Assembly (NCBI GenBank): GCA_009784345.1
Contig: WRBW01000001.1
Location: 32,971 to 96,970 of the forward strand
Direction: 5' to 3'
DNA length: 64,000 nt
Origin: Coriobacteriia bacterium
GTDB taxonomy: Bacteria > Actinomycetota > Coriobacteriia > WRKU01 > WQUG01
The translations under genes were made by a program, and so were the position numbers. Of this stretch, positions 1 to 64,000 are shown piece after piece. How positions within the stretch are numbered: position 1 is the first letter of the stretch; each line of letters starts with the position of its first letter. Under the pieces are notes generated by a model that did no database searches, was not told the origin of the DNA, and saw only the letters and a program-made list of their open reading frames with translations.

Positions 1-475
1 AGATAGAAATCGATGAACCAAAACTTGCCACGGGTGCCAGCGCACTGCGGATACGAATCGGTAGGTAGGCCTGCGCGGTTTGCACAGCATGCCCTACTTC
101 ATGAGCTGCAACGGCAGCAGCAGAAATCGAATCAGCACCGTAGACTGAATCTGACAGTCCCACCGTGTTGCTGCGCGGGTCAAAGTGGTCAGTCAGCTTA
201 CCAGGAACCGAGCGAATCGACACCGGACGCTTGCCAAAAGCCGTCTGACTGACATTGCCTGAAGAGTCCACCACGGGCAGGCTGTTTTTTTGCAGCGTGC
301 GCGCAGCTACCTGTGCACCCGTCATCGGACGCGCCAGGGGCTTTTTGCTGTACTTCTTAAAGGTCGATTTGATATACCACTGAGTCAGACCACCCAGCAC
401 CATACCGACCACCATGATGGCTATAAAAAGAGGATCGAAAATCATAAAATACCCTTTCAACATAAAATCGTTCAT
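1..475 (-). CDS. putative neutral zinc metallopeptidase (HEXXH, PF04298-like), C-terminus cut by window edge
   Basis: Manual reverse-strand translation gives MNDFMLKGYFMIFDPLFIAIMVVGMVLGG...AAHEVGHAVQTAQAYLPIRIRSALAPVASFGS, with an N-terminal TM helix and an HEXXH motif. It is absent from the ORF track because no stop codon falls inside the window. Confidence 0.55.
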   Translation of the reverse strand, partial: MNDFMLKGYFMIFDPLFIAIMVVGMVLGGLTQWYIKSTFKKYSKKPLARPMTGAQVAARTLQKNSLPVVDSSGNVSQTAFGKRPVSIRSVPGKLTDHFDPRSNTVGLSDSVYGADSISAAAVAAHEVGHAVQTAQAYLPIRIRSALAPVASFGSSISI

Positions 476-661
476 AACGCCAACTATCTATCATACGACA
501 GCTCTACGACAATCGACCATAATTACACATATAGGTTCAAAGTAGACACAGAAGCGGCGGAGCGAGTCCATACCAGCAAGGGCGATGTCTGAAGCATCAA
601 CTATAATTAAGGTGCTGACTTTCGCCTGTCGCAGGCACACCCCTCGAACAAAGGACAATTC

Positions 662-1591
662 GTGAAATACTTTCAGCAAGAGCTCGATGCATCAACTCAA
701 GGCGCTAGTGCATTAGTGGACGCTCTCCGCCAGGTTAAGGTCTTATATACCGACATTGATGGGACCGTGCTGGGCAAGCGTGGCTGCCTGCTGGTCGATG
801 GTGATAATGCGCCGTGTGCGGATACGGCTGTGGCGATTGTTGAGGCAAATGTCAGCCCCGATTTTGCCGTCGTGCCGTGTACCGGGCGCAGTGTGACTCA
901 GCTGATTGAGATTTCGCGCTTGCTGGGCTGGGATGATTTTATCGGCGAGGCAGGAGCGGTGCGCTCATACTGGAATGCTGCATCGGGGACGCGCGAGAAC
1001 TGTTATGACACGCCGGGCTGGTCGATCGAGCTGCAGGCGCAGTTGTCTGAAGATAACACGCCGCTTGATGTCATAAACGCCAGTGGTGCGATGGAGCGTC
1101 TTTTTGAGGCCTTTCCGGGGCAGATTGAGTACCACAGCCCCTGGAACGTGAATCGTCAGGCGACTAATGTTTTGCGCGGCCGTGTTGACCCTGTCCAGGC
1201 AACAGAGCTCTTTACCGATTTGGAGGTGCCCATTACGCTGATTGAAAACGGCGTGATTGCGCCCAGTGCCCACACCTTGATTGATGATGGTCAGCCCGTG
1301 CGCGCCTATCATTTGGCGCCGACTGGTGCCAGCAAGGGGGCTGCCATTGCGGCAGACTTAAAGCGGCGCGGCCTGCGTCGCGAGCAGGCGCTGATGGTGG
1401 GCGATGGTATGGCGGATCTGGAATGTGCTCCTGAGGTTGCGGCGATTTTCATGCTGAGCAATGCGCTGCATTCGCCCCGTATGGCAGCAGCGATGGAGCA
1501 GCTGGACAATGCCTATTTGGTTGAGGGTGCCCAGGGTACGGGTTGGGCGCAGCTGGTGCGTGCTATACTTGCGAGCAAACAGGGACGCTAA
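662..1591 (+). CDS. HAD-superfamily hydrolase (Cof-like, subfamily IIB)
   Basis: 309-aa ORF with HAD motif I YTDIDGT and motif IV GDGMAD. GTG start. Confidence 0.7.
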   Translation: MKYFQQELDASTQGASALVDALRQVKVLYTDIDGTVLGKRGCLLVDGDNAPCADTAVAIVEANVSPDFAVVPCTGRSVTQLIEISRLLGWDDFIGEAGAVRSYWNAASGTRENCYDTPGWSIELQAQLSEDNTPLDVINASGAMERLFEAFPGQIEYHSPWNVNRQATNVLRGRVDPVQATELFTDLEVPITLIENGVIAPSAHTLIDDGQPVRAYHLAPTGASKGAAIAADLKRRGLRREQALMVGDGMADLECAPEVAAIFMLSNALHSPRMAAAMEQLDNAYLVEGAQGTGWAQLVRAILASKQGR

Positions 1592-1681
1592 AGGGTCTTT
1601 TCTGTGAGTCGCTTGCGGCTGCTTTGGTGGGAAGCGCAGCCGCGGTTTTGAAGGCGACAAGGTGATTTTGAAGGGGAAATC

Positions 1682-4027
1682 ATGCTGTATTTATCTGAAT
1701 TTCTACATCTGCCCGTTGTTGATGCCAAAGGTAATAAGGTCGGCGAAGTCAGCGACCTGATTGTCAATGCAAAGGACATCTTTCCACGCGTGGTTGCCCT
1801 GTCTTTTAAGACGGGCGATGACACCGCACGCATCCTCGACTGGAAAGACAATGTCGCAGATTTCAAGCTGGGAGACGCAGACGATGAGCCTGGTGTGGGA
1901 ATACTCCTCAAAAGGAATCTCGATGCCCTGGAGTTCACTCATCTGCAAGATGACGAGCTGCTGCTGGGGCGCGACTTGCTGCATAAGCAAATCGTGGACG
2001 TCAAGGACAAGAAGGTCGCCCGCGTTAGTGACCTGAAGCTCTCTGCGGACGGCAGTGCGCTGCGCTTGCTGGGGGCAGAATGTGGCCTGACGGGCCGCCT
2101 GCACTTCATGGGTCCTTTCAAGGCGGGGCTGACCCGCGCCTGGATGGGGTTGACGGGCCACCAGATCAAGGAAGCCCTGATTGCCTGGAACTACATCGAC
2201 ATCCCCGGCCGTGATATGTCGCGTCTTGAAATGTCGATTTCGCATAAGCGTCTGGCGCAGCTGCGCCCGGCAGATATCGCCGACATCATCGAGCAGCTCG
2301 ACCCGGAGACGCGTCGCGCCGTGTTTGCGCATCTAGACAAAAAGGATGCTGCTGATACGGTCAGCGAGCTCGAGGACATCTATCAAACTGACGTCATTGG
2401 TGACCTGCCCGAAGACCACGCATCGAGCCTGCTTTCCGAGATGGAACCAGATGACGCCACCGACATCCTTTCAGGGCTAGAATATGAAAAGGCCGAAAAG
2501 ATTCTCCAGCTGATGGGGATAGAGGATGCAGAGGTGATACGAAAGCTCATGGGATATCGAAATAACAGCGCGGGTGGCATTATGACCCCCGAAGTTGCCG
2601 TCGCTACAGAAGACATGATTGTCGCTGAGGTCGCACAGCACCTGAAGGCGATTGATGATGACACCGGCGACCTGCACTACGTTTATATTGTTGACCGCGT
2701 GGACGGCGAAGGCAAGGCAGACCCCGCAGGACGCCTGCTAGGTGTTGTGACGCTGCTGGAGCTTCTGACCCATGACCCGTCGACGAGGTTGGCGGAGTTT
2801 GCCCATTACAACATCGTGAGCGCAAGTCCCGAAGAAGACCAGGAAGCCGTCGCAGAGCTCATAACCAAGTACAACCTGCTGGCACTGCCCGTTATTGACC
2901 AAGGTGGCCACCTGCTGGGCACCATTACGGTTGATGATGTGGTCGAGTTCATGGGCAAGGGCACGGGCAGACCTGTCGGGGTACCTGCGAGCGCAAAGTC
3001 TGAACTCGAAGGCACCGGCGCTGGTGCGTCTGCCGGCAAGGACGGGGACGGTGCAAAGCACCAGACCCTTGATGGTGGCACCATTGGGCAAGAGATTGGC
3101 GGCTTTTTCCGTAAGGCTTGGAACGGCTTTACCTGGGTGCTGCCGCAATACTTGACCTGGGTGGCACTGTGGATGGCCGCCTCCCTAATGGTCTTTGCGG
3201 GCCGCCCCGTGGTCATGAACATCATGGAGCGCATCATGGTCAACGTTGACCCTGCTCTTGAGACGGGTGCAGAAATCCCTCACTGGCTGCTGATGCTTGA
3301 TTTGAGCTTAATCTTTGTTCAGGTGACTTTGTTTGCCCTACCCTTTATCTTACTTGCGGTACACCACAGCGTACTGCGTGGCATAAGCGTCTACACTGAC
3401 AAGGTCGTTCTGGCACCAAAGGCCTTGATTCGCTATCTGTTGGCACTGGTTATTGGTGCGGCACAGGCCTGCCTGGGCTTTACCCTTGCTATTGCCCTCT
3501 ATGTGCTCAATACCAGCTTTTTGGGTATGTCGATAGAGATGGACAGCCTTGCCACCTTCTGGCATGAATTCACTGATTTTGCAGGCATCCTCGCAGTGCC
3601 CGTCTTTGTGCCCCTGCTGTTAGCCTGCCTGATAGCTTCGCTGTTTGCAGCATGGCGCATTGGCATCGTCGTCGATGCCGAAGAAGCCGGCAAGACCATC
3701 CACCCACGTCGCAATGCTGCGGCAACGATGCTGGTCTTCATGCTGAGCTTCATCATGATTACCTACCCCTTTGCCTGGATCTGGAATGCCTCGCAGCAGC
3801 GCAATGCAGCCATCGAGCAAGAAATGATGGGTGGCGATGAATGGGCAGACTGGGGCGACGAAGAGATGATGTTTGATGACCAGATGCTGCAGGAGCTTGA
3901 TTTAGAAGCACTGGGACTAGAGGGGCTGGATGGTCTGGATCTTGAGGGCATCAGCTTTGATGATGAGCCGGTCTATCATGAAGACTTGATGGGAACTGAC
4001 GATCAAGGCGAAGTAGTCCTAGACTAA
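1682..4027 (+). CDS. MgtE-N/CBS domain membrane protein (putative divalent cation transporter) with two N-terminal PRC-barrel-like repeats and an acidic C-terminal tail
   Basis: 781 aa. MgtE_N-like segment LAQLRPADIADIIEQLDPETRRAV...EPDDATDILSGLEYEKAEKIL, a CBS pair and a hydrophobic C-terminal half. RBS-like GAAGGGGAAATC precedes the ATG. Confidence 0.6.
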   Translation: MLYLSEFLHLPVVDAKGNKVGEVSDLIVNAKDIFPRVVALSFKTGDDTARILDWKDNVADFKLGDADDEPGVGILLKRNLDALEFTHLQDDELLLGRDLLHKQIVDVKDKKVARVSDLKLSADGSALRLLGAECGLTGRLHFMGPFKAGLTRAWMGLTGHQIKEALIAWNYIDIPGRDMSRLEMSISHKRLAQLRPADIADIIEQLDPETRRAVFAHLDKKDAADTVSELEDIYQTDVIGDLPEDHASSLLSEMEPDDATDILSGLEYEKAEKILQLMGIEDAEVIRKLMGYRNNSAGGIMTPEVAVATEDMIVAEVAQHLKAIDDDTGDLHYVYIVDRVDGEGKADPAGRLLGVVTLLELLTHDPSTRLAEFAHYNIVSASPEEDQEAVAELITKYNLLALPVIDQGGHLLGTITVDDVVEFMGKGTGRPVGVPASAKSELEGTGAGASAGKDGDGAKHQTLDGGTIGQEIGGFFRKAWNGFTWVLPQYLTWVALWMAASLMVFAGRPVVMNIMERIMVNVDPALETGAEIPHWLLMLDLSLIFVQVTLFALPFILLAVHHSVLRGISVYTDKVVLAPKALIRYLLALVIGAAQACLGFTLAIALYVLNTSFLGMSIEMDSLATFWHEFTDFAGILAVPVFVPLLLACLIASLFAAWRIGIVVDAEEAGKTIHPRRNAAATMLVFMLSFIMITYPFAWIWNASQQRNAAIEQEMMGGDEWADWGDEEMMFDDQMLQELDLEALGLEGLDGLDLEGISFDDEPVYHEDLMGTDDQGEVVLD

Positions 4028-4073
4028 GGTCAAGGTCAAACCCGAGACCCCGCATCAAGTGCGGGGTGACACT
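4028..4073 (+). repeat. intergenic palindromic repeat, copy 1 (GGTCAAGG..GAGACCCCGCATCAAGTGCGGGGTGACA)
   Basis: Seen directly. Hairpin CCCCGCA-TCAAG-TGCGGGG with the conserved flanks GGTCAAGG and GTGACA. Confidence 0.8.
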
Positions 4074-4151
4074 GTGGAACTTCAACTGTAGGGGCGCGCG
4101 TCCCCGCGCGCCCGCCCTGCGGGGTAACAAAACCAATAAGGAGGAGTTAGC

Positions 4152-4778
4152 ATGACGTGCGCCGACGAAAAGAAACATGTTCGTGACAAGGCGACCGCCA
4201 TCCGCAACGAGATCGCCGCAGACCCCGGAAAAATTTCCCGCGCTACAAAAGGCATTGCCACACAGCTTCTGAGCGTTCCGGCCGTGCGTGAGCTTCTTGC
4301 CTGGCCGCGCCAGGGCGGGGTTGCCAGCCCGCTCTTTGCCAGTTACGCCCCGCGTAGTGGCGAAGCTAATCCCAATGGTTTTCTCGACATCATTGAAAAA
4401 GACGGCGGAGCGCGTCCAAACATGGCCTTTCCTCGCGTTACGGGCAAGGCGCAGCTGTCGATGCACTACGCTACCGTAGAGGAGCTCGCGCCTGGCAGCT
4501 TTGGTATCGCAGAGCCCGGTGCAGACATGCCGGTAGCACGTTTGGCTGATATCGATGTGATTCTAGTTCCCGGGCTCGCCTTTGATGCTCAGGGTAATAG
4601 ACTGGGCTACGGACGGGGCTACTTTGATCGCCTGCTGGGCAGCTGTGATGTCTGCGACTTGCCGCTGCTGATAGGCATTACCTATGATGAGACGCTGCTT
4701 GAAAGTGTCCCCTGCGAGACTCATGATATTAAAGTGGACTATATTGTCACACCCACCATGTACCTTGAAGCGCACTAA
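4152..4778 (+). CDS. 5-formyltetrahydrofolate cyclo-ligase
   Basis: 208 aa. C-terminal GYGRGYFDR motif and DVILVPGLAFD are typical of the 5-FTHF cyclo-ligase family. AAGGAGG RBS upstream. Confidence 0.75.
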   Translation: MTCADEKKHVRDKATAIRNEIAADPGKISRATKGIATQLLSVPAVRELLAWPRQGGVASPLFASYAPRSGEANPNGFLDIIEKDGGARPNMAFPRVTGKAQLSMHYATVEELAPGSFGIAEPGADMPVARLADIDVILVPGLAFDAQGNRLGYGRGYFDRLLGSCDVCDLPLLIGITYDETLLESVPCETHDIKVDYIVTPTMYLEAH

Positions 4779-4783
4779 AAAAA

Positions 4784-4808
4784 GGTCTCGCCTTGGCGAG
4801 ACCTTTTT
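4784..4808. terminator. bidirectional rho-independent terminator between convergent genes
   Basis: AAAAAAAGGTCTCGCCttggCGAGACCTTTTT: a 9-bp GC-rich stem flanked by an A-run and a T-run. Confidence 0.8.
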
Positions 4809-4833
4809 CAATTCTTGAACGCAATGCGATGAG

Positions 4834-6030
4834 CTACTTTATTTCCTGGAGGACTGCTTCGAGCTGGTCGAGCATCCAATCCAAATCTTCCTTGTTGGTT
4901 GAAAGCGGTGGCGCAAAACGAACCGTCGAGCCATGGGTGTCTTTTGCAAGCACTCCCTTGTCCATCAGCAGCTCACACACCGCGCGTCCTGTTGCGCGGT
5001 CAGGATCGATGTCGATGCCAGCCCACATACCCGCACCACGCTTATCGAGCAGCAGACCCTCGCGAACCATGGCGTCAAGACGTGATTGGAAGTGCTCACC
5101 CAGTTCACGTGCACGTGCCTGATACTCGCCGGTTTCCAGCAGGTCACAAACTGCCATACCCAGCGCACAGGCGATGGGGTTGCCGCCAAAGGTCGATCCG
5201 TGGGTGCCAGGCGTCATGAGGCCCATGACTTCTGCCTTACCAACGCAGGCCGACACGGGGTAGATGCCGCCGCCCAAGGCCTTGCCCAGGGTCATCAGGT
5301 CTGGCTTTGCGCCGACACGCTCCCAGGCAAAGGTGTAGCCGGTGCGGCCCAGGCCAGACTGGATTTCGTCCAAGATAAACAGGACATTGTTTTCTTCGGT
5401 CAGACGACGTACCGCTGGCAGGTATTCTGCAGGAGGAATGACAACGCCCGATTCACCCTGAATGGGCTCCAGCAAGACGGCTGCAAGGCGATCAGCGTTT
5501 TCCGTGATGGCCTTTTCAATGGCATCGATATCGCCATAGGGAACCGCCAGAAAACCGCCAGAGAAGGGCCCAAAGTTGTCGCGTGCCACATCATCGCTGC
5601 TAAACGAAACGATGGTCGAGGTGCGTCCGTGGAAGTTGTCTTCGGCGACGATGATCAGGGCTTCGTTAGCCGGAATGCCCTTGACTTCATGACCCCACTT
5701 GCGCGCTGCCTTGATGGCTGTTTCGACAGCCTCTGCACCGGTGTTCATCGGTAGAATCATGTCCATGTCACAGAGCTTCGCAAGCTTGTCTGCAAAGGGC
5801 TCGAGCAGCTCGAAGTCGAAGGCACGAGACACGAGGGTCACGCGGTCCATCTGGTCTTTGGCTGCCTGGATAAGGCCGGGGTGGCGATGCCCAAAGTTCA
5901 GTGAGCTGTAACCTGCCAGCGCATCATAGTAGCGCTTGCCCTCTACGTCTATTACCCAGCAGTCTTCTGCTGTCGCGATCTTGACGGGAAGCGGCTTGTA
6001 GTTGGGGGCCATTCTAGACTGGTGTGACAT
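4834..6030 (-). CDS. class-III PLP aminotransferase (ornithine/acetylornithine aminotransferase family)
   Basis: 398 aa. YSSLNFGHRHPG, IVAEDNFHGRT, ILDEIQSGLGRTG and TLGKALGGG are motifs of OAT/ArgD-type aminotransferases. Confidence 0.8.
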   Translation of the reverse strand: MSHQSRMAPNYKPLPVKIATAEDCWVIDVEGKRYYDALAGYSSLNFGHRHPGLIQAAKDQMDRVTLVSRAFDFELLEPFADKLAKLCDMDMILPMNTGAEAVETAIKAARKWGHEVKGIPANEALIIVAEDNFHGRTSTIVSFSSDDVARDNFGPFSGGFLAVPYGDIDAIEKAITENADRLAAVLLEPIQGESGVVIPPAEYLPAVRRLTEENNVLFILDEIQSGLGRTGYTFAWERVGAKPDLMTLGKALGGGIYPVSACVGKAEVMGLMTPGTHGSTFGGNPIACALGMAVCDLLETGEYQARARELGEHFQSRLDAMVREGLLLDKRGAGMWAGIDIDPDRATGRAVCELLMDKGVLAKDTHGSTVRFAPPLSTNKEDLDWMLDQLEAVLQEIK

Positions 6031-6130
6031 GATTCTCCTTACTGGTTTGCGTGAAAGTTCTTATCGATGTTCAGGTATGTGCCGACAGCTATGCCGGCAG
6101 TCTGAAATGAACGGATTTTACAGCGAGCCT

Positions 6131-6847
6131 TTAGCTCGAAAAGTCCGTATTGACTGTATCACATTTCCCGTGTGTCGTGCGACTGAAGAGCCGTTCACAC
6201 AGACTCAGCACAGCATTCGCAAAAAGTGCCAGCAACATGGTCAAAAGGGTCGCCCACAAAAGCAGGTTCAGACTGTTCGTTCGCAGCCCCGTGAAAATGA
6301 GCGCGCCCAGGCCACCAGCATCGACAAGCGCCGCAATAGTGGCAATGCCAATGGTCGATATGGTCGCCAGTCGCACGCCCGCAATCAGGATTGGAGCCGC
6401 CAGGGGCAACTGCACGCTGGTAAAGGCTTGCAGACGCGTGCACCCCAAGCTGCGCGCTGCCTCATAGAGGCCCGTATCGACCGAGGCCAGACCTGCGCTA
6501 AAGTTGCGCACCAGCAGAAACTGATTGTAGGCAACCAAAACGATGATGGCCGTAGCTGTGCCGATGCCCAGCAAGGGAATGGCTAGCGCAAACAGAGCCA
6601 GACTGGGTACGGCATAAAGGGCAGCGAGGCTTGATTGGACAGACTCCGCCAGTTTATGGGCAGCATGCGGAGTGCGTCCATTACTTTTGAGCTGCCTGTT
6701 GTTTTGCAGCGCATCGATGCCTGCCGTGATGAGCGCTGCCAGCAGTATCGACAGCAGTACCGCGGTGATGACGAGGCTCAGGTGCTGGCCGGTTGCCGTG
6801 GCAAAGCGCGCGGTGTTGGCCACACCAAAGTGCCAGAAGTCGATCAT
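6131..6847 (-). CDS. ABC transporter permease (OpuCB/OpuCD-like osmoprotectant uptake)
   Basis: 238 aa, polytopic, with a binding-protein-dependent permease signature. In an operon with a lipoprotein substrate-binding protein. Confidence 0.7.
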   Translation of the reverse strand: MIDFWHFGVANTARFATATGQHLSLVITAVLLSILLAALITAGIDALQNNRQLKSNGRTPHAAHKLAESVQSSLAALYAVPSLALFALAIPLLGIGTATAIIVLVAYNQFLLVRNFSAGLASVDTGLYEAARSLGCTRLQAFTSVQLPLAAPILIAGVRLATISTIGIATIAALVDAGGLGALIFTGLRTNSLNLLLWATLLTMLLALFANAVLSLCERLFSRTTHGKCDTVNTDFSS

Positions 6848-6922
6848 GGCTGGCTACCGTTCACAGTGCTGTGCCTGCTTCTTATCACGGTGGTCACTGG
6901 CTAGTGATTTCAGCTGCTGGCT

Positions 6923-7849
6923 CTACCGGGGCAGCTTGTCGCGTATGAACTGGAAGTACTGGGCGGCGACCTCTTCGAAGCTGAGTCCGTCGACATCGAC
7001 CTGTGCGTTGAGTTGCGTCATCTTTTCACTGGTCAGATTAGCTGAAATGGCATTGAGGATGTCTGCTATCTGTGGGTAGGCCTCGAGTGTTTGGGCGCGG
7101 ATGATGGGCGCGATATTGTAGGGTGGCCAGGCATGTTTATCATCGATCAGCAGGACAAAGTCGGGGTCGGTGAGCTGACCTTCCGTGGTGTAAGCAGGAG
7201 CTGCGTCTGCTTGCCCGCTGCGCAGAACTTCGTATTTCAGCGCGTTATCAAACACGGTCGAAGAGGCGAAGTCGATGGGGCCGTAGACCTGTCGCAGCAG
7301 AGGCAGCGCGTCTTCACGCACGTCGAACTCGCCCTGGCTGGCGAAGCGCAGATTGTGGGCTTCGCGCTGGAAGTCGGTCAGGGTCGTGATGTCGTAGCGT
7401 TCGCTTGCCTCGCGCGTGATGACGATGCCCTGACTATTGTTTGCTGCAGCCATGTCGAGCCATATGATTTCGAAACGCTCTTTGTATTGCTGCGCGACCG
7501 TGTCATAGACCTTCTGAGGGTCAGTTTCCATCGGCAGCTGTAGTACCGTCAGCAGACCCGTTCCTGTATATTCTGGGTACAGATCAACGTCACCAGCCAG
7601 CATGGCTTCGTGCACGACGGCACTGGCAAGACCCAGGCGACGTTGCACGGGAATGCCCGCATCTTCGAGCGCAAGCGCGTAGAGCTCGCCCAGTATCAGG
7701 TTTTCAGTAAAGTCTTTCGAGCCGACTTGCACGGGCGCTGTTTGAGCAGGCGAATTGCTGCCTGAACCTGTGTCATTTGCGCAGGCAGTAAGTGCAAAGA
7801 GCCCTGCTAGCAGTGACAAGCACGCTATGAGATAGAGACATTTCTTCAT
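6923..7849 (-). CDS. ABC substrate-binding lipoprotein (glycine betaine/choline-binding OpuAC/OpuCC-like)
   Basis: Signal peptide MKKCLYLIACLSLLAGLFALTAC with a lipobox. The second ATG is chosen (RBS AGAGGGGG upstream); the ORF track's longer start at 7873 adds 8 residues. Confidence 0.7.
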   Translation of the reverse strand: MKKCLYLIACLSLLAGLFALTACANDTGSGSNSPAQTAPVQVGSKDFTENLILGELYALALEDAGIPVQRRLGLASAVVHEAMLAGDVDLYPEYTGTGLLTVLQLPMETDPQKVYDTVAQQYKERFEIIWLDMAAANNSQGIVITREASERYDITTLTDFQREAHNLRFASQGEFDVREDALPLLRQVYGPIDFASSTVFDNALKYEVLRSGQADAAPAYTTEGQLTDPDFVLLIDDKHAWPPYNIAPIIRAQTLEAYPQIADILNAISANLTSEKMTQLNAQVDVDGLSFEEVAAQYFQFIRDKLPR

Positions 7850-7910
7850 GTGATTATTACCCCCTCTATCCATTATGACAAATATGAACAGGGTGCGGGG
7901 TGCAAAGCAA

Positions 7911-7962
7911 GGTCAAGGTCAAATGCGAGACCCCGCATCGAAGTGCGGGGTGACAAGGGTGA
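7911..7962 (+). repeat. intergenic palindromic repeat, copy 2
   Basis: GGTCAAGGTCAAATGCGAGACCCCGCATCGAAGTGCGGGGTGACAAGG. Confidence 0.8.
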
Positions 7963-7998
7963 GGGACGCAATGACGTGGATTGGGTAAAGGCGGGGTG

Positions 7999-8646
7999 TT
8001 AGCTGGGGAGGTGTTTCCAGGGGATGAGGCGGCGTTCGCACAGGTTCAGGAGCGCAAGGCTCGCAAGCGACAGGGCGGCAACTGATGCCCCGCCAATGAC
8101 CAGCAGGTCGGTGCGCATCAGGCCAAGACCCGTGAAGATGAGGGTCCCCAGGCCGCCACCCCCAATGAAGGCTGCCAACGTTGCAGATGCGATAACTTCA
8201 GTGGTGGCCGTCTTTATGCCCGCGAAGACTACCGGTGCTGCAAGGGGCAGCTTGACTTGCCAGAAAATCTTGAAGGAGCTCATTCCTAGGGCCTCGGCAG
8301 CCTCGACCGTCGCTGGGGGCAAGTGCGAGAAAGCAACGGTTGTGTTTATCATTACCGGCGGCAGAGCAAGCACGGTCAGGGCAAAGAGTGCCACCTGAAA
8401 GCCCACCTGTCCGGTTAAGACGACGATCAGAAATAAGAGAGCCAAGCTGGGTATGACACGCAGGGTTGAAAGCGTGCCAGTGACAATTGAGCGCGCCACC
8501 CTGTTGCGAGAAGATAAGACCCCCAGCGGAAAGCCAGCTACAATTGCAAGGGTAACCGCAGCCACAGCGATTGCGATGTGTTGCCACAGGGCATGGACGT
8601 ACTCTGCCGATGAAGAGTCAAAGTAGCTGATGATTGCGTGAATCAT
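7999..8646 (-). CDS. ABC transporter permease (second OpuC-like permease)
   Basis: 215 aa polytopic protein, paralogous to the 6131..6847 product. Confidence 0.7.
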   Translation of the reverse strand: MIHAIISYFDSSSAEYVHALWQHIAIAVAAVTLAIVAGFPLGVLSSRNRVARSIVTGTLSTLRVIPSLALLFLIVVLTGQVGFQVALFALTVLALPPVMINTTVAFSHLPPATVEAAEALGMSSFKIFWQVKLPLAAPVVFAGIKTATTEVIASATLAAFIGGGGLGTLIFTGLGLMRTDLLVIGGASVAALSLASLALLNLCERRLIPWKHLPS

Positions 8647-8741
8647 GGAACTATCTTAGCTTAAATGCGGGATGTGGGCTTGACGTGCGCGGGTGTTGGT
8701 GGCATTATAGTTAGTCGCTTGATTTTTGCAAGCGTTGGTAT

Positions 8742-8820
8742 GGGCGCCCTTACCTCAGCTGGATAGAGGGTCTGACTACGAATCAGAACGCCGCAGGTTC
8801 GAATCCTGCAGGGCGCACCA
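8742..8820 (+). tRNA. tRNA-Arg (anticodon ACG), CCA encoded
   Basis: GGGCGCC acceptor, D-loop AGCTGGATAGAG, anticodon stem-loop TCTGA-CTACGAA-TCAGA, T-loop GGTTCGAATCC, 3' CCA. Confidence 0.9.
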
Positions 8821-9179
8821 TTTCTTTATTCATTTACACGGATTTGAAGAACACCCCTTCCCGAGTGCAGAGTACTGGGGATACTTAAGTCTTGTGACGA
8901 GGGATCTTTGGGTGGCAAGCACCCCGATATGCCAATAATGAGGACACGCAAGATCCTTCGCAAAAGGCTTGGCGAAACCAGAAACTCGTTGCGCTCAGGA
9001 AGTGCTGCCAGCAGGCTTGACCCGCAATCTACTCTTCTTTCTCTTTTGATTTCATCTTTGTCTAAATTTCCATGCCGTTTGTGGGTGTGTGGGGCACGGG
9101 GGCTTGTGGTCTGTCATGCTGTGCAGGTGTCTTTGCGTATGCAAGCATGTCCCTATCCTTTTTGCCTTGGAGGTGTCCC

Positions 9180-9695
9180 GTGCTGGGAGTCAATTTAGTC
9201 TTCGCTGGATTTGCCTTGACCTTGAATGGTTTGAGCTACTTGACCGCTGTTGATGAGCGGGTCAAGATGGCCGTTAACATCTTTGTCGGAGCCGTCATTG
9301 CCATTAATGCCGTGCTGCAGACGCAAATCGCCATTGCGGCAGGCGAGCCAGCTGCCTTTGGCTTTGCTGCTGCGACCTGGCTCTTTGCTATTAACTACTT
9401 TGTCATTGCGGCACACCTCTTCTTCAAGTCGACAAACTGGAAGGTCTTCGGTCTGTACTCGCTGTTTGCGTCCATCGTGTCACTGACCTTTGCGACAGAG
9501 ACTGTGGTGCTAGGTGGGCCTGGGGTTCTAGTCTACCTATGGCTCATGTGGGCACTGTTGTGGGCGCAGAGCTTTCTTGCCATCTTAGTGGGGCTTAAAG
9601 CCGTGGACAAGCTCACCCCTTATGTCTTGATCACCAATGGCATCGCCAGCACCTTCGTGCCCGGGCTGCTGATACTGCTGGGGGTTATTCTGTAA
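9180..9695 (+). CDS. AmiS/UreI-family channel-like small membrane protein (6 TM)
   Basis: GTG start 7 nt after GGAGG. The product VLGVNLVFAGFALTLNGLSYL... is about 171 aa, matching the AmiS/UreI size and topology. The ORF-track start at 9072 lacks an RBS. Confidence 0.45.
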   Translation: MLGVNLVFAGFALTLNGLSYLTAVDERVKMAVNIFVGAVIAINAVLQTQIAIAAGEPAAFGFAAATWLFAINYFVIAAHLFFKSTNWKVFGLYSLFASIVSLTFATETVVLGGPGVLVYLWLMWALLWAQSFLAILVGLKAVDKLTPYVLITNGIASTFVPGLLILLGVIL

Positions 9696-9728
9696 GCGCT
9701 CAGGAAGGTGAAGCTTGAGCGTGCTGGC

Positions 9729-9752
9729 GAAGTTAAGTGCGGGGTGACAAAG
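9729..9752 (+). repeat. intergenic repeat, half copy (right arm GTGCGGGGTGACAA)
   Basis: GAAGTTAAGTGCGGGGTGACAAAGG. Confidence 0.6.
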
Positions 9753-9757
9753 GTTAG

Positions 9758-10576
9758 CTACTTCAGGGAGAGGAAGGCGGCGAGAGAGCCGCGGGGTAAA
9801 CCCGTTGCGCGGTGCGAAAAAAAGAGTTCAGGGTTGCAGGCCGTGCAGATGCCGGGTAGCTCGATGTTTTCCGCAGGAATACCTGCGCGTATGAGCGATT
9901 GACGGTTGATACCCTGCAGATCAATGAAGCTCTTTTCAATTTTCGTGGGGTGTTCTGCGATGAAGTCCTTTGACCAGGGAAGCTCTGACTTGAAGGCATC
10001 TGCGACATCAAAACTAACTTCAAAACATTCCTTGCAGATTGATGGGCCGATGCCCACCAGGACATCATGTGGGTCGCTGCCATAGTTTTCCACCAGCGAC
10101 TGAAGGGTTCGCGCGCCAATTTCACCTACGGTCCCCCGCCAGCCTGCGTGTGATAATCCAATGGCATGCATGACAGGGTCGACAAAGTAGAGCGGTACGC
10201 AGTCTGCATAGAAGGTCGCAAGCACCACATCTGGTTCATTCGTCACGAGGCCATCAATGCCCTTGTAGTCGCGCTGGCGCAGGGTGCCCTTGCCGCGATC
10301 TGCTGCCCCCACAGCTAGTACCTTGCACTGGTGGGTCTGTTGTGAGAAAACCATGCTCTCAAGCGGGAATCCCAAGGTGGAAAAGCGGCGAAAGTTTTCT
10401 TCGACGGCAGCTGGGTCGTCACCTAAGAGACCGCTTAAGTTCATGCTCGACCAGGGACCTGATGATACGCCACCAAGCCGGGTCGAGAAGGCGTGATGGA
10501 CGTGCTCCCCCGCTGTGCCTTGCGAGAGATTTTCAAAGCTGAAGTAGGTGATGCGATTGCGGGTGTTGCGAATCAT
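9758..10576 (-). CDS. pgeF: peptidoglycan editing factor PgeF / YfiH (DUF152 laccase-domain purine nucleoside phosphorylase family)
   Basis: Motifs HQCKVLAV, LVTNEPDVVLATFYADCVPLYF, GLSHAGWRGT, GPSICKECFEV. Start moved to the internal ATG (MIRNTR...) because the upstream ATG at 10630 lies inside a repeat element. Confidence 0.75.
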   Translation of the reverse strand: MIRNTRNRITYFSFENLSQGTAGEHVHHAFSTRLGGVSSGPWSSMNLSGLLGDDPAAVEENFRRFSTLGFPLESMVFSQQTHQCKVLAVGAADRGKGTLRQRDYKGIDGLVTNEPDVVLATFYADCVPLYFVDPVMHAIGLSHAGWRGTVGEIGARTLQSLVENYGSDPHDVLVGIGPSICKECFEVSFDVADAFKSELPWSKDFIAEHPTKIEKSFIDLQGINRQSLIRAGIPAENIELPGICTACNPELFFSHRATGLPRGSLAAFLSLK

Positions 10577-10605
10577 AGTTGCCTGGCTTTCTGGCGGAGC
10601 TGGAA

Positions 10606-10664
10606 GGTCAAGGGCGAGACCCCGCATCAAGTGCGGGGTGACAAGGTCAAGTGCGGGGTGACAA
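10606..10664 (+). repeat. intergenic palindromic repeat, copy 4 (full copy plus an extra right arm)
   Basis: GGTCAAGGGCGAGACCCCGCATCAAGTGCGGGGTGACAAGGTCAAGTGCGGGGTGACAAAA. Confidence 0.85.
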
Positions 10665-10671
10665 AAATGGC

Positions 10672-12015
10672 TCAGGGTAAGGGGGTACCTGACTGGTTAT
10701 CGATGATTTCGTCGAGGCGGGTGAGGGCGCGGTCCTCCCAGCCAATGCGGTCGGGCGTGTAAAAATCACCGCGAGCCAGACCTTCTGGCAGGTAATCCTG
10801 GTCGACCCAGTGATTGGGGTAGCTGTGCGGGTACAAGTAGGGCCCGTACTGGTCGCTGCCCGGGCGCGTGCGGTCGCGCAGGTAGGAGGGCACGGGTCGC
10901 GCCTTGCCTTCACGGACCTCTGCCAGAGCCTTGTCGATACCCACATAGGCCGCGTTGCTTTTGGGCGCAAGGGCTAGATAGACCGCCGCCTGTGCGAGGT
11001 TAATGCGACACTCAGGCATGCCAATGATTTCTGCTGCGCGAAAAGCCGCGTCTGCAATGAGCAGGGCCTGCGGGTCGGCATTTCCCACGTCTTCTGAAGC
11101 GAAAATCAGCATGCGCCGGGCGATGAATTTAGGGTCCTCGCCACCGTGAATCATGCGCGCCATCCAGTAAAGCGCCGCATCCGGGTCAGAGCCACGCATC
11201 GACTTGATAAAGGCGCTAATGACGTCGTAGTGCATGTCGCCGCCCTTGTCGTAGGGCAGCATGCGCGAAGGCATGACGTCTTGCACCAGCTGCAGCGTAA
11301 TGGTGCCGGGCTGGTCCGAGTGCGCAGCCAGTTGTGCGGCAAGTTCTAGTGAAGTCAGGGCTACACGGGCGTCCCCACCTGCGGTTATACTGAGTGCGTC
11401 CAGAGCATCTGAATCGACGGTAACAGCATGGTCGAGCCCGCGTGAGCTCGAAAGGGTGCGGTTTAGCAGCTCGCGGATATCGTCGTCAGACAGTGCCTGA
11501 AGCTCGAGAACACGCGAGCGGCTCACCAGAGGAGAGTTGACCTCAAAGTAGGGGTTTTCTGTGGTGGCGCCTATCAGGACGACGATGCGGTCTTCAACTG
11601 CATGCAGCAGGGCATCTTGCTGTGATTTCGAGAAGCGGTGGATTTCGTCAATGAAGAGTATCGTGCGCTGTTGCGAGATAGCAAGTCTGTTACTGGCTGC
11701 CTCGATGGCTGCGCGCAGGTCTTTAACGCTGCCCGTGACGGCAGAGACTTCTTCAAAGTAGGCTTCGGTGCGGTTGGCGATGATGCGCGCAAGCGTTGTC
11801 TTGCCCGTGCCGGCAGGTCCGAAGAGGATGAGCGAAGTCAGTGCGTCAGCCTCGATCATACGGCGCAAGTAGGAGTCGGGACCGACGATGTGTTGCTGAC
11901 CGACGAAATCATCCAGCGTGCGCGGCCGCATGCGCACAGCAAGGGGTGCGACGCGTGCGCGGCTTTCAGCCGCTTGCGTATCGAAGAGTGAGTCCATACA
12001 GGAATTGTAAAGCAA
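10672..12015 (-). CDS. rarA: replication-associated recombination protein A (AAA+ ATPase RarA/MgsA)
   Basis: Walker A LILFGPAGTGKTTLARIIAN; MgsA C-terminal region; 447 aa. Confidence 0.85.
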   Translation of the reverse strand: MLYNSCMDSLFDTQAAESRARVAPLAVRMRPRTLDDFVGQQHIVGPDSYLRRMIEADALTSLILFGPAGTGKTTLARIIANRTEAYFEEVSAVTGSVKDLRAAIEAASNRLAISQQRTILFIDEIHRFSKSQQDALLHAVEDRIVVLIGATTENPYFEVNSPLVSRSRVLELQALSDDDIRELLNRTLSSSRGLDHAVTVDSDALDALSITAGGDARVALTSLELAAQLAAHSDQPGTITLQLVQDVMPSRMLPYDKGGDMHYDVISAFIKSMRGSDPDAALYWMARMIHGGEDPKFIARRMLIFASEDVGNADPQALLIADAAFRAAEIIGMPECRINLAQAAVYLALAPKSNAAYVGIDKALAEVREGKARPVPSYLRDRTRPGSDQYGPYLYPHSYPNHWVDQDYLPEGLARGDFYTPDRIGWEDRALTRLDEIIDNQSGTPLP

Positions 12016-12022
12016 TGGCGGT

Positions 12023-12089
12023 TAAGGTCAAGTTCAAGGGCGAGACCCCAAGATCCTTCGACTACGCTCAGGAAGTGCGGGGTGACAAT
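12023..12089 (+). repeat. intergenic palindromic repeat, copy 5, with a ~24-bp mini-element inserted into the hairpin loop
   Basis: GGTCAAGTTCAAGGGCGAGACCCC[AAGATCCTTCGACTACGCTCAGGAA]GTGCGGGGTGACAA. The inserted module also occurs at 8946-9004. Confidence 0.75.
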
Positions 12090-13928
12090 CTAAGGTGACT
12101 CGTGGTAGGTTGGGGCGGCTTCGATACTACCATCCGCAAGCCCCACTTCAAGTTGTTCGCGCATTTTGTACTTCATGATTTTTCCGCTGGTGGTCAGAGG
12201 AAATTCGTCAACAAAGAGGACGTATTTTGGTGCTTTGAAGCGCGCCATCTGCTCATAGCAGGCCTCTTTGACATCGACCTCGTCGAGTTGCGCGCCCGGC
12301 TTCAAAATGATGAAAGCTGCGGGTAGCTCCCCATATTTGCCGTCAGGCGCTGCGACGACCTGAACGTCTTGAACTTCAGGAAGCGTATAGAGGAATTCTT
12401 CAATTTCACGCGGATAGATGTTTTCGCCCCCGCGGATAATCATGTCCTTGATGCGCCCGGTGACTCGGTAGTAGCCTTTGTCGTCAACGGTGCCCAGGTC
12501 ACCTGAATGCAGAAAGCCATCTGCATCTATCGCCTCGACCGTGGCTGCGGGCATCTTATAGTAGCCCTTCATGACCTGGTAGCCTCGACAACACAGTTCG
12601 CCTACCTGGTTTGGACCGCACTCCTCCCCCGTTTCGGGGTCAATGACCCGCACGTCAGCGTGTGGCATGGCCTTGCCGACCGTTTCGGCGCGCACCTCTG
12701 GCGGGTCGTCGGTGGTCGTCATCGTGAAGACGGGGCTGGTTTCGGTGAGCCCGTAGGCTATGGTGATTTCGCTGCAGTGCATGTCGGTCATGACCTGCTT
12801 CATGGTTTCGACGGGGCAGGGTGAGCCTGCCATGATGCCCGTGCGCAGGCTGGTCAGGTCGAATTTGGCAAAGTCTGGATGGTTCATGACGGCGATGAAC
12901 ATGGTTGGTACGCCGTAGAGGGCGGTTGCGCGCTCTTTTTCGATGGCTGAGAGGGTCAGGAAGGGGTTAAATTCTTCGAGCAGGACGTGGGTTGCGCCGT
13001 GGGTCAGTACGGCCATGACGCCCAAAACGCAGCCAAAGCAGTGGAAGAGCGGGACGGGTAGGCAGACGCGATCTGCAGTTGTTAATTGCTGACACTGGCC
13101 GATGTAGTAGCCGTTATTTAAGATATTGCGGTGCGAGAGCTGCACCCCTTTGGGAAAGCCAGTTGTGCCGCTGGTGTACTGCATCATGGCGACGTCATCT
13201 GGCTTGACGTCGTAGAAGGCGTCCATGACGGTGGCACCCGGGGTGTGCTGCCCGAGGATCAGCAGTTCTGGCATGCTGTAAAAGCCTTTGTGCTTTTCAG
13301 GACCCATGTATATCAGGTGCTTCAGATGGGGGAAGCGCTCTGATTTGAGAAAACCGCGCGGCATGGTTTGCGATTCCGGAACCAGATCGCGGATGGTCTT
13401 GACGTAGTCGACGTCACGGAAACTGTCGATGACGGCCAGTGCGTCGAGATCTGCCTGTTCTAGCACGTAGGCGAGCTCGTGAGCCTTGTAGGCGGAGTTC
13501 ATGGTGACCATGACGACACCGATTTTTGCTGCCGCAAACATGAAGGTTAGCCAATCAGGGACGTTGCGCGCCCATACGCCCAGGTGCATGCCACGTCGAA
13601 GCCCAATGGCAAGCATGCCTTTTGCTAGGGCGTTGACGCGATCGTCAAACTGCGCGTAGGACCAGCGCAGACCGCGGTCGGGCATGACCAGAAAGTCCTG
13701 GTCGGGGTTTTGGGCGACTTCCTTTTCGAGGAATTGACCAATCGTCAGGTCTGTGAAGGGGCCTGCGTAGCTGGCTTGTTGTTGGATGACTTCGGGGACC
13801 TCGTAGGCGTCGAGATTGTCCAGACCTGCGGCCTCAGAGGCGGCAAGGTGCAGAGCGACGTTTATGGGCAGGTCGGGGCGAAGCTCATAGGTCTTTGCCG
13901 TGGGATTCATATTGATGGGCGTGCTCAT
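12090..13928 (-). CDS. AMP-dependent acyl-CoA synthetase / fatty-acid--CoA ligase
   Basis: AMP-binding signature [20 protein letters not shown] plus motifs [14 protein letters not shown] and GDLG..D..GY; 612 aa. Confidence 0.8.
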
Positions 13929-13944
13929 GGACGTGCTCCTCTGG

Positions 13945-14075
13945 TTGAGGTCAAGGGCGCGGGCGACCGGGGACGGTCGCCCCTACAAAGGTCAAGGGCT
14001 CAATTCCAAATCAAGTTTGGAATAACAAACAGGGTCAAGGGCGAGACCCCGCATCAAGTGCGGGGTGACAAGTGT
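13945..14075 (+). repeat. compound intergenic repeat, copy 6 (three hairpins, ending in the canonical element)
   Basis: GGGCGACCggggaCGGTCGCCC, then TTCCAAAtcaagTTTGGAA, then GGTCAAGGGCGAGACCCCGCATCAAGTGCGGGGTGACAA. Two of the stems share the loop ATCAAGT. Confidence 0.75.
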
Positions 14076-14678
14076 CTAGCTGGGGGTGTAGACGCAGGCG
14101 AGGATGCGAGAGCTGCCGTCACCGGCGCCGCGCACCTGATGGGGCACGACGGTGTCATAGTACAAACTGTCGCCAGGACCCAGGAGGTAGGTTTCGGTGC
14201 CGTATTCAATTTTTATCGCGCCGCTCATGCAGTAAATGAATTCTTCGCCTTCGTGGGTGTCGAGCTTGCGCGGGGTATTGGGCGCAATGTCGATGATAAA
14301 GGGGTCCATGTGGCGTGAAATCTTGCCTTCCGCCAAAGAAAAGAAATCCAAGGGCGCATCGCTGCTGCCCGTTTCCAGTGCGAGGGTGCGACTGCCAGGT
14401 TCGAGGTCTTTGGCGCGCGTCAAGGCGGGCCCCATCCCCTGGTCGTCGTCGAGCAGCGTTCCCAGGCGCATCCCCAGGGCGCGGGCGATGGTGATAAGCG
14501 GCGAGAGATTCGCGGCAGTATTTGACTGCTCGATCTGCGCTAAAGCTTCAACGGGCATTTGAGTGCGCTGCGACAGCTCATCAAGGCTAATGCCGTGAGT
14601 CTCGCGCAGGGACTTTATGCGGTCGCCGACGTGGCACTGAGACTGCTGCGCTTGCGGGGAGCTTTGGGAAGGCGTCAT
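14076..14678 (-). CDS. XRE-family HTH transcriptional regulator with C-terminal cupin domain
   Basis: HTH DRIKSLRETHGISLDELSQRTQMPVEALAQIE; cupin motif EFIYCMSGAIKIEYGTETYLLGPGDSLYYD. Confidence 0.75.
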   Translation of the reverse strand: MTPSQSSPQAQQSQCHVGDRIKSLRETHGISLDELSQRTQMPVEALAQIEQSNTAANLSPLITIARALGMRLGTLLDDDQGMGPALTRAKDLEPGSRTLALETGSSDAPLDFFSLAEGKISRHMDPFIIDIAPNTPRKLDTHEGEEFIYCMSGAIKIEYGTETYLLGPGDSLYYDTVVPHQVRGAGDGSSRILACVYTPS

Positions 14679-14836
14679 TTCTTTGATTCTCCTTTTTGCA
14701 GATAGACGGGAGGCAACGAAAGTCTAGGTTAGCACACTGGCGGAGTGCGTCCATGAAAAATGGACCGCAACAGCTTGTGCGTTGCGATCCACTCTTTTGA
14801 GTTCATTTGCCCTGCGCTGGCTTGCTGCAGGTGGTG

Positions 14837-17710
14837 CTAGCGGCTTTCCTTAATGGCTGCCTCAAGTGGTGCCAGTACTGAAGGTACCAAGCGCTCGTTG
14901 CCGTAGCTTGACCCGAGGTTCAGTTCTGCACGTGTCTGTGACGACAGGGCCGTAAAGAGTTGTGCGGCACTGAGGGCTGAAGGTGCGGGTGCGACGTCAC
15001 GACCCAGAGCTCTAGCCAAGTCTGGGTCAAGGTCACGAACAATATTATGACCGCTCATTGCCTCCACCATACTTGCTGGCGCCTTATGACAGGTCGTACA
15101 AGTGATCTCCTGACCCGCTGCCTTCGCCGCATTAATATGATTCAAAATGGGTGTTCGCAAACGATGATCTTGACCATCCGCGCGCGAGTGACATACGCCG
15201 CAGGCTGAAGGGTTTTCTGCGGTCATGTCAACGCTAGGGTTGCTGGTCTCGCGGATAGCTCCGCGTTGTACAGCATCCCAGTAGTCAGCATGTGCAGAGG
15301 CGAGATCCATGGACCCAAAGCCAAAACCTTCCCAGCGTTGTTCATCTGGGTTATAGGTTGGTGCGCCATGACATCCAGAACCAGAACAACCATTGTCCCT
15401 GCCGTCGGCAATAATGAGACCCGCGTCTACCGTATGCGCTTGAAGCATACGAGTTGGGCCACGGTGCACTTCTGCATCAGGGCCGCCGTGACAGGCCAGA
15501 CAACCAGAGGTCTCTGGGTCACAATCGCGCAGCTCTTCTTTCAGCTCTGGATGCGCCAGCCAGTTGATCTTGCCGCTGTCAGGTGCTGTCTCGAACTCGA
15601 CCCCGTGGCATTTCTGGCAGCCATAGTCGTAGTTAAAATCTGTAATGCCGCGTGAGGTCACAAAGGCGTGTTCCTTGCGCAGGCTTTCGGTAAAGTGGCA
15701 GGTAGCACAGGTCGATGCGTCATAGGTGATGGTATCGCCCGTGAAGACGTTTTCATCCAGGAGGCCTGTTTTGAACTCCCAGCTAAAGGGCGTCATTTCG
15801 ACATAGTCTTTCGAGCCCAGGAAGGCATCCAAAAAGCCGCTGACCGTAACGAAATGCCAGGTCATCTCTGTGCCCAGGTTCATGGGGATGGTCAAGACCG
15901 TATCGCCCTGTGACCACACAGCGTTGTCCCAATCAAGCGTCACATCAACCGTAACAGGGTCGCCGCCGCGGTTTGCTTCGCTATAACCAGTAAAGCTGAT
16001 TTCACCACGCACATCGACGCCTGTCTGCATGGGGCGGTCAAAGCGCACTACCAGGTCAACTGACAGGTCATCGCCCACCAGAACGTCCTCGGCGCCATGC
16101 TGTGGTGACACAGCATCAGGTGCCGGAGTCTTATCGTTATCAGAAGTGGCAGCTACTGAAGCTGTCACCATCCAGGGTAGCCAATTGTTGGTGCCGGCAC
16201 CCGGTGTCGCAGGATTGGGGGTAATAATACCCTTGCCCAGCTCGCCCTGGCGATTGTCACCCCAGGTCCACAGACGACCGTCACTATCTTTGGCAGCCGT
16301 ATGGGTGTAGCCTGCATCAACCTCTGTCCAAGCATCAACGCCGGCTGCGATGACCTGGACCGGTCTATTGCGCAAGTCGGTGTCGCCCAGACCGTGCTGA
16401 CCATAGCTGTTGGCACCCCACTTGAAGAGGCGTCCATCCGTGGTCAAAGCAGCAGAGTGGTTTCCATTAGCTGATACGGCAGCCCAAGTAGGCGTACCGG
16501 GCACATCTGTCACGCCAGGCACATTCGTGATGCGCACTAGAGAGCTTGTTCCAGTTGACATTGTCCCCTGCCCTAGTTGCCCAGAAGTATTGAGGCCCAC
16601 GCCATAAAGATTGCCAACCGCGTCAATGGCAAGGGTGTGATTCGCGCCAGCAGAAACGGCAACCCAGGATTGCGGCGGACCTGCAATACGCTCAGGAGTA
16701 CGATTGTTTGCGCCGTAATTCCCAATGCCCAGCTGGCCTGAACCATTGGCACCCCAGCCATACATAAAGCCATTGCTGTCGATTGCTACGGTGTGATTCA
16801 CACCGGCAGATACTGCTGTCCAGTAAGCGCCTGCACCCGTTGGGTTTGCTACACGCTGTGGCACATTGTACTGAGCCAGGGCAACGTTACCGAGTCCTAA
16901 TTTTCCTTCGATGCTGCCACCCCAAGACCAGAGGCGACCTTCGGTATCAAGGCCCAGGGCATGATTGCTGCCGCCAGCGACCGATGCCCACTCGACCGCA
17001 GGGGTTACCGCAGGTGCTGTTACCATCTGAGGTGTGCTGTTAACAGCCGACAGGCTGCCAGCTCCGAGTCCCAAACGGCCGTCCTGCCCATTACCCCAGG
17101 TCCACAGTTGCCCGTCCTGATCGATGGCCATCGCAAAACCGCCCGACTGTCCCATCTGGTACATGCCGTCTTGTGTCTGGCTAGCACCAGCAGAGGCACT
17201 GACATAGCGCCAAGCGCTAACCCCATCAGGGAAGGGTACCATCGTAGGCACATGGCGATAGTCAGTATCGCCCAGTCCCAGCTGACCATTGTCATTCAGA
17301 CCCCAGGACCACAGCGTTCCATCGCTGCGAATCGCCAAGGTGTACTCGAGTCCCGTTGCCGTCTGCAAGACATGATAGCGACCACCAAAGGGGTCATCTT
17401 CTACCGCTGCAAGCTCATCTTCAGTCATGACGACGCCGCCGTCACTGACAACATAGCCATCGGCGGTCAAAATATTTAACGTTACATCAGAAATCGAATG
17501 GTTCTCTGCAGGATTTGCAGCAGAGCTCACCACAGGGTTTCCGTAAGATAGTTCACTTGGTGAAGCGAAGGTAACATTTGTTACTGCTAGAAGAAACGTC
17601 AAGACCAGCGATGTCAACAAAAGAACTTTGTTTGTGTGCCCAGAACTCCGTTGGATGGACGTCATTTTCACTTTCTGTGGCGGTCGCACGTTCATAGTCT
17701 TAACCCTCAT
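14837..17710 (-). CDS. secreted RCC1-repeat beta-propeller protein with C-terminal multi-CXXCH (multiheme cytochrome c-like) domain
   Basis: Start chosen at MRVKT (RBS AAGAAGGAA); signal peptide ...LLLTSLVLTFLLAVTNVTFA. At least six RCC1 repeats (WSWGLNDNGQLGLGDT, WTWGNGQDGRLGLG, WSWGGSIEGKLGLG ...), an Ig-like linker, then CATCH, CQKCH, CLACH, CSGSGCH (CX4CH), CGVCH and CTTCH. Confidence 0.7.
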   Translation of the reverse strand: MRVKTMNVRPPQKVKMTSIQRSSGHTNKVLLLTSLVLTFLLAVTNVTFASPSELSYGNPVVSSAANPAENHSISDVTLNILTADGYVVSDGGVVMTEDELAAVEDDPFGGRYHVLQTATGLEYTLAIRSDGTLWSWGLNDNGQLGLGDTDYRHVPTMVPFPDGVSAWRYVSASAGASQTQDGMYQMGQSGGFAMAIDQDGQLWTWGNGQDGRLGLGAGSLSAVNSTPQMVTAPAVTPAVEWASVAGGSNHALGLDTEGRLWSWGGSIEGKLGLGNVALAQYNVPQRVANPTGAGAYWTAVSAGVNHTVAIDSNGFMYGWGANGSGQLGIGNYGANNRTPERIAGPPQSWVAVSAGANHTLAIDAVGNLYGVGLNTSGQLGQGTMSTGTSSLVRITNVPGVTDVPGTPTWAAVSANGNHSAALTTDGRLFKWGANSYGQHGLGDTDLRNRPVQVIAAGVDAWTEVDAGYTHTAAKDSDGRLWTWGDNRQGELGKGIITPNPATPGAGTNNWLPWMVTASVAATSDNDKTPAPDAVSPQHGAEDVLVGDDLSVDLVVRFDRPMQTGVDVRGEISFTGYSEANRGGDPVTVDVTLDWDNAVWSQGDTVLTIPMNLGTEMTWHFVTVSGFLDAFLGSKDYVEMTPFSWEFKTGLLDENVFTGDTITYDASTCATCHFTESLRKEHAFVTSRGITDFNYDYGCQKCHGVEFETAPDSGKINWLAHPELKEELRDCDPETSGCLACHGGPDAEVHRGPTRMLQAHTVDAGLIIADGRDNGCSGSGCHGAPTYNPDEQRWEGFGFGSMDLASAHADYWDAVQRGAIRETSNPSVDMTAENPSACGVCHSRADGQDHRLRTPILNHINAAKAAGQEITCTTCHKAPASMVEAMSGHNIVRDLDPDLARALGRDVAPAPSALSAAQLFTALSSQTRAELNLGSSYGNERLVPSVLAPLEAAIKESR

Positions 17711-17902
17711 AGCATCGTTCCTTCTTATGGCATACCGCCCCCCATTCGACGGAGCAGCATAGTTCATGTATTAATGGACGAATCATTACACAGTAAACGT
17801 AGTCCATTATGCCATGTATGCAGCGATAATTACTAGTCTAAGGGGGGTCGTGAGCACCACTTATTCACAAGTGATACATATGATTTGCCCATCACTCACA
17901 AC

Positions 17903-18334
17903 TTATGTGCTTAATATAAGCGCATTGAGCTCTTTTGCCGCCTTGTGGAGGAGTGCGTCCATCTCCTCAAGCGAGCTACCTCCATAGATACGCAGGCGAT
18001 AGGTACCGCGCGGGTCATCTTTCGGGATACCCGTTTGACCGCGGACAGTGCTTCGCTCAACACCACTCGCGACCAAAATTTCGACCGCAAGGTGCTCGAG
18101 CAGATGCACCGTCTGGGTCTGGCGCGCTTCGGTCCGAAAGCTACGATGGCGACCACTGTCGCAGCGGTGGATGCGCAGGCCTGGGTAAGCCTCAAAGAGG
18201 GGGCCGACATCGAGACCTGTTGTCATGACGGGTGTTCCGGGTTCCAGCGTCACATCAAAGCTCGCACACGACAGGTCCTGGTCGTAGGAAAGCGGAGTTA
18301 TGCGAAAAGGACTACGCGACATTTTCTGGGTCAA
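17903..18334 (-). CDS. hypothetical protein (143 aa)
   Basis: Coding-like composition on the minus strand (…HLLEHLAVEILVASG…SLEEMDALLHKAAKELNAL). A 135-aa ORF on the opposite strand (17945..18352) overlaps it completely; the true strand is unresolved. Confidence 0.35.
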   Translation of the reverse strand: MTQKMSRSPFRITPLSYDQDLSCASFDVTLEPGTPVMTTGLDVGPLFEAYPGLRIHRCDSGRHRSFRTEARQTQTVHLLEHLAVEILVASGVERSTVRGQTGIPKDDPRGTYRLRIYGGSSLEEMDALLHKAAKELNALILST

Positions 18335-19634
18335 GAGGCTCTGGTGCTTTGAGCTTCACGACACGCATGCGGGCGATGCGGCGGCGCCGCATCGTGATGA
18401 CCGTAAAACGATAGCCCTCGTATTCGACGTATTCGCCCACATGGGGAATATGCCCCAGCTGTTCCAGCAACCAACCGGCAATCGTTTCATACTCATCAGA
18501 GACCTCAAGCGGCAGGCCTTCTTCGATGGCATCTTCGATGTCGCAGGTGCCGTTTACCAGCCAGGTGCTGTCGTCGGTCTGCACAATTGATTCCATTTCC
18601 TGGTCAGTCTCATCGATGATCTCACCTGTGACTTCTTCCAGGATGTCTTCCATGCTGACAAGCCCAGCCGTACCGCCGTATTCGTCAACAACGATGACTA
18701 TCTGGATGCGCGATTCCTGCATCTCTGTCAGGGTTGACATGAGGTCTTTTGTTTCGGGCACGAAGACGGGTTCACGCAAATAATCAGTGATCGGCTGGTC
18801 ATACTCCCCATCTGCCAAAGGCATGACAAGGTCTTTCAGAATCAGGATGCCGATGATGCGGTCGTAGTCTTCTTCGTAGACGGGCACGCGCGAAAAGCCG
18901 CGGGCGTAGAGGCGTTTGGCCGCCTCCCCTACGGTCTCACTGCCCTGGGCAAAAACGATGTCAACGCGCGGCACCATGACTTCGCGCACGACGGTGTCTG
19001 AAAGCTCGAATATTTCGCTGATCATCGACTTTTCTTCATCTGACAGGTGCTGTTGCTCGTCAACAATCAGTTTGATTTCTTCTTCGCTGACTTGAGCTGC
19101 GGTGACGTCCTTGCGAATACCAATGAGCTTGCCCAGCAGGTCAGTCGAGGCCGAAAGCAGCTTGACAACAGGGCCCATGAGGGTCGAAACAAAAATCACC
19201 ACAAGCGCCGTGTGGCTGGCAATGCTGTCAGCGCGCTGCAGACCGAGCTGCTTTGGGATGAGCTCGCCTATGACGAGGGTGAAGTAGGACATGATGATGG
19301 TGACGAGGAAAATCGACACAAAGGATGCCACGGGGGTCAAAAAGCCAATGCCCAGCGACAGAATCCATGAGGTCAGGGGGTATTCAAAGGTAAAGGCCGT
19401 CAAAGCTGCTGCAAAGACACCAATGAGCGTCATAATGACCTGGGTTGTCGCAAGCAGGCGCGTGGGGTCATCTTTAAGCTTCAGTGCCGCAGACGCGCCT
19501 TTCGAGCCGTCAGCTTCGCGCTGTTGCAGGGCGGACTTACGCGCAGATATGACGGCAAGCTCGACCATGGCGAAAAAGCCGTTGACCAGAATCAAAACGA
19601 AGATGAAAAGGACATACCACAGATAAGTAATCAT
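18312..19634 (-). CDS. CNNM/CorC-HlyC family transporter (DUF21 + CBS pair + CorC_HlyC)
   Basis: N-terminal DUF21 TM region MITYLWYVLFIFVLILVNGFFAMVELAVISARKS, a CBS pair and a C-terminal transporter-associated domain; 440 aa. Confidence 0.8.
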   Translation of the reverse strand: MITYLWYVLFIFVLILVNGFFAMVELAVISARKSALQQREADGSKGASAALKLKDDPTRLLATTQVIMTLIGVFAAALTAFTFEYPLTSWILSLGIGFLTPVASFVSIFLVTIIMSYFTLVIGELIPKQLGLQRADSIASHTALVVIFVSTLMGPVVKLLSASTDLLGKLIGIRKDVTAAQVSEEEIKLIVDEQQHLSDEEKSMISEIFELSDTVVREVMVPRVDIVFAQGSETVGEAAKRLYARGFSRVPVYEEDYDRIIGILILKDLVMPLADGEYDQPITDYLREPVFVPETKDLMSTLTEMQESRIQIVIVVDEYGGTAGLVSMEDILEEVTGEIIDETDQEMESIVQTDDSTWLVNGTCDIEDAIEEGLPLEVSDEYETIAGWLLEQLGHIPHVGEYVEYEGYRFTVITMRRRRIARMRVVKLKAPEPLDPENVA

Positions 19635-19638
19635 GATG

Positions 19639-20670
19639 CTATGTTATCTCTTCTGGTTCCTGCTGCAGGTCAAATCCAAACTTTTCTTTCACAGCTGTTG
19701 CTATTTGCGCCCGTGCACGACTTAAGTTCGCATACGAACCGGCAGATTCATTAATCAAGATGAGTGCCGCCTTGTCGCTGACACGCATACCGTGGAGGAG
19801 TGCGCCCTTGAGTCCCGCTTGCTCGATAAGCCAGCCACTGGGGATTTCCCAACGACTACCAATCAAGAAAATCGGGATGCCCTCGAAGCGCTGCCTCAGA
19901 GCCGGGATATCTGCTTCGTCAACGGTGATGTTTTTGAAAAAAGAACCGGCGCTGGGTGTGGTGCGCGGGTCAGGAAGCTTGTTGTCGCGAATGTCGCGCA
20001 CTGCTGCGCGAATGGTCGCGGCCCGACGGTCGCTTTTGCCGTGGGCGACGAGGTATTCATGCAGAGAACCATAGAGTTCACCTGCGATTTCTGAGCGGTT
20101 CAGTCGAATGTGTGCTGCGGTGATGAAGTAGCGTCCGCGAGCAGAATCAGGTCCTGCGCTGTTAAATATCGAATGGCGATAACACAGGTTCATGTCGTCT
20201 ACGGGAATATGGACGTACTCCCCCGCATTAATGTCATAGGCGTCCACGCCCACCAGGACCTGGGACATTTCCTGTCCGTAGGCGCCGGCGTTTTGCATGA
20301 CGGCTCCGCCGACCGTGCCAGGAACGGCGGCAAGCGCCTCGATGCCATACCAGTCGTCGTTGACGGCATAGTCGACCAGGGCGTTGAGAGAGGTTCCCGT
20401 GGCGACGCGCACAAGGAGCTCATCTGCCGTCTGCGACTTGATCTCGATGCCGGTCAGAAGGTTGTGCAGCACGACGCCTTCGTATGCTTCGTCGCGGCCA
20501 ATCACATTGCTGCCGTCGCCGAGGATGTAGGAGGGCAGGTTGTGGGCGCTGACGAAATCATAGGCAGGGCCCAGGTCGTCTTCGTTTTCGATTTCGATGA
20601 GATAGCGCGCAGCGGCTCCCAAGCGCATGGTGGTAAGCTGCGAGATTAGAACGTGTTCTCGAATTTTCAT
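19639..20670 (-). CDS. murB: UDP-N-acetylenolpyruvoylglucosamine reductase
   Basis: FAD-binding N-terminal domain (ILGDGSNV...), AAVPGTVGGAVMQNAGAYGQE and the MurB C-terminal domain; 343 aa. Confidence 0.85.
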   Translation of the reverse strand: MKIREHVLISQLTTMRLGAAARYLIEIENEDDLGPAYDFVSAHNLPSYILGDGSNVIGRDEAYEGVVLHNLLTGIEIKSQTADELLVRVATGTSLNALVDYAVNDDWYGIEALAAVPGTVGGAVMQNAGAYGQEMSQVLVGVDAYDINAGEYVHIPVDDMNLCYRHSIFNSAGPDSARGRYFITAAHIRLNRSEIAGELYGSLHEYLVAHGKSDRRAATIRAAVRDIRDNKLPDPRTTPSAGSFFKNITVDEADIPALRQRFEGIPIFLIGSRWEIPSGWLIEQAGLKGALLHGMRVSDKAALILINESAGSYANLSRARAQIATAVKEKFGFDLQQEPEEIT

Positions 20671-20699
20671 AGTGCTATTTTAGCAGGATTTAGCGGGGG

Positions 20700-21566
20700 C
20701 TACCCTTCTTCAACGCGTACTGACACTTTTGCCAGATAGTCGACGGGGTTGCGCAGGCAAATCTCGTCGTGGAGGTATTCCGTGTAGACCGGACCTGTGG
20801 GCTTGAGCTTGTGCTGTGTGGCGTAGTCTGCCAGTTCCTGGTGGATGTTTGCCAGCTGGCCGTAGAAGCCGCGCACGTAGCCAACGAGGTAGGTGCCTTC
20901 GGGGCTGACGCGGTTGCCGCGCGGATCGATGGAGATGAAGTTATCAGGGCCGCCTGGCATTTTCAAGAAGCTGTCAAAGCGGTCGTGGCGCCCGGCGATG
21001 GGCAGACTGAGCTTAATGCGCGAGCCGTCGGCCTTTGTGACAAATTCGATCAGAGAGTCGAAGAAGTCGCCGCTTTCCGTAAAGTGATTGCGCGGACCGA
21101 GGATGTAACCTATCCCGCCCCCTTCGAGCAGCTGAATGGCCGTCTTGCTGGATTCTTTAGACTTGCGTTCTTCGTCGCTGAACTCGAGGTCGAATTCGCT
21201 TAAGACGCGCATGCCTTCTTCTATGAGGCGACGGCGCGTATGCAGGATGGTGAATTGTTCCTGAATGCGCAGAAGTTCGAGGCCCAGGCCGCGTTCGCGT
21301 TCGCTAATCAGTTCAATGATTTTTTCTGGGGTGCGCTGTTCTTCGATGTGAGCAATGGCCTTGAGCGGAACATTGAGATCGCTGAGGACGCCGATGAATT
21401 TCACCGCGATGATTTGTTCCGGTGAATAGTAGCGGTAATTATTAATGGGATCGCGCTTGCTGGGTGAAAACAGACCGATGTCATCCCAGTACCTCAGCGT
21501 CGTTTGTTCGATGCGAGAAAAGCGGGCAAATTCCTTAATAGAAAGGTTTTCTTTCAACTGAGACAA
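20700..21566 (-). CDS. MerR-family transcriptional regulator with C-terminal effector-binding (GyrI-like) domain
   Basis: MerR HTH LSIKEFARFSRIEQTTLRYWDDIGLFSP; 288 aa, of which about 180 aa form the C-terminal ligand-binding region. Confidence 0.7.
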   Translation of the reverse strand: MSQLKENLSIKEFARFSRIEQTTLRYWDDIGLFSPSKRDPINNYRYYSPEQIIAVKFIGVLSDLNVPLKAIAHIEEQRTPEKIIELISERERGLGLELLRIQEQFTILHTRRRLIEEGMRVLSEFDLEFSDEERKSKESSKTAIQLLEGGGIGYILGPRNHFTESGDFFDSLIEFVTKADGSRIKLSLPIAGRHDRFDSFLKMPGGPDNFISIDPRGNRVSPEGTYLVGYVRGFYGQLANIHQELADYATQHKLKPTGPVYTEYLHDEICLRNPVDYLAKVSVRVEEG

Positions 21567-22085
21567 AGCTCCTATCAGTGAATAAATTTTTATCTCCCGT
21601 CAAATCTATTCTACCCGAAACTAACCAGGCGCTTTGTTTAAGACTGTGGTGGCGTATGCGGCGGAAGAAAAATGCATTGAGAGCCCTGGAGGGACCGCCA
21701 AGTACTCGAGGGCTCTTAATGCTATAACTAACAGCGCTGCAGCGCTGGTAGTAATGAGGCGTGCTCAGCAGTTTGTGCGGTAACTCCTGAGCACTTAGTG
21801 AGGTATTCTCAAGCCTTGGGATCAAGGCTGTTGAGACTTCTTCATGGATACTATCTTGTGCCCTGTACCCACTAGAGGGTCAACACCTTTTTCAAAAATT
21901 ATTTTTAAGCTTGATTTTTATTCGTGCAGGAGAAAACTGTAGCAGATTATGCATACAAACCTTAAAGTTACCCCCAAGTTTTGCCAAAAAAAGCTGGGTG
22001 CGCAGGTGCGCTGGCATGGCAAGAGATGAGGCTTGTTTGCGTTTATTGGTGGAGATGGTGAGAGAAGTGGTAGTGAGAATGGTGA

Positions 22086-22162
22086 TGGTGGACCCGGGCT
22101 GACTCGAACAGCCGACCTCACGGTTATCAGCCGTGCGCTCTAACCAACTGAGCTACGGGTCC
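22086..22162 (-). tRNA. tRNA-Ile (anticodon GAT), CCA encoded
   Basis: Reverse complement GGACCCGTAGCTCAGTTGGTTAGAGCGCACGGCTGATAACCGTGAGGTCGGCTGTTCGAGTCAGCCCGGGTCCACCA. Anticodon loop CTGATAA. Confidence 0.9.
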
Positions 22163-22258
22163 GTTTGTTTTTCAAGCCTTAATACTCTATATGAAAACGA
22201 GCTGTAATGCAAGTATCATTCTTTCAGGTTTGGACGTACTCCCCCGCATTTATGCTAG

Positions 22259-24658
22259 CTAGTATTTGATGAGGCGAATCCAGATAAGCCAAATCACAAA
22301 GCTGATGGCGGTGATGGCAGCAAAGACGGGCAGGGTTGCTGCGGTCATGGTGCTTGCTAGTCCGACGTGGGGGCCGATGAAGTAGAGGCCGAGGAAGTAG
22401 CCGCCGAGGGTGAGGATGAGAATCGTCAGGTTGTGCAGATTGAGCGGCCAGCAGGCGCGCAGCACGTTGTAGAAGGTGATGATGCCGAGGCAGCAATACA
22501 TGAGGGTGATTGAGTCGATTTGGCTCCAGCCTTGTGCCTGTCCGTAGAAGTGTACAAAGACGAAACTAGCTGCAATCAGTACGGCATTCGGAAGGGAGCG
22601 CATGAGAGCTGTTTTGAGGAATTCTTTTTGCACGGGTGCGCGGTCCTTGCGGAAGGAGAAGTAGAAGGTGGGCCAGCCGATGGTTTGGTCGGCGAGGGTT
22701 ACTTGGATTGCCACGAAGGGAAAGAGGAAGAGGTTTCCTGCCAGCATGCTGACGGAGCTTGTCAGTACGATGAAGAGCGAATAGATAGTTTTGATGAAAA
22801 AGATGGACGCGCTGCGCAACATGTTGTTGACGACACGGCGAGCCTCGTAGAGGATTTCTGGGACGTCTGCAAAGTCAGACTTTAGCAAGACGAGGTTTGC
22901 GATTTGTTTGGTTGCGGCGTCGCCGGTGGCCATGGCGATTGAAAGGTTTGCTTCACGCATGGCTAGGATGTCGTTGACGCCGTCTCCGGTCATACCCACG
23001 GTATGCCCGCGCTGCCGCAGAGTCGAGACGATGAGCTTCTTTTGCTGGGGAGAAACACGGCCAAAAATCGCTGTTTCGTCGAGGACTGCAAGGAGCTGGT
23101 CATCTGAAAGGGTTGATGCATCGACGTAGCGGTCGTGCTGATCAAAGCCTGCCCGCTGCGCGATGATTGACACGGTCTTTGGGTTGTCACCCGAGATGAT
23201 TTTGAGGCTGACACCCTGTTCGCGCAGGTAGCCCAAGGTCTGGGGCGCACTTTCACGGATGGGGTCATCGAGCATGATGACGGCAAGGGGCGTCAGATCT
23301 GTGAGGGTCTCATCATCGATGCTGGGTAGCTGGTCACGGGTTCCGAGCAGGAGGACGCGGTAGCCTGCAAGCTGCATATCAGTGATGGCTGCAGGCAGGG
23401 GTTCATCGCGTGGTAGCAGCATCTCTGGTGCGCCGAGGACGAGCGTTGTGCCATGAGATGTGGCGAGCTGTGTTGCGAGTGGCGAAAAGTCGATGGCGCC
23501 CCACTTGCGATGGGACGAAAAGGGCACGGCAGGCAGCTGATGCTGGCTAGCCTCGACAGGATAGGCATCGCGCAGAGCGGTCATTGTCGAGTTCATGTCA
23601 GTAGCTGCTGCCAGGTAGGTGCGCAGGTCAGACTCCGCCTGCTGTTTTGCCTTTTCAGAAGATGTTGCAAGGATGCGCCCTTCGCTTATCTCGAGCGGCT
23701 GAATAGATGCCACGCGTATGACGCCTTCGGTGATGGTTCCGGTTTTGTCGAGGCAGAGGGTGTCGAGGTGCGCCATGGTTTCGATGGAGTACATTTCCTG
23801 GACCAGTACCTGGCGGCGGCCGAGCTTGACGACTCCGGTGACGAGGGTGACGGCGACCAGTACCACCATGCCGCGCGGGATCATGCCCAGCAGGCCGGCG
23901 GTGGTTGCGAGCACGGCCGTTTGGTAGTCAACGTGGGCGAGCACGAGGGCTTGAATCAGCAAGATGACGCCCAGGGGGAGTGCTATCCAGCTGACGAACT
24001 TCATGACGGTGCCCAGGGCCTTCATGAGGCCTGATTCGATGGGGCGGTATTGCTTTGCTTCTGCGGTGAGTTTCGTCGAATAGTTGTCTGCTCCGACGTG
24101 TTCGACGATGGCCATGACCTGGCCGCTTGCGATGAAGCTGCCTGAAAGCAGGTGGTCGTTGGTCTGTTTAATAAGGAGGTCAGATTCGCCGGTCAGTAGG
24201 GCCTCATTGACCTCTGCGTATCCGCTGATGACCTGTGAGTCTGTGGGGACTTGGTCGCCGGTGTTGAGCACGAGCAGGTCGTCGATGACGATGTCGCGAG
24301 GGGCGATTTTGTGCTGACTGCCGTCGCGGATGGCGATGACGGGGTCCGTGTTGAGCAGGGTGAGCTTGTCCACGATGCGGCGTGCACGGATTTCAACGAC
24401 GATACCGAGGGTGACGTTGAAGACCAGCAGCAGCATGAAGAGGGAGTTGATGATGGAGCCTACGGCAAGGACGGCGATGAAGATGATGAAGCTGGTGACG
24501 TTAAAGAGGGTGAAGGTGTTAGAGCGAATGATGTCCCAGTTAGTCTTTCCGGGATTTGCGACGTAGGAATTGTCGAGACCACGTTGCTGTCTCGACTGTA
24601 CTTCAGCGGTGGTGAGACCTGTTGAGCTGTTTGTGCTGTGCGTTTGCAAAGGCATCAT
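22259..24658 (-). CDS. cation-transporting P-type ATPase (P2/P3-type, Mg/Ca-like)
   Basis: DKTGTITEG phosphorylation motif, GDGVNDILAM, 10 TM. Start set at MMPLQTHS...; the first 42 codons of the ORF-track frame are probably not translated. Confidence 0.8.
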   Translation of the reverse strand: MMPLQTHSTNSSTGLTTAEVQSRQQRGLDNSYVANPGKTNWDIIRSNTFTLFNVTSFIIFIAVLAVGSIINSLFMLLLVFNVTLGIVVEIRARRIVDKLTLLNTDPVIAIRDGSQHKIAPRDIVIDDLLVLNTGDQVPTDSQVISGYAEVNEALLTGESDLLIKQTNDHLLSGSFIASGQVMAIVEHVGADNYSTKLTAEAKQYRPIESGLMKALGTVMKFVSWIALPLGVILLIQALVLAHVDYQTAVLATTAGLLGMIPRGMVVLVAVTLVTGVVKLGRRQVLVQEMYSIETMAHLDTLCLDKTGTITEGVIRVASIQPLEISEGRILATSSEKAKQQAESDLRTYLAAATDMNSTMTALRDAYPVEASQHQLPAVPFSSHRKWGAIDFSPLATQLATSHGTTLVLGAPEMLLPRDEPLPAAITDMQLAGYRVLLLGTRDQLPSIDDETLTDLTPLAVIMLDDPIRESAPQTLGYLREQGVSLKIISGDNPKTVSIIAQRAGFDQHDRYVDASTLSDDQLLAVLDETAIFGRVSPQQKKLIVSTLRQRGHTVGMTGDGVNDILAMREANLSIAMATGDAATKQIANLVLLKSDFADVPEILYEARRVVNNMLRSASIFFIKTIYSLFIVLTSSVSMLAGNLFLFPFVAIQVTLADQTIGWPTFYFSFRKDRAPVQKEFLKTALMRSLPNAVLIAASFVFVHFYGQAQGWSQIDSITLMYCCLGIITFYNVLRACWPLNLHNLTILILTLGGYFLGLYFIGPHVGLASTMTAATLPVFAAITAISFVIWLIWIRLIKY

Positions 24659-24766
24659 AGATGCTTGAAATTGTAACAAAGCGCGGTGTGGTGGCTGGTG
24701 AGCTTTGCCATTTGGTTGTTTTAAAAGGTTTCTGGAGACAGCTGGCAAATGGTCTTGAGGTGCGTG

Positions 24767-24828
24767 AAAAAGCCCTGTTGTCAAAGACGTCGCGTAGTAA
24801 CTACGTAAGTTTTTGACAACAGGGCTTT
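24767..24828 (-). terminator. rho-independent terminator of tRNA-Ala (15-bp perfect stem)
   Basis: AAAAGCCCTGTTGTCAAA..26 nt..TTTGACAACAGGGCTTT, 23 nt after the tRNA 3' end. On the minus strand the stem is followed by TTTTT. The inner loop holds a second palindrome, CGTAGTAACTACG. Confidence 0.75.
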
Positions 24829-24850
24829 AGTACGTGCATCAAGGCCATTT

Positions 24851-24926
24851 TGGTGGAGGCTAGGGGGATCGAACCCCTGACCTCTGGCTTGCAAAGCCAG
24901 CGCTCTCCCAGCTGAGCTAAGCCCCC
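24851..24926 (-). tRNA. tRNA-Ala (anticodon TGC), CCA encoded
   Basis: Reverse complement GGGGGCTTAGCTCAGCTGGGAGAGCGCTGGCTTTGCAAGCCAGAGGTCAGGGGTTCGATCCCCCTAGCCTCCACCA. The G3:U70 identity pair is present. Confidence 0.9.
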
Positions 24927-24980
24927 ACGGATAACAGCGACGTACTACTATACAGCATTTCAGAAAAAGGTCAAATTTTC

Positions 24981-26396
24981 TTACGACACCTCGCGAATAT
25001 GTGCCGATATTTCTCGCTCTCGACCATTCTCAGTCGGTGGTGGAATGGTAGTAACATAGCCCAGTACGAACAGAGCAATGGGGGCAAACACTGCTTGATC
25101 AAAAACAACTTCAAACAGCCCGAAGGATAAAAGCGCAATGGCAAGAAGCTTCGGAAAAAACGGAGCCATTTTTGACCGCGGTTTCCATAATAGCCAAACC
25201 AAGAACCATAGGTAGAGTGCAACTGCTACTGGACCTCCAGTTATCCACCTATTGAGAACTTCATTATGTGCATGTCCATTGCCGTCAAGCAAAAACCCTG
25301 ATGGTTGCCAGCTTCCTAAGGGTTCTGAGGCGATTCTTTCAAGAGCCTGAAACCACAAGTCTCCTCGCCCAGACGTAAACTCGTCTACGAATAGAAACAC
25401 CCTCTTTTCGTAACTCGTAAGCTGATCCAGTTGCACTTCATAATCTGACTTTGGTTGCTCTACATAAGAAGTGACACTCTCTTCTGGTATGCTCTCAGAA
25501 GAAGAGGGGATATTTCTAACTACATTATTTGATTGTACAAATACACCGACCCCCCCAATTAGCACAACAATTAAAGCGTTAACAATCAGGAAAGTCTTGT
25601 AGTTTATTTTGAACCAAGAAACCAATTCTCCTCTCTTTGCCAGAAGAATTATGAAGGCCATCAGAACTAAAGCAAAGGCAAAAAAAGCTGTACGCGTTCC
25701 TGTTAAAAAGCATAAGAATACACTCATGACTACTACAGCAGAGCGAAGAAGAACGAGCTTTTTGCTCGCCAGTGCCCAGCAAAATGCAATGAGGGCAGTA
25801 AAAGCATAAAGAGAAGGATAGTGAGCAAGTCCCTGTGCTCGGACGGGCTCAGCCTCATTCCATATGTAAACAGAATGAAGCGTTAGGCTGATGTCATTAA
25901 CACGACCAATCCATGCCCCAATAGGATTATGAAATCCACCCAAATGAAAATATTCGCCCAGCGCCAAAGTGAGCATGCCCCCCAAAGCCACAACAAGGGC
26001 AATTCCCAATTTCTTGTTTCCCAAAACAGATATTCTTGTTCCGATGTACCATGCACACAGTACTGATAACTGGGTCAAGAAAAAATTAATCCACCATCGT
26101 TGCAGCCCAATTGAGACATCGGCGACGGTCAATCCGTTGATTACTATATAGGAGACTACAACAAACAAAATATTAAAAGACAAAAATGCAATTAGTGGAA
26201 TATTGGTGCGAAACAGCTTGGTGACCTGCCTGAATAGTTCTCTTTCCTTGATGGCGTAAGCAACAAGAAGGCCTGCAATAAATACCACAAGGGGGGCAGC
26301 GAAAAAGAGTCGGGGTGCACCCGACAAAAAGAACAAATGTCTTTGCGGAATCACCATGAGCACAACAATGGAGACAAAGCTCAACAAGTAGAGCAA
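24981..26396 (-). CDS. O-antigen ligase / Wzy-type polysaccharide polymerase family membrane protein
   Basis: About 12 TM segments; Wzy_C-like segment LTGTRTAFFAFALVLMAFIIL; first gene of the low-GC block. Confidence 0.55.
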   Translation of the reverse strand: MLYLLSFVSIVVLMVIPQRHLFFLSGAPRLFFAAPLVVFIAGLLVAYAIKERELFRQVTKLFRTNIPLIAFLSFNILFVVVSYIVINGLTVADVSIGLQRWWINFFLTQLSVLCAWYIGTRISVLGNKKLGIALVVALGGMLTLALGEYFHLGGFHNPIGAWIGRVNDISLTLHSVYIWNEAEPVRAQGLAHYPSLYAFTALIAFCWALASKKLVLLRSAVVVMSVFLCFLTGTRTAFFAFALVLMAFIILLAKRGELVSWFKINYKTFLIVNALIVVLIGGVGVFVQSNNVVRNIPSSSESIPEESVTSYVEQPKSDYEVQLDQLTSYEKRVFLFVDEFTSGRGDLWFQALERIASEPLGSWQPSGFLLDGNGHAHNEVLNRWITGGPVAVALYLWFLVWLLWKPRSKMAPFFPKLLAIALLSFGLFEVVFDQAVFAPIALFVLGYVTTIPPPTENGREREISAHIREVS

Positions 26397-26511
26397 GCCT
26401 CTTATTTTATTATCGAGCTTATAATCCTGAATGAGTGTTTCCTAACCGAAATAGTCACGTGTCAGTCAGCTAGTATACTCGCAAGAAGGAGTTTACATCA
26501 AGCAAGTCGAA

Positions 26512-29508
26512 TCAACACAGGGTACCAATATCATGCAACAATTTCTCGCTTAAAGATGACATTCCTGGATTTGCCTGAATAAAATTGTCATAGTTTGCTA
26601 CAAGTCCCTGATAAATCCAGTCTTGATCAATCATTTCTCGGATGAGCTCACTCTGCTGCTCAATTGAAATTGAGCTACTTAAGTAATAATTCATTTGATG
26701 AACAAGCATTGACAGCACATCATATCTGAGCGGAAGCAACCTACCACTTTTCTCGAGTATCTCACGAAGTCTGCTGATAGCATCGATGGCACTAGTCTTT
26801 TTTCCTACCATGCCCCCAGTAAGACTTTCATCGTTATTTGCGCGATAAGTAATCAGTCTGCGATCAAGGGTCGTTATTTTGCCCGCGAGTGCAAGCGCAG
26901 AGTAGGTAAAGCTGATGTCCTCACAATTGGGTAATGATTGAAATCTGAGGCCCTTGGACCTCACGAATGAACTCTTGAACAATTTATTCCACGGGGCAGG
27001 ATTCGTGATTCTGAACAACCCGTTGTGGACATCGCGATAGTCGAAAACATCAAGCTCGGGCAAAAATTTCTGATTCAAATAGTGCGTTGGCTCACTTATC
27101 TCCCGACTTGCCTGGTCGAATATCTTACCGTCGAAGATGGTCACATCGGCATTTGTTGCACAAGCCTTTGAAAACACTTCTTCAATCGTCGTATCCGCGA
27201 TGAAATCATCGGCATCCAAGAAGAGGAGATACCTTCCTCTCGCCATATCCATGCCGCGATTACGAGCGGGTCCAGCAGTTTGATTCTTTTGTGTAACATA
27301 GGAGAGTCTTGAGTACTTACTTGAATATTCAGCTAATATCTGGACCGAATCGTCAGTGCTTCCATCATCAACACAAATGACTTCGAAATTTTGAAAAGAC
27401 TGTCCTATGACGCTGTCAAGTGTCTGCTCGAGATACTTGGCAGAGTTAAATACAGGTATGATGACCGATACATCGAAAGCAATGTTCCTTGCAACATCAA
27501 GAGATTGAACAAAATCCTCACTGAGTTCATTCGTTTTAATAAGCTGCTTATCGTTCATGCTGGATAGCGCGCTGCCTTCTTGAACAAGTGCAATAATCAT
27601 AGATCCACTTGCCAAGTAATCAGCATATTTTGAAGGTAAATATGGATTATTCTCTCCAGAGTATTCAGTATCATTCAGGAAGAGAAAGTCCATTCTGGCA
27701 GCCAGGCTCAGCATTTCCAAGTACCCAACCGAGTCGTTAGTTTTCAATTGCGAATTTTCAAAGCCCATTCGCTTAATGTCATCACGAATACCGTCATAAC
27801 TGGACTTGAAATAGTCGGGCGTGAAAACATGCAGAACAACTCTTGGGTTTTTTAGCAATTCAATCATGGGGTCATGACGCCTATTAGTGTAGAAGGAGCC
27901 GAAGTAGGCAATGTTTATTTTGTCAGCATCGAGCGGATACGCAGGTGTCACGGCCCCAACAAATGCACTGTCGATTTGCGGGTGAGGCCAAATTAAACTG
28001 CGCTTCATCACTGACTCTTTTTCTTCACTGCTTAACGCACTCTTATCCAGCATTAGTTTCTGCTGGTTACTATTGGTAAAAATAATTTTATCAGCGCGTT
28101 CATAAACAGCTGCTTCAACTTCTTGATAACACTGACGCTTCGGGCGTCCCTGTACATCTAACGACAGGGGATCCGAGAATTCAGCGAACCACGTGGCTTC
28201 TGGGTAGAGCTCTTTATACTTGTATGCCGCAAGGTGTGATCCCGACATTTGTGATCGCGAATAAACATATGGCGTCTCATCGAAAATCGCTCTTTCAAAT
28301 GCTCGCTGCCCCCACCATTCGAAGTCGCCAATTTTTTTAGTATTGACCTCTGACTTTTGATCATACTGGTGCTGTGCATAAATCAAGTCGTACATAGGGT
28401 CTGTGCTTCGAAGTGAAGACCAGTCCTGTTTATACACGTTCCAGCCCACAATTTCGCCTACATAGTCTGATATCTGTGAGAGCCTCCGCGAGGCGACATA
28501 TGCAGAAGGGTCTGCCTCGGGTGCAAAGAGCTGGCAAAAGACGGTACCGCGGCTAGATGCAAATCTAGCTCGGTTTATAAGCAGCGCCTTGTCGCTTCTC
28601 AGCCTTCCCCGGACCAGTCTGGCACTCTCTTGGGTTTCATCGCGCGCGCAATAGTCTTCAACCTGCAAGCTTTGGGCTTTAATCTGCCTTATCAAGAATT
28701 TCTTGTGGGTTACGCTTGTGCTGCCATCCAACACTAATGTCGAGAGGTATTTTAAGATATCTAATTTGTCGGTAACATAATCTAGGAGTTGTGAAGGTTC
28801 TGGGCGAGACATGCTCTTCTCCATGACTCTTCGCATATATGCTTCATTGGACTCTTGGCTCACAAACGCAAGTTCTCCACTTATATTTCCAAAATTTTCT
28901 GCCCAAAAGAGAATGTCTTCTGAATGTCTGACGTACTCGGGAATGCGATAGAAAGCGGTTCTCATGAGATCAGTTCGGATGAGCTTGCTGGTACAATTGC
29001 CAAAGAGCGACGTTGCCCACAGGTAATCAGTTGAATACTGCTCCTTTTGCTTTTCAAGGCTTCGATTAATGTATGTATCTGTTTCAATCTGCCCACTATC
29101 AACATCGAAGAGCTTCCCGAAGATAATGCTTACATCTTTCATAGCGAGCTCAAGCATTTCCTGCAAATAGCCCCTGCTAAGCCAATCGTCATCATCTAGA
29201 AAAGTCACATAGTTCTTACTGGCATGCTGGACGCCCACATTCCTTGCGTGCCCAAGACCCGCCTGCTGGGTGTAGATTACACTAACGTTAGAAGTAGAAT
29301 TGTACTCACTTTGGAGGTGCTCAAAATGGATGCGGTCACTTCCGTTTACCACAATGAGCAATTCAACGAGTGATTCATCTATAGTCTGACCCAGTACAGA
29401 ATCAATTGCCTCTTGCAAAGTTGGAGTCACTTTCCAAGTGGCAAGTACAACAGTCACCCCCAGATCCAGACCTTCAACTGGCCCGGGCTCATTCTTTGAT
29501 GCTATCAT
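26512..29508 (-). CDS. three-domain glycosyltransferase: GT2 - uncharacterised 380-aa domain (X) - GT2
   Basis: N-terminal GT2 (VVLATWK...DDDD), then the X domain (FCQLFAPEADPSAYVASRRL...NPYLPSKYADYLASGSMIIALV), then a second GT2 (VSVIIPVFNSAKYLEQTLDSVIGQSF..VICVDDGSTDDS). Start at the internal ATG overlaps the upstream stop by 1 nt. Confidence 0.7.
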   Translation of the reverse strand: MIASKNEPGPVEGLDLGVTVVLATWKVTPTLQEAIDSVLGQTIDESLVELLIVVNGSDRIHFEHLQSEYNSTSNVSVIYTQQAGLGHARNVGVQHASKNYVTFLDDDDWLSRGYLQEMLELAMKDVSIIFGKLFDVDSGQIETDTYINRSLEKQKEQYSTDYLWATSLFGNCTSKLIRTDLMRTAFYRIPEYVRHSEDILFWAENFGNISGELAFVSQESNEAYMRRVMEKSMSRPEPSQLLDYVTDKLDILKYLSTLVLDGSTSVTHKKFLIRQIKAQSLQVEDYCARDETQESARLVRGRLRSDKALLINRARFASSRGTVFCQLFAPEADPSAYVASRRLSQISDYVGEIVGWNVYKQDWSSLRSTDPMYDLIYAQHQYDQKSEVNTKKIGDFEWWGQRAFERAIFDETPYVYSRSQMSGSHLAAYKYKELYPEATWFAEFSDPLSLDVQGRPKRQCYQEVEAAVYERADKIIFTNSNQQKLMLDKSALSSEEKESVMKRSLIWPHPQIDSAFVGAVTPAYPLDADKINIAYFGSFYTNRRHDPMIELLKNPRVVLHVFTPDYFKSSYDGIRDDIKRMGFENSQLKTNDSVGYLEMLSLAARMDFLFLNDTEYSGENNPYLPSKYADYLASGSMIIALVQEGSALSSMNDKQLIKTNELSEDFVQSLDVARNIAFDVSVIIPVFNSAKYLEQTLDSVIGQSFQNFEVICVDDGSTDDSVQILAEYSSKYSRLSYVTQKNQTAGPARNRGMDMARGRYLLFLDADDFIADTTIEEVFSKACATNADVTIFDGKIFDQASREISEPTHYLNQKFLPELDVFDYRDVHNGLFRITNPAPWNKLFKSSFVRSKGLRFQSLPNCEDISFTYSALALAGKITTLDRRLITYRANNDESLTGGMVGKKTSAIDAISRLREILEKSGRLLPLRYDVLSMLVHQMNYYLSSSISIEQQSELIREMIDQDWIYQGLVANYDNFIQANPGMSSLSEKLLHDIGTLC

Positions 29509-29807
29509 TACTTCCGCCTTTTTTTGACTGCGGCGGTTGCTCTCTTGCCAAGCATGCAAATTCTTCGCGCAACTCTGGTCAAGAAAAAAGATTCGAAAGA
29601 GGCAAGTTTCTTTGTCTCAATACGCAAACTGCGTTTTAGACTCTCAATTTCTTCATCCTGGCGAGCAATGTCACTCAAGTAGTTCTTGCATGCAATCTCT
29701 GCAGCCTCAATGACTCTTTGGCATTTTTCTAACTCTTGAGCACAGTCGCGCTGCTTAAGACAGGGGGTTTCGACTGCACAAGAGCGTATGTGGTCGTGAT
29801 TGCTCAT
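29508..29807 (-). CDS. coiled-coil protein with basic C-terminal tail (CC module 1)
   Basis: 99 aa, ...QRVIEAAEIACKNYLSDIARQDEEIESLKRSL...RVARRICMLGKRATAAVKKRRK. Translationally coupled (TAATG) to the GT2-X-GT2 gene. Paralogous to 39164..39643 and to the C-terminus of the TagD-like protein. Confidence 0.45.
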   Translation of the reverse strand: MSNHDHIRSCAVETPCLKQRDCAQELEKCQRVIEAAEIACKNYLSDIARQDEEIESLKRSLRIETKKLASFESFFLTRVARRICMLGKRATAAVKKRRK

Positions 29808-29849
29808 AGAACAGTCATTATAGCACTGGCAGTAGGTATCATTCTGTTC

Positions 29850-30557
29850 TCACGAGCCCAGATGCTTCACAAAGACATACTCGATTTTTATTGGCAGGTA
29901 CCCCATCTTTAAGTGGGCTCTAACCGAACCGGGATTATTTGTCGAAACTGACGTAGTTAGCGTTTGACACCCCTTTCCTCGAGCATATAAGATGCCGCTA
30001 CTAATGATGAGATATGACAGTCGCTTGCCTGCGAATTCGGGGTAGATTCCTACAAGATAACTGTGGCACGAATCCTTGCCAGTCTGTCGCAAAAGCGCGA
30101 AACCAACAGTTTCTCCGTCAGATTCGAGCGCGAGCAATTCCCCCCCCCGGTTCTTCTCATCATCAATCCAGTTAACGTATCGTTGCGCAGACTGCCCTTT
30201 CGAAAAGTGCGGATCCCTCGAAATCCGATCTGTCCCAAATAATCCAGCCTTGATAACTTTGTCGAGGTTATCCTCTTCCTCCTCGGTCATAATGTGGTAT
30301 TCGGCTGAACGAAAGTTCTCTGATTCATCTGTCGCAATCTCCAGCGTCATTAGCGCCTCAGAGAGATAGAATCCTCTTTTATGTAGAACTTCGGACAGCT
30401 CCACTTGCTCAGCAGGTAGCTTAACTACCTGATAGTCTGCATCGATGGTACTAAGATTTTCGGCCAGACTTCCAGCAGTGTCACTCGCCTCAATTATTAT
30501 TTCCTGCACTTTACATCCAAGATTCTCATACTCCCAAACAGCATCAATGACCCGCAT
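29850..30557 (-). CDS. GNAT-family N-acetyltransferase (WecD/dTDP-fucosamine acetyltransferase-like)
   Basis: 235 aa. C-terminal GNAT core FALLRQTGKDSCHSYLVGIYPEFAGKRLSYLII. Sits between sugar aminotransferase and rml genes. Confidence 0.55.
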   Translation of the reverse strand: MRVIDAVWEYENLGCKVQEIIIEASDTAGSLAENLSTIDADYQVVKLPAEQVELSEVLHKRGFYLSEALMTLEIATDESENFRSAEYHIMTEEEEDNLDKVIKAGLFGTDRISRDPHFSKGQSAQRYVNWIDDEKNRGGELLALESDGETVGFALLRQTGKDSCHSYLVGIYPEFAGKRLSYLIISSGILYARGKGCQTLTTSVSTNNPGSVRAHLKMGYLPIKIEYVFVKHLGS

Positions 30558-31548
30558 GTTTAACCTCTTTATCTTCTTTTCTTATATACCCTGAACCATT
30601 TTCATTTGTATCATCTTGCCGGACTACATCTCTGATGACATATTGAGGGCTTGCGCTCTGAGTAATATACATTCGTCCCAAATACTCTCCCATAATTCCC
30701 AGCATTACCATTATTATTCCAGACACAAAAAGGAGGGCTGCCATCATGGAGGTGTAGCCGGCAGGCACATAGGGATCTAAAAGTCTGCGCACCACAATAC
30801 TAATGCCCAGAGCAAAACCACTTAATGCAATGAGCGAGCCAAAAATTGTAGTTACACGCAGCGGCTTGACTGAAAAGGCGGTCGCTCCATTTAGCCATAG
30901 AGACAAGAGTTTCGCGAGAGTGTAGTTCGAAGTTCCGCTTGCGCGTGAGCGATGCTGCACCTCTACAGCTGCAATATTATTTGTGCTCCGCAGTATCAGA
31001 CCGATAACATATGGATAAGCACTGCAGTATCTCACCACTTCATCTATAATGAATCGCCTCGCAACAAAGAAGCTCGTCGTCTGCAAGTTCTTTGGCTTGT
31101 TCATTAGAGTCTCAAGCATGATGGTGTTAACCTTTGTGCCAAATCTCCTAAAAGTGCTTTGCTTTACTATCGGATATTGAGCATAAACCACATCGCTGCC
31201 CGCCTCAATGAGATTAATGAGGGAAAAGACTTCATCGACCGGCGTTTGCCCATCATCATCAAGAGACACTATGATATCTCCGGTTGCGTGACGGTATCCT
31301 GCCATGAGGGCAGCATGTTGCCCAAAATTCTTGGCCAGCTCGATGCCCCTGATTCTATTATCCTCGTGGGCCATGGTTCGGATTATGTCATACACATTAT
31401 CCGGAGAGGCATCTGAAACCAGAACAACTTCCCAAAGATAGTCAGAGTTCAACAGCATGACCTCATGTATCTCTGAAATAACCTTAGGCAGCACTGCTGC
31501 CGAATTGTAGCAGGGGATAACAAAAGATATTTTTTCTTTTTGGTCCAC
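30544..31548 (-). CDS. polyprenyl-phosphate glycosyltransferase (GT2, GtrB/CsbB/DPM1-like) with 2 C-terminal TM helices
   Basis: ISFVIPCYNSAAVLPKVISEI...VSDASPDN...DDDGQ; two C-terminal TM helices. Confidence 0.7.
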   Translation of the reverse strand: MDQKEKISFVIPCYNSAAVLPKVISEIHEVMLLNSDYLWEVVLVSDASPDNVYDIIRTMAHEDNRIRGIELAKNFGQHAALMAGYRHATGDIIVSLDDDGQTPVDEVFSLINLIEAGSDVVYAQYPIVKQSTFRRFGTKVNTIMLETLMNKPKNLQTTSFFVARRFIIDEVVRYCSAYPYVIGLILRSTNNIAAVEVQHRSRASGTSNYTLAKLLSLWLNGATAFSVKPLRVTTIFGSLIALSGFALGISIVVRRLLDPYVPAGYTSMMAALLFVSGIIMVMLGIMGEYLGRMYITQSASPQYVIRDVVRQDDTNENGSGYIRKEDKEVKHAGH

Positions 31549-31611
31549 TTAATATTCCTTTTCATCACAAGGAGAGGACATCAATACTACGTTGATTGAC
31601 GTTCACAGAAA

Positions 31612-32970
31612 CTACTCTTCTTTTAAGGTAATCGCTTCAACACCCATGTATTGCGCCAGACCCTGATTCCTCCAAAAGTCTGGATCGCCTGTTATATCAC
31701 CCAATTGGTATCCTGCACGATACTTTGTTTTAGGGTTGGGAATGGCACTTACTTGGATGTCAGTTTTTCCCATCTCCTTTTGAACTTGAATGTACTTCAT
31801 GCGGGTTCGTTCTGCGCGCCACGCTTGGGCAGTGTCCACTCCGGCCGGTATTACTGAAAACACAAATAACAAAGCGAGTACCAAGACCGTACTCTTTCCA
31901 AGAAATTTCGACAGCTGAAGATCGCTTTCAAACAAGCGTGCGAGAAGGACTGTTGCCGCAGCTACCAAGAAGAAAGTTCCGAAGCTATAGGTGCGCAGCG
32001 CTACCGTGCTAGCAGGTGCAAAAATCATTACGTAGGTTACTGCAAAGGCTGCAGCAACAAAGCAGCCAGCAACATAGAGTGACTCCCTGTTAATTCTCAT
32101 AGTAGTGCAAGCAGCGTAAAGCACAACTATTAGAATTAGTAGCCATTTCAATTCTGAAAAATATACCTCACTTATACTTTGAAATTGCACTATAGTGCTC
32201 ATTGAAATCAAAGAATTGGTGTTGATATACTCTGCACGACTTGCATTCCCTGGTGAGGCCACAACCGCAACCAAACCTCCCAAGCAGCCAATCCATCCTG
32301 CCAGCATCCAAAGCTGTATGCTCTCCCGATTTTTCGCGAACGCATAAATCACAAAGAGGCTGATGATTACCAACGCGCCTCCGGAGCCATTTTGAGCCGC
32401 GTTTCCGGCAACAAGCCCAACCAAAAATATAAGGGGAACGCTCACAACCGCAGGTAAATTTAAGGGTTTATTAAGGAATACCGAGCGATGAAATAGCCAA
32501 ATTAGCACAAAGATTTGCGCAGCGCCCCATAAATATATGATTGCGCCCAGCTGCCACAGAATTATCTGCCCATACACTGGCATAAATACCCAAATCAGCA
32601 GTGATATACTCAGGAAAACCCAGCTATTGTATCTCTGCTTTGGTGCCGCAATTGCATACAAAAGAAATACAAGTGCCACGTAGACACCTGTGTTAATGAT
32701 GTTGAAAAGCGCTTTAGGCACAAGGAAGGAGCCAAAGCCGAACAACGAATTGAATAGTCGACCATCCCAATTGAAATAAAAGCTCCATGCATCACTGATG
32801 GCCTTGCTTAGTGTACTCGCCATTGATGCACGAACCCAGTCATCAGCCACAAGAGGTGTAAGTGCGTTAAACACAAACATCCCAGCAACAACAAAGGCCA
32901 CGCTAAAGAAAAAGACCAGTTTGTCCTTTGTAAAACTGCTCGAATGTTCTTGAATGTCTTCCATGACCAC
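31612..32970 (-). CDS. polytopic membrane protein (candidate GT-C glycosyltransferase partner of GtrB-like enzyme)
   Basis: 452 aa, at least 10 TM, no cytoplasmic domain. Position immediately downstream of the GtrB-like gene. Confidence 0.45.
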   Translation of the reverse strand: MVMEDIQEHSSSFTKDKLVFFFSVAFVVAGMFVFNALTPLVADDWVRASMASTLSKAISDAWSFYFNWDGRLFNSLFGFGSFLVPKALFNIINTGVYVALVFLLYAIAAPKQRYNSWVFLSISLLIWVFMPVYGQIILWQLGAIIYLWGAAQIFVLIWLFHRSVFLNKPLNLPAVVSVPLIFLVGLVAGNAAQNGSGGALVIISLFVIYAFAKNRESIQLWMLAGWIGCLGGLVAVVASPGNASRAEYINTNSLISMSTIVQFQSISEVYFSELKWLLILIVVLYAACTTMRINRESLYVAGCFVAAAFAVTYVMIFAPASTVALRTYSFGTFFLVAAATVLLARLFESDLQLSKFLGKSTVLVLALLFVFSVIPAGVDTAQAWRAERTRMKYIQVQKEMGKTDIQVSAIPNPKTKYRAGYQLGDITGDPDFWRNQGLAQYMGVEAITLKEE

Positions 32971-33037
32971 CCTTCAACCAGCATCACTGCAACGAAAATA
33001 CCTTCAATAGAAAGCGTGCACCCCCAGTTTATTGAAC

Positions 33038-34198
33038 CTAGCCTTCAACCCAGATAGCTGAAGAAGGATGTGCTTTAGCGAAGCTCATTATAGCATCGCA
33101 CACTTTGGATATGTCCTCGATGCTTAAGCCATAAAACAGGGGTAAGCGCAAAATTCTTTCACTTTCCCTTGTTGTATGCACATCTACGCCATGAAATCTA
33201 CCCAGAAGCCTCCCGGCGGGTGCTGAATGTAAGGGAACATAGTGAAAGACCGCTAATATACCCCTTTTCTTCAGCCAACTTATTAACAAGCTCCGCACAC
33301 CAATATCCCTTACCTTAATGTAAAACATATGGGCATTGTGCTCACACTCTGCTGGTATAGTGGGCATTTCAAGAAAACACGCATCAGACAAGGGCTTCAA
33401 CTGTTCATAGTACGATTTCCAAGACTCTAGCCTATTCTGATTTATCTTTTCTGCGTCAATAAGCTGTGCACAAAGAAGTGCTGCATTAAGGTCGCTTGGG
33501 AGATAAGATGATCCGATGTCAACCCAAGTGTATTTATCTACCTGTCCTCTGAGGAATTGGCTCCTGTCTGTTCCTTTTTCACGAATTATTTCAGCCCTCT
33601 TATAAAGCTCGTGATCCTGTATGACAATTGCCCCGCCCTCACCCATACTATAATTCTTTGTTTCGTGGAAACTATAGCAACCTATATCGCCATAGGTGCC
33701 CAAAGGCTTCCCATGGTATTTGGCCATCATAGCCTGTGCAGCATCCTCGATCACAAACAAATTATGATCAGAGGCAATCTTCATAATTGATTTCATTTCG
33801 CATCCAACGCCCGCATAGTGTACAGGAGCGATTGCCCTAGTCTTTTCAGTAATTGCCTCTTCGATCTTTGACTCATCAATATTCATAGTGTCAGGTCGAA
33901 TGTCCACAAAAACAATTTTTGCACCACGCAGAGCAAAAGCATTGGCGGTTGACGAAAAGGTGTACGACGGCATAATCACTTCGTCACCAGTCTTGATATC
34001 AGCTAGCATGGCTCCCATTTCGAGAGCATGAGTCCCTGACGTGGTTAGTAGTGCCCGCCCATTTTCACCGTATTCGTTTAGCCACTCAGTGCACTGTTTG
34101 GTAAAAGGTCCATCTCCACAGAGCTTGTTGCCAGCAATTGCCTGCGCAACAAAATCGTACTCTGTACCAAGAAGTGGTGGCCGATTAAAAGGAATCAT
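33038..34198 (-). CDS. DegT/DnrJ/EryC1-family sugar aminotransferase (WecE-like dTDP-4-keto-6-deoxyhexose 4-aminotransferase)
   Basis: MIPFNRPPLLGTEYDFVAQAIAGNKLCGDGPFTKQCTEWL closely resembles the WecE N-terminus. PLP-lysine region ...SFHETKNYSMGEGG. Confidence 0.8.
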   Translation of the reverse strand: MIPFNRPPLLGTEYDFVAQAIAGNKLCGDGPFTKQCTEWLNEYGENGRALLTTSGTHALEMGAMLADIKTGDEVIMPSYTFSSTANAFALRGAKIVFVDIRPDTMNIDESKIEEAITEKTRAIAPVHYAGVGCEMKSIMKIASDHNLFVIEDAAQAMMAKYHGKPLGTYGDIGCYSFHETKNYSMGEGGAIVIQDHELYKRAEIIREKGTDRSQFLRGQVDKYTWVDIGSSYLPSDLNAALLCAQLIDAEKINQNRLESWKSYYEQLKPLSDACFLEMPTIPAECEHNAHMFYIKVRDIGVRSLLISWLKKRGILAVFHYVPLHSAPAGRLLGRFHGVDVHTTRESERILRLPLFYGLSIEDISKVCDAIMSFAKAHPSSAIWVEG

Positions 34199-34252
34199 TT
34201 CGCATCTCCATATATTGGTTTAGATTTTCCTGCACAGTCAGGTGCAAGACGC

Positions 34253-35971
34253 TCATTCTTCTATGCCGAAGTTGATGACGATAACATCATCAATAATTGC
34301 AATTCCACCTTCGCTTGGCCAGGCTGGCATATCTGAATCAAGTACTGACTTACGAAGCTCTACCCATTTCACGTCATCAGACAATAATGTAACTGGCACT
34401 CCATGTAGGTTCCGGAGATTTGCAACAAATTGGTTTTGTTGCCACCTTCCGTCATTGTGCATCTGAAGAAAATGAGGGTTGGCTAGTGGATGCCCCTGTA
34501 GGGTCGACGAAAAAGGATCATCAATTGCAGGATAGTGCTCATTGGGGATTCCCCCAAAGTATACTATGTCCTTCTCCTCTGACGAAACTTCGGGAATGAG
34601 CCGATCAATCTCAACAGCCAACCTGCCAGCAAAAGAAATTATCCTCTGATTCGCATAGTATGCCTTCAAGTAATAAACATTGTTGACTATTACATGATTG
34701 GCGCCAATGAATAACACGCAGACGAGCATCAAGGACTTAAATATCCCCCAAATATTGGACCTATTATCAGCACCAGCTACAACAAACGCCATAGGAAGCA
34801 TGAATGCAAGCCCCATGAGCGCACTGAACCTAAAGCCTGGCTCGGTAAAGAAGGTGGCAAAATTACTGGCGAAAGGAATAAGTAGTGTCAGCAGCAGAAG
34901 CAGTGACAGCCTCAGCGGTTCGCGATATATCCTCTGGTTAATAATCACGGTCATGAACAGAATCAGCGCAATGATAAGGAAAAGTATGTATGCCATATGC
35001 ATGCTGGGCACTACCTGAAAGCGCGCACCGTCGAAGTTGACAAAAAAGTACTTTGAGGTCGAGAGAAATGAATCTAGCAGCCAGCGTGGTGACAGCATAC
35101 GGCTTAGCATGCTGTCACCAGAGAGACCTCCGTAGCCCGTAAGCGTTATGCCGGTCATGAATTGGGAGACAGGCAGCGAAATACCATACAAAGCGCCGCC
35201 TCCTGCAATTAAGAGTCCGAGCCTCGCAGAAAGGTTTCCCAGATACTTCCAGTTAAAACGCTCAGAGACAATCGTAAATACGAGCAGCATTACTGAGAGT
35301 ACAAGAGCGACATTAAGGAGCGTTTGGTATATTGCAATCGCTATCATTAGTAGCACTGCACCTATCAAGAAACCATACTTGTACTTCTTTGCCAAATAGA
35401 CTGCAAGGACGGCTAAGGCTGCGCCCAAATGTACGTTTGCAGAAGTAAATTGAAACACATTCGCTATAGCTACGGTTGGGTACGTAGAGATGATTAGCGC
35501 AATGAGAAATGCACTGATCTTCTCTCTGATGTCGAAAATTTTACAGAACAAGAAGGCAACTGCCGCAAGAGAGACTGTGGCAAAAATGCCGATAATGGCC
35601 GGCATAAGGTAGCTATACGATAGCTGAATGGCAATTTCGCCAATCCACCTGCCTGCGCCAACCATGTGACCCGTGCGTCTGGGCATCGCAATGCTGTGAT
35701 CCCCAAATATTAAACTCGAATAGACAAATATATTGGTGACAAACCCGATAATTAGTGCTGCAAGAAACGAGTGCTTTGCTGCGGGAGATTCGCCTATCCA
35801 CCAATTGATGAGCTCCGCACCCAAATCAAAGGACTTGACTTTGACAATTAACTCTTGCATATACTGTGACGAGGCTCCTTCTTGCACTTTGACAACACCC
35901 TCAGAACAATGCGGCCAGCTCCACTCTATCGTCTCGCAAGCAGAAAGAACTCTCTGAATTAGTATTTTCAA
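34253..35971 (-). CDS. large polytopic membrane protein (uncharacterised; candidate GT-C/YfhO-like)
   Basis: 572-aa ORF with at least 12 TM segments and a C-terminal extracytoplasmic domain of about 120 aa. True start is probably an internal Met (MQELIVK...). Confidence 0.45.
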   Translation of the reverse strand: MKILIQRVLSACETIEWSWPHCSEGVVKVQEGASSQYMQELIVKVKSFDLGAELINWWIGESPAAKHSFLAALIIGFVTNIFVYSSLIFGDHSIAMPRRTGHMVGAGRWIGEIAIQLSYSYLMPAIIGIFATVSLAAVAFLFCKIFDIREKISAFLIALIISTYPTVAIANVFQFTSANVHLGAALAVLAVYLAKKYKYGFLIGAVLLMIAIAIYQTLLNVALVLSVMLLVFTIVSERFNWKYLGNLSARLGLLIAGGGALYGISLPVSQFMTGITLTGYGGLSGDSMLSRMLSPRWLLDSFLSTSKYFFVNFDGARFQVVPSMHMAYILFLIIALILFMTVIINQRIYREPLRLSLLLLLTLLIPFASNFATFFTEPGFRFSALMGLAFMLPMAFVVAGADNRSNIWGIFKSLMLVCVLFIGANHVIVNNVYYLKAYYANQRIISFAGRLAVEIDRLIPEVSSEEKDIVYFGGIPNEHYPAIDDPFSSTLQGHPLANPHFLQMHNDGRWQQNQFVANLRNLHGVPVTLLSDDVKWVELRKSVLDSDMPAWPSEGGIAIIDDVIVINFGIEE

Positions 35972-36050
35972 CCTGTTTGCGTTACGCGTCAGCTCGATAT
36001 GATAGCATGATTTCCTTGTATTACACTACAATGAAACGGAGGTTACCCTC

Positions 36051-36947
36051 GTGAAGGGTCTCATTCTTGCGGGAGGTAGCGGTACACGGCTGTACCCCAT
36101 TACCATTGCCACGTCTAAGCAGCTCCTGCCTGTTTACGACAAGCCGTTGGTGTACTACCCGCTCTCAACACTGCTTCTGGCAAATATTAGAGACATCCTC
36201 GTAATCTCAACTCCTAGGGACATTGAAGCATATCAGAAACTCTTAGGGGACGGATCTCGTCTCGGAGTTAATTTTTCCTATAAAGTTCAAGACGAGCCAC
36301 GCGGACTAGCTGACGCCTTCATTGTAGGAGAAGATTTCATTGGAGGCGACAATTCTTGCCTGATTTTAGGCGACAATCTTTTCTACGGTCAAAACCTTAC
36401 TCACACGCTCAAAAGTGCAGCGTCTCGAACCGATGGAGCCACTATTTTCGGTTATCCCGTAAGCGATGCACGAGAGTATGGAGTGGTAGAGTTTGATAAA
36501 AAATACCGCGCTCTTTCGCTTGAGGAAAAGCCCGAACATCCTAAGTCAAAGTTTGCCATTCCCGGTCTTTACTTTTATGACAACAATGTAGTCGATATTG
36601 TCAAACAAATTGAGCCTTCTGCACGTGGTGAGCTAGAAATCACATCAGTCAATTCAGCCTATCTCGAAGTTCAGAAATTGCACGTGCAACTGCTTGGGCG
36701 CGGCATGACCTGGCTTGATACAGGCTCTGCTGATGGCCTCTTAAATGCTGCAAATTTTGTGGAAGTTACCCAGTCACGCCAGGGCTTCTACATTTCCTGT
36801 CTCGAGGAAATTGCCTGGCGTCGCGGCTTCATCGATGACTCGCAGCTGGAAAAACTTGGCCACGAGTTGAAAAAGACAAACTACGGCAAGTACCTGTTGT
36901 CTCTGCTTGAAGAGTCTTCTTTGCTTTTGTCTGAAAATGAAAGGTAA
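36051..36947 (+). CDS. rmlA: glucose-1-phosphate thymidylyltransferase
   Basis: [41 protein letters not shown] is near-identical to the RmlA N-terminal signature. Confidence 0.9.
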
Positions 36948-36956
36948 GCCAGCATT

Positions 36957-37961
36957 ATGAAGATGCTCGTCACTGGAGCTGCCGGTTTTATTGGCTCAAA
37001 TTTCGTGTTCCACCAGTTGAAGAAGCGTCCCAAGACCCAAATCGTTGGCTTGGACGCACTCACATATGCAGGCAATTATGAAACACTCAAGCCACTAGAA
37101 GGACACAGCCAGTTTCGCTTTATAAAATCTGACATTACAGACAAAAGCTCTATTGATGTGCTGTTTGATACCGAGAGATTTGATGTAGTTGTAAATTTCG
37201 CTGCCGAATCACATGTAGACAGATCGATTGAAAACCCATCGATTTTTCTAAGCACGAACATCATTGGTACTCAGGTACTAATGGACGCTGCACTGCGCTA
37301 CGATGTAAGGCGCTTCCACCAAATTTCGACCGATGAGGTTTACGGTGATCTGCCTCTGGAACGACCCGATTTATTGTTTACAGAAAGTACGCCTTTACAC
37401 ACATCAAGCCCCTATTCAGCATCAAAGGCTAGCGCTGACCTGCTGGCTCAAGCTTATTATCGCACCTTTAATTTGCCATTGAGTATTTCGCGGTGCTCGA
37501 ATAACTATGGCCCTTATCACTTCCCGGAAAAACTTATACCTCTGGCCATAACTAACGCGCTGGCAGACAAGCCGATCCCTGTGTATGGTACAGGTGAAAA
37601 TGTTCGCGACTGGCTATATGTCGAAGACCACTGTGAGGCGATAGACTGCATCATTACAAGGGCGGATTCAGGTTCCGTCTTCAATGTTGGTGGACATAAT
37701 GAAATGCGAAATATCGATATCGTGAAGCTCATTCTTGACAAGCTTCAAAAGCCTGAATCCCTGATTGAATATGTTTCAGACCGCAAGGGTCATGATCTGC
37801 GCTACGCAATTGACCCCTCCAAAATTGAAAACGAGCTGAGCTGGACCCCGAAGACACAATTCGCAGAGGGTCTCGACAGAACAATTGAATGGTACCTGCG
37901 CAATGAAACTTGGTGGTCGCGTATTCTAACTGGTGAATACCGGAAAAGCCTACCGCGTTAA
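36957..37961 (+). CDS. rmlB: dTDP-glucose 4,6-dehydratase
   Basis: MKMLVTGAAGFIGSNF Rossmann motif, YSASKASAD catalytic YxxxK; 334 aa. Confidence 0.9.
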   Translation: MKMLVTGAAGFIGSNFVFHQLKKRPKTQIVGLDALTYAGNYETLKPLEGHSQFRFIKSDITDKSSIDVLFDTERFDVVVNFAAESHVDRSIENPSIFLSTNIIGTQVLMDAALRYDVRRFHQISTDEVYGDLPLERPDLLFTESTPLHTSSPYSASKASADLLAQAYYRTFNLPLSISRCSNNYGPYHFPEKLIPLAITNALADKPIPVYGTGENVRDWLYVEDHCEAIDCIITRADSGSVFNVGGHNEMRNIDIVKLILDKLQKPESLIEYVSDRKGHDLRYAIDPSKIENELSWTPKTQFAEGLDRTIEWYLRNETWWSRILTGEYRKSLPR

Positions 37962-37964
37962 CAA

Positions 37965-39164
37965 TTACTCAATAGGTTTTTTTAGCGTTTTGACAAATTC
38001 AACAACATTAGTTGAAACCTTAATTAGCTGACTGTCGCTGCGCTTCGACAGCGGACTACCAGAGTTTATCAGCGCTATTATCTCTGTGCCACTAGCAAGA
38101 TAGTCGGCATACTTGGATGGCAAATAAGGATTCATGGCGCCCGGAAAATCTATATCTGCCAAAAGCAGGTAGTCCATTGTGCTCGCAATTGTAAGCATTT
38201 CCAGATTCCCCACAGAGCCGTTTGCTCGCAGCCTTTCCGGCTCATACCCCAATTCTCTAATATCGCAGTTTATGGTGTGATAATTTGAAGCGTAATAATT
38301 CGGTGTAAAAATATGCAGAACAACTTTTGGGTTGCTGAGGATACTCAGCAGTTCTTTATGACCACGCTCGTTGTAGAACGAGCCGAAGTAAGCGACATTT
38401 ATCATATCGCCATCAAGGGAATAATCGACCTGAGCCCTACCTACATACTCTCTATCTATGACAGGGTGCGCCCACACGATACTGCGCTCTCTGATTGAAT
38501 CTATGTCACGTCTTGCACAGTATGAATGCATGAATTCGCGCTGATTTTCATTGGTATAGATAATAAAGTCCGCCTTGTCATACACCATTTCCTCGACACG
38601 AAAAAACCTACTATCTCGTGGCTTGTTGTTCGTGCCGAAGCCGAGCGGGTCTGAGAACTCTGCATACCAGACGACACTAGGATACAATTCCTTATACTTA
38701 GATGCCGCAATATGCGAACCAGGCATCATTGAACGCGAATACATCACATCAGCCTGATAAAAGATCGCACTATCGAACGCTCGCTGTCCCCACCATTCAA
38801 AGTCAGTAAGTCGACTAACAGAAATTTCTTTTCTATGACTGAACTGTCGTATTGCATAAGTCTGGTCGTAATGCGGGTCGGTATTTCTCTGTTCCGAATA
38901 GTCTTGCTTAATTACATGCCAATCTATCTCGGCGCCATAATGAGTTGAGACTTCCGCAAGCCGCTTGGATGCAACATAAGCTGAAGGGTCTGCCTCGGGA
39001 GGAAATAGCTGGCAAAACGCAATCCCTTTTGCTATGCAGCTTTTCCCAAGGTCGAACTGCACTTGATGTCCTGAATCATTGAGATTCTCCGAGCTGGACT
39101 CCTCAAAAGAAAGTATTGGCGTGGACTCATCAGTCATTTGATCAATTGGTATGCCTGCGGCCAC
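37965..39164 (-). CDS. stand-alone X-domain protein (paralog of domain in 26512..29508 and 39670..41682)
   Basis: 399 aa, GTG start overlapping the upstream stop (TAGTG). Shared blocks FCQLFPPEADPSAYVASKRL, DFEWWGQRAFDSAIFY, GSHIAASKYKELYP..WYAEFSDPL, INVAYFGSFY, NPYLPSKYADYLASGTEIIAL. Confidence 0.6.
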   Translation of the reverse strand: MAAGIPIDQMTDESTPILSFEESSSENLNDSGHQVQFDLGKSCIAKGIAFCQLFPPEADPSAYVASKRLAEVSTHYGAEIDWHVIKQDYSEQRNTDPHYDQTYAIRQFSHRKEISVSRLTDFEWWGQRAFDSAIFYQADVMYSRSMMPGSHIAASKYKELYPSVVWYAEFSDPLGFGTNNKPRDSRFFRVEEMVYDKADFIIYTNENQREFMHSYCARRDIDSIRERSIVWAHPVIDREYVGRAQVDYSLDGDMINVAYFGSFYNERGHKELLSILSNPKVVLHIFTPNYYASNYHTINCDIRELGYEPERLRANGSVGNLEMLTIASTMDYLLLADIDFPGAMNPYLPSKYADYLASGTEIIALINSGSPLSKRSDSQLIKVSTNVVEFVKTLKKPIE

Positions 39165-39643
39165 TATGCACTAATAATGCTTTGGTACTCTCGCAGCAAC
39201 CTGCGCCGGACGCGCAGTGCAAAAGTCACCGGTGGCAAAAATCTATATCTTTTGGCGATCTTCCTAAGATAAAATCCGCGTGGGAGATCTGGCAGCCCTG
39301 GAACATTGTCACTTGGTATGTTGAGCTCTTTGCGGAGCCTGATATTCTCCCTTCTCAGTTCCCTTAATTCCAAATCATTATGGAACTGAGCTTGCCGAGC
39401 CGCCTCTACAATTCGTTCCATTTGGTCAATTTTTGAATCCTTGATAGATACCTCTTCCTCGAGGCGTCTGGTTAGTGCTGTAAGCTGCGTAACGTTTTCT
39501 CTGGGATCAAGCGACTCGCAACATTCTTGCAGACCCTCCCGAGCCTGCACATTTGACCCGTCAAAGCGAGTAACTGTATCTTCATAAAGATGTTTCATAT
39601 TCTGATTATGATACCATTTACCAGCATCAAACAGATTCTTCAC
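39164..39643 (-). CDS. coiled-coil protein with basic C-terminal tail (CC module 2)
   Basis: 159 aa, ...RIVEAARQAQFHNDLELRELRRENIRLRKEL...LRKIAKRYRFLPPVTFALRVRRRLLREY. Translationally coupled to the X-domain gene. Confidence 0.45.
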   Translation of the reverse strand: MKNLFDAGKWYHNQNMKHLYEDTVTRFDGSNVQAREGLQECCESLDPRENVTQLTALTRRLEEEVSIKDSKIDQMERIVEAARQAQFHNDLELRELRRENIRLRKELNIPSDNVPGLPDLPRGFYLRKIAKRYRFLPPVTFALRVRRRLLREYQSIISA

Positions 39644-39669
39644 AGACAGAGAAGTGGACTAGGCCAATT

Positions 39670-41682
39670 ATGAACCAATTACAAGGCGGGAATAGTCTTC
39701 CCCTTGGCGTGAGCGTTATCGTTACAACATGGAAGGAAGTTCCCAGCATCTACGAGGCCGTTGCCTCGGTAGTAAACCAGAGTCTCAGTCAGTCCAAGAT
39801 AGAAATTATTATTGTCGTTAATGGAAGTAATGAACAATACTTTGAAAAGTTAGAGTCTACCTATCAAGAATCTGAAAACGTTAGGGTGCTTTACACGTCC
39901 CGCTTGGGAGCCAGTCATGCATGCAACCTTGGAGTTGCTGAAGCATCCATGCGCTATCTAACCTTTCTTGACGACGACGACCAGCTTACAGAAGGCTACT
40001 TGGCCGAACTGCTTAATCTTGACGAGCCTGAAGTGAGCATTATTATGGGAAAGCTCTCAGACTTTGAGGCAGGCAGCTTATCGCGTGACACATACATAAA
40101 CCGAGCAATTCAATCAAGCAGCAAGAGGAGAACAAGCGATTATTTGTCAATAAGTTCACTCTTTGCGAACAAGACAGCAAAGCTTATCAGAACCAATCTA
40201 ATGAAAGCACGCTTTTTGCCCTTCCCAGAAGAATTCTCTCACAGCATAGATGTAGTCTTTTGGTGCCGCAATTTTGGTCGTCTGACTGGCTTGGTTGCCG
40301 TGGCTTCTGCGCGCACTAAAGAGACTTACATAAGGAAAAAGACATCGGACAGCTTGTCCCGACCAGACTCTGCAAAACTCATGCAATACACTGATGATAA
40401 GCTGGCCATGATTAAGGAGTTTTCCGAGCTCTATTTAGATGGCAACACAAGGCCTTCTCACAAAACTTTCTTGCGAAACGTCATGAGTCGTCAGTCACTG
40501 TTTCTAAAGGACTACACGGAAAGTGACCCTAGTGGACAGTGCCTGCAATTGATTCAAGAGCGACTGCTTGCAGACGATGGACTGTTGATAAAGCGTTCGC
40601 TGTTTGCACAGGTCAAAGGTTTAGCCTTCTGTCAATTGTTTTTACCTGAAGCAAGTCCGTCATCCTATGTTTCCTCACGACGTCTTTGGCAACTTTCAAA
40701 GTATCTCGGAAAAGTAATCGACTGGACAGTGCTGAAGCAAGATCTTTCTGAGCGTCGCCACGAGGATAGAGCTTATTACTCTGGCTTTGCCCAATATTTT
40801 TGCGGTAATGTAAAGAATGTTTTCGTTAGAAAGCCTAATGACTTCATGCTGTGGGGACAAAATGCCTTCGAATCAGCCTTATTTTACAAAGTTCCTTACG
40901 TGTATTCTCGCGCACAGTTTCCAGGCTCACATGTTGCCGCTTCAAAATATAAGGCACTGTATCCTGAGACCACCTGGTTTGCAGAATTTTCCGATCCTCT
41001 TTCGCGCGGAACTGATGATTGCGCAAAGACTGATCTTCGGTACGAAGAAATTGAGAATTTGGTATACGATGGCGCTGATTGCATCATTTTCACCAATAAT
41101 AATCAGCGAGAATACATGCTTGGCTACTGCGGTCGATCAGATACTGAGTCCATACGAGAGCGAAGCCTTGTCTGGAACCACACCGTCATAGATAAGGCAT
41201 TTGTAGGCTCTGTCCAAGTGAACTATGCTCTGAATGAAGAGCAGATAAATGTCGCATACTTTGGCTCTTTCTATATGAATCGCGGTCATGAGAACATGCT
41301 TCGGCTACTAAATAATCCCAGGGTCGTGCTACACATATTTACACCCGACTACTTCAAATCAAACTACGGCCAGATTGATGATGACATTAAGCGGATGGGT
41401 GTTGATCCGGGACGCCTTCGTAGAAATGACGCTGTTAGCTATATGGAGATGCTGGGGCTTGCACAGCGCATGGATTATTTATATCTGGGTGATGTTTCAT
41501 TTCCAGGCACAGTCAACCCATACTTACCCTCCAAGTACTCTGATTACGTTGCTAGCGGAAGCAAAATTATTGCCGTAGTCGAACCAGGCAGCCCTCTTTC
41601 GCAGCAAAGATGCGATCAGCTTATCAAACTTCAGAGCCTAAATGATGATTTTATTGCCACCCTAGCAAAGCCCATCAGCTAG
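39670..41682 (+). CDS. GT2 glycosyltransferase fused to X domain
   Basis: N-terminal GT2 (VSVIVTTWKEVPSIYEAVASVVNQS..FLDDDD), then the X domain (LAFCQLFLPEASPSSYVSSRRL ... NPYLPSKYSDYVASGSKIIAV); 670 aa. Confidence 0.7.
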   Translation: MNQLQGGNSLPLGVSVIVTTWKEVPSIYEAVASVVNQSLSQSKIEIIIVVNGSNEQYFEKLESTYQESENVRVLYTSRLGASHACNLGVAEASMRYLTFLDDDDQLTEGYLAELLNLDEPEVSIIMGKLSDFEAGSLSRDTYINRAIQSSSKRRTSDYLSISSLFANKTAKLIRTNLMKARFLPFPEEFSHSIDVVFWCRNFGRLTGLVAVASARTKETYIRKKTSDSLSRPDSAKLMQYTDDKLAMIKEFSELYLDGNTRPSHKTFLRNVMSRQSLFLKDYTESDPSGQCLQLIQERLLADDGLLIKRSLFAQVKGLAFCQLFLPEASPSSYVSSRRLWQLSKYLGKVIDWTVLKQDLSERRHEDRAYYSGFAQYFCGNVKNVFVRKPNDFMLWGQNAFESALFYKVPYVYSRAQFPGSHVAASKYKALYPETTWFAEFSDPLSRGTDDCAKTDLRYEEIENLVYDGADCIIFTNNNQREYMLGYCGRSDTESIRERSLVWNHTVIDKAFVGSVQVNYALNEEQINVAYFGSFYMNRGHENMLRLLNNPRVVLHIFTPDYFKSNYGQIDDDIKRMGVDPGRLRRNDAVSYMEMLGLAQRMDYLYLGDVSFPGTVNPYLPSKYSDYVASGSKIIAVVEPGSPLSQQRCDQLIKLQSLNDDFIATLAKPIS

Positions 41683-41750
41683 CAAGAGGGTATCAAGGCT
41701 TATTACCATTCAGCCAAGCATTTGACGTATCAAATCTTGCAAGGTTGTTG

Positions 41751-42434
41751 CTAGCGCTTTACATACTTGCGAAGCCTTGCCCGATAACTCTTCGGAACCA
41801 TCCTGCGAACCGCAAACACAAGAGCGGTCTTAATGCTTTTTAAAGCCTCATTCCTGGAGCGCAAATAATTGATATCTTCCTCGTATCGGTTGCACGCAAT
41901 TTGCGCAGCATCAATTATCTTATTTTTTTGCTTCAGAGTTCTTTGGGCACTCGCGAGCTCTGCTGAAAGGGCTTCGACACTTCTGTACTCTGGCTCAAAA
42001 GCCGGCTGGGGCAGTACGGAATGGTCATCCTCGGGGCTTAAGAGCTTGAGCTCATCTTTGATTTGCGTTGTTGAAATGCCTTCGGTCCTGTCCAGAAAGA
42101 CGAGCTCACAAACATCTGCAAGATACTCAAATCGATCACTTCCGGCCCAGTCACCGCCCATGACGACGACATCAATGTCATTGTCTTTTACATCTTTGAT
42201 TTTTTGATTCCAATTTCTTTCTGGAATAACCTCATCAACATCACACAGAGAGAGGAGCATCTCGCGACGAACATCATAGCTGTGGTATGTTTTCTTACCC
42301 TTCTGCTCGAGATTGAATTCGTCCGTTGATAAAGCAACGGTTAAGTGGTCCCCCAGAGCACGTGCACGCTTGATAAGTCGGATATGACCATAGTGCAATA
42401 AGTCGTAAGTTCCGTATGTGAGTACTTTTTTCAC
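41751..42434 (-). CDS. tagD: glycerol-3-phosphate cytidylyltransferase with C-terminal coiled-coil/basic-tail extension (CC module 3)
   Basis: Residues 1-130 align with B. subtilis TagD (MKKVLTYGTYDLLHYGHIRLIKRA...TEGISTTQIKDEL). The roughly 95-aa extension ...KIIDAAQIACNRYEEDINYLRSRNEALKSI...AVRRMVPKSYRARLRKYVKR is paralogous to CC modules 1 and 2. Confidence 0.85.
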   Translation of the reverse strand: MKKVLTYGTYDLLHYGHIRLIKRARALGDHLTVALSTDEFNLEQKGKKTYHSYDVRREMLLSLCDVDEVIPERNWNQKIKDVKDNDIDVVVMGGDWAGSDRFEYLADVCELVFLDRTEGISTTQIKDELKLLSPEDDHSVLPQPAFEPEYRSVEALSAELASAQRTLKQKNKIIDAAQIACNRYEEDINYLRSRNEALKSIKTALVFAVRRMVPKSYRARLRKYVKR

Positions 42435-42435
42435 G

Positions 42436-44598
42436 CTATCCTCTTTGCTCTAGTTTGTCACGAAGTAAGTTTATCAGCATTTGGTTGCTCTCTCTTGAAT
42501 TGCAGTATTCTCCCGTGTGGTCATCCAGACCCAATGCCTGTACTTCTGAACGAATAATTGCTTTTGCTAGGTCGCCTTCCTTTTCGAAGACTCGCTGCTT
42601 GAAAAGACCCCACATGTCCGGATAGACTCCACGGCTCTCTTCGTACTGTTCGAAATCGTTCACATAGAGATAGACTGGCTTATCGATTGTGAGAGCATCG
42701 AAAACGACAGATGAGTAATCAGAAACTATAATATCAGCGCCCAGAAGCAAGTCCTGCAGATCCATGGATGAAGTAGAGCGCTCCAAGATATCATCCTGAA
42801 AGTCGTGCCCTTTAGAGACTACGAAGTATGCGTCGCCAAGGCATTTCTGAAGCTCCTCAACATTAAGCAAGTACTGTAAGTTGCACTGTTCTGCACTCAC
42901 CTTGTAATTGTAGTCCCGCCACGTTGGTAGGTAGAGAATAATCTTTTGTTCTCCGCATGCCCCTAACATCTTTCGTAATGCGTTCCGCAATTCATGGTTG
43001 TACATGTTGGCGTTTAGGTAGTGTACACGCGGGTAACCCCAAGGCAACATCTTTGACTGTGGCATGAGAAAGCCCGTTTCGAAATAGCGCGATGCCCCCC
43101 TTGAATCGAGAAGAAAGTAATCCCACTTGAGTATATTTGCATACCTGCTTTGCTTATGACGCGGGTAATTCTGTGTTATTTCTGTTTCAGGCGAATCGAA
43201 GAGAAGCCTTTTTATGGGCGTACCATGCCAAAGCTGAATCCAAACACAGTCCGGGTGCTTCGTGATAAAGCTCGGCACCCACGATTCTGCAATAATTATT
43301 CGCGCTCTGAACACTGCCCTGAGGAGCTCCTTTGACTGCGGCTGAAGCCTGAACTGCTTGGGGACTCTCTCATCATCGGTAACAAAGTAGAGATTCGTAA
43401 ACCCTTTAAGACGTAAATCGTCGAAGAGGTACTTCGAGTTCCCTGAATACTGGAAGTCGAAGCCCAAAAAGACGACTGTTTTCTCCCGAGCGAAAGACTG
43501 TGCTTTCTTAGCTTCAAGCCTACATCGCATGAGCCAGACCATTCCGCCAAAAAAGCCACCCTTGTATCCGCTAAAATCAAGTTGTAGTACGCGCCTGATT
43601 GCTCTTTTGGCAGCAACCGATAATCGACGAGCTCTGCACACCAATATGAACAAAATTGCCCGCTGAGGATTCAGGAGCCTAATCTTTGCGCATCTCCTCA
43701 TAAAAGCATTGTCTTGAAGCAGGGATTTTTGTGTCAATGGAGCGATAGCCTCCAGGTAGTCACGAGCGAAGCTGCCCTTCAACCGACCTGGAACTCTGAG
43801 CTGGTAGTAGAGTGCAAATTTCATGCTGAGCGATGTGAGCAAGTCGCTCGTTTCCGAAAGCTTCTCTCTTTGAGCAATTCTTACTGCGTCACTAACTGCT
43901 GCTATGAAACCCTTTGCATGAACATCGGTCTGATACTTTGTTTTTGTAATTGAGTACTTGTTTACTCGAATAGTATAGAGAGGAGATTGAATAATTGATA
44001 TTCTCTCAGCTGAAATAACTGATTTTACCCAAAATGGAATATCTTCATAGAGGTAGCCTACGCCAAATTGGATATCGTGCGAGACAAGAAACCGCCTTGA
44101 ATAGAGCTTGTTGACCGTGAAGTATGTTTCTAGGCTGAGCAACTCAAGGCATTCTTTCCCTTGCAGGAGTTGAGATCTATTGCACAAATCATTACTGAGG
44201 TAGCGAATAGACTGAGATTCTTCGTAATAGTACTTCCAATCAAAGAACACAAAGTCTGATCTGTCTTCCTTAATGCGCTCATAGGCGAGTTCGAGGCAGA
44301 CGGGCTCGATTGTATCGTCAGCATCAAGGAAGAGAATATAATCGCCTCGTGCTTGCGTAATACCCAAATTGCGAACGAAGCCTAAGCCACAGTTCTCAAT
44401 GGTCATTGTCCTGAAACAAGTGTACATTTCTTCATACGACTTCAGAATGGACTCAGTCGAATCTGTCGAGCCGTCATTAATTGCCAATATCTCGAAGCTC
44501 TTGAAGCCTTGACCAAGTACCGAGTCGATGCATTGGGACAAATATTTTTCTGCATTATAGCAAGGAATAATTACGCTAATTTCTGGCTTCACGTTCAA
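42436..44598 (-). CDS. bifunctional GT2 glycosyltransferase / CDP-glycerol glycerophosphotransferase (TagF/TagB-like)
   Basis: N-terminal GT2 (ISVIIPCYNAEKYLSQCIDSVLGQ..LDADD). C-terminal TagF-type domain with the PTWR motif (KIILYLPTWRDYNYK) and DYSSVVFD; 720 aa. Confidence 0.75.
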   Translation of the reverse strand: MNVKPEISVIIPCYNAEKYLSQCIDSVLGQGFKSFEILAINDGSTDSTESILKSYEEMYTCFRTMTIENCGLGFVRNLGITQARGDYILFLDADDTIEPVCLELAYERIKEDRSDFVFFDWKYYYEESQSIRYLSNDLCNRSQLLQGKECLELLSLETYFTVNKLYSRRFLVSHDIQFGVGYLYEDIPFWVKSVISAERISIIQSPLYTIRVNKYSITKTKYQTDVHAKGFIAAVSDAVRIAQREKLSETSDLLTSLSMKFALYYQLRVPGRLKGSFARDYLEAIAPLTQKSLLQDNAFMRRCAKIRLLNPQRAILFILVCRARRLSVAAKRAIRRVLQLDFSGYKGGFFGGMVWLMRCRLEAKKAQSFAREKTVVFLGFDFQYSGNSKYLFDDLRLKGFTNLYFVTDDERVPKQFRLQPQSKELLRAVFRARIIIAESWVPSFITKHPDCVWIQLWHGTPIKRLLFDSPETEITQNYPRHKQSRYANILKWDYFLLDSRGASRYFETGFLMPQSKMLPWGYPRVHYLNANMYNHELRNALRKMLGACGEQKIILYLPTWRDYNYKVSAEQCNLQYLLNVEELQKCLGDAYFVVSKGHDFQDDILERSTSSMDLQDLLLGADIIVSDYSSVVFDALTIDKPVYLYVNDFEQYEESRGVYPDMWGLFKQRVFEKEGDLAKAIIRSEVQALGLDDHTGEYCNSRESNQMLINLLRDKLEQRG

Positions 44599-45704
44599 TT
44601 CGCCCCCGAGACGTTATGCTGCCGCTGGACTTCATTCTGGGTTGCTCGCTTTGACCTGACAACTCCAGATGAAAGGGCTTTCCGAAACAGCTGCCTCTTT
44701 ACACCTGCACTGTAGCGCCCTCCAAGTATGCTGACAAATGTCATCACACTGCAAGAGATGACCAGCAGGTCAGCTCTTCGACCCTGTATAATCCTCAGCC
44801 TGTGTAAAACAGATACAAACGGGCTTGCGATTTGACCAGGTCGAAGCTCGACTTGTGATAAGACTGCTGCAAAATCAGACGCGAACTGTGCTCTCTTTTT
44901 CTTCGGTACGCGTCTTTTGTAGTAGACGTAGAATTTCATTATGAGGCTTTCATACAGGTAAGAATATTGGGGCTTATACTCAGACCTTGTGTAAGCAAGT
45001 GCTGCCTCCACGGCCTTCAGGAAACTTGAAGAATGCCAGTCTGTTTCATGACCCCTCCCCGTCGACGAGGACTGATTAACCCTAATGACGTAGAGTGGTT
45101 TCGACATAGTGCTAATCTTTTTTGCCGCCGTAACTGCTGCAACCCAAAAGGGAACATCTTCATATAAATAATCTTCTCCGAACCGAATCTTGTGTTTAGC
45201 AAGGAAGTCACTTCGGTAGAGCTTGTTAACTGGAAAGTAAGTCACCAGTCTGAGGTAATCAAGGCATTCATCTCCCCTAAGGGGACTCTTCGTCGCCACG
45301 GACTTATCGGGGAGATAGAGTCGCCTATCGTAAGCATCGAAATAGAATTCCCAATCAAAGACTACCACGTCAGACTCGTCGCAAAGTGCTTGCCGAAGTG
45401 AAAGCTCAACGGCTTGATTAAGAAGAGTGTCATCAGCATCGAGAAACATGACGTACTCACCTTTTGCTCGAGCTAGTGCAAAATTTCGGGCGTGCCCCTG
45501 CCCCTTATTTTCGGTAGTGAATACGGTCAGATGGGCGTGCTCCGCAGAGTAATGCATTAGTATCGCAGGTGTTTCATCATATGACCCGTCATCGACAACT
45601 ATTATCTCAAGGTTTTTATGGGTCTGGGCGAGCACTGAATCAAGGCAAGGCGCAAGGTAGGCCTCGCCATTGAAGACAGGTATTATGATGCTAACTAAGT
45701 GCAT
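44595..45704 (-). CDS. GT2-family glycosyltransferase
   Basis: VSIIIPVFNGEAYLAPCLDSVLAQTHKNLEIIVVDDGS..FLDADD; ATGA overlap with the upstream gene. Confidence 0.7.
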   Translation of the reverse strand: MHLVSIIIPVFNGEAYLAPCLDSVLAQTHKNLEIIVVDDGSYDETPAILMHYSAEHAHLTVFTTENKGQGHARNFALARAKGEYVMFLDADDTLLNQAVELSLRQALCDESDVVVFDWEFYFDAYDRRLYLPDKSVATKSPLRGDECLDYLRLVTYFPVNKLYRSDFLAKHKIRFGEDYLYEDVPFWVAAVTAAKKISTMSKPLYVIRVNQSSSTGRGHETDWHSSSFLKAVEAALAYTRSEYKPQYSYLYESLIMKFYVYYKRRVPKKKRAQFASDFAAVLSQVELRPGQIASPFVSVLHRLRIIQGRRADLLVISCSVMTFVSILGGRYSAGVKRQLFRKALSSGVVRSKRATQNEVQRQHNVSGAN

Positions 45705-45737
45705 ACTCTATTGGCTAACCCCTGGTCTATAACCACA

Positions 45738-46499
45738 CTAATTATGTTTCTCATAAGTCTCGATAGCTGTTTCCACATCACCGTCATAGATGAGCTCACC
45801 TTTTTTGATGTAAAGAACTCTGCTACACAACTCTTCGACGCTGGTCATCGAGTGGCTGACGTAAAGTAAGGTAACGCCACTTTGGGCTAATTCATTAATT
45901 TTCTTGTTGCATTTTTCGCGAAACTTTGCATCGCCCACACTGAGTGCCTCATCAACCACGAGGATATCGGGATCTGAGTTTGCGCTAATGGCAAATCCCA
46001 AGCGCATCTTCATGCCGCTTGAATAGGTGAAGAGCGGTTGATCAATGTATTCGCCCAGTTCTGCAAACTCTATGATGAGTGTCTCCATCTGCTCTATTTC
46101 ATCTTTGGAGTAGCCCATTATAAAGCCCTTGAGATAGATGTTTTCGCGACCCGTCATTTCATTTGAGAATCCTGCAGTCAGCTCGAGGAGAGCCGCAACA
46201 TTGCCGTTTACCTCTACTTCCCCGGACGTAGGGAAGGTAACACCCGTGACGATTTTGAGCAAGGTCGATTTGCCGGCACCGTTTCGACCAATAATTCCCA
46301 CGGCTTCACCGCGACCGACCTCAAAATTGATATCTTTGAGCGCATCATGCCTCTTCAGTTTTTTACTCTTATGAAACAGTGCAGCAAATCGCTCTCTGTC
46401 AGACTTATACAGAATGTATTCCTTATTGACGTTGCTTATCTTCACAGCTGTCTTGCTCTGACGCGCGAGGTCTTTTTGCTTGTCGTGATTCTTCATCAT
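45738..46499 (-). CDS. ABC exporter ATP-binding protein (TagH/Wzt-like, polysaccharide/teichoic-acid export)
   Basis: Walker A GRNGAGKST, signature YSSGMKMRLGFA, Walker B ILVVDEALSVGD; 253 aa. Confidence 0.8.
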   Translation of the reverse strand: MMKNHDKQKDLARQSKTAVKISNVNKEYILYKSDRERFAALFHKSKKLKRHDALKDINFEVGRGEAVGIIGRNGAGKSTLLKIVTGVTFPTSGEVEVNGNVAALLELTAGFSNEMTGRENIYLKGFIMGYSKDEIEQMETLIIEFAELGEYIDQPLFTYSSGMKMRLGFAISANSDPDILVVDEALSVGDAKFREKCNKKINELAQSGVTLLYVSHSMTSVEELCSRVLYIKKGELIYDGDVETAIETYEKHN

Positions 46500-47293
46500 A
46501 ATACGTCTGCCATATCTTTGCGTAGGCGCTTATAGTTGTACACACCAAAGGCGATAGTTATTGCCAAAATTCCCAGAAATACATACACTTCGATGGGTCT
46601 CTCCCATATCCATTCGTGATAGAGGAATGTCTTTCGGTACCCGTTCACGAAAAAGGTCACTGGGTTGAATATCATGAGCTTCTTTAACCAGGGCAAGCCT
46701 AAGTCATAACTATTCCAAAGAATGCCAGAAAGCCAGAAAACGGCAGTCATCACAGATGAAATTAAGTTTTGCAAATCCCTTGAGTACACAACCCATGGCG
46801 CCAATGTCCACGTTACAGCCAGAAAGAAGATAAACATAAGGGGGAAATAGATAAAAAACTGCAAATGATAGAGAGAGGGAGTATTACCCATGGCAACCAA
46901 GTATAAGTACACGCATGCTAGAAGCATCAAATGCACTATTGCATATGAGATTGCAGAAAAAGTCATGATAGTTGATACGGGAAAATGTATCTTAGTCACA
47001 TACTGTGAGTTCTGACGAATTGTTCGAGCCCCTTGATTCAGCATGTCGCGCATGAAATACCAAGCTACAAGTCCGACCATGAGGAATTGAAAGAAGGGAA
47101 CGCCGTTTATATCTCCACCAGCACGCAGCCCAATGGTGAAAACAAACCAGAAAAGCATCAGCGTCGTAAAGGGACCTACAATTGCCCAAGCTGACCCCAA
47201 GAATGAGCCTTTGAACCTCTTTTTTATGTCGAGCCTGGCGAGCTTCCAGATTTGACCCCAAAAGCCTCTATGTTCTTGAATGATTGAGGGCAC
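46496..47293 (-). CDS. ABC-2 type exporter permease (TagG/Wzm-like)
   Basis: 265 aa, 6 TM. ATGA overlap with the ATPase gene, the classic TagGH/Wzm-Wzt arrangement. Confidence 0.75.
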   Translation of the reverse strand: MPSIIQEHRGFWGQIWKLARLDIKKRFKGSFLGSAWAIVGPFTTLMLFWFVFTIGLRAGGDINGVPFFQFLMVGLVAWYFMRDMLNQGARTIRQNSQYVTKIHFPVSTIMTFSAISYAIVHLMLLACVYLYLVAMGNTPSLYHLQFFIYFPLMFIFFLAVTWTLAPWVVYSRDLQNLISSVMTAVFWLSGILWNSYDLGLPWLKKLMIFNPVTFFVNGYRKTFLYHEWIWERPIEVYVFLGILAITIAFGVYNYKRLRKDMADVL

Positions 47294-47368
47294 TACCCAT
47301 TACCTTTCTGTCAAAACACCAGCTGACTATTATACTCTTTTCACTTTACGCTCGTTGTTTGGTTGTGG

Positions 47369-47406
47369 AGGGCGTCCATAGCTGCTGGTTTGGACGCGCT
47401 CCCCCA
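47369..47406. terminator. hairpin (GGAGGGCGTCCA..12 nt..TGGACGCGCTCCCC) at right edge of low-GC block
   Basis: A 12-bp imperfect inverted repeat downstream of the 47453 gene and upstream of the exporter operon. The stem contains the GCGTCCA core of the over-represented motif. Confidence 0.5.
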
Positions 47407-47452
47407 CGGTATTTTCATCACGCGCTCGTTGTCAGGTGCTGGCTGTTAGATG

Positions 47453-49099
47453 CTAGTTGTTCGTCATGTCGCGGCGCTTATACATAACAAAGGCTGCCAC
47501 GATAAACACCACAGCAAACGCGGCCATCGCAATGAGTGTTGGCCAGTGTATCGGGTCTTTGGTGATGTTAGGTGTCAGGCCAAAGGGCGATAGCTTGGGG
47601 ATCCAGGCGGGAATCTTTGGAAAGAGTTCGCCAAAGTAGCCCATGAAGAAGCTGAAGGCGAAATAGCCCCAGATGGCGCCCGATGCGATGCGAGGCCAGA
47701 CGGCGATCAAAAACAGTGTCGCGCCGGTAAAGAGCCACACAGCAGGCAGGTAGACGCCCATGGACTTGAAAAAGAAGCTTGCCGCAATGGGGTCTTCTTT
47801 CATGACCAGTGCTGACGCGCCCCACAGACCCAAGGCTGCCAGCAGCGGCAGTATCGTCGCCATCACCATGGCGATACCGCCGTAGGTCGCGAGAAAACTG
47901 CTGCGTGAAGTCGCGGTCCCTAGCACCAGTTCTGCGCGGCCGGATTCTTCTTCGCGCCAAGCTTTGAGCGCAATCATGATGGGGCCTGCTGCCATCATGG
48001 CAGCCATGACAACCATAATCAGTGATGCAAAAGCCTCCGTTGTAGTGTAGCCCTGCGCGGTCTCGAGGGCCGCCTGGAAGAAGGGGCTGGTCTTAATAAA
48101 ATCAGCAATGTAGTTCATGATTGAGCCATAGCTGGCGCCCAGCACCACCGCCATGTAGACCCAGGCGATGAGCGTAATGCGCAGCAGGCGCATGGCCAGA
48201 CCATAGTTCGAAGCCAGCTGTGCGTTAGCATAAGCCGGACCGGGCTTAGGCGGGATGATCCCCGCACCCAGGTCACGACGTGCATTGAGCAGGTAGGCAA
48301 GAGCAATCAGCACGACGACCTGCGCCATCAAGATAGGCAGCGGCCAGAAGTAGTTGCCCACAAAGGCCTCGACACGCAGGCACAGACCCAGCGGCGAAAT
48401 ATAGGACAGCGACCGTGCCCAGCTGTCACCCATGTGGTTGAGCATGTCACCCGCAGCACGCATCAGATAGAAGACACCCAGAATTATCCCTGAATAGGCC
48501 AGCGCCGCACGCCCCGTACTTGCCAGCTGCGCACAAATGGCAGCGATGCCGGCAAAAACCATGCCGGTCACACCACAGGCAGCCGCGTACAGGAAAGCGC
48601 CCGTGCTGGTGACGGTCGGGATACTGATGACCACAAGCCCCAGCCAGGTAATCAGGACAATCACACTATTTAACAGGAGTGCGCCCAACAGTGCCGCATT
48701 CAGCGGTGCTAGACGACCAACGGGAAGCGAGCGAATTACTTCGGCGCGCTCTGCTTCTTCGTCTGCGCGCGTGTAGCGCACCACAAAGAGGATGTTCATG
48801 AAGCACACCGCAAGCACCGTAAAGAGCAGCATTTCGCCTGAAATGAGTGAACCTACGGTGTAGTTGTGCGGGTCAAACACCGGTCCTACCAGCGCAATCA
48901 TGGCAGGATTTTGCAACATGGGCACCATGGCCTGCAGCGTTTGCGCGTCTGTTCCATAGATGTTGTGTATGGCCATGGGCACCGCTGTCGCAAAGACCAG
49001 CAGTCCAATCAGCCAGGTCAGACTGCTACCACGGTCACGACGCAAGAAGAACTGGGTCAGGCGCAGGCTGCCAGTGGAATTAAGCAACAGATTCTGCAT
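47453..49099 (-). CDS. ABC-2 family exporter permease (large, about 10-12 TM)
   Basis: Polytopic. Start chosen at MQNLLL (GGAGG about 9 nt upstream); the ORF-track start at 49153 is an alternative. Overlaps the upstream ATPase gene. Confidence 0.6.
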
Positions 49100-50078
49100 A
49101 GCGCTTTGCCTCCGCTTCCATCTCTGCGATGGCAGCTTCAGTTTCGGCGCCATCTTTGACCAGCAAGCCCTGTCTAATCACCGCGACACGATCTGCGAGG
49201 TCGCGGACCTCTTGCATAATGTGACTGGAAAGAAAGATCGTCTTTCCTGCCTGCTTTTCACCGCGAATGCATTCCTGAAAGACTTGCTCCATGATGGGGT
49301 CAAGTCCGCTGGTGGGCTCATCCAGCAGATACAAGTCAACGTCACTGGCAAAGGCAGATATCAGCACGACCTTCTGGCGATTACCCTTCGAGTAGGTACG
49401 ACACTGCTTTGTGGGGTCCAGTTCGAATTTTTCAATCAGCTCATTGCGGCGTTTGCGCACCTGACTTGACTGAGCCTTGCCACCGCGCAGGCTGACAAAG
49501 AGGTCAATGACCTCGCCGCCGGTAAGATTAGGCCACAAGTTCACATCACCCGGCACATAGGCAAGACTGCGATGAATCTTGACGGGGTCCTTCCAGGCAT
49601 CAAGCCCAAAGACCTTTGCCTCGCCACTGGTAGCTTTCAGCAGCCCCAGCAGCGTGCGAATGGTTGTCGACTTACCTGCACCGTTATTGCCAATGAAGCC
49701 AAAGACTTCACCCTGATGAACTGAAAAGCTGATGCCGCCTAAGGCAACGACACTGCCAAAATGCTTTACCAGATTGTTGACCTCAATGACGGCTGATCCA
49801 CTGGGAACCTGGGGCTTTTTCGCCTGTTCTTTGGCAGCGATTGCTGCAGCTTTTTCGGGGTGCTTTGCTTCGAAGCGCTCTTCGCGGGCTTCATGTTTTG
49901 CCTCGCGCGCGTCTTCTGCTGCAGCGACTTTTGCCTCATGTTTTTGTTCGTGTGCGGCTACTTTATCCGCCTGCTTTTCAAAGAAACTTTCCTTTGCATC
50001 AGCGCCAACTCCTGTTGCGGCTGCGGCTGCGGCTGGCTCGCTTGCTTCTGTCTGCTTCTTGTCCTTGTGATGTGGCAT
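49080..50078 (-). CDS. ABC transporter ATP-binding protein with about 85-aa Ala/Glu/Lys-rich N-terminal extension
   Basis: Walker [10 protein letters not shown] and [10 protein letters not shown]. The N-terminal low-complexity region is encoded by GC-rich near-repeats (GCGGCTGCGGCTGCGG). Confidence 0.75.
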
Positions 50079-50196
50079 GACTAAAGTCCCCCTTTTTCAC
50101 GGCAGTCCTCGGTATTGTTGTCTCGCGTACCCTTCACCCTGGCAAACACAAAAAGTTCATAACTCTATCATTTTACCACCATGTTAGAATACCTGC

Positions 50197-50928
50197 ATGA
50201 GTAAACAGGCTGCAAAGATACATAAAATGCGCGAAAAAGAACTGGGATTTCCCTTTCCTGCCGCGACCAGCCGCATCGGTCCAGTCACGCAAGAGCGCGC
50301 CCGCGCGGTCGCCCGCAGACTCGAGGCTGCCTACCCCGGCGACCCGACGCCCTTTTTGCACTTCGCCACGCCCTACCAGTGCGTAGTTGCCGTCGCGCTT
50401 TCGGCGCAAACGACGGACAACAACGTCAATAAGGTGCTGCCGGAACTCTTCGAGCGCTGGCCGGACTGCGCGACCCTGGCACGCGCCGATCAAGAAGAGC
50501 TGGAGGAGTGCGTCCATTCACTGGGATTTTACCGGCAAAAGGCGCGCAACCTCAGAAAGATGGCAGCAATCTGTGTTGAAGACTTCGGCGGGCTCATTCC
50601 GGATTCGATGGTCGAACTCCTCCGCCTACCCGGGGTAGCACGCAAGACTGCCAATATTGTGCTCTCTGAAAGCTTTGGTATTGTGCAGGGCATCGCGGTT
50701 GACACGCATGTGTATCGTGTCTCGACGCGTCTTGGGCTGACCCATGCAAAGACGCCCGAAAAGTGTGAAGGCGACCTTTTGAAGGCTTTTGACTATGCTG
50801 ATTGGCGCCGCATTAATCACGACATGATAAGCCTGGGGCGGGCGATATGCGATGCACGAAAGCCCCTGTGCGGGCGCTGTCCGCTGGCTGAGCTTTGCCC
50901 CAGTTATGAAAAATTCAAAAGAAGTTAG
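50197..50928 (+). CDS. nth: endonuclease III (DNA glycosylase/AP lyase)
   Basis: HhH-GPD motif LPGVARKTANIVL and the [4Fe-4S] cysteine ligands CDARKPLCGRCPLAELC; the alignment with E. coli Nth was done from memory. Confidence 0.85.
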   Translation: MSKQAAKIHKMREKELGFPFPAATSRIGPVTQERARAVARRLEAAYPGDPTPFLHFATPYQCVVAVALSAQTTDNNVNKVLPELFERWPDCATLARADQEELEECVHSLGFYRQKARNLRKMAAICVEDFGGLIPDSMVELLRLPGVARKTANIVLSESFGIVQGIAVDTHVYRVSTRLGLTHAKTPEKCEGDLLKAFDYADWRRINHDMISLGRAICDARKPLCGRCPLAELCPSYEKFKRS

Positions 50929-51043
50929 CACAAGGCGGGGCTCATGCACCATAATTGAGCGATAAGACCGCTGTCAGACAGAACATGAGTCAGGCAGCAA
51001 CACATCGGCACACCTTAATCCACCATGAGCGACAGGACAGACC

Positions 51044-53974
51044 ATGACCCGCTGGTACCAGCTCGACCGCACCGAAGCATTGACGAAAATAGGCAGCGAT
51101 GCCACGACCGGGCTGTCCAGCGATGAGGCCCGTCGCAGGCTGGAAAAGTACGGCCCGAACCAGCTTAATGAGGCTCCGGCTACCCCGCTGTGGAAGGTCT
51201 TTGTGCTGCAATTCAAGGACTTTTTGATCTACATTTTGCTGGCAGCCGTCCTGATTGCCGCCCTGCAAGGCCAAATCATCGAGGCCATTGCGATTCTGAT
51301 AATCCTCATAGTCAACGGCATCCTAGGCTTTGTGCAAGAGTACCGCAGCGGCAAGGCCCTCGAAGCCCTGAAGCAAATGGCAGCGCCCATGGCCTATGTC
51401 ATGCGCGACGGCAGGCAGCAGCATCTGCTGTCAAGCCAGCTGGTGCCCGGCGACATCGTCATGCTCGAGGCCGGCAATACCGTGCCTGCCGACGGCCGCC
51501 TCATTGATGCCGCTGCCCTGCAGATTAATGAGTCCGCCCTGACCGGCGAAAGCGAACAGGTCCGCAAGACCGCTGACACCCTGACAGGCGACCACGACAT
51601 CCTGGGCGACCAGGAAAGCATGGTCTTTGCTTCAACGACGGTCAGTGCTGGACGGGGCACCCTTGTCGTGACCAGCACCGGCCAGTCAACAGAAATGGGC
51701 AAAATCGCCACCCTGCTGGACAGTACCCAGCAAGGCGACTCGCCGCTGCAAATAGAAATCGAGCGCACTGGCAAGCACATCGGCATCGCCATACTGGTCA
51801 TCGCGGCAATCATCTTTGTCCAGGGCATCCTCGCCGGCAGCCTGCCCCTGCTGACCGATGCCAGCAGCAGCCTGAGCCTGGGCCAACTGCTGGCAGACCC
51901 CGGCTTTCGCGCCATTTTGACCTCGACGATGCTCGTCGCCATCGCGCTCGCCGTCGCCGCGATTCCTGAAGGCCTGCCCGCCATCGTCACCGTCACCCTG
52001 TCACTGGGGGTCAGACGCATGGCCGCGCGCCACGCCATCATGAAGCGCCTCCACGCCGTCGAAACCCTGGGCTCGACGACCTACATTTGCAGCGACAAAA
52101 CCGGCACGCTGACCCAAAATGTCATGACCGTCAAGCGCCTGGTCCTGGGCACCCAAGTCCTGCGCGTCCACGGAAGCGAACTGGGCGTCTTGCCCCGCGC
52201 GAGTGAACTGACAGAGGCCGCCTCCACAAAAGCGGAGGAGTGCGTCCACACCAGCAGCCCCTGTTCGCCCGTGCAGGAACTGCTTGACGCTCGCATCGTC
52301 AATGAAGCTGCGCTGAAAACACTGCTTTCGATAGCTAGCTCCTGCAACGACGCGCACTACACGGCTGGCGGTGAACTGGTAGGTGACCCCACAGAAACAG
52401 CACTGGTCGCTTGCGTTCGCGACCTGATGCCTGATCTGCAATCGCAGCTGCCGCCGCGCGTGTCAGAAATCCCCTTTGACAGTGACCGCAAACGCATGTC
52501 GGTCATCTTAGATGACTCCAGCGCGGGCCTTCCCCGCTATATTACCTTTGCCAAAGGCGGCTTTGACACCCTCATCCCCTGCTGTACGCATGCTCTCGTC
52601 GACGGTCACATCGTCGCCTTAGACGATGCTCTGCTTGCCCAGCTGAGCGCAGAAAACGAGCGCTTTGCCAGCGAAGGGCTGCGCACGCTCGCCTTCGCCC
52701 TGCGCGAAGACACAGCACTGCCACAGCGCGACGATGACGTCGCGGGCATCGAGTCACGCCTGATTTACGTTGGCATGATGGCCTCGCAAGACCCGCCCCG
52801 CCCCGAAGTCCCCGCAGCGGTACGCACCGCGCAGGAGGCCGGAATTAAGGTCTGCATGATCACCGGTGACCACATCCTGACAGCTAGCGCCATCGCCCGC
52901 GAGGTCGGCATCCTGACTGATGACATGATGGCTGACGGACGCAAGCACAGTATGACGGGTAGCGAAATCGAAGCCTTAAGCGATGACGAACTGGCAGACA
53001 TCGCCTGCGACATTCGGGTCTATGCCCGCGTCAACCCGGAGCATAAAATTCGCATCGTGTCAGCCCTGAAAGCTCGCGGCCAGGTCGTTGCCATGACGGG
53101 CGACGGCGTCAACGATGCACCCGCCCTGAAGCGTGCAGACATCGGCGTCGCCATGGGGGTTGTGGGTACCGATGTAACCCGCGAAGCCGCAGACATGGTG
53201 CTGTCCGACGACAACTTCAGCACCATCGTTGCCGCCGTCGAAGAAGGCCGCACCGTCTTTGCCAATCTAAAGAAAGTCATCATCTACCTGATGGCATCGA
53301 ACTCGTCTGAAGTCATGGTGGTCGCCCTGATCGCGCTCTTTGGAAGCTCGCTTGCCGCCCTCCTTGCCGGCGCTGGTTCAACCGTTGCCGTCGCAAACCT
53401 GCTGCCCCTGCAATTGCTGTGGATCAACCTCATGACTGATGGCTTCCCCGCCCTTGCTCTGGGCGTCGACCCCGCCGAGCGCGACGTCATGGCCCGCCGC
53501 CCCCGTAACGCCCGCAAGCCCATCCTGAGCCGCCAACGCTGGACACAAATCCTGGCCCAGGGCCTGGTGCTGACCGTCGCCGCCCTGCTGACCACCTTTG
53601 TCGTGGCGCCGTGGATGGGGGGCTTACTCCGCCCCGAAATGCCCTCGCTGGCAGACGGCGAAGCCCTGACGCGCACCATCTTGCTGATGAGCATCGCCTT
53701 CAGTCAAATGTTTTTCATCTTCATATACCGCAGCGAAAGCTACAGCGTTTTCTCGCGCGATAGCTTCAGCAATAAGTGGCTGAACGCGACCTTCGTCTTT
53801 ACGGCGCTGGCGCAATTCGTGGTGATTTACGTGCCGGCCTTTGCAAGTGTCTTTGGCTTCGTGCCCTTGAATGTGGCGGAGTGGCTGTCCATTCTGGTCA
53901 TGTCTCTGCTGGCGCTGGCCGCTGCCGATGCCATCGGGATTTTCGCGAGTAAACGTCTTCGTGCCATCGAGTAA
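51044..53974 (+). CDS. calcium-translocating P-type ATPase (P2A/SERCA-PMR1-like)
   Basis: CSDKTGTLTQN, TGDHILTA, GDGVNDAPALKRADIGVAMG, 10 TM; 976 aa. Confidence 0.85.
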   Translation: MTRWYQLDRTEALTKIGSDATTGLSSDEARRRLEKYGPNQLNEAPATPLWKVFVLQFKDFLIYILLAAVLIAALQGQIIEAIAILIILIVNGILGFVQEYRSGKALEALKQMAAPMAYVMRDGRQQHLLSSQLVPGDIVMLEAGNTVPADGRLIDAAALQINESALTGESEQVRKTADTLTGDHDILGDQESMVFASTTVSAGRGTLVVTSTGQSTEMGKIATLLDSTQQGDSPLQIEIERTGKHIGIAILVIAAIIFVQGILAGSLPLLTDASSSLSLGQLLADPGFRAILTSTMLVAIALAVAAIPEGLPAIVTVTLSLGVRRMAARHAIMKRLHAVETLGSTTYICSDKTGTLTQNVMTVKRLVLGTQVLRVHGSELGVLPRASELTEAASTKAEECVHTSSPCSPVQELLDARIVNEAALKTLLSIASSCNDAHYTAGGELVGDPTETALVACVRDLMPDLQSQLPPRVSEIPFDSDRKRMSVILDDSSAGLPRYITFAKGGFDTLIPCCTHALVDGHIVALDDALLAQLSAENERFASEGLRTLAFALREDTALPQRDDDVAGIESRLIYVGMMASQDPPRPEVPAAVRTAQEAGIKVCMITGDHILTASAIAREVGILTDDMMADGRKHSMTGSEIEALSDDELADIACDIRVYARVNPEHKIRIVSALKARGQVVAMTGDGVNDAPALKRADIGVAMGVVGTDVTREAADMVLSDDNFSTIVAAVEEGRTVFANLKKVIIYLMASNSSEVMVVALIALFGSSLAALLAGAGSTVAVANLLPLQLLWINLMTDGFPALALGVDPAERDVMARRPRNARKPILSRQRWTQILAQGLVLTVAALLTTFVVAPWMGGLLRPEMPSLADGEALTRTILLMSIAFSQMFFIFIYRSESYSVFSRDSFSNKWLNATFVFTALAQFVVIYVPAFASVFGFVPLNVAEWLSILVMSLLALAAADAIGIFASKRLRAIE

Positions 53975-54226
53975 ATTCCGACCGCAACGACCTGCCTTCA
54001 GACCGCTCTTCCAGCTGGTCTGGGCTCATCTGGGCTCGCCCGGAGCTTTCTAGGGCTGCGGATTTAAGCGTGGCATTATTGGATAATTCTGCATGCCAAA
54101 AAAGGATACCCTGCAGTAACTACCGCTATATCCCCATTTTGAATATATGCCAATTATGCTTACGCTGTCGTTCTATGCATTGCAACAATCTATCCGTAAC
54201 TGGGCCGCCAGGTCAGGAAAGCAACG

Positions 54227-57200
54227 ATGGATATTCAGGATGTGGTTTCTTCTAGTACTTCTGCCCGGATTATCACAGGTCTCGGGATTCCAGCGCTGAC
54301 AATTATTATCAGCCTTCTCATAATCTTTAGTGTGGCAAACTTTTCTGCCAATGCCGTGGGTGAAGCAAACATTACGGCCATCGAGGCAACACCGACAGCA
54401 TCTCACATGGCGGCAGGATCAGCCGCCCTTGACCTCGTAGATGTGCCTGACCTTCTGGCTACTGCAGACCCAGCAGCCTCAGCCCCAGACCCAGCAGCCT
54501 CAACAGACGACGGCGACCTCGCTCTCATCACCCCCGGCGAGGGCCCGCGGGTACGCCAGGCAACAAGAGGAATCGATGCGCCTTTAGGTGGAAACACCCT
54601 GCAGGCAGGTGACACAACGCGCCTGGTTGTCATGGCAGTAGTTGGCGACCCGGCTGAAGGCTACTATGAGTCCTATCCGGCCAGCCATGCAGGCGTCAAC
54701 AGTGCTCTTACTGACCTGCACCAAAGCGGCGACCCCAGCAGCAGCTACGTCATGTATGTGGGTGCAAACATCACCGGAATTCCTGTTGCACGCTATGCCA
54801 ACACAGAGGCACCCGGAACCTTTTCAGGTCTTGCTGGGCGCATCCACACTTTGGTGATTACCGGCAATGCGCAAGACCCCATAAACACCGCAGCAGCACT
54901 GAATGCTGCTCCTACAGAACGTCGTCAGTTTACCCGCGGTGATGGGGACAGCTGGTTTGGCTCTCACATCATCTTGCGCAATGTGCAGCACAGATTGGGC
55001 AGTAATGTCTACATGAAGGGTCATAACCTGACCCTGGGCGGAAGCTCCTGGCAAACAGCTGCTACTAATTACTTTGGCGGTAGCAACACAGGCAACATCA
55101 CCTCGCGCGAGGGAACGACGACGCTCACGGTCTATTCAACCGGCACGGGTGATTCGAACTTTTTTGGCGGTATGAATGCGGGAACCTTCACCGGTAATAC
55201 CGCAATTGTCATCAGGGGTTCAAGCGGCAACGCCATCATGACGCGTGGCGGCGGAAGCGGTACCGATGGTGCACGCGCCCATGTCATGGGCAACGTATCA
55301 ACGACAATCACGGGTCTCGATACACGCACCTGGGGACTTTCAAGCTTCCTGGGTGGTGTCCACTACGGCAACATTAGCGGGCAGATCACGAACCATATTT
55401 CGGGACCTGGACGTTTTGTGTGGACTGGAGGATCTACCAGCGGTGACGTAGGAGGGGGCCACTATGTCGGCGGATCCCGCACCGGCAGCGTAGGTGGCGC
55501 AGATACCATTGCAGCTCCCATCAAAACTGATGGTCTTGATATGGACTACTCCCCCCTTTTAGACAACACAAATTACGCCATCTTCAACGATATCGACACG
55601 TCGGCCTATACCAACGGACGCAAATACTTCATTGGTGCCAACACAGCTGCAGGCACCATCACAGGCAATGTTATTAATGTAGTAAAGGCCGGCACGGTGA
55701 ACGCAGGTGGGCTTACGGGTCTCCAGGCTCTGGGCGGCATTGGCACAACTATAAACAATACCTGGCCCAGCGCCCTGTCTGGCTCGACCAGCACCGGACG
55801 CGTCACCGGTATTGAGCGTGCGCGTGAACTTGCTGAATCGCAGGCAGGATTTCGTGTCTATGGTAACGCGGTGACCGTTGTGCGCGCGGGTCATATTACG
55901 GCCGGTGGCGATATTAATTATTATCGCGGTGCAGGCTATGGTGGCTATATCGAAGGCGACATTTATTCTGCCATCGGGACAGAAGGCCTGGTCTATCAGA
56001 CGACCCTCAACACCTATCAATACCGCGTCAACCCGAATGCCGGCATATCCCAGGGTTACTCGACCACCTTTGATCTGGTGGGTGGTGGCGGTCGCGAAGG
56101 CTGGAATGACAGCACCTTCATCGCAGGCGATACTCATATCGTCCTGAAGGAAGTGCGCGCCCGCTGGACTTACGGCTCAAGCTTTGGGGGTGTGCTACAG
56201 GGTGACAGCCTGATAGAGCTCCACGCGGGCGTTGTTGACACCCTCGAAGGCGCCGGGTATTTAACCTATGTGCACGTGGGCGACAGCCGCGCAGAGGTTC
56301 ACGGTGGTCAGGTCGAGTGGTTTCTTTCTGGCGGCGGCTGGAACGACCACTGGCATGACGGCAATGTCAGCGTCGAGGTCTTTGACGGCCCGCCCCCAAA
56401 CACGCCCATCATTAACGCATCTATGGGCGGAACTTATGGCAATTCGACAGCTCACTATACCAGCGGGGATTCGACCATGGTGATTCGCGGCGGCGACTTT
56501 AGCGGAGTGCCCAGGAGGGGACCTTCCGGGTTTTCCAGTGGGCCAACCAATGCCGGCTACATCTTTGGCAATGCATCTATGACCCTTGATTTACGGGGCA
56601 ACCAGCACGGCTTTAAAACCTCTGCGGCTAATGCCGTGTCTGCGGGCAGATCCACCGTAGCAAGTGGAGACAGCTACCTGGGCTTTAACCACAATAATAC
56701 GATTGAGCTCAACATCTTCACTGATGACGATGGCGGCGACCTTCTAAGCCGCATGAACATCTACGGGGATGCATCTGCAAGTGGCGTACATGACCGGACG
56801 CGCTCTGGCCACATCACCATGAACATCAATGCACCGGGCTCGACCATCGGTAACCTCTATGCGACCAGCTACGTCAACCTAACGGGAACGGCCACGAGTC
56901 GCATGCTGTGGCGCAATGTTGAAATGAACCTGGTATCTGCAGCAAATATCGAAGGACTATCTGCGGGCAACGGATTTACCGACACAGGGGCAGGTGCTGA
57001 TACCAATACGCTGCGCAGTGATGTGGCGCAGCGCAGCATTGCTGCGGGCAGACAGGCCATCATCAAGGTGGGCCCCCACACTGACGACCCCGCCCACCCC
57101 CTGGGCGAGCGCGAAACGACGGTGCCAGAAAATGGACGCCCTCGCGTCATTAATGTCGCCGGCGTCGGCATCACCGGATTTACGCGGATGGATATCACGC

Positions 57201-59017
57201 GGCGCCTGTTGACAGCAACGGATGGTACGGTTAAAAATGGCGGAGCGCGTGCTAGCCTGGCCACCTTTGCCGAGTACAACAACCACGGTTCGGTCTACCT
57301 GCACGCGGGTCAGGGCGTCGATGCATCAGGCTTTGGCATAAGGCGTGCGGGGCAGTCACTGATTGTCGCCGGAGACCTGCATGTGGTGGGTGAAGGTACG
57401 GCCTATATTCAGTCGCAGGGTGCGCTCAATCAGGCGGTGTTTAACGATGTTCACATAGCTGATACGCTGACCTGGCTGCGTGTGGGTGACACCTCTGCCG
57501 CGAATTTCAGCCCGCTGACCAGCTGGTTTGGTGCAGCTCGAGGCTGGCATGTCTTTACCTTGAATCCGCAGCGTGAGCGTGCGCTGAAAGTCAGCCCCTT
57601 TAATTTGGAAGGCATCGACGAGTCAAATGGTCACACCTATCTGGGCGACAGCGTGGTACCTTCCAGTGGTGCCAGCGGCTTTGCCGTCTGTATTCCCGGT
57701 GCGAAATATCGCTGGCAGGTTACCGCTGGCGAGGGCATGGTCACCCATGATGTGGACATTACGGTAAGCACGGGCGAAACACCCTCGAGCCCTGTGCACG
57801 GTATTGGCTCGGTTGGCAAGGGTGTGCCATCGCAGTCAGGCATGATTGCCGTGCCCTCAGAGTTTGTTCCTGACCCGATGAACTATCCGACCTTTAGTTT
57901 TATCCCCCATGCCCCGCGCGGCGAATGGGTGGAGGGCGTCCAGATTCACCGTTCAGACTGCCTGCTGACAGACCCGCAGCACAGCTTGCGCTGCATCACT
58001 ATTCCTGAAGTTCCGCTGCCAGACTATCACCAGGACTATGTCGATGGCTTGCCCCCAGGCTGGGCCACCTGGACAGCGCAGGGCGATGATCGCTACTTTA
58101 GCTTTGACATTGCAGCTCAGTACACCCATGACTGCGAACTGCAGGCACGCAGCGTCATCATTACCGAGTCTGAAGCGGCAGCGATTGCAGATGCTGGCTG
58201 TATTACGGGCTATCAAGAGGCCATGGGACGCCCCTTCTTTAGGCATGACATTGACGACGCACTGCTTGCAGCAATTCGTCAACCACTGGCTGATGGCCTT
58301 TACTTAAGGTCACATCCCGTGACCTACAGCACGGGGCGCGCCGTAACAGGCGACGTCGCCTCAGCTGCACTCACGACGCTGACGGTTAAGGTCGTTGTGG
58401 TGCGCGATGGCAGCGTACTTTCAGAAGATCGCAGCTACGGCGTATGGGCAAAAGATGCCCGCATGACCTTAAGCATCGCACAGGAGATGCAGCGCGAGCG
58501 CTTAGATAGTCGCTACACCCATGCGATGGCCTTCACCTCGCAGGGAACAACAGATACCCCGACCCTTGCGGCAGGAGTGCTTGAAGACATCAGGTCAAGT
58601 ACGGCAGAACAGGTGCCGCGTGACGTGGTTGCCAGCTATTCGTTCCTGCCCGCAGACGCAGCAGGTTCCGGCACGGCAGATGGGCAGACCTTGGTGCCGG
58701 CGAGCATCGATGTCATCATCAGCATCATCCCGAACTGGCCCACCCCGACGGGTCTTCGCATGAGCAGTGTCAGGCTGGGCAGCCTGTTGCTGTTCCCCCT
58801 GGGGCTTGCCGTGCTGGGTGCCTGCGGCTACGCCGGTCACACCCGGCGCACGCTGGGGCAGCTGATGCCACCGCCATCGCAACAAGGCGAAATCCTTGAC
58901 GCAGGGCACGATAAGCCCAAGCCGCCGCCGTCACCATCGGCAGCAGCTACTGCAGAAGCAGCTGCAGTAGCGCCTGAACCGAAGCCATCAAGCCAGCACG
59001 TCATCTGGAAAATATAG
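54227..59017 (+). CDS. giant secreted Gly/Thr/Ser-rich beta-helix-like repeat surface protein (1596 aa)
   Basis: N-terminal signal/TM (ITGLGIPALTIIISLLIIFSVANFSANA). Dozens of GGxxxG/TGN-type repeats typical of a parallel beta-helix. C-terminal hydrophobic segment plus basic patch (LLLFPLGLAVLGACGYAGHTRR), then a Pro/Ala-rich tail. Confidence 0.7.
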   Translation: MDIQDVVSSSTSARIITGLGIPALTIIISLLIIFSVANFSANAVGEANITAIEATPTASHMAAGSAALDLVDVPDLLATADPAASAPDPAASTDDGDLALITPGEGPRVRQATRGIDAPLGGNTLQAGDTTRLVVMAVVGDPAEGYYESYPASHAGVNSALTDLHQSGDPSSSYVMYVGANITGIPVARYANTEAPGTFSGLAGRIHTLVITGNAQDPINTAAALNAAPTERRQFTRGDGDSWFGSHIILRNVQHRLGSNVYMKGHNLTLGGSSWQTAATNYFGGSNTGNITSREGTTTLTVYSTGTGDSNFFGGMNAGTFTGNTAIVIRGSSGNAIMTRGGGSGTDGARAHVMGNVSTTITGLDTRTWGLSSFLGGVHYGNISGQITNHISGPGRFVWTGGSTSGDVGGGHYVGGSRTGSVGGADTIAAPIKTDGLDMDYSPLLDNTNYAIFNDIDTSAYTNGRKYFIGANTAAGTITGNVINVVKAGTVNAGGLTGLQALGGIGTTINNTWPSALSGSTSTGRVTGIERARELAESQAGFRVYGNAVTVVRAGHITAGGDINYYRGAGYGGYIEGDIYSAIGTEGLVYQTTLNTYQYRVNPNAGISQGYSTTFDLVGGGGREGWNDSTFIAGDTHIVLKEVRARWTYGSSFGGVLQGDSLIELHAGVVDTLEGAGYLTYVHVGDSRAEVHGGQVEWFLSGGGWNDHWHDGNVSVEVFDGPPPNTPIINASMGGTYGNSTAHYTSGDSTMVIRGGDFSGVPRRGPSGFSSGPTNAGYIFGNASMTLDLRGNQHGFKTSAANAVSAGRSTVASGDSYLGFNHNNTIELNIFTDDDGGDLLSRMNIYGDASASGVHDRTRSGHITMNINAPGSTIGNLYATSYVNLTGTATSRMLWRNVEMNLVSAANIEGLSAGNGFTDTGAGADTNTLRSDVAQRSIAAGRQAIIKVGPHTDDPAHPLGERETTVPENGRPRVINVAGVGITGFTRMDITRRLLTATDGTVKNGGARASLATFAEYNNHGSVYLHAGQGVDASGFGIRRAGQSLIVAGDLHVVGEGTAYIQSQGALNQAVFNDVHIADTLTWLRVGDTSAANFSPLTSWFGAARGWHVFTLNPQRERALKVSPFNLEGIDESNGHTYLGDSVVPSSGASGFAVCIPGAKYRWQVTAGEGMVTHDVDITVSTGETPSSPVHGIGSVGKGVPSQSGMIAVPSEFVPDPMNYPTFSFIPHAPRGEWVEGVQIHRSDCLLTDPQHSLRCITIPEVPLPDYHQDYVDGLPPGWATWTAQGDDRYFSFDIAAQYTHDCELQARSVIITESEAAAIADAGCITGYQEAMGRPFFRHDIDDALLAAIRQPLADGLYLRSHPVTYSTGRAVTGDVASAALTTLTVKVVVVRDGSVLSEDRSYGVWAKDARMTLSIAQEMQRERLDSRYTHAMAFTSQGTTDTPTLAAGVLEDIRSSTAEQVPRDVVASYSFLPADAAGSGTADGQTLVPASIDVIISIIPNWPTPTGLRMSSVRLGSLLLFPLGLAVLGACGYAGHTRRTLGQLMPPPSQQGEILDAGHDKPKPPPSPSAAATAEAAAVAPEPKPSSQHVIWKI

Positions 59018-59144
59018 AGGCTGCCCCCAAGACGACCTCCCTGGGCTCGACTGACCCCCATTAGCGAGCCCGCTCACTTCACCAGAAGTCGGCCTGGAGC
59101 CCTGCAGTGATCCCCTAGTCACCTGACAGGACATGCGACTTCTG

Positions 59145-59181
59145 AAAAGTCCCTCGGTACACCCTGGCCGAGGGACTTTTA
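59145..59181. terminator. bidirectional rho-independent terminator
   Basis: AAAAGTCCCTCGGtacaccctggCCGAGGGACTTTT: a 10-bp stem with an A-run before and a T-run after. Lies between the convergent giant-protein and higA genes. Confidence 0.8.
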
Positions 59182-59275
59182 CTTTCCTCTACAGCCCCCG
59201 CGCCAGCATCCCGCTTCTGTCATGCCGTACTCCGACACGACATCTCGCCCTTGATCTTGTCCTGCCTTCTACGCA

Positions 59276-59557
59276 TCAGCGAAACTCGATGTGGAGCTTC
59301 TTGCCAAAGCCCATTGCTATTTGATTGAGCGTTCTGACATTGGGAATGCTTTGGCCCGTCTCAATGCGACTTATATTTGACTGCTTTATGCCACTTCTTT
59401 CAGCTAGCTCTTGTTGGGTAATACCCGTTTCGATGCGAGCTTCGATAATTGCATTCAGTGCTTGCATCTCTCCCTGAAGTGCGTCATATTCACTGCGTAT
59501 AGCTGGATTACACAGAAGCTCTTCCTTATGCAGTTCATAGTTAGTCATTCTTCTCAT
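59276..59557 (-). CDS. higA: HigA-type antitoxin (XRE-family HTH)
   Basis: HTH GITQQELAERSGIKQSNISRIETGQ. Start at ATG with GAGGTG 5 nt upstream. Overlaps the toxin gene. Confidence 0.7.
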   Translation of the reverse strand: MRRMTNYELHKEELLCNPAIRSEYDALQGEMQALNAIIEARIETGITQQELAERSGIKQSNISRIETGQSIPNVRTLNQIAMGFGKKLHIEFR

Positions 59558-59900
59558 TAACACACCTCGCTAAATAATCCTTCTTATATTTTTGAGCCAA
59601 AAGCAATTGTCGCTGTGGAACCTTGCTTTGCTTTTTGATAAAACCATTGGTTATTACACATTTTCTTCCCCGACAAAAGAAATACAAGATCCTAACCTGC
59701 CCATCTCGAGTTCTTGTTCTAAGCTCAAAGAGACCTTTTCCGATATGTTTTGATTCGGGCTCTCCAATCAGATTTCCATACTTTTCAAGTACGTCGATTA
59801 TCGCTAACACACTCGCTATTGCACCGTCGCTGAGACCCTCAATAAAATCTTTAGCAGGACATCTTCCGCTGGGCAATTGGTAATACTCAATTTGAAACAT
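59541..59900 (-). CDS. higB: HigB/RelE-ParE superfamily toxin
   Basis: 119 aa, ...KHIGKGLFELRTRTRDGQVRILYFFCRGRKCVITNGFIKK. The toxin-upstream, antitoxin-downstream order is typical of HigBA. Confidence 0.7.
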   Translation of the reverse strand: MFQIEYYQLPSGRCPAKDFIEGLSDGAIASVLAIIDVLEKYGNLIGEPESKHIGKGLFELRTRTRDGQVRILYFFCRGRKCVITNGFIKKQSKVPQRQLLLAQKYKKDYLARCVNEKND

Positions 59901-59989
59901 CCCGACCTCCTCTCACAATATTACTTTTTTGATATATTGTCAAGCCAAGTGCCGACTATTGATACCTTATCCAACGGACATTAAAGAGA

Positions 59990-60090
59990 GATTAACTCGA
60001 GATGAAAGAAAGCTGAAAGAAAGGTGAACACACTATGAAAGAAACATTAAAGAGAATTAACGCAAGATGAAAGAAACCTTAAAGCAGGTG
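59990..60090 (+). repeat. three degenerate tandem copies of ATGAAAGAAA(C)-NTTAAAG (about 33-bp period)
   Basis: gagATGAAAGAAAgctgaaag..ATGAAAGAAAcattaaagagaattaacgcaag ATGAAAGAAAccttaaagcaggtgg. The third copy opens a 45-codon ORF (MKETLKQVVECVHYCLSPR...). Confidence 0.6.
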
Positions 60091-60214
60091 GTTGAGTGCG
60101 TCCATTATTGCTTGTCACCCCGGCTCCTGAACCGTGGTCACGCCTGGCTGTCATCCCGTACTCCGACACGACATCTCGCCCTTGACCTATACACTACCAG
60201 ATAGATCTGCTAGG

Positions 60215-60256
60215 TTGACCATCTGTATAACAATTGTGTACACTATTGTTATACAG
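60215..60256 (+). promoter_or_regulatory. putative promoter (-35 TTGACC, -10 TACACT) with 12-bp perfect inverted-repeat operator for the Phd/YefM antitoxin gene
   Basis: CTGTATAACAAT tgtgtacact ATTGTTATACAG spans the -10 region. AAAGGAGC RBS, then the ATG at 60294. Confidence 0.55.
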
Positions 60257-60293
60257 ATAGCTCAAACACCCAAACTAGCCAAAGGAGCCTTTC

Positions 60294-60590
60294 ATGGTTT
60301 TCTACACAGTCCGCGAGCTGCGTAACAACACAAAAACGGTACAGCAGGCAATCAAAGGCGGCGGGGAAGTCGTCATTACCAACAACGGCAAACCCTGGGC
60401 ACTCATGCTCGATATTGCAGAAGACGACCTGTTCGAAGTGGTCCATGCAGTCAAGAGTGCCCGTATGGCGCGGGCGCTTGAAAAGATTAGAGAGGATGCT
60501 ATCGCAAACGGCACCGCGGATCTTTCCATACAAGAAATCGATGCAGAAATAGCGAGCTACAGAAATGGAAGGCACATTCAGGCGTTGTAG
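60294..60590 (+). CDS. Phd/YefM-family antitoxin (orphan; no intact toxin downstream)
   Basis: MVFYTVRELRNNTKTVQQAIKGGGEVVITNNGKPWALMLDIAEDD is a Phd/YefM signature. Only a 13-codon ORF follows. Confidence 0.7.
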   Translation: MVFYTVRELRNNTKTVQQAIKGGGEVVITNNGKPWALMLDIAEDDLFEVVHAVKSARMARALEKIREDAIANGTADLSIQEIDAEIASYRNGRHIQAL

Positions 60591-60759
60591 ATAGTTCCCA
60601 GCTCAGACACATTTGGTAGGGCAACACTAAAGATTTCCCCAAAGAGCCGCACATTATGACTCCAGCAGAATTCATCGACTCCATGCGCCTAGAATAAACA
60701 GCAGTGAATACCCCTGTGCCTACCGGCACAGGATCTAAAACAGTCGCTCCGCGAGCGTC

Positions 60760-60933
60760 TTAGTCATCTGGATACCTTTTAGGATCGTCGAAAAATTCCG
60801 CCATATCATCCCAGCCGAAAAGGCGACATATGAGCGACTGGATTTTCATCCCCACAGCAATCACGACCAGACTTAGACCAGCAAAGATGGCCACCCCAAC
60901 AAGTAGTGCTAACAGCTGTATTATCCCCTGCAC
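60760..60933 (-). CDS. small hydrophobic protein, 57 aa (peptide 1 of tandem array)
   Basis: GTG start with GGAGG 10 nt upstream; VQGIIQLLALLVGVAIFAGLSLVVIAVGMKIQSLICRLFGWDDMAEFFDDPKRYPDD; one TM plus an acidic tail. Confidence 0.35.
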   Translation of the reverse strand: MQGIIQLLALLVGVAIFAGLSLVVIAVGMKIQSLICRLFGWDDMAEFFDDPKRYPDD

Positions 60934-60982
60934 TTCACACCTGCCTCCCCGTCACCCCAGTCTCCGAGCCTCACACCCGCCC

Positions 60983-61153
60983 CTAGTATCGGTCCTTGTT
61001 CAGGTCTTTTTGGACTTCTTTCATCAGAGCGATGTTTCGAACCCCCGTCATATCTTGCCGCACCCGCCTCTTGGGCTTCTTCGGGGTCAGAGCTTCATGA
61101 ATCTCATTAAGAACAATAATTCCGGCCAACACAATGAAAATGGCAACTACCAC
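60983..61153 (-). CDS. small hydrophobic protein, 56 aa (peptide 2)
   Basis: GTG start with AGAGGGGG 9 nt upstream; VVVAIFIVLAGIIVLNEIHEALTPKKPKRRVRQDMTGVRNIALMKEVQKDLNKDRY; one TM plus a basic tail. Confidence 0.35.
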   Translation of the reverse strand: MVVAIFIVLAGIIVLNEIHEALTPKKPKRRVRQDMTGVRNIALMKEVQKDLNKDRY

Positions 61154-61313
61154 CTCAATCAACCCCCTCTTTCATCTGATTCAACAATTATGACACTGCG
61201 CCTTGCACAGCACGCCCAGCATCCCCCACTCCTTGTCACCCCAGCCTCGATCCGCAACATCGAGGGTGGTATTGTAGGAGCGAGAGTCCCAGCTTGTGCG
61301 GGGACTGTTAATC

Positions 61314-61418
61314 TTAGGGCCTCAGTGTGTAAAAGAACAGGAAAATGTGCTTAAGGATAATGAACGGAAACGCAATCATAAGCACCAAGCAACCGCCTTT
61401 ATCTTTGAAACGAGCCAT
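61314..61418 (-). CDS. small hydrophobic peptide, 34 aa (peptide 3)
   Basis: ATG with AAGGGGG 6 nt upstream; MARFKDKGGCLVLMIAFPFIILKHIFLFFYTLRP. Confidence 0.3.
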   Translation of the reverse strand: MARFKDKGGCLVLMIAFPFIILKHIFLFFYTLRP

Positions 61419-61581
61419 AATCTAACCCCCTTAGCCTTATCGTAGTTATGATTTACGAGATACATTTTCATCTTCCCACCGTCACTTCCTCCACCTCATA
61501 GATTCCTAGTTTTGGCATCTTGTTTGTCACCCCGCCTGTACGGGAATTACCGCGAGTCTACCCAGCGAGTTGCACCTTAAT

Positions 61582-61725
61582 CTAAGTAATCCCACTGTAA
61601 TCAATGAAGCGATCACTTCTATTCCCTGTAAACATCCACCATGCGGCACATACAAGAATCATGGGCGGGAAAACGAATCCATAGAACGCTACCCACATGA
61701 ACCTCTTGAAATAAATCCATCCCAT
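61582..61725 (-). CDS. small hydrophobic peptide, 47 aa (peptide 4)
   Basis: ATG with GAAGGGAG 5 nt upstream; MGWIYFKRFMWVAFYGFVFPPMILVCAAWWMFTGNRSDRFIDYSGIT. Confidence 0.35.
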   Translation of the reverse strand: MGWIYFKRFMWVAFYGFVFPPMILVCAAWWMFTGNRSDRFIDYSGIT

Positions 61726-62129
61726 AATCTTCTCCCTTCTTTATGCCAGCCTTCCCCAGCTGGCTCATCATCTGGCGGAGCACGTCCAGCATCCCCCACC
61801 CCTCGTCACAATAAGTCTCCCAAACACCTCAGACATACTAATTTCACAAATACCACACAAATGAACGCCCATCTCAATCGCACAAAAAAGAGCCCCACTC
61901 CCGCGAAACTCTCCATTTTCTTGCAACAGAATGACTTCCTTGCAGCGCTAACTTGAAAATATTTTTACGAAACTTGTAACTTTACTTTCAAGTTATCTTG
62001 GCGGAGTACGCCCAAACCTCCCATAGCTGTCCACTTCCTGAGCGAAAGCTGCAGCTGTAGACCAATTTGTATTTATATATGTTAGAATATGGTCATATGT
62101 TAGACATTAGAAAGTGAGGTTTAACCTTT

Positions 62130-62342
62130 ATGAAGGTATCTATTTCGGAATTAAAGACCAATCCTGGATATTATATCGACCTGTCGCAGAATCAAAGAAT
62201 CGCCATCACAAAGAACGGCAAGGTTGTTGCTAACATCATTTCTGCGATACCCTCAAAGCATGATTCGGCACGCAAACTGATTGGCTCACTACCTGCAAAC
62301 CTCGATTACGATGCGCTCAGAGAAGAGCGGATCGCACAATGA
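62130..62342 (+). CDS. vapB: Phd/YefM-type antitoxin of VapBC pair
   Basis: MKVSISELKTNPGYYIDLSQNQRIAITKNGKVVANII; 4-nt overlap with the downstream PIN gene. Confidence 0.7.
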   Translation: MKVSISELKTNPGYYIDLSQNQRIAITKNGKVVANIISAIPSKHDSARKLIGSLPANLDYDALREERIAQ

Positions 62343-62749
62343 AAAAAGTTTTACTCGACACCAATGTCATACTCGACGCAATGACCGCTCGAACAAACAA
62401 CCAGGCACCTGCCCGTATACTCGAACTGGCCGGCGAGGAAGCTTTCGAGGCCTGCGTTACTGCAAACAGCCTGACTGATATTTTGTATGTAACACAGCGG
62501 CATTATTCTCAGGCGCGAGCCCAAGAACTTTTGCCTTACCTGCTCAGCTTGTGCACCATTGTCAGCGTTACCGACAAGGACTGTTATACCGCCGCGTCAT
62601 GGGACTGGAATGACTTTGAAGATGCACTGCTCTGCGCTAGTGCTGCGCGCGAAAATGTCGACCTTATCATCACCAGCGACCAGGACTTTATCGCCCAAAA
62701 TGCACCAATCACCGCCATGACACCCCAGGACTTCCTCTCATTCTCCTAG
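62339..62749 (+). CDS. vapC: PIN-domain ribonuclease toxin VapC
   Basis: VLLDTNVILDA N-terminal PIN motif; conserved acidic residues (D..E..D..D); 136 aa. Confidence 0.8.
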   Translation: MKKVLLDTNVILDAMTARTNNQAPARILELAGEEAFEACVTANSLTDILYVTQRHYSQARAQELLPYLLSLCTIVSVTDKDCYTAASWDWNDFEDALLCASAARENVDLIITSDQDFIAQNAPITAMTPQDFLSFS

Positions 62750-62825
62750 CCTATCTCAGTACGCCCAAACCACCACACCACATCACCCACCCACTCACCC
62801 CTATTGAGCATCTTTACTCAAGACA

Positions 62826-62886
62826 CTGAGCAGATTTGTTCAGTGTATTGAACATTTTTGTTCACTATACTGAACAAATCTGCTCG
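62826..62886. repeat. 58-bp near-perfect palindrome at truncation point of ATPase pseudogene
   Basis: GAGCAGATTTGTTCAGTGTATTGAACA tttt TGTTCACTATACTGAACAAATCTGCTC: 27-bp arms with 2 mismatches. Confidence 0.8.
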
Positions 62887-63478
62887 TATAGACATCACAG
62901 ACTCAGAAAGTGGCCAAAACTGGATACAAGAGCAATGGCTTGCAGCGCGCATGCTCATTACAGAACAAAGCCCTTCTGCGATTCTAGTACTGGATGAAAT
63001 CCAAAGTGTTTCACAGTGGGCAACCATCTTAAAAATACTCTGGGATCAAGATGCTCGAACGGGAGTCGACCTCCGCGTAGTGGTGACGGGCTCTTCTGCG
63101 CTGCTGCTTCAGTCAGGCTTGTCAGAATCTCTCATGGGGCGATTTGAGATTATTCCCTCGACTCACCACAAACCCATCTTACAGACCCTGCAAAATATGG
63201 CCGACTCGCAGAAAGTGCCATCGGAGCTTATCTGCTGGGGCGCGGAAAGGTCGATGGCTTTGACCTGTACTGGTGGCGCGATGGAAACCTAGAGGTCGAC
63301 TTCGTCATTAAAAAAGGAGTCCATGCTATAGGCATTGAGGTAAAGTCTGGCAGCATGAAAAGCTACAAGGGCATAACAAAGTTTCGCGATAGCTTCCCTG
63401 ATGCAAAAGTTATCTTAGTCGGGGATAGCAACATTACCATTGAGGACTTTCTGCTGGGCAAAGTCCCCCTGTTCTAGA
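62858..63478 (+). pseudogene. N-terminally truncated, frameshifted AAA-family ATPase (AAA_14 + DUF4143 type)
   Basis: ILVLDEIQSVSQW...LRVVVTGSSALLLQSGLSESLMGRFEIIPS, then after a frameshift at about 63290 ...VDFVIKKGVHAIGIEVKSGSMKSYKGITKF...KVILVGDSNITIEDFLLGKVPLF. No Walker A region. Confidence 0.5.
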
Positions 63479-63668
63479 GCCAGCAAACATAAAGCGGCGG
63501 AGTACGCCCAGCATCCCCCACCCCTCGTCATTCTGAACTTGATTCAGAATCTCGCCCTTGACCTTCATTGCACCTGTGCCTAACGGCACAGGACCAGTAT
63601 CCGTTGCTTCGCTACGGGCAAACTGTCGCAGAACCGTCATTGAGGATCAAAGGCCGCAGTGACGGCAT

Positions 63669-64000
63669 TTACACTCTGCCCCTACCCTCATCAATTATGC
63701 GTAGAGCTTCAATCTCCTGGCGCTCGCGCACAAGCTCTGCCTGCAACTCCTCTTCACTCGGCAAGTACAGCTTGTACCTTGCAGAATGAAGCTCACCCAC
63801 ATCGGCCATGACCGAATACCGCACGATATTTGCATCCCCGCTTGATGACAAAACGATCCCGACAGTAGGGTTATCGTCATCGCGCCTAACTTTGTCATCG
63901 TAGATGCGACGGTAAAAATCAATCTGCCCAATGTCTTGATGAGTTAAAGATCCAACCTTTAAATCAACCAATACAAAGCATTTCAAAATATAGTTGTAGA
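63669..64000 (-). CDS. DUF1016/YhcG-family PDDEXK nuclease (C-terminal part; N-terminus beyond window)
   Basis: ...KLYLPSEEELQAELV and FVLVDLKVGSLTHQDIGQIDFYRRIY (D-x-LK PDDEXK-like core). The ORF track shows 63669..63986 with no stop upstream. Confidence 0.5.
   Translation of the reverse strand, partial: YNYILKCFVLVDLKVGSLTHQDIGQIDFYRRIYDDKVRRDDDNPTVGIVLSSSGDANIVRYSVMADVGELHSARYKLYLPSEEELQAELVRERQEIEALRIIDEGRGRV

Follow-up and report, generated by a model that had tools for sequence, protein, structure and literature searches.

A divergent GT-B domain and its short coiled-coil partner genes in a cell-wall glycopolymer island of a Coriobacteriia genome

The locus raises the question of what is done by a domain, here called X, that occurs in three genes of a single island, and why short coiled-coil modules (CC) with a basic tail are encoded beside it. 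The window, a stretch of 64,000 nucleotides from a Coriobacteriia genome, contains at ~24.9-47.3 kb an island of low GC, which encodes an ABC-transporter-dependent cell-wall glycopolymer pathway. An ABC-2 permease (46496-47293; Pfam PF01061) and an ABC exporter ATPase (45738-46499; PF00005), both of the TagH/TagG or Wzt/Wzm type, are followed on the reverse strand by a stand-alone GT2 glycosyltransferase (44595-45704). Pfam matches further identified a GNAT acetyltransferase (29850-30557), a GtrB-like GT2 (30544-31548), a DUF6056 membrane protein (31612-32970), a DegT aminotransferase (33038-34198) and a GtrII-like membrane glycosyltransferase (34253-35971), all on the reverse strand, together with RmlA (36051-36947) and the dTDP-glucose 4,6-dehydratase RmlB (36957-37961) on the forward strand. 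The final gene of the island encodes a Wzy_C/O-antigen-ligase-like membrane protein (24981-26396, reverse strand; PF04932), and the same family is found, by synteny, downstream of the orthologous GT2-X gene pair in the metagenomic contig L001.

Sequence comparison confirmed that a domain of ~360 aa is common to the three genes, with pairwise identities of 50-54%, and all motif blocks quoted for it in the preliminary description were located within this shared region. In the 998-aa protein (26512-29508, reverse strand), X occupies about aa 314-678 (nt ~27475-28569), with Pfam GT2 domains at both ends of the polypeptide; this protein is the orthologue of P0003 from L001 (X identity 61.9%). The 399-aa protein (37965-39164, reverse strand) is a stand-alone X, with the GT-B fold at aa ~40-399 and an N-terminal stretch of 35 aa that is disordered in the structure model. 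In the 670-aa protein (39670-41682, forward strand), a Pfam GT2 domain is followed by X at aa ~310-670 (nt ~40597-41679), which is identical to that of an NCBI protein (P0002) from a Coriobacteriia MAG. The AF2 model of this GT2-X protein reached a pLDDT of 92.2 and a pTM of 0.89, and Foldseek placed its N-terminal half close to RmlT/TarP/TarS and its C-terminal half close to HepE. X is composed of two Rossmann-like beta/alpha/beta domains separated by a cleft, so the GT-B resemblance initially ascribed to its C-terminal half was right as to the fold but too narrow in extent, the whole of X being GT-B with both Rossmann halves.

X falls into none of the curated sequence families, in agreement with the initial failure to assign it to one. 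The three copies of the window gave no match to PF00534 or PF13439 at E<=0.1, and among 19 members of the X family PF00534 was matched by two (best E 0.022) and PF13439 by one (E 0.0033). The alignment of X with a GT4 sequence by hhalign had a probability of 0.9%, a weak test because the template was a single sequence. By inspection, the EX7E motif is absent from the C-terminal domain of X (A1), where the corresponding stretch reads NPYLPSKYADYLASG: the invariant Asp D354 stands at the would-be second glutamate, the residue 8 positions upstream is Pro instead of Glu, and the family signature NPYLPSK replaces the first glutamate. The N-terminal domain carries the distinctive motifs YSRS and WxAEFSDP. 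The lack of the first glutamate and the failure of GT4 sequence models indicate that the chemistry of X could differ from that of GT4 enzymes. The same missing glutamate of the canonical GT4 motif, as well as the occurrence of stand-alone X adjoining GT2 genes, would also fit a catalytically dead GT-B serving the neighbouring GT2 as a structural or acceptor-binding module. This is very unlikely, since 17-19 polar residues do not vary between the bacterial and archaeal members (R267, S350, K351 and D354 among them, in the numbering of the 399-aa protein), including an Arg of the GxxxxxR loop and a D-Y pair at the place of the nucleotide-binding site of GT4 enzymes, and dead domains usually lose such residues. 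X is best described as a divergent GT-B glycosyltransferase domain of GT4-like fold, which would catalyse glycosyl transfer.

The chemistry might alternatively be that of a TagF-like enzyme that transfers polyol phosphate or sugar phosphate and draws on CDP-glycerol, rather than that of a Leloir glycosyltransferase. TagF enzymes are likewise GT-B-like, the island contains both TagD and a TagF-type gene, and sequence inspection placed the strand-loop AYFGSFYxxR of X where LYxPTWR would stand. We regard such an activity as quite improbable. As first noted, PTWR does not occur in X but does in the TagF-type protein, a 720-aa fusion of GT2 and glycerophosphotransferase domains (42436-44598, reverse strand); this neighbour scored 195 bits against PF04464, which gave no match to X, and the hhalign probability between X and the TagF/TagB type was 0.4%.

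A motif scan with one peptide pattern matched X relatives in at least 264 species genomes, and the family comprises hundreds of clusters at 50% identity. X is nearly always C-terminal to a GT2 domain: the best 150 representatives all cover GT2 and X, and the 998-aa representative P0029 covers the profile over its full length. This nearly constant fusion behind GT2 points to a two-site polymerase. ABC transporters are present in X-family loci (ABC-2 permease and ATPase in 25-35 related loci), and in 48 of 87 loci both wecB and a UDP-ManNAc dehydrogenase gene were located within 10 kb of X, the donor in most X lineages being probably UDP-ManNAcA or its partner sugar. The 64-kb window itself yielded no UDP-ManNAcA synthesis genes (wecB, wecC). 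The near-constant presence of wecB/wecC and ABC exporters beside it marks X as a concrete candidate for the polymerases of ManNAcA polymers of the teichuronic-acid type, for which the literature searched identified no genes.

The coiled-coil partners are less uniform than X. CC1 (99 aa; 29508-29807, reverse strand) and CC2 (159 aa; 39164-39643, reverse strand) overlap their downstream X genes by 1 nt, the stop codon of CC1 overlapping an ATG (TAATG) and that of CC2 a GTG (TAGTG), as had been reported for both. The three modules had been presented as paralogues, and this stood for CC1 and the tail of TagD (phmmer E=0.003 among 9,073 ORFs). CC2, however, is marginal with respect to CC1 (BLASTP E=0.008 in a single comparison; phmmer E>1), and no sequence similarity to the TagD tail was detected. 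Within 1.27 M residues, the motif [VIL][VIL]xAA[EQ]xACxxY was confined to CC1, the tail of TagD and the orthologue in L001/L002. A crude heptad heuristic delimited coil segments of 35-60 aa in CC2 (coiled-coil-like at aa ~48-99) and the TagD tail, with CC1 scoring 0.59, just under the threshold of 0.60; these coils are far shorter than those of methyltransferase-CC proteins from Bacilli. The tails are strongly basic (+9 in both CC1 and CC2; net charges of +9 to +10 overall) with hydrophobic residues interspersed among the basic ones, but not demonstrably amphipathic as had been supposed: the maximum helical hydrophobic moment did not exceed that of shuffled sequences, a fraction of 0.06-0.42 of which reached it. 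No recognizable domain was found in CC1 or CC2, and no chain-terminating enzyme at the distal, N-terminal end.

The pairing extends beyond the source genome, as the co-occurrence analysis showed for an unrelated contig, for Bacilli and for Proteobacteria. The metagenomic contig L001/L002 contains a CC-X pair with the identical 1-nt overlap; in Macrococcus, small CC genes abut GT2-X on the upstream side; in Halobacillus, Rossellomorea, Neobacillus and Bacillus, genes for a methyltransferase, CC and basic tail lie directly upstream of GT2-X; and methyltransferase, CC and GT2-X form one polypeptide in Stenotrophomonas (L066) and in a Methylococcaceae MAG (L083). CC ORFs were enriched 6.6-fold next to X genes (18/168 versus 17/946, p=3e-7), and by the same kind of heuristic about 70% of related loci have no CC, indicating that the pairing is frequent and not obligatory. 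Within the window, the claim that each X copy has its own CC partner is supported for two copies by translational coupling, but for the third (TagD-CC) by proximity and by an X tree weakly congruent with the order of CC similarity. The small ORFs might instead be decayed remnants of methyltransferase-CC terminators, or proteins that do not bind X, with overlaps due to mere operon compaction. The CC sequence family is tiny as far as profile searching can tell (a search of 5.8 billion proteins returned the query proteins alone), CC2 hardly resembles CC1, and its start codon is uncertain, with only 26 bp between it and the start of the divergent GT2-X gene and no Shine-Dalgarno sequence. Nevertheless, this alternative is unlikely: the CC1 orthologue of L001 is intact (E=4e-13, identity 35%) and has the identical overlap, on a contig where X identity is 62%, which implies selection since the split; independent small CC genes occupy the identical position in Macrococcus; and several assemblies carry the ORFs uninterrupted over their full length.

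The CC modules are on balance probably membrane tethers or scaffolds without a terminator, serving the GT2-X polymerases of the glycopolymer pathway, and the CC and X set resembles a pared-down form of the machinery in which a coiled-coil ruler is known to work with a polymerase. With two active sites, GT2-X would be the kind of enzyme that polymerizes disaccharide repeats on the cytoplasmic side of the membrane. The CC modules, with short coiled coils and a basic end rich in hydrophobic residues, would correspond to the membrane-proximal part of WbdD/WbbB-type proteins: they may oligomerize, attach to the membrane by way of the basic tail, and dock or organize the cognate X-containing transferase, and the translational coupling through the 1-nt overlap would set the CC:X stoichiometry.

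The third CC module is, as described before, fused to the C-terminus of TagD (glycerol-3-phosphate cytidylyltransferase, aa 1-130; PF01467, TIGR01518), whose gene (41751-42434, reverse strand) is convergent with the 670-aa GT2-X gene across an intergenic gap of 68 bp. The C-terminal extension of ~97 aa (aa ~131-227, nt ~41754-42044) contains IIDAAQIACNRY. The fusion appears unique, none of the 120 best TagD homologues sharing it, and the X family is elsewhere accompanied by UDP-ManNAcA genes, not by TagD. The idea that the scaffold tethers the supply of CDP-glycerol draws on one fusion protein and finds no parallel in these homologues. The fusion bears also on whether the CC modules are true rulers or carriers of terminators; TagD, at the membrane-distal end where WbdD has its catalytic domains, would then make CDP-glycerol locally, and the GT2-TagF protein would cap chains with glycerol-phosphate at a set length. 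TagD is no transferase but synthesizes a nucleotide-activated donor that is soluble, the coil has only ~60 aa, TagD-CC is a singleton among the 120 best homologues and neither CC1 nor CC2 has an enzyme attached. A ruler role has accordingly a low probability, although the GT2-TagF gene is immediately upstream of TagD-CC in the same operon, TagD is N-terminal and distal, as terminators are in all known cases (PMC11231755), and a methyltransferase holds that position in related Bacilli and Proteobacteria.

If functional, terminator-less CC modules and TagD-CC would separate the tethering role from that of ruler and terminator, and the tether reading would suggest for Gram-positive wall-polymer loci a coiled-coil organization known from Gram-negative O antigens. 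If the CC proteins are operon debris, what remains is a GT-B family that lacks annotation, in a teichoic-acid-like locus of the ordinary kind; the curated sequence libraries have in X overlooked a large glycosyltransferase family. Among the carriers of the pairing are type strains that can be cultured, for example Macrococcus caseolyticus DSM 20597, which makes the tether reading testable at the bench. A bolder proposal, which we hold to be unlikely, is that X is the missing polymerase of ManNAcA-type wall polymers and capsules in Gram-positives, methanogens and some Proteobacteria, and that the ruler of this island has been reduced to bare paralogous tethers, one per paralogous polymerase module and one of them bearing TagD, in a membrane-bound multi-enzyme factory that would produce CDP-glycerol at a set distance from the membrane, to be used in capping or in a copolymer.

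The hallmark of ABC-transporter-dependent glycan assembly is a coiled-coil protein that binds the membrane by its C-terminus and either recruits the polymerase or carries it, as in WbdD/WbdA, WbbB and ORF6 of Klebsiella pneumoniae O7 (PMC11231755). The presumed novelty of the pair therefore applies to the uncurated X family, but not to the kind of pairing. In E. coli O9a and K. pneumoniae O3, the coiled-coil protein WbdD is separate from the multi-domain cytoplasmic polymerase WbdA, which it recruits through its membrane-binding C-terminal region, and export proceeds via a Wzm/Wzt-type ABC transporter (PMC11231755). The window also encodes CC with X genes in a locus having an ABC-2 transporter, and Bacilli X loci with a methyltransferase-CC-basic-tail gene directly upstream of GT2-X resemble WbdD-WbdA in layout. 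CC1 and CC2 differ from WbdD in their much shorter coils and in lacking a terminator domain, be it kinase or methyltransferase, the third CC carries TagD at the N-terminal end where related loci carry a methyltransferase, the polymerase combines GT2 and a divergent GT-B instead of the GT4-GT4 of WbdA, and the organism is a Gram-positive-type Coriobacteriia. WbbB (K. pneumoniae O12) and O7 ORF6 unite terminator, coiled coil and two polymerase GT modules in one polypeptide, as do the X-family fusions of Stenotrophomonas and Methylococcaceae, whereas the modules of the window are split into separate, translationally coupled genes, and the GT families differ (GT99/102/103 or GT2-GT2 versus GT2 and X). 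X shares 9-13% identity with GT4 retaining enzymes (sucrose-phosphate synthase 6kih, BshA, WaaG, PimA, HepE) and, unlike them, has no above-threshold match to PF00534 or PF13439. With TagF/TagB (PF04464), a true member of which is present in the island, X has in common the GT-B-like architecture and the cell-wall polymer context; it differs in having no sequence or profile similarity and no PTWR, and TagF was absent from the top structural matches. Most X-family loci, which have wecB and wecC as the window does not, have a further parallel in the teichuronic acid synthetase (TUAS) of Micrococcus luteus, whose genes were not identified in the study concerned; in TUAS, a glucosyltransferase and a ManNAcA transferase form a membrane-associated complex that makes a polymer of ManNAcA-Glc disaccharides (PMC3005890).

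Base composition analysis revealed that GC content is 43-49% at about 24-48 kb of the window as compared to 53-61% in the remainder, and that this segment is flanked by P-type ATPase genes (22259-24784 and 51044-53974) and housekeeping genes. The low GC content and the P-type ATPase borders suggest horizontal acquisition of an island (~24000-48000) that holds the entire glycopolymer locus. The island is an ABC-transporter-dependent cell-wall glycopolymer locus, whose reverse strand carries an ABC-2 permease (46496-47293), an ABC ATPase (45738-46499), a GT2 (44595-45704), a GT2-TagF protein (42436-44598; PF04464 at 195 bits, PTWR present), TagD with a C-terminal extension (41751-42434), the coiled-coil module CC2 (39164-39643), X alone (37965-39164), a GtrII-like membrane glycosyltransferase (34253-35971), a DegT aminotransferase (33038-34198), a DUF6056 membrane protein (31612-32970), a GtrB-like GT2 (30544-31548), a GNAT acetyltransferase (29850-30557), the coiled-coil module CC1 (29508-29807), GT2-X-GT2 (26512-29508), and a Wzy_C-like membrane protein (24981-26396). 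GT2-X (39670-41682), RmlB (36957-37961), and RmlA (36051-36947) are encoded on the forward strand. Just outside the island, a 566-aa ORF without Pfam match (47453-49153, reverse) lies directly downstream of an ABC ATPase gene (49080-50078, reverse) and overlaps it by 74 nt; the two may constitute a second, unusual ABC system. Elsewhere in the window, a 1,596-aa ORF (54227-59017, forward) had no Pfam match at E ≤ 1e-4, and a 976-aa protein (14837-17767, reverse) showed an unusual combination of an RCC1-repeat beta-propeller with weak multihaem cytochrome matches (Cytochrome_C7, MtrC/MtrF-like).

An alignment of the three X copies covers about 360 residues, with pairwise identities of 50-54%, and contains all motif blocks quoted in the preliminary description. 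As in that description, X could not be assigned to a known sequence family: GT2 was the sole match of the window copies in Pfam and NCBIfam scans, and neither phmmer with a single protein nor an X-only profile matched a PDB sequence (the PDB matches of a first profile, A3, which spanned the GT2 half, were all GT2). Confident structure predictions were obtained, with a pLDDT of 87.3 for the 399-aa X protein and of 92.2 (pTM 0.89) for the 670-aa GT2-X, whose X domain is identical to that of P0002, an NCBI protein of a Coriobacteriia MAG. Structural matches of X were sucrose-phosphate synthase 6kih (score 25.8), BshA (23.4), HepE (22.2), WaaG (20.6), and PimA (19.8), with about 300 residues aligned at 9-13% identity, and TagF structures were absent from the top 60 matches. 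A few X-family members matched Glycos_transf_1 or Glyco_transf_4 faintly, and inspection indicated that X has the family signature NPYLPSKxADY in place of the first EX7E glutamate of GT4 and retains an invariant Asp where the motif has its second. Based on the GT4-like predicted fold, the faint Pfam matches and the altered EX7E motif, X is filed here as a GT-B glycosyltransferase-fold domain resembling GT4, outside the GT4 and TagF families; rather than the new enzyme class first supposed, it would be a divergent GT-B glycosyltransferase. Membership of the GT4 or TagF family was rejected on the Pfam scans and on hhalign, which gave no signal for X against the TagF domain of the window or a single GT4, single-sequence templates making both weak tests. 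Foldseek with the whole GT2-X chain retrieved no solved structure of the same two-domain build (TMq ≤ 0.36); the N-terminal half resembles the wall-teichoic-acid glycosyltransferases RmlT, TarP, and TarS and the C-terminal half resembles HepE. No paper describing this GT2-GT-B family was present in the literature searched.

A word-indexed search recovered only 27 X relatives, and an exhaustive search with a profile recovered far more among 1.84 billion representatives. Because its GT2 half also picks up GT2 enzymes generally, this profile overstates the total counts at E < 1e-3, and only the architecture of the top 150 matches and a rough count at 1e-30 (594) are usable. All of the best 150 matches cover the GT2 and X portions of the profile, and many of these lie inside proteins as long as 1,831 aa; sources that name X-family proteins call them "glycosyltransferase" only. 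With the peptide pattern PYLPSKx[AS]DY, 264 loci (one genome per species) were confirmed in Clostridia, Bacilli, Actinomycetota, Methanobacteria, and several Proteobacteria. As in the window, two or three X paralogues lie side by side in many loci of Actinomycetota, Methanobacteriota, and Macrococcus (L019, L048, L059, L064, L068, L070, L073, L080, and L081), so that multi-paralogue arrays appear typical of the family. In a Clostridium MAG and a Bacilli MAG (L009, 8873-13315; L010, 8939-13372), GT2-X carries a C-terminal heparinase II/III-like domain (~1,480 aa), a fusion that joins polymerase to a putative polysaccharide lyase.

Genomic context analyses of 87 loci revealed, within 10 kb of an X gene, a UDP-GlcNAc 2-epimerase homologue in 52, a nucleotide-sugar dehydrogenase homologue in 60, and both in 48, while ABC-2 permease or ATPase homologues were present in 25-35 loci; these counts are lower bounds, as many contigs are short. 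The epimerase and dehydrogenase genes often directly adjoin X genes (loci include L003/L008, L084, L085/L086, and L087). The epimerase neighbours are wecB, above the NCBIfam cutoff, and the best NCBIfam match of the dehydrogenase neighbours is UDP-ManNAc dehydrogenase, above cutoff in one of the four tested. Together with the ABC-2 neighbours, this gene content points to a family tied to UDP-ManNAcA-containing polymers of teichuronic-acid type, which would be exported by ABC transporters. This does not apply to the window or to L001, its nearest relative, which carry TagD, TagF or LicD-type genes instead; wecB and wecC were found neither in the 64-kb window nor in the available L001 sequence. 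In a blastn comparison bearing on the K7 ManNAcA capsule, the Actinobacillus minor homologue had no match in E. coli genomes.

The 1-nt coupling described earlier for both free CC genes was seen at the expected junctions, where the stop codons of CC1 (TAATG at 29508) and CC2 (TAGTG at 39164) overlap the start codon of the next X gene. The divergent starts of CC2 (GTG 39643) and GT2-X (ATG 39670) are 26 bp apart (39644-39669), and the CC2 GTG has no Shine-Dalgarno sequence; translation of CC2 may in fact begin at an internal Met, or the promoters may extend into coding sequence. A promoter/terminator scan of 37.5-42.6 kb gave matches no more numerous than in shuffled sequence. CC1 and the TagD tail were mutual best non-self matches among 9,073 ORFs (E ~0.003), and they have in common a 12-residue motif that occurred elsewhere, in 1.27 million residues, only in the CC1 orthologue of L001/L002. 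CC2 matched CC1 marginally (BLASTP E = 0.008; phmmer E > 1) and the TagD tail not detectably. The CC tails are strongly basic (net charge +9 to +10), but their amphipathic character was not demonstrated, because their helical hydrophobic moment was not above that of shuffled sequence. The recurring X/CC pairs are real, and of the three proposed CC paralogues CC1 and the TagD tail are related, while CC2 paralogy and tail amphipathicity carry these caveats.

A CC profile retrieved only the query proteins among 5.8 billion proteins, and a CC HMM matched only the window and L001/L002 among 83 loci; by these searches, the CC sequence family is confined to the lineage of the window. The CC architecture recurs in four settings outside the window genome, and the expected co-occurrence with X was found in this form. 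In L001/L002, a 111-aa protein with 35% identity to CC1 (E = 4e-13) overlaps a GT2-X gene by 1 nt (TAGTG), and the X of L001 is orthologous to the GT2-X-GT2 copy of the window (61.9% identity). In Macrococcus, coiled-coil proteins of 67-212 aa with basic tails have zero gap to GT2-X genes, with two such pairs in M. caseolyticus. The GT2-X proteins of M. caseolyticus DSM 20597 are encoded at 4298-6487 and 8788-10908 of L068. In Halobacillus, Rossellomorea, Neobacillus, and Bacillus, GT2-X is directly preceded by a gene for a methyltransferase (PF13489 or FkbM-type PF05050) that continues into several hundred coiled-coil residues and a conserved basic tail ...ERKYLALKNSKLGRLTLKYWKLRKK. A single polypeptide comprising methyltransferase, coiled coil, GT2, and X occurs in Stenotrophomonas (L066, 1,376 aa) and in a Methylococcaceae MAG (L083, 1,493 aa). 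At the end of coiled-coil proteins of Bacilli, most of which have a methyltransferase domain, there is a conserved basic motif of S[KR]LG[RS]xxxKYW type followed by K/R-rich residues (L035 7314-9002, L042 7420-8982, L061 7403-8962, L075 6825-8858, L077 6796-8886, L082 7397-8938, L041 3860-5578, and L068 3659-4297), and this motif may bind the membrane or dock the polymerase in WbdD-like proteins of Gram-positive bacteria. Across 80 loci of other species, a crude heptad heuristic, which overlooks short Macrococcus coils and may include some spurious high-GC ORFs, scored 18 of 168 ORFs within 300 nt of an X gene as coiled-coil-rich compared to 17 of 946 elsewhere (odds ratio 6.6, Fisher p = 3e-7), and a coiled coil adjoined or was fused to X in 23 of the 80. 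No paper on Gram-positive coiled-coil rulers was present in the literature searched.

The TagD part of the fusion is a normal glycerol-3-phosphate cytidylyltransferase of 130 residues (TIGR01518, 154 bits), extended by about 97 residues. The best 120 homologues, 62-75% identical in the TagD part, are all 130-166 aa, and the tail is confined to the protein of the window. The fusion is identical on three contigs and is therefore not an assembly artefact. TagD here occupies the position held by terminator enzymes of known systems, but a ruler or capping role is speculative, since TagD is a nucleotidyltransferase, not a polymer-modifying enzyme.

The CC similarity order (CC2, (TagD tail, (CC1, L001 CC))) mirrors the X tree (X alone, (GT2-X, (GT2-X-GT2, P0003))), in which P0003 is the L001 protein. 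One tether per transferase would fit this congruence, which is weak evidence because with four taxa chance gives it one time in three. The layout of the window and its relatives matches the established paradigm of ABC-transporter-dependent glycan assembly, in which the coiled-coil protein may itself bear the polymerase modules, as in WbbB and in ORF6 of K. pneumoniae O7 (PMC11231755). On this basis we propose that GT2-X proteins would act as two-site polymerase modules, that the CC modules of the window would correspond to the membrane-proximal portion of such a system, serving as tether or scaffold and lacking a terminator, and that translational coupling would keep each CC and its partner at a fixed ratio; in this model we infer that the CC modules bind the membrane, oligomerise, and contact X. 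Enzyme-scaffold pairing is supported by comparative genomics, and the first interpretation is partly right in this respect. What appears to be new is a GT-B family that lacks annotation and is linked to ManNAcA polymers, together with the coiled-coil proteins that partner it in Gram-positive bacteria, tethers without terminator, and the TagD-CC fusion, and the pairing itself varies an organisational principle that is already known.

What the first reader, a model, noticed from the sequence alone, without database searches (positions are those of the whole stretch)
60760..61830. Tandem array of four small hydrophobic peptide genes (34-57 aa) with strong SDs and a conserved upstream leader motif: candidate type I toxin-like or membrane-peptide family
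None is in the ORF track because all are below the length cutoff. Each has an N-terminal TM helix and an excellent SD at 5-10 nt (GGAGG, AGAGGGGG, AAGGGGG, GAAGGGAG). At least two, peptides 2 and 4, carry the same motif, AGTGGGGGATGCTGG(A/G)CGTGCT, about 50-70 nt upstream of the start. A third copy of that motif lies at 63.50 kb. A repeated hairpin CCTGTGCC-TAMC-GGCACAGG (60713, 63573) follows the array. Tandem small membrane peptides with structured conserved leaders inside a TA-rich island are characteristic of type I toxin families or small bacteriocin-like or regulatory peptides. None matches a family I can name.
Basis: partly seen in the sequence, partly recalled or inferred. Interest (0 to 1): 0.65.

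Follow-up and report, generated by a model that had tools for sequence, protein, structure and literature searches.

The report
Orphan small membrane-peptide genes between hairpin repeats
Three or four tiny membrane-peptide genes with no relatives anywhere probably do sit here, in an accessory island of an uncultured gut Coriobacteriia bacterium, but their supposed shared "leader" is one module of a repeat scattered through this genome, and nothing ties them to a known toxin family.

Summary
The sequence observation holds. Four minus-strand ORFs (57, 56, 34 and 47 aa) each combine a strong Shine-Dalgarno site with a hydrophobic helix. They are the only four such ORFs in the 64 kb window (composition-matched shuffles: mean 0.06, 0 of 1000 reach 4).

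- The "leader" motif and the CCTGTGCC hairpin are modules of a species-specific mosaic of hairpin repeats, similar in kind to REP/BIME elements.
- The same leader module lies next to HigB, two unrelated DUF1016 genes and a surface-protein gene. Only 2 of 11 copies precede the peptides.
- Its 12-nt core (GGAGYRCGYCCA) is hyper-abundant, even inside housekeeping genes.

The peptides are unrelated to each other. P1 and P2 have no homologue in billions of proteins. No peptide matches Pfam, NCBIfam, PHROGs or PADLOC. The region has no DNA match in phages or plasmids. The peptides are absent from the syntenic site in the three nearest relatives, and every recovered copy is 100% identical, so conservation cannot be tested.

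Best reading: lineage-specific small membrane-protein genes in a toxin-antitoxin and defence island, separated by repeat hairpins. A type I toxin role is possible but unsupported. Interest is modest.

The parts
60760..60933 (-). P1: 57-aa ORF (GTG start) with an N-terminal TM helix and an acidic C-terminal tail
   Evidence: SD GGGGAGG, dG -11.9; KD17 2.82. Codon score in the top 3.7% of spurious ORFs. Called by gene finders. Only exact copies exist among 5.8 billion protein clusters.
60983..61153 (-). P2: 56-aa ORF (GTG start; alternative TTG at 61162 gives 59 aa) with an N-terminal TM helix and a Lys/Arg-rich tail
   Evidence: SD AGAGGGGG, dG -12.2 for GTG against -5.2 for TTG. Only itself found among 1.84 billion representative proteins.
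61314..61418 (-). P3: 34-aa ORF with a basic N-terminus followed by a TM helix
   Evidence: SD AAGGGGG, dG -11.4; KD17 2.40. Singleton cluster. Too short for the homologue search.
61582..61725 (-). P4: 47-aa aromatic-rich hydrophobic ORF. This is the least certain of the four.
   Evidence: SD GAAGGGAG, dG -8.7; KD17 2.01. Codon score only in the top 12%. Never called by a pipeline and no homologue found.
61619..61792 (-). Rival 57-aa ORF overlapping P4 out of frame. Its SD and ATG lie inside repeat module M2, so it is probably a gene-caller artefact.
   Evidence: Called in all the contigs. The same ATG in other M2 copies opens ORFs of 10, 13, 26 and 45 codons with no conserved frame.
61806..61916 (-). 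Possible fifth hydrophobic ORF (36 aa from ATG, 25 aa from GTG at 61883). The evidence is weak.
   Evidence: Listed. The 25-aa form has SD dG -7.7 and KD 2.28. Not followed up.
61766..61810 (-). It forms the hairpin GGTGGGG...CTCCGCC.
   Evidence: Profile match 35.8 bits; fold.
61196..61242 (-).
   Evidence: 27.9 bits. The 3' half is mutated (CTGTGCA) and the hairpin is lost.
63487..63668 (-). Full composite repeat M3-M1-M2 downstream of the DUF1016 gene.
   Evidence: It folds as a string of local hairpins, z -4.6. It recurs at 93% and 86% identity 1.4 and 2.7 kb beyond the window end.
60700..60762 (-). Two hairpins after the P1 stop: CGCTC-GCG-GAGCG and the M3-type CCTGTGCC-GGTA-GGCACAGG. No clean T run follows.
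   Evidence: Fold -25.7 kcal/mol, z -2.8. 87.5% identical to L118 5091-5138.
61523..61533 (-). Word GGGGTGACAAA (the 3' end of module M1) between P4 and P3. A related GGGGTGAC lies at 60951-60958, immediately upstream of the P1 SD.
61993..62039 (-). A further M2 copy in the divergent spacer between P4 and the Phd-PIN operon. Another lies at 62747-62790.
   Evidence: 24.9 and 22.7 bits.
59980..60188 (-). Composite M1-M2-M4 repeat upstream of higB
   Evidence: 72-77% identity to four other copies.
59276..59900 (-). HigB-like (Gp49) and HTH antitoxin pair
   Evidence: Pfam PF05973 at 2e-19 and PF01381 at 3e-14.
60294..60590 (+). Orphan Phd/YefM-type antitoxin, convergent with the peptide array
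   Evidence: PF02604 at 6e-7.
62130..62749 (+). Phd/YefM antitoxin plus PIN toxin operon, divergent from P4

Best explanation
The locus holds three to four (possibly five) independent, lineage-specific genes for single-pass small membrane proteins. They sit in a low-GC accessory island of an uncultured Coriobacteriia bacterium, among toxin-antitoxin and defence genes.

Shown:
- Each ORF has its own strong ribosome-binding site and a hydrophobic helix.
- The ORFs share no sequence with each other or with any searched protein.
- The spacers between them are filled with fragments of a species-specific mosaic of hairpin repeats. The modules are M1 (GGTCAAGGGCGAGA, a covarying stem, then TGACRAG), M2 (...TGGRCGYRCTCCGCC), M3 (which contains CCTGTGCC-NNNN-GGCACAGG) and M4 (AT-rich).
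- These repeats also occur between housekeeping genes and next to unrelated accessory genes.

Inferred:
- The peptides are translated and insert into the membrane.
- The hairpin modules act as REP/BIME elements do, as intercistronic RNA or DNA hairpins that end or stabilise transcripts and promote rearrangement. They are not a peptide-specific regulatory leader.
- The island was assembled piecemeal at a variable chromosomal site.

What the peptides do in the membrane (toxic pore-former, regulator or other) is not determined.
For: Real-gene signals:
- The SD-plus-TM conjunction is unique to these four ORFs in 64 kb and absent from 1000 composition-matched shuffles.
- Codon scores are positive, while the long antisense 174-aa ORF scores as non-coding.
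- For P1, P3 and P4 the SD-led start is the first start codon of the open frame.
- Gene finders call P1-P3.

The repeats are generic:
- M1 copies lie at 4034, 7917, 10606, 12032 and 13949-14072, between MgtE-like, glycine-betaine ABC transporter, MgsA and AMP-binding genes.
- 8 of the 9 stem pairs of M1 show compensatory changes.
- The composites fold as chains of local hairpins, with z -4.6 and -5.2.
- M2-M4 is 85-88% identical upstream of two DUF1016 genes that are only 27.6% identical as proteins.
- The M2 core is 17-fold present against 0.05 expected.

Island context:
- GC is 0.48 here against 0.53-0.61 in the flanking 48-60 kb.
- Neighbours are HigBA, Phd, Phd-PIN, an AAA_14 fragment, DUF1016 and a methylase/AIPR/DUF4420/Z1 cluster.
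- In the three nearest relatives (ATPase 71-75% identical) the ATPase is followed by a MacB-type ABC operon. One relative has an intact AAA_14-DUF4143 gene in between, and another has a DUF7601 surface-protein gene and a GerE regulator gene. None has this window's toxin-antitoxin genes, peptides or repeats.

The organism name comes from NCBI protein titles.
Against: - There is no evidence of conservation. P1 and P2 match only themselves in 5.8 billion clusters and 1.84 billion representatives. P4 matches nothing.
- All metagenome copies are 100% identical, so purifying selection cannot be tested.
- No sigma-70-like promoter lies on the minus strand.
- P4 competes with an overlapping ORF that has a better codon score.
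- The G+T-rich strand favours both SD-like strings and hydrophobic codons. The shuffle control covers composition but not repeat structure.
- The P1 SD directly abuts a repeat word.
- NCBI's annotation of the MAG appears not to include the peptides: no NCBI source is listed for them.
Confidence: 0.6

Rival explanations
1. The peptides form an array of type I toxin-antitoxin modules. Each would be a membrane-damaging toxin whose mRNA is held in check by an antisense or divergent small RNA, and the repeat-containing 5' regions would serve as regulatory leaders.
For: - All four peptides meet the protein-feature criteria of Fozo et al. 2010 (PMC2887945): under 70 aa and at least 10 of 15 hydrophobic residues. 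P1, P2 and P4 also have polar or charged C-terminal tails.
- They lie in a toxin-antitoxin and defence island.
- They are separated from their neighbours by spacers of 50-400 nt.
Against: - The tandem units are not paralogous, unlike ldr, ibs or zor loci.
- No Pfam or NCBIfam type I toxin family matches at E <= 1.
- No Rfam antitoxin RNA was found.
- No promoter-like or terminator-like site lies on the + strand of 60.6-62.1 kb.
- The SD sites are unpaired in the predicted leader folds.
- The shared 'leader' is a generic repeat.
Confidence: 0.12
2. The ORFs are non-functional. They would be accidental or decaying open frames (at best proto-genes) in a 1.5-kb stretch of repeat-littered, pseudogene-bearing island DNA, and their SD-like strings and hydrophobicity would be by-products of G+T-rich repeat-derived sequence.
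For: - No searched peptide (P1, P2, P4) has a homologue anywhere.
- Nearby genes are decayed: an AAA_14 fragment and an orphan Phd.
- The minus strand is 30% G and 28% T.
- Gene finders also call ORFs that lie wholly inside repeats, for example the 62-aa ORF at L001 12576-12764 and the rival 57-aa ORF.
- P3 and P4 have only marginal codon scores.
Against: - Four SD-plus-TM ORFs are observed against 0.058 expected in composition-matched shuffles.
- Three of the four SD sites lie outside repeat modules.
- No remnant of any Pfam domain appears in any of the six frames, so this is not a recognisable broken gene.
Confidence: 0.23
3. The region is a cassette array. The small ORFs and toxin-antitoxin pairs would be mobile cassettes, and the composite repeats would be the recombination sites of an integron-like or novel site-specific system.
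For: - Unrelated small genes and toxin-antitoxin pairs are each bounded by the same composite element, mostly co-oriented with it.
- The element is far better conserved (85-88%) than the genes it precedes (28%).
- The site is variable among relatives.
Against: - No attC-like R''/R' core pair exists on either strand.
- The composites are chains of short hairpins, not one long imperfect hairpin.
- No integrase or other recombinase was found in the ORFs scanned or in the called genes of the extension. About 20 ORFs at 26.5-47.3 kb and the one at 49.1-50.1 kb were not scanned.
- M1 also sits between housekeeping genes, and the M2 core lies inside genes.
Confidence: 0.05

Closest known systems
Chromosomal type I toxin-antitoxin loci (ldr/rdl, ibs/sib, zorO/orzO, fst, tisB, hok/sok)
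   Same: The peptides are under 60 aa with one TM helix and polar or charged tails. They are arranged in tandem within one intergenic stretch and are commonly missed by annotation (PMC2887945).
   Different: - Known tandem loci are paralogous repeats whose similarity extends beyond the ORF. Here the four ORFs are mutually unrelated.
- No family match was found.
- No antitoxin RNA is identifiable.
- The shared upstream motif is a genome-wide repeat rather than part of the module.
REP / BIME / REPIN elements of Proteobacteria
   Same: - Short hairpins with conserved flanks and covarying stems.
- Mostly extragenic and highly iterated.
- Clustered in mosaic tandem combinations between co-directional genes.
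- Occasional inverted doublets, for example 47367/47402.
(definitions in PMC3116915 and PMC3337134, abstracts seen.)
   Different: - The sequence is unrelated and there is no GTAG head.
- The host is an actinomycetotal Coriobacteriia.
- No RAYT gene could be looked for.
- The M2 core also occurs inside housekeeping coding regions, which is unusual for REPs.
Integron cassette arrays / CALINs
   Same: Small orphan genes and toxin-antitoxin pairs are interleaved with a recurring structured element at a variable chromosomal site.
   Different: No attC architecture, no IntI, and the repeats are not confined to the array.
Orphan small membrane proteins of bacteria (unannotated sORFs, for example the E. 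coli single-TM small proteins; from my own knowledge)
   Same: Size, single TM helix, strong SD, absence from annotation, narrow phylogenetic range.
   Different: Four unrelated ones are packed within 1 kb of an accessory island, and there is no expression evidence.

Membership tests
Type I toxin-antitoxin system | Toxin under about 70 aa with a predicted transmembrane segment | tested here: met
   34-57 aa. 11-14 hydrophobic residues in the best 15-residue window. KD17 2.0-2.8. The criterion is from PMC2887945.
Type I toxin-antitoxin system | Sequence membership in a described toxin family (Hok/Gef, Ldr, Fst, TisB, Ibs, ShoB, TxpA/BsrG and others) | tested here: not met
   No Pfam, NCBIfam, PHROGs or PADLOC match beyond noise at E <= 1. 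T1TAdb itself was not available.
Type I toxin-antitoxin system | Tandem copies are paralogues, with similarity extending beyond the ORF | tested here: not met
   No significant pairwise peptide similarity. The only DNA similarity between the units is the 31-nt M2 module.
Type I toxin-antitoxin system | Cis- or trans-encoded antisense RNA antitoxin | not testable with these tools
   No expression data are available. The consensus scans found no + strand promoter or terminator in 60.6-62.1 kb, and Rfam found nothing. These scans are weak evidence for an actinomycetotal host.
Type I toxin-antitoxin system | Toxicity on overexpression | not testable with these tools
   Requires an experiment.
REP/BIME-like interspersed hairpin repeats (for the 'leader' and hairpin) | Short imperfect palindromes whose stem is kept by compensatory change | tested here: met
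   M1: 9 pairs, 8 with both-sides changes across 10 copies. The composites fold as chains of hairpins, z -4.6 and -5.2.
REP/BIME-like interspersed hairpin repeats (for the 'leader' and hairpin) | Many copies, dispersed and extragenic, including between housekeeping genes | tested here: met
   At least 14 M1 copies and 11 M2 copies in about 80 kb. M1 lies between annotated core genes. However, the M2 core also occurs inside genes.
REP/BIME-like interspersed hairpin repeats (for the 'leader' and hairpin) | A cognate RAYT (Y1 transposase) in the genome | not testable with these tools
   The genome is not held. The species was not found in the genome collection by the repeat pattern.
Integron cassette array / CALIN | attC sites with complementary R'' (RYYYAAC) and R' (GTTRRRY) cores 50-140 nt apart | tested here: not met
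   Zero candidates on either strand of 58-72.7 kb. This was a simple consensus test, not the IntegronFinder covariance model.
Integron cassette array / CALIN | Tyrosine recombinase IntI adjacent to the array | tested here: not met
   None among the ORFs scanned (0.7-26.4 kb, 47.5-49.2 kb and the 59-63 kb island) or the called genes from the ATPase (51 kb) to 8.7 kb beyond the window end. About 20 ORFs at 26.5-47.3 kb and the one at 49.1-50.1 kb were not scanned.

The most novel reading that the evidence does not exclude
The four or five unrelated peptides could be a battery of membrane-active toxins, either of type I or of abortive-infection type, in a defence island of Coriobacteriia. To my knowledge no type I toxin-antitoxin family has been characterised in that class. 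In this reading the species-specific hairpin repeat modules would be co-opted as the RNA-level control or processing elements of the toxin messages.
Probability: 0.1. Interest if true: 0.55.

Novelty: new member of a known kind. Interest (0 to 1): 0.3.

Why it matters
If the peptides are expressed, they add four unannotated, lineage-restricted small membrane proteins to a poorly known gut lineage. They would also show how such genes gather in toxin-antitoxin and defence islands.

The more general lesson is a caution. A motif shared upstream of two small ORFs can be a genome-wide repeat rather than a regulatory leader.

The repeat system itself may be worth a genome-wide look in its own right. 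It has covarying hairpin modules and a 12-nt core that is about 300-fold over-represented and tolerated inside housekeeping genes.

Tried and rejected
- **Homologue searches.** P1 matched only itself among 5.8 billion clusters. P2 matched only itself among 1.84 billion representatives. P4 had no candidate. P3 is too short for the tool and is a singleton cluster.
- **Family libraries.** Pfam, NCBIfam, PHROGs and PADLOC gave nothing beyond noise. Six-frame stop-to-stop fragments of 60560-62140 against Pfam showed no domain remnant.
- **Other collections.** P1 and P2 have no relatives in viral contigs. A distant DNA search of the locus against plasmids and phages found no match.
- **Rfam.** Gathering and E-value modes gave only tRNAs and chance miRNA-like palindromes.
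- **Strain variation for dN/dS.** All seven contigs with the locus are 100% identical.
- **Genome-collection scan with the M1 pattern.** 112 scattered single chance hits and no genome with the repeat family.
- **Metagenome scan with the exact leader motif.** Three loci, one of them an unrelated GC-rich coding match.
- **Integron reading.** Rejected: no attC cores and no integrase.
- **M2 as a coding start (MLD[AV]LR...).** Rejected because the frames downstream of its ATG are not conserved.
- **M2 as SD plus start codon.** Rejected because the base after CCAT varies.
Full report
**What is in the sequence**

On the minus strand between 60.76 and 61.73 kb lie four small ORFs:
- P1: 60760-60933, 57 aa, GTG start.
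- P2: 60983-61153, 56 aa from GTG.
- P3: 61314-61418, 34 aa.
- P4: 61582-61725, 47 aa.

Their duplex energies with a generic anti-SD are -11.9, -12.2, -11.4 and -8.7 kcal/mol. That is as strong as or stronger than every long ORF of the window scored. For P2 the GTG start is clearly favoured over the TTG (-12.2 against -5.2). Each peptide has one strongly hydrophobic segment, with 17-residue Kyte-Doolittle maxima of 2.0-2.8 and 11-14 hydrophobic residues in the best 15-residue window.

**Is it more than chance?**

Yes.
- Among 1192 start/ORF combinations of 30-60 aa on both strands of the window, exactly four combine SD <= -8 kcal/mol with KD >= 1.8. They are these four, within 1 kb on one strand.
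- This strand is G+T-rich (30% G, 28% T), which favours both SD-like strings and hydrophobic codons. I therefore shuffled 60600-62100 while preserving dinucleotides. The mean count was 0.058, and 0 of 1000 shuffles reached 4.
- A codon-usage log-odds score trained on 24 long ORFs is positive for all four. P1 and P2 fall in the top 2-4% of 294 demonstrably spurious small ORFs, and P3 and P4 in the top 8-12%. The 174-aa ORF antisense to P1-P3 scores as non-coding.

One weakness concerns P4. No pipeline on record called it. All of them called an overlapping out-of-frame 57-aa ORF (61619-61792), whose SD and ATG lie inside the repeat motif. The same ATG in other copies of the motif opens frames of 10, 13, 26 or 45 codons with nothing conserved. 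I therefore regard the 57-aa call as the likelier artefact, but not confidently.

**The 'leader' and the hairpin are repeat modules**

Reading the neighbourhood and the 8.7 kb beyond the window end (locus L001) shows a mosaic repeat with four recurring modules:
- **M1** is GGTCAAGGGCGAGA, then a 7-9 bp stem whose sequence varies, then TGACRAG. Its loop is often ATCAAGT.
- **M4** is an AT-rich tail containing TTAATTCTCTTTAAT.

M1 copies also lie at 4034, 7917, 10606, 12032 and 13949-14072. There they sit between ordinary housekeeping genes: an MgtE-like protein, a glycine-betaine ABC transporter, MgsA and an AMP-binding enzyme. In an alignment of ten M1 copies, 8 of the 9 stem pairs show compensatory changes on both sides. 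Full composites fold as chains of five to seven local hairpins, with z -4.6 and -5.2.

A sequence profile of M2 built from 11 copies finds them as follows:
- Six in the window, all between 60.08 and 63.53 kb.
- One more in L001.
- Four on another contig of the same organism, L118.
- None in 54 kb from the three nearest relatives.

Only two of the eleven precede P2 and P4, at 40-55 nt. The others lie in unrelated contexts:
- 180 nt upstream of higB.
- About 150 nt upstream of two DUF1016 genes.
- 160 nt upstream of a 219-aa ORF.
- Directly after the stop codon of a 325-aa surface-protein gene.
- In places where no co-oriented gene follows.

The two DUF1016 proteins are only 27.6% identical, yet their upstream M2-M4 modules are 85-88% identical. 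The module is therefore an element in its own right and not part of a duplicated gene.

That condition is met. Two further points weigh against a leader role:
- The P2 copy has lost the 3' half that forms the M2 hairpin.
- The predicted leader folds leave the SD sites unpaired, and they are not unusually stable for P1-P3.

**Are the peptides related to anything?**

No relative was found for any of them.
- P1 matches only itself among 5.8 billion clusters.
- P2 matches only itself among 1.84 billion representatives, read exhaustively.
- P4 has no candidate.
- P3 is a singleton cluster and too short for the search tool.
- Pfam (which holds the main type I toxin families), NCBIfam, PHROGs and PADLOC give nothing beyond noise.
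- No reading frame of 60.56-62.14 kb carries a remnant of any Pfam domain.
- P1 and P2 have no relatives in viral contigs, and the 1.1-kb locus has no DNA match in the plasmid or phage collections. Rfam shows nothing in the island.
- The four peptides are not similar to each other. At the DNA level the four units share only the 31-nt M2 module.
- Every contig that carries the locus, from four samples, is 100% identical, so selection on the ORFs cannot be measured.

**Context**

NCBI titles of the flanking proteins name the source as an uncultured Coriobacteriia MAG. The peptide stretch lies in a lower-GC segment, 0.48 against 0.53-0.61 in the flanking 48-60 kb. That segment carries the following genes:
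- HigB/HigA.
- An orphan Phd antitoxin.
- A Phd-PIN pair.
- A fragmented AAA_14 gene.
- DUF1016.
- Further on, a DNA methylase with AIPR, DUF4420 and Z1 proteins.

In the three closest relatives I could find (P-type ATPase 71-75% identical), the ATPase is followed by a MacB-type ABC operon. In one the operon follows within 0.1 kb. Another has an intact AAA_14-DUF4143 gene in between. A third has a DUF7601 surface-protein gene and a GerE regulator gene in between. None has this window's toxin-antitoxin genes, the peptides or the repeats. The site is thus a variable hotspot, and the peptides are lineage-specific cargo.

**How it most likely works**

- Shown: four SD-led hydrophobic ORFs, generic structured repeats between them, and an accessory-island setting.
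- Inferred: the ORFs are translated into single-pass membrane peptides. The hairpin modules act as REP/BIME-type elements do, as transcript-ending or transcript-stabilising hairpins and as substrates for rearrangement. They are not a dedicated leader.

My confidence:
- About 0.9 that the motif and the hairpin are generic repeat modules.
- About 0.65-0.7 that at least P1-P3 are real genes.
- About 0.6 for the combined statement.

A type I toxin role remains possible, because the protein-level features of Fozo et al. 2010 are met. It fails the tests I could run: paralogous tandem copies, family membership, and antisense signals. I put it near 0.12.

Two other readings remain:
- Accidental or decaying ORFs, at about 0.23. 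The absence of homologues, the nearby pseudogenes and the gene-finder calls inside repeats favour it. The shuffle statistics and the SD sites outside repeats argue against it.
- An integron-like cassette reading, at about 0.05. There are no attC cores and no integrase in the ORFs scanned, and the repeats are not confined to the array.

**Comparison with known systems**

The locus resembles chromosomal type I loci in peptide size and shape only. The repeats resemble REP/BIME/REPIN elements in architecture and distribution (PMC3116915 and PMC3337134, abstracts seen). They are unrelated to those elements in sequence, they occur in an actinomycetotal lineage, and the cognate-transposase criterion could not be tested.

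The honest classification is new orphan members of the broad class of small bacterial membrane proteins, set among a new REP-like repeat family.

**Verdict**

Interest is 0.3.

The side observation on the hyper-abundant 12-mer may deserve its own look (see the items noticed in passing).

Noticed in passing
Whole window plus L001; for example 4407, 6669, 14742, 17950, 20210(-), 22231(-), 47367/47402, 50505, 52237, 61777, 62003, 63499: The 12-mer GGAGYRCGYCCA is the core of module M2 (fuller form GGNGGAGTGCGTCCAT).
- It occurs 17 times in 72.7 kb against 0.05 expected under an order-3 Markov model.
- About half the copies are intergenic, some as inverted pairs.
- Other copies lie inside housekeeping genes: EndoIII, MurB, FTHF ligase, and a P-type ATPase, where it sits in an indel-rich variable loop.
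- There are no copies in 54 kb from sister species.

It could be a DNA-uptake-sequence-like word or a second REP-like family. Its nature is unknown.
   Followed up: partly
M1 copies at 4034-14072 (+ strand) and 59256-63563 (- strand); L001 12600-13920 (-): The orientation of the M1 repeat switches with the sign of the GC skew. The skew is positive up to about 24 kb and negative beyond. This hints at a replication-related polarity, or simply at the G-richness of the repeat itself.
   Followed up: no
59980-60085; L001 12425-12545; L118 1810-1914, 5210-5311, 5905-6017: The AT-rich module M4 is built of two ~45-nt internal repeats rich in TTCTTTCA and TTAATYTC. It sits directly upstream of higB and of two DUF1016 genes that are only 28% identical to each other. 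It could be a portable promoter or operator region.
   Followed up: partly
62858-63477 (+): The AAA_14 ATPase gene is broken into fragments of 144 aa and 40 aa. An intact 396-aa AAA_14-DUF4143 gene sits right after the ATPase in a sister species (L121 13054-14244).
   Followed up: partly
62826-62888 and 60210-60274: Long perfect inverted repeats lie upstream of the AAA_14 fragment and of the orphan Phd antitoxin gene. They are probable operator sites. Rfam picks them up only as chance miRNA-like hairpins.
   Followed up: no
54227-59017 (+): A 1596-aa protein with no Pfam hit on record has an N-terminal signal/TM segment and a C-terminal PTPTG-plus-hydrophobic tail that looks like a sortase-type anchor. 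It occupies the variable slot after the ATPase. A relative carries a DUF7601 surface protein there instead.
   Followed up: no
L001 14264-20411 (6.6-12.7 kb beyond the window end): A cluster of DNA methylase, AIPR, DUF4420 and Z1 genes, which looks like a restriction or abortive-infection defence cluster, adjoins the toxin-antitoxin island.
   Followed up: no
22086-24926 (-): tRNA-Ala(TGC) and tRNA-Ile(GAT) usually sit in an rRNA spacer. Here they flank an 841-aa P-type ATPase gene, and there is no rRNA in the window.
   Followed up: no
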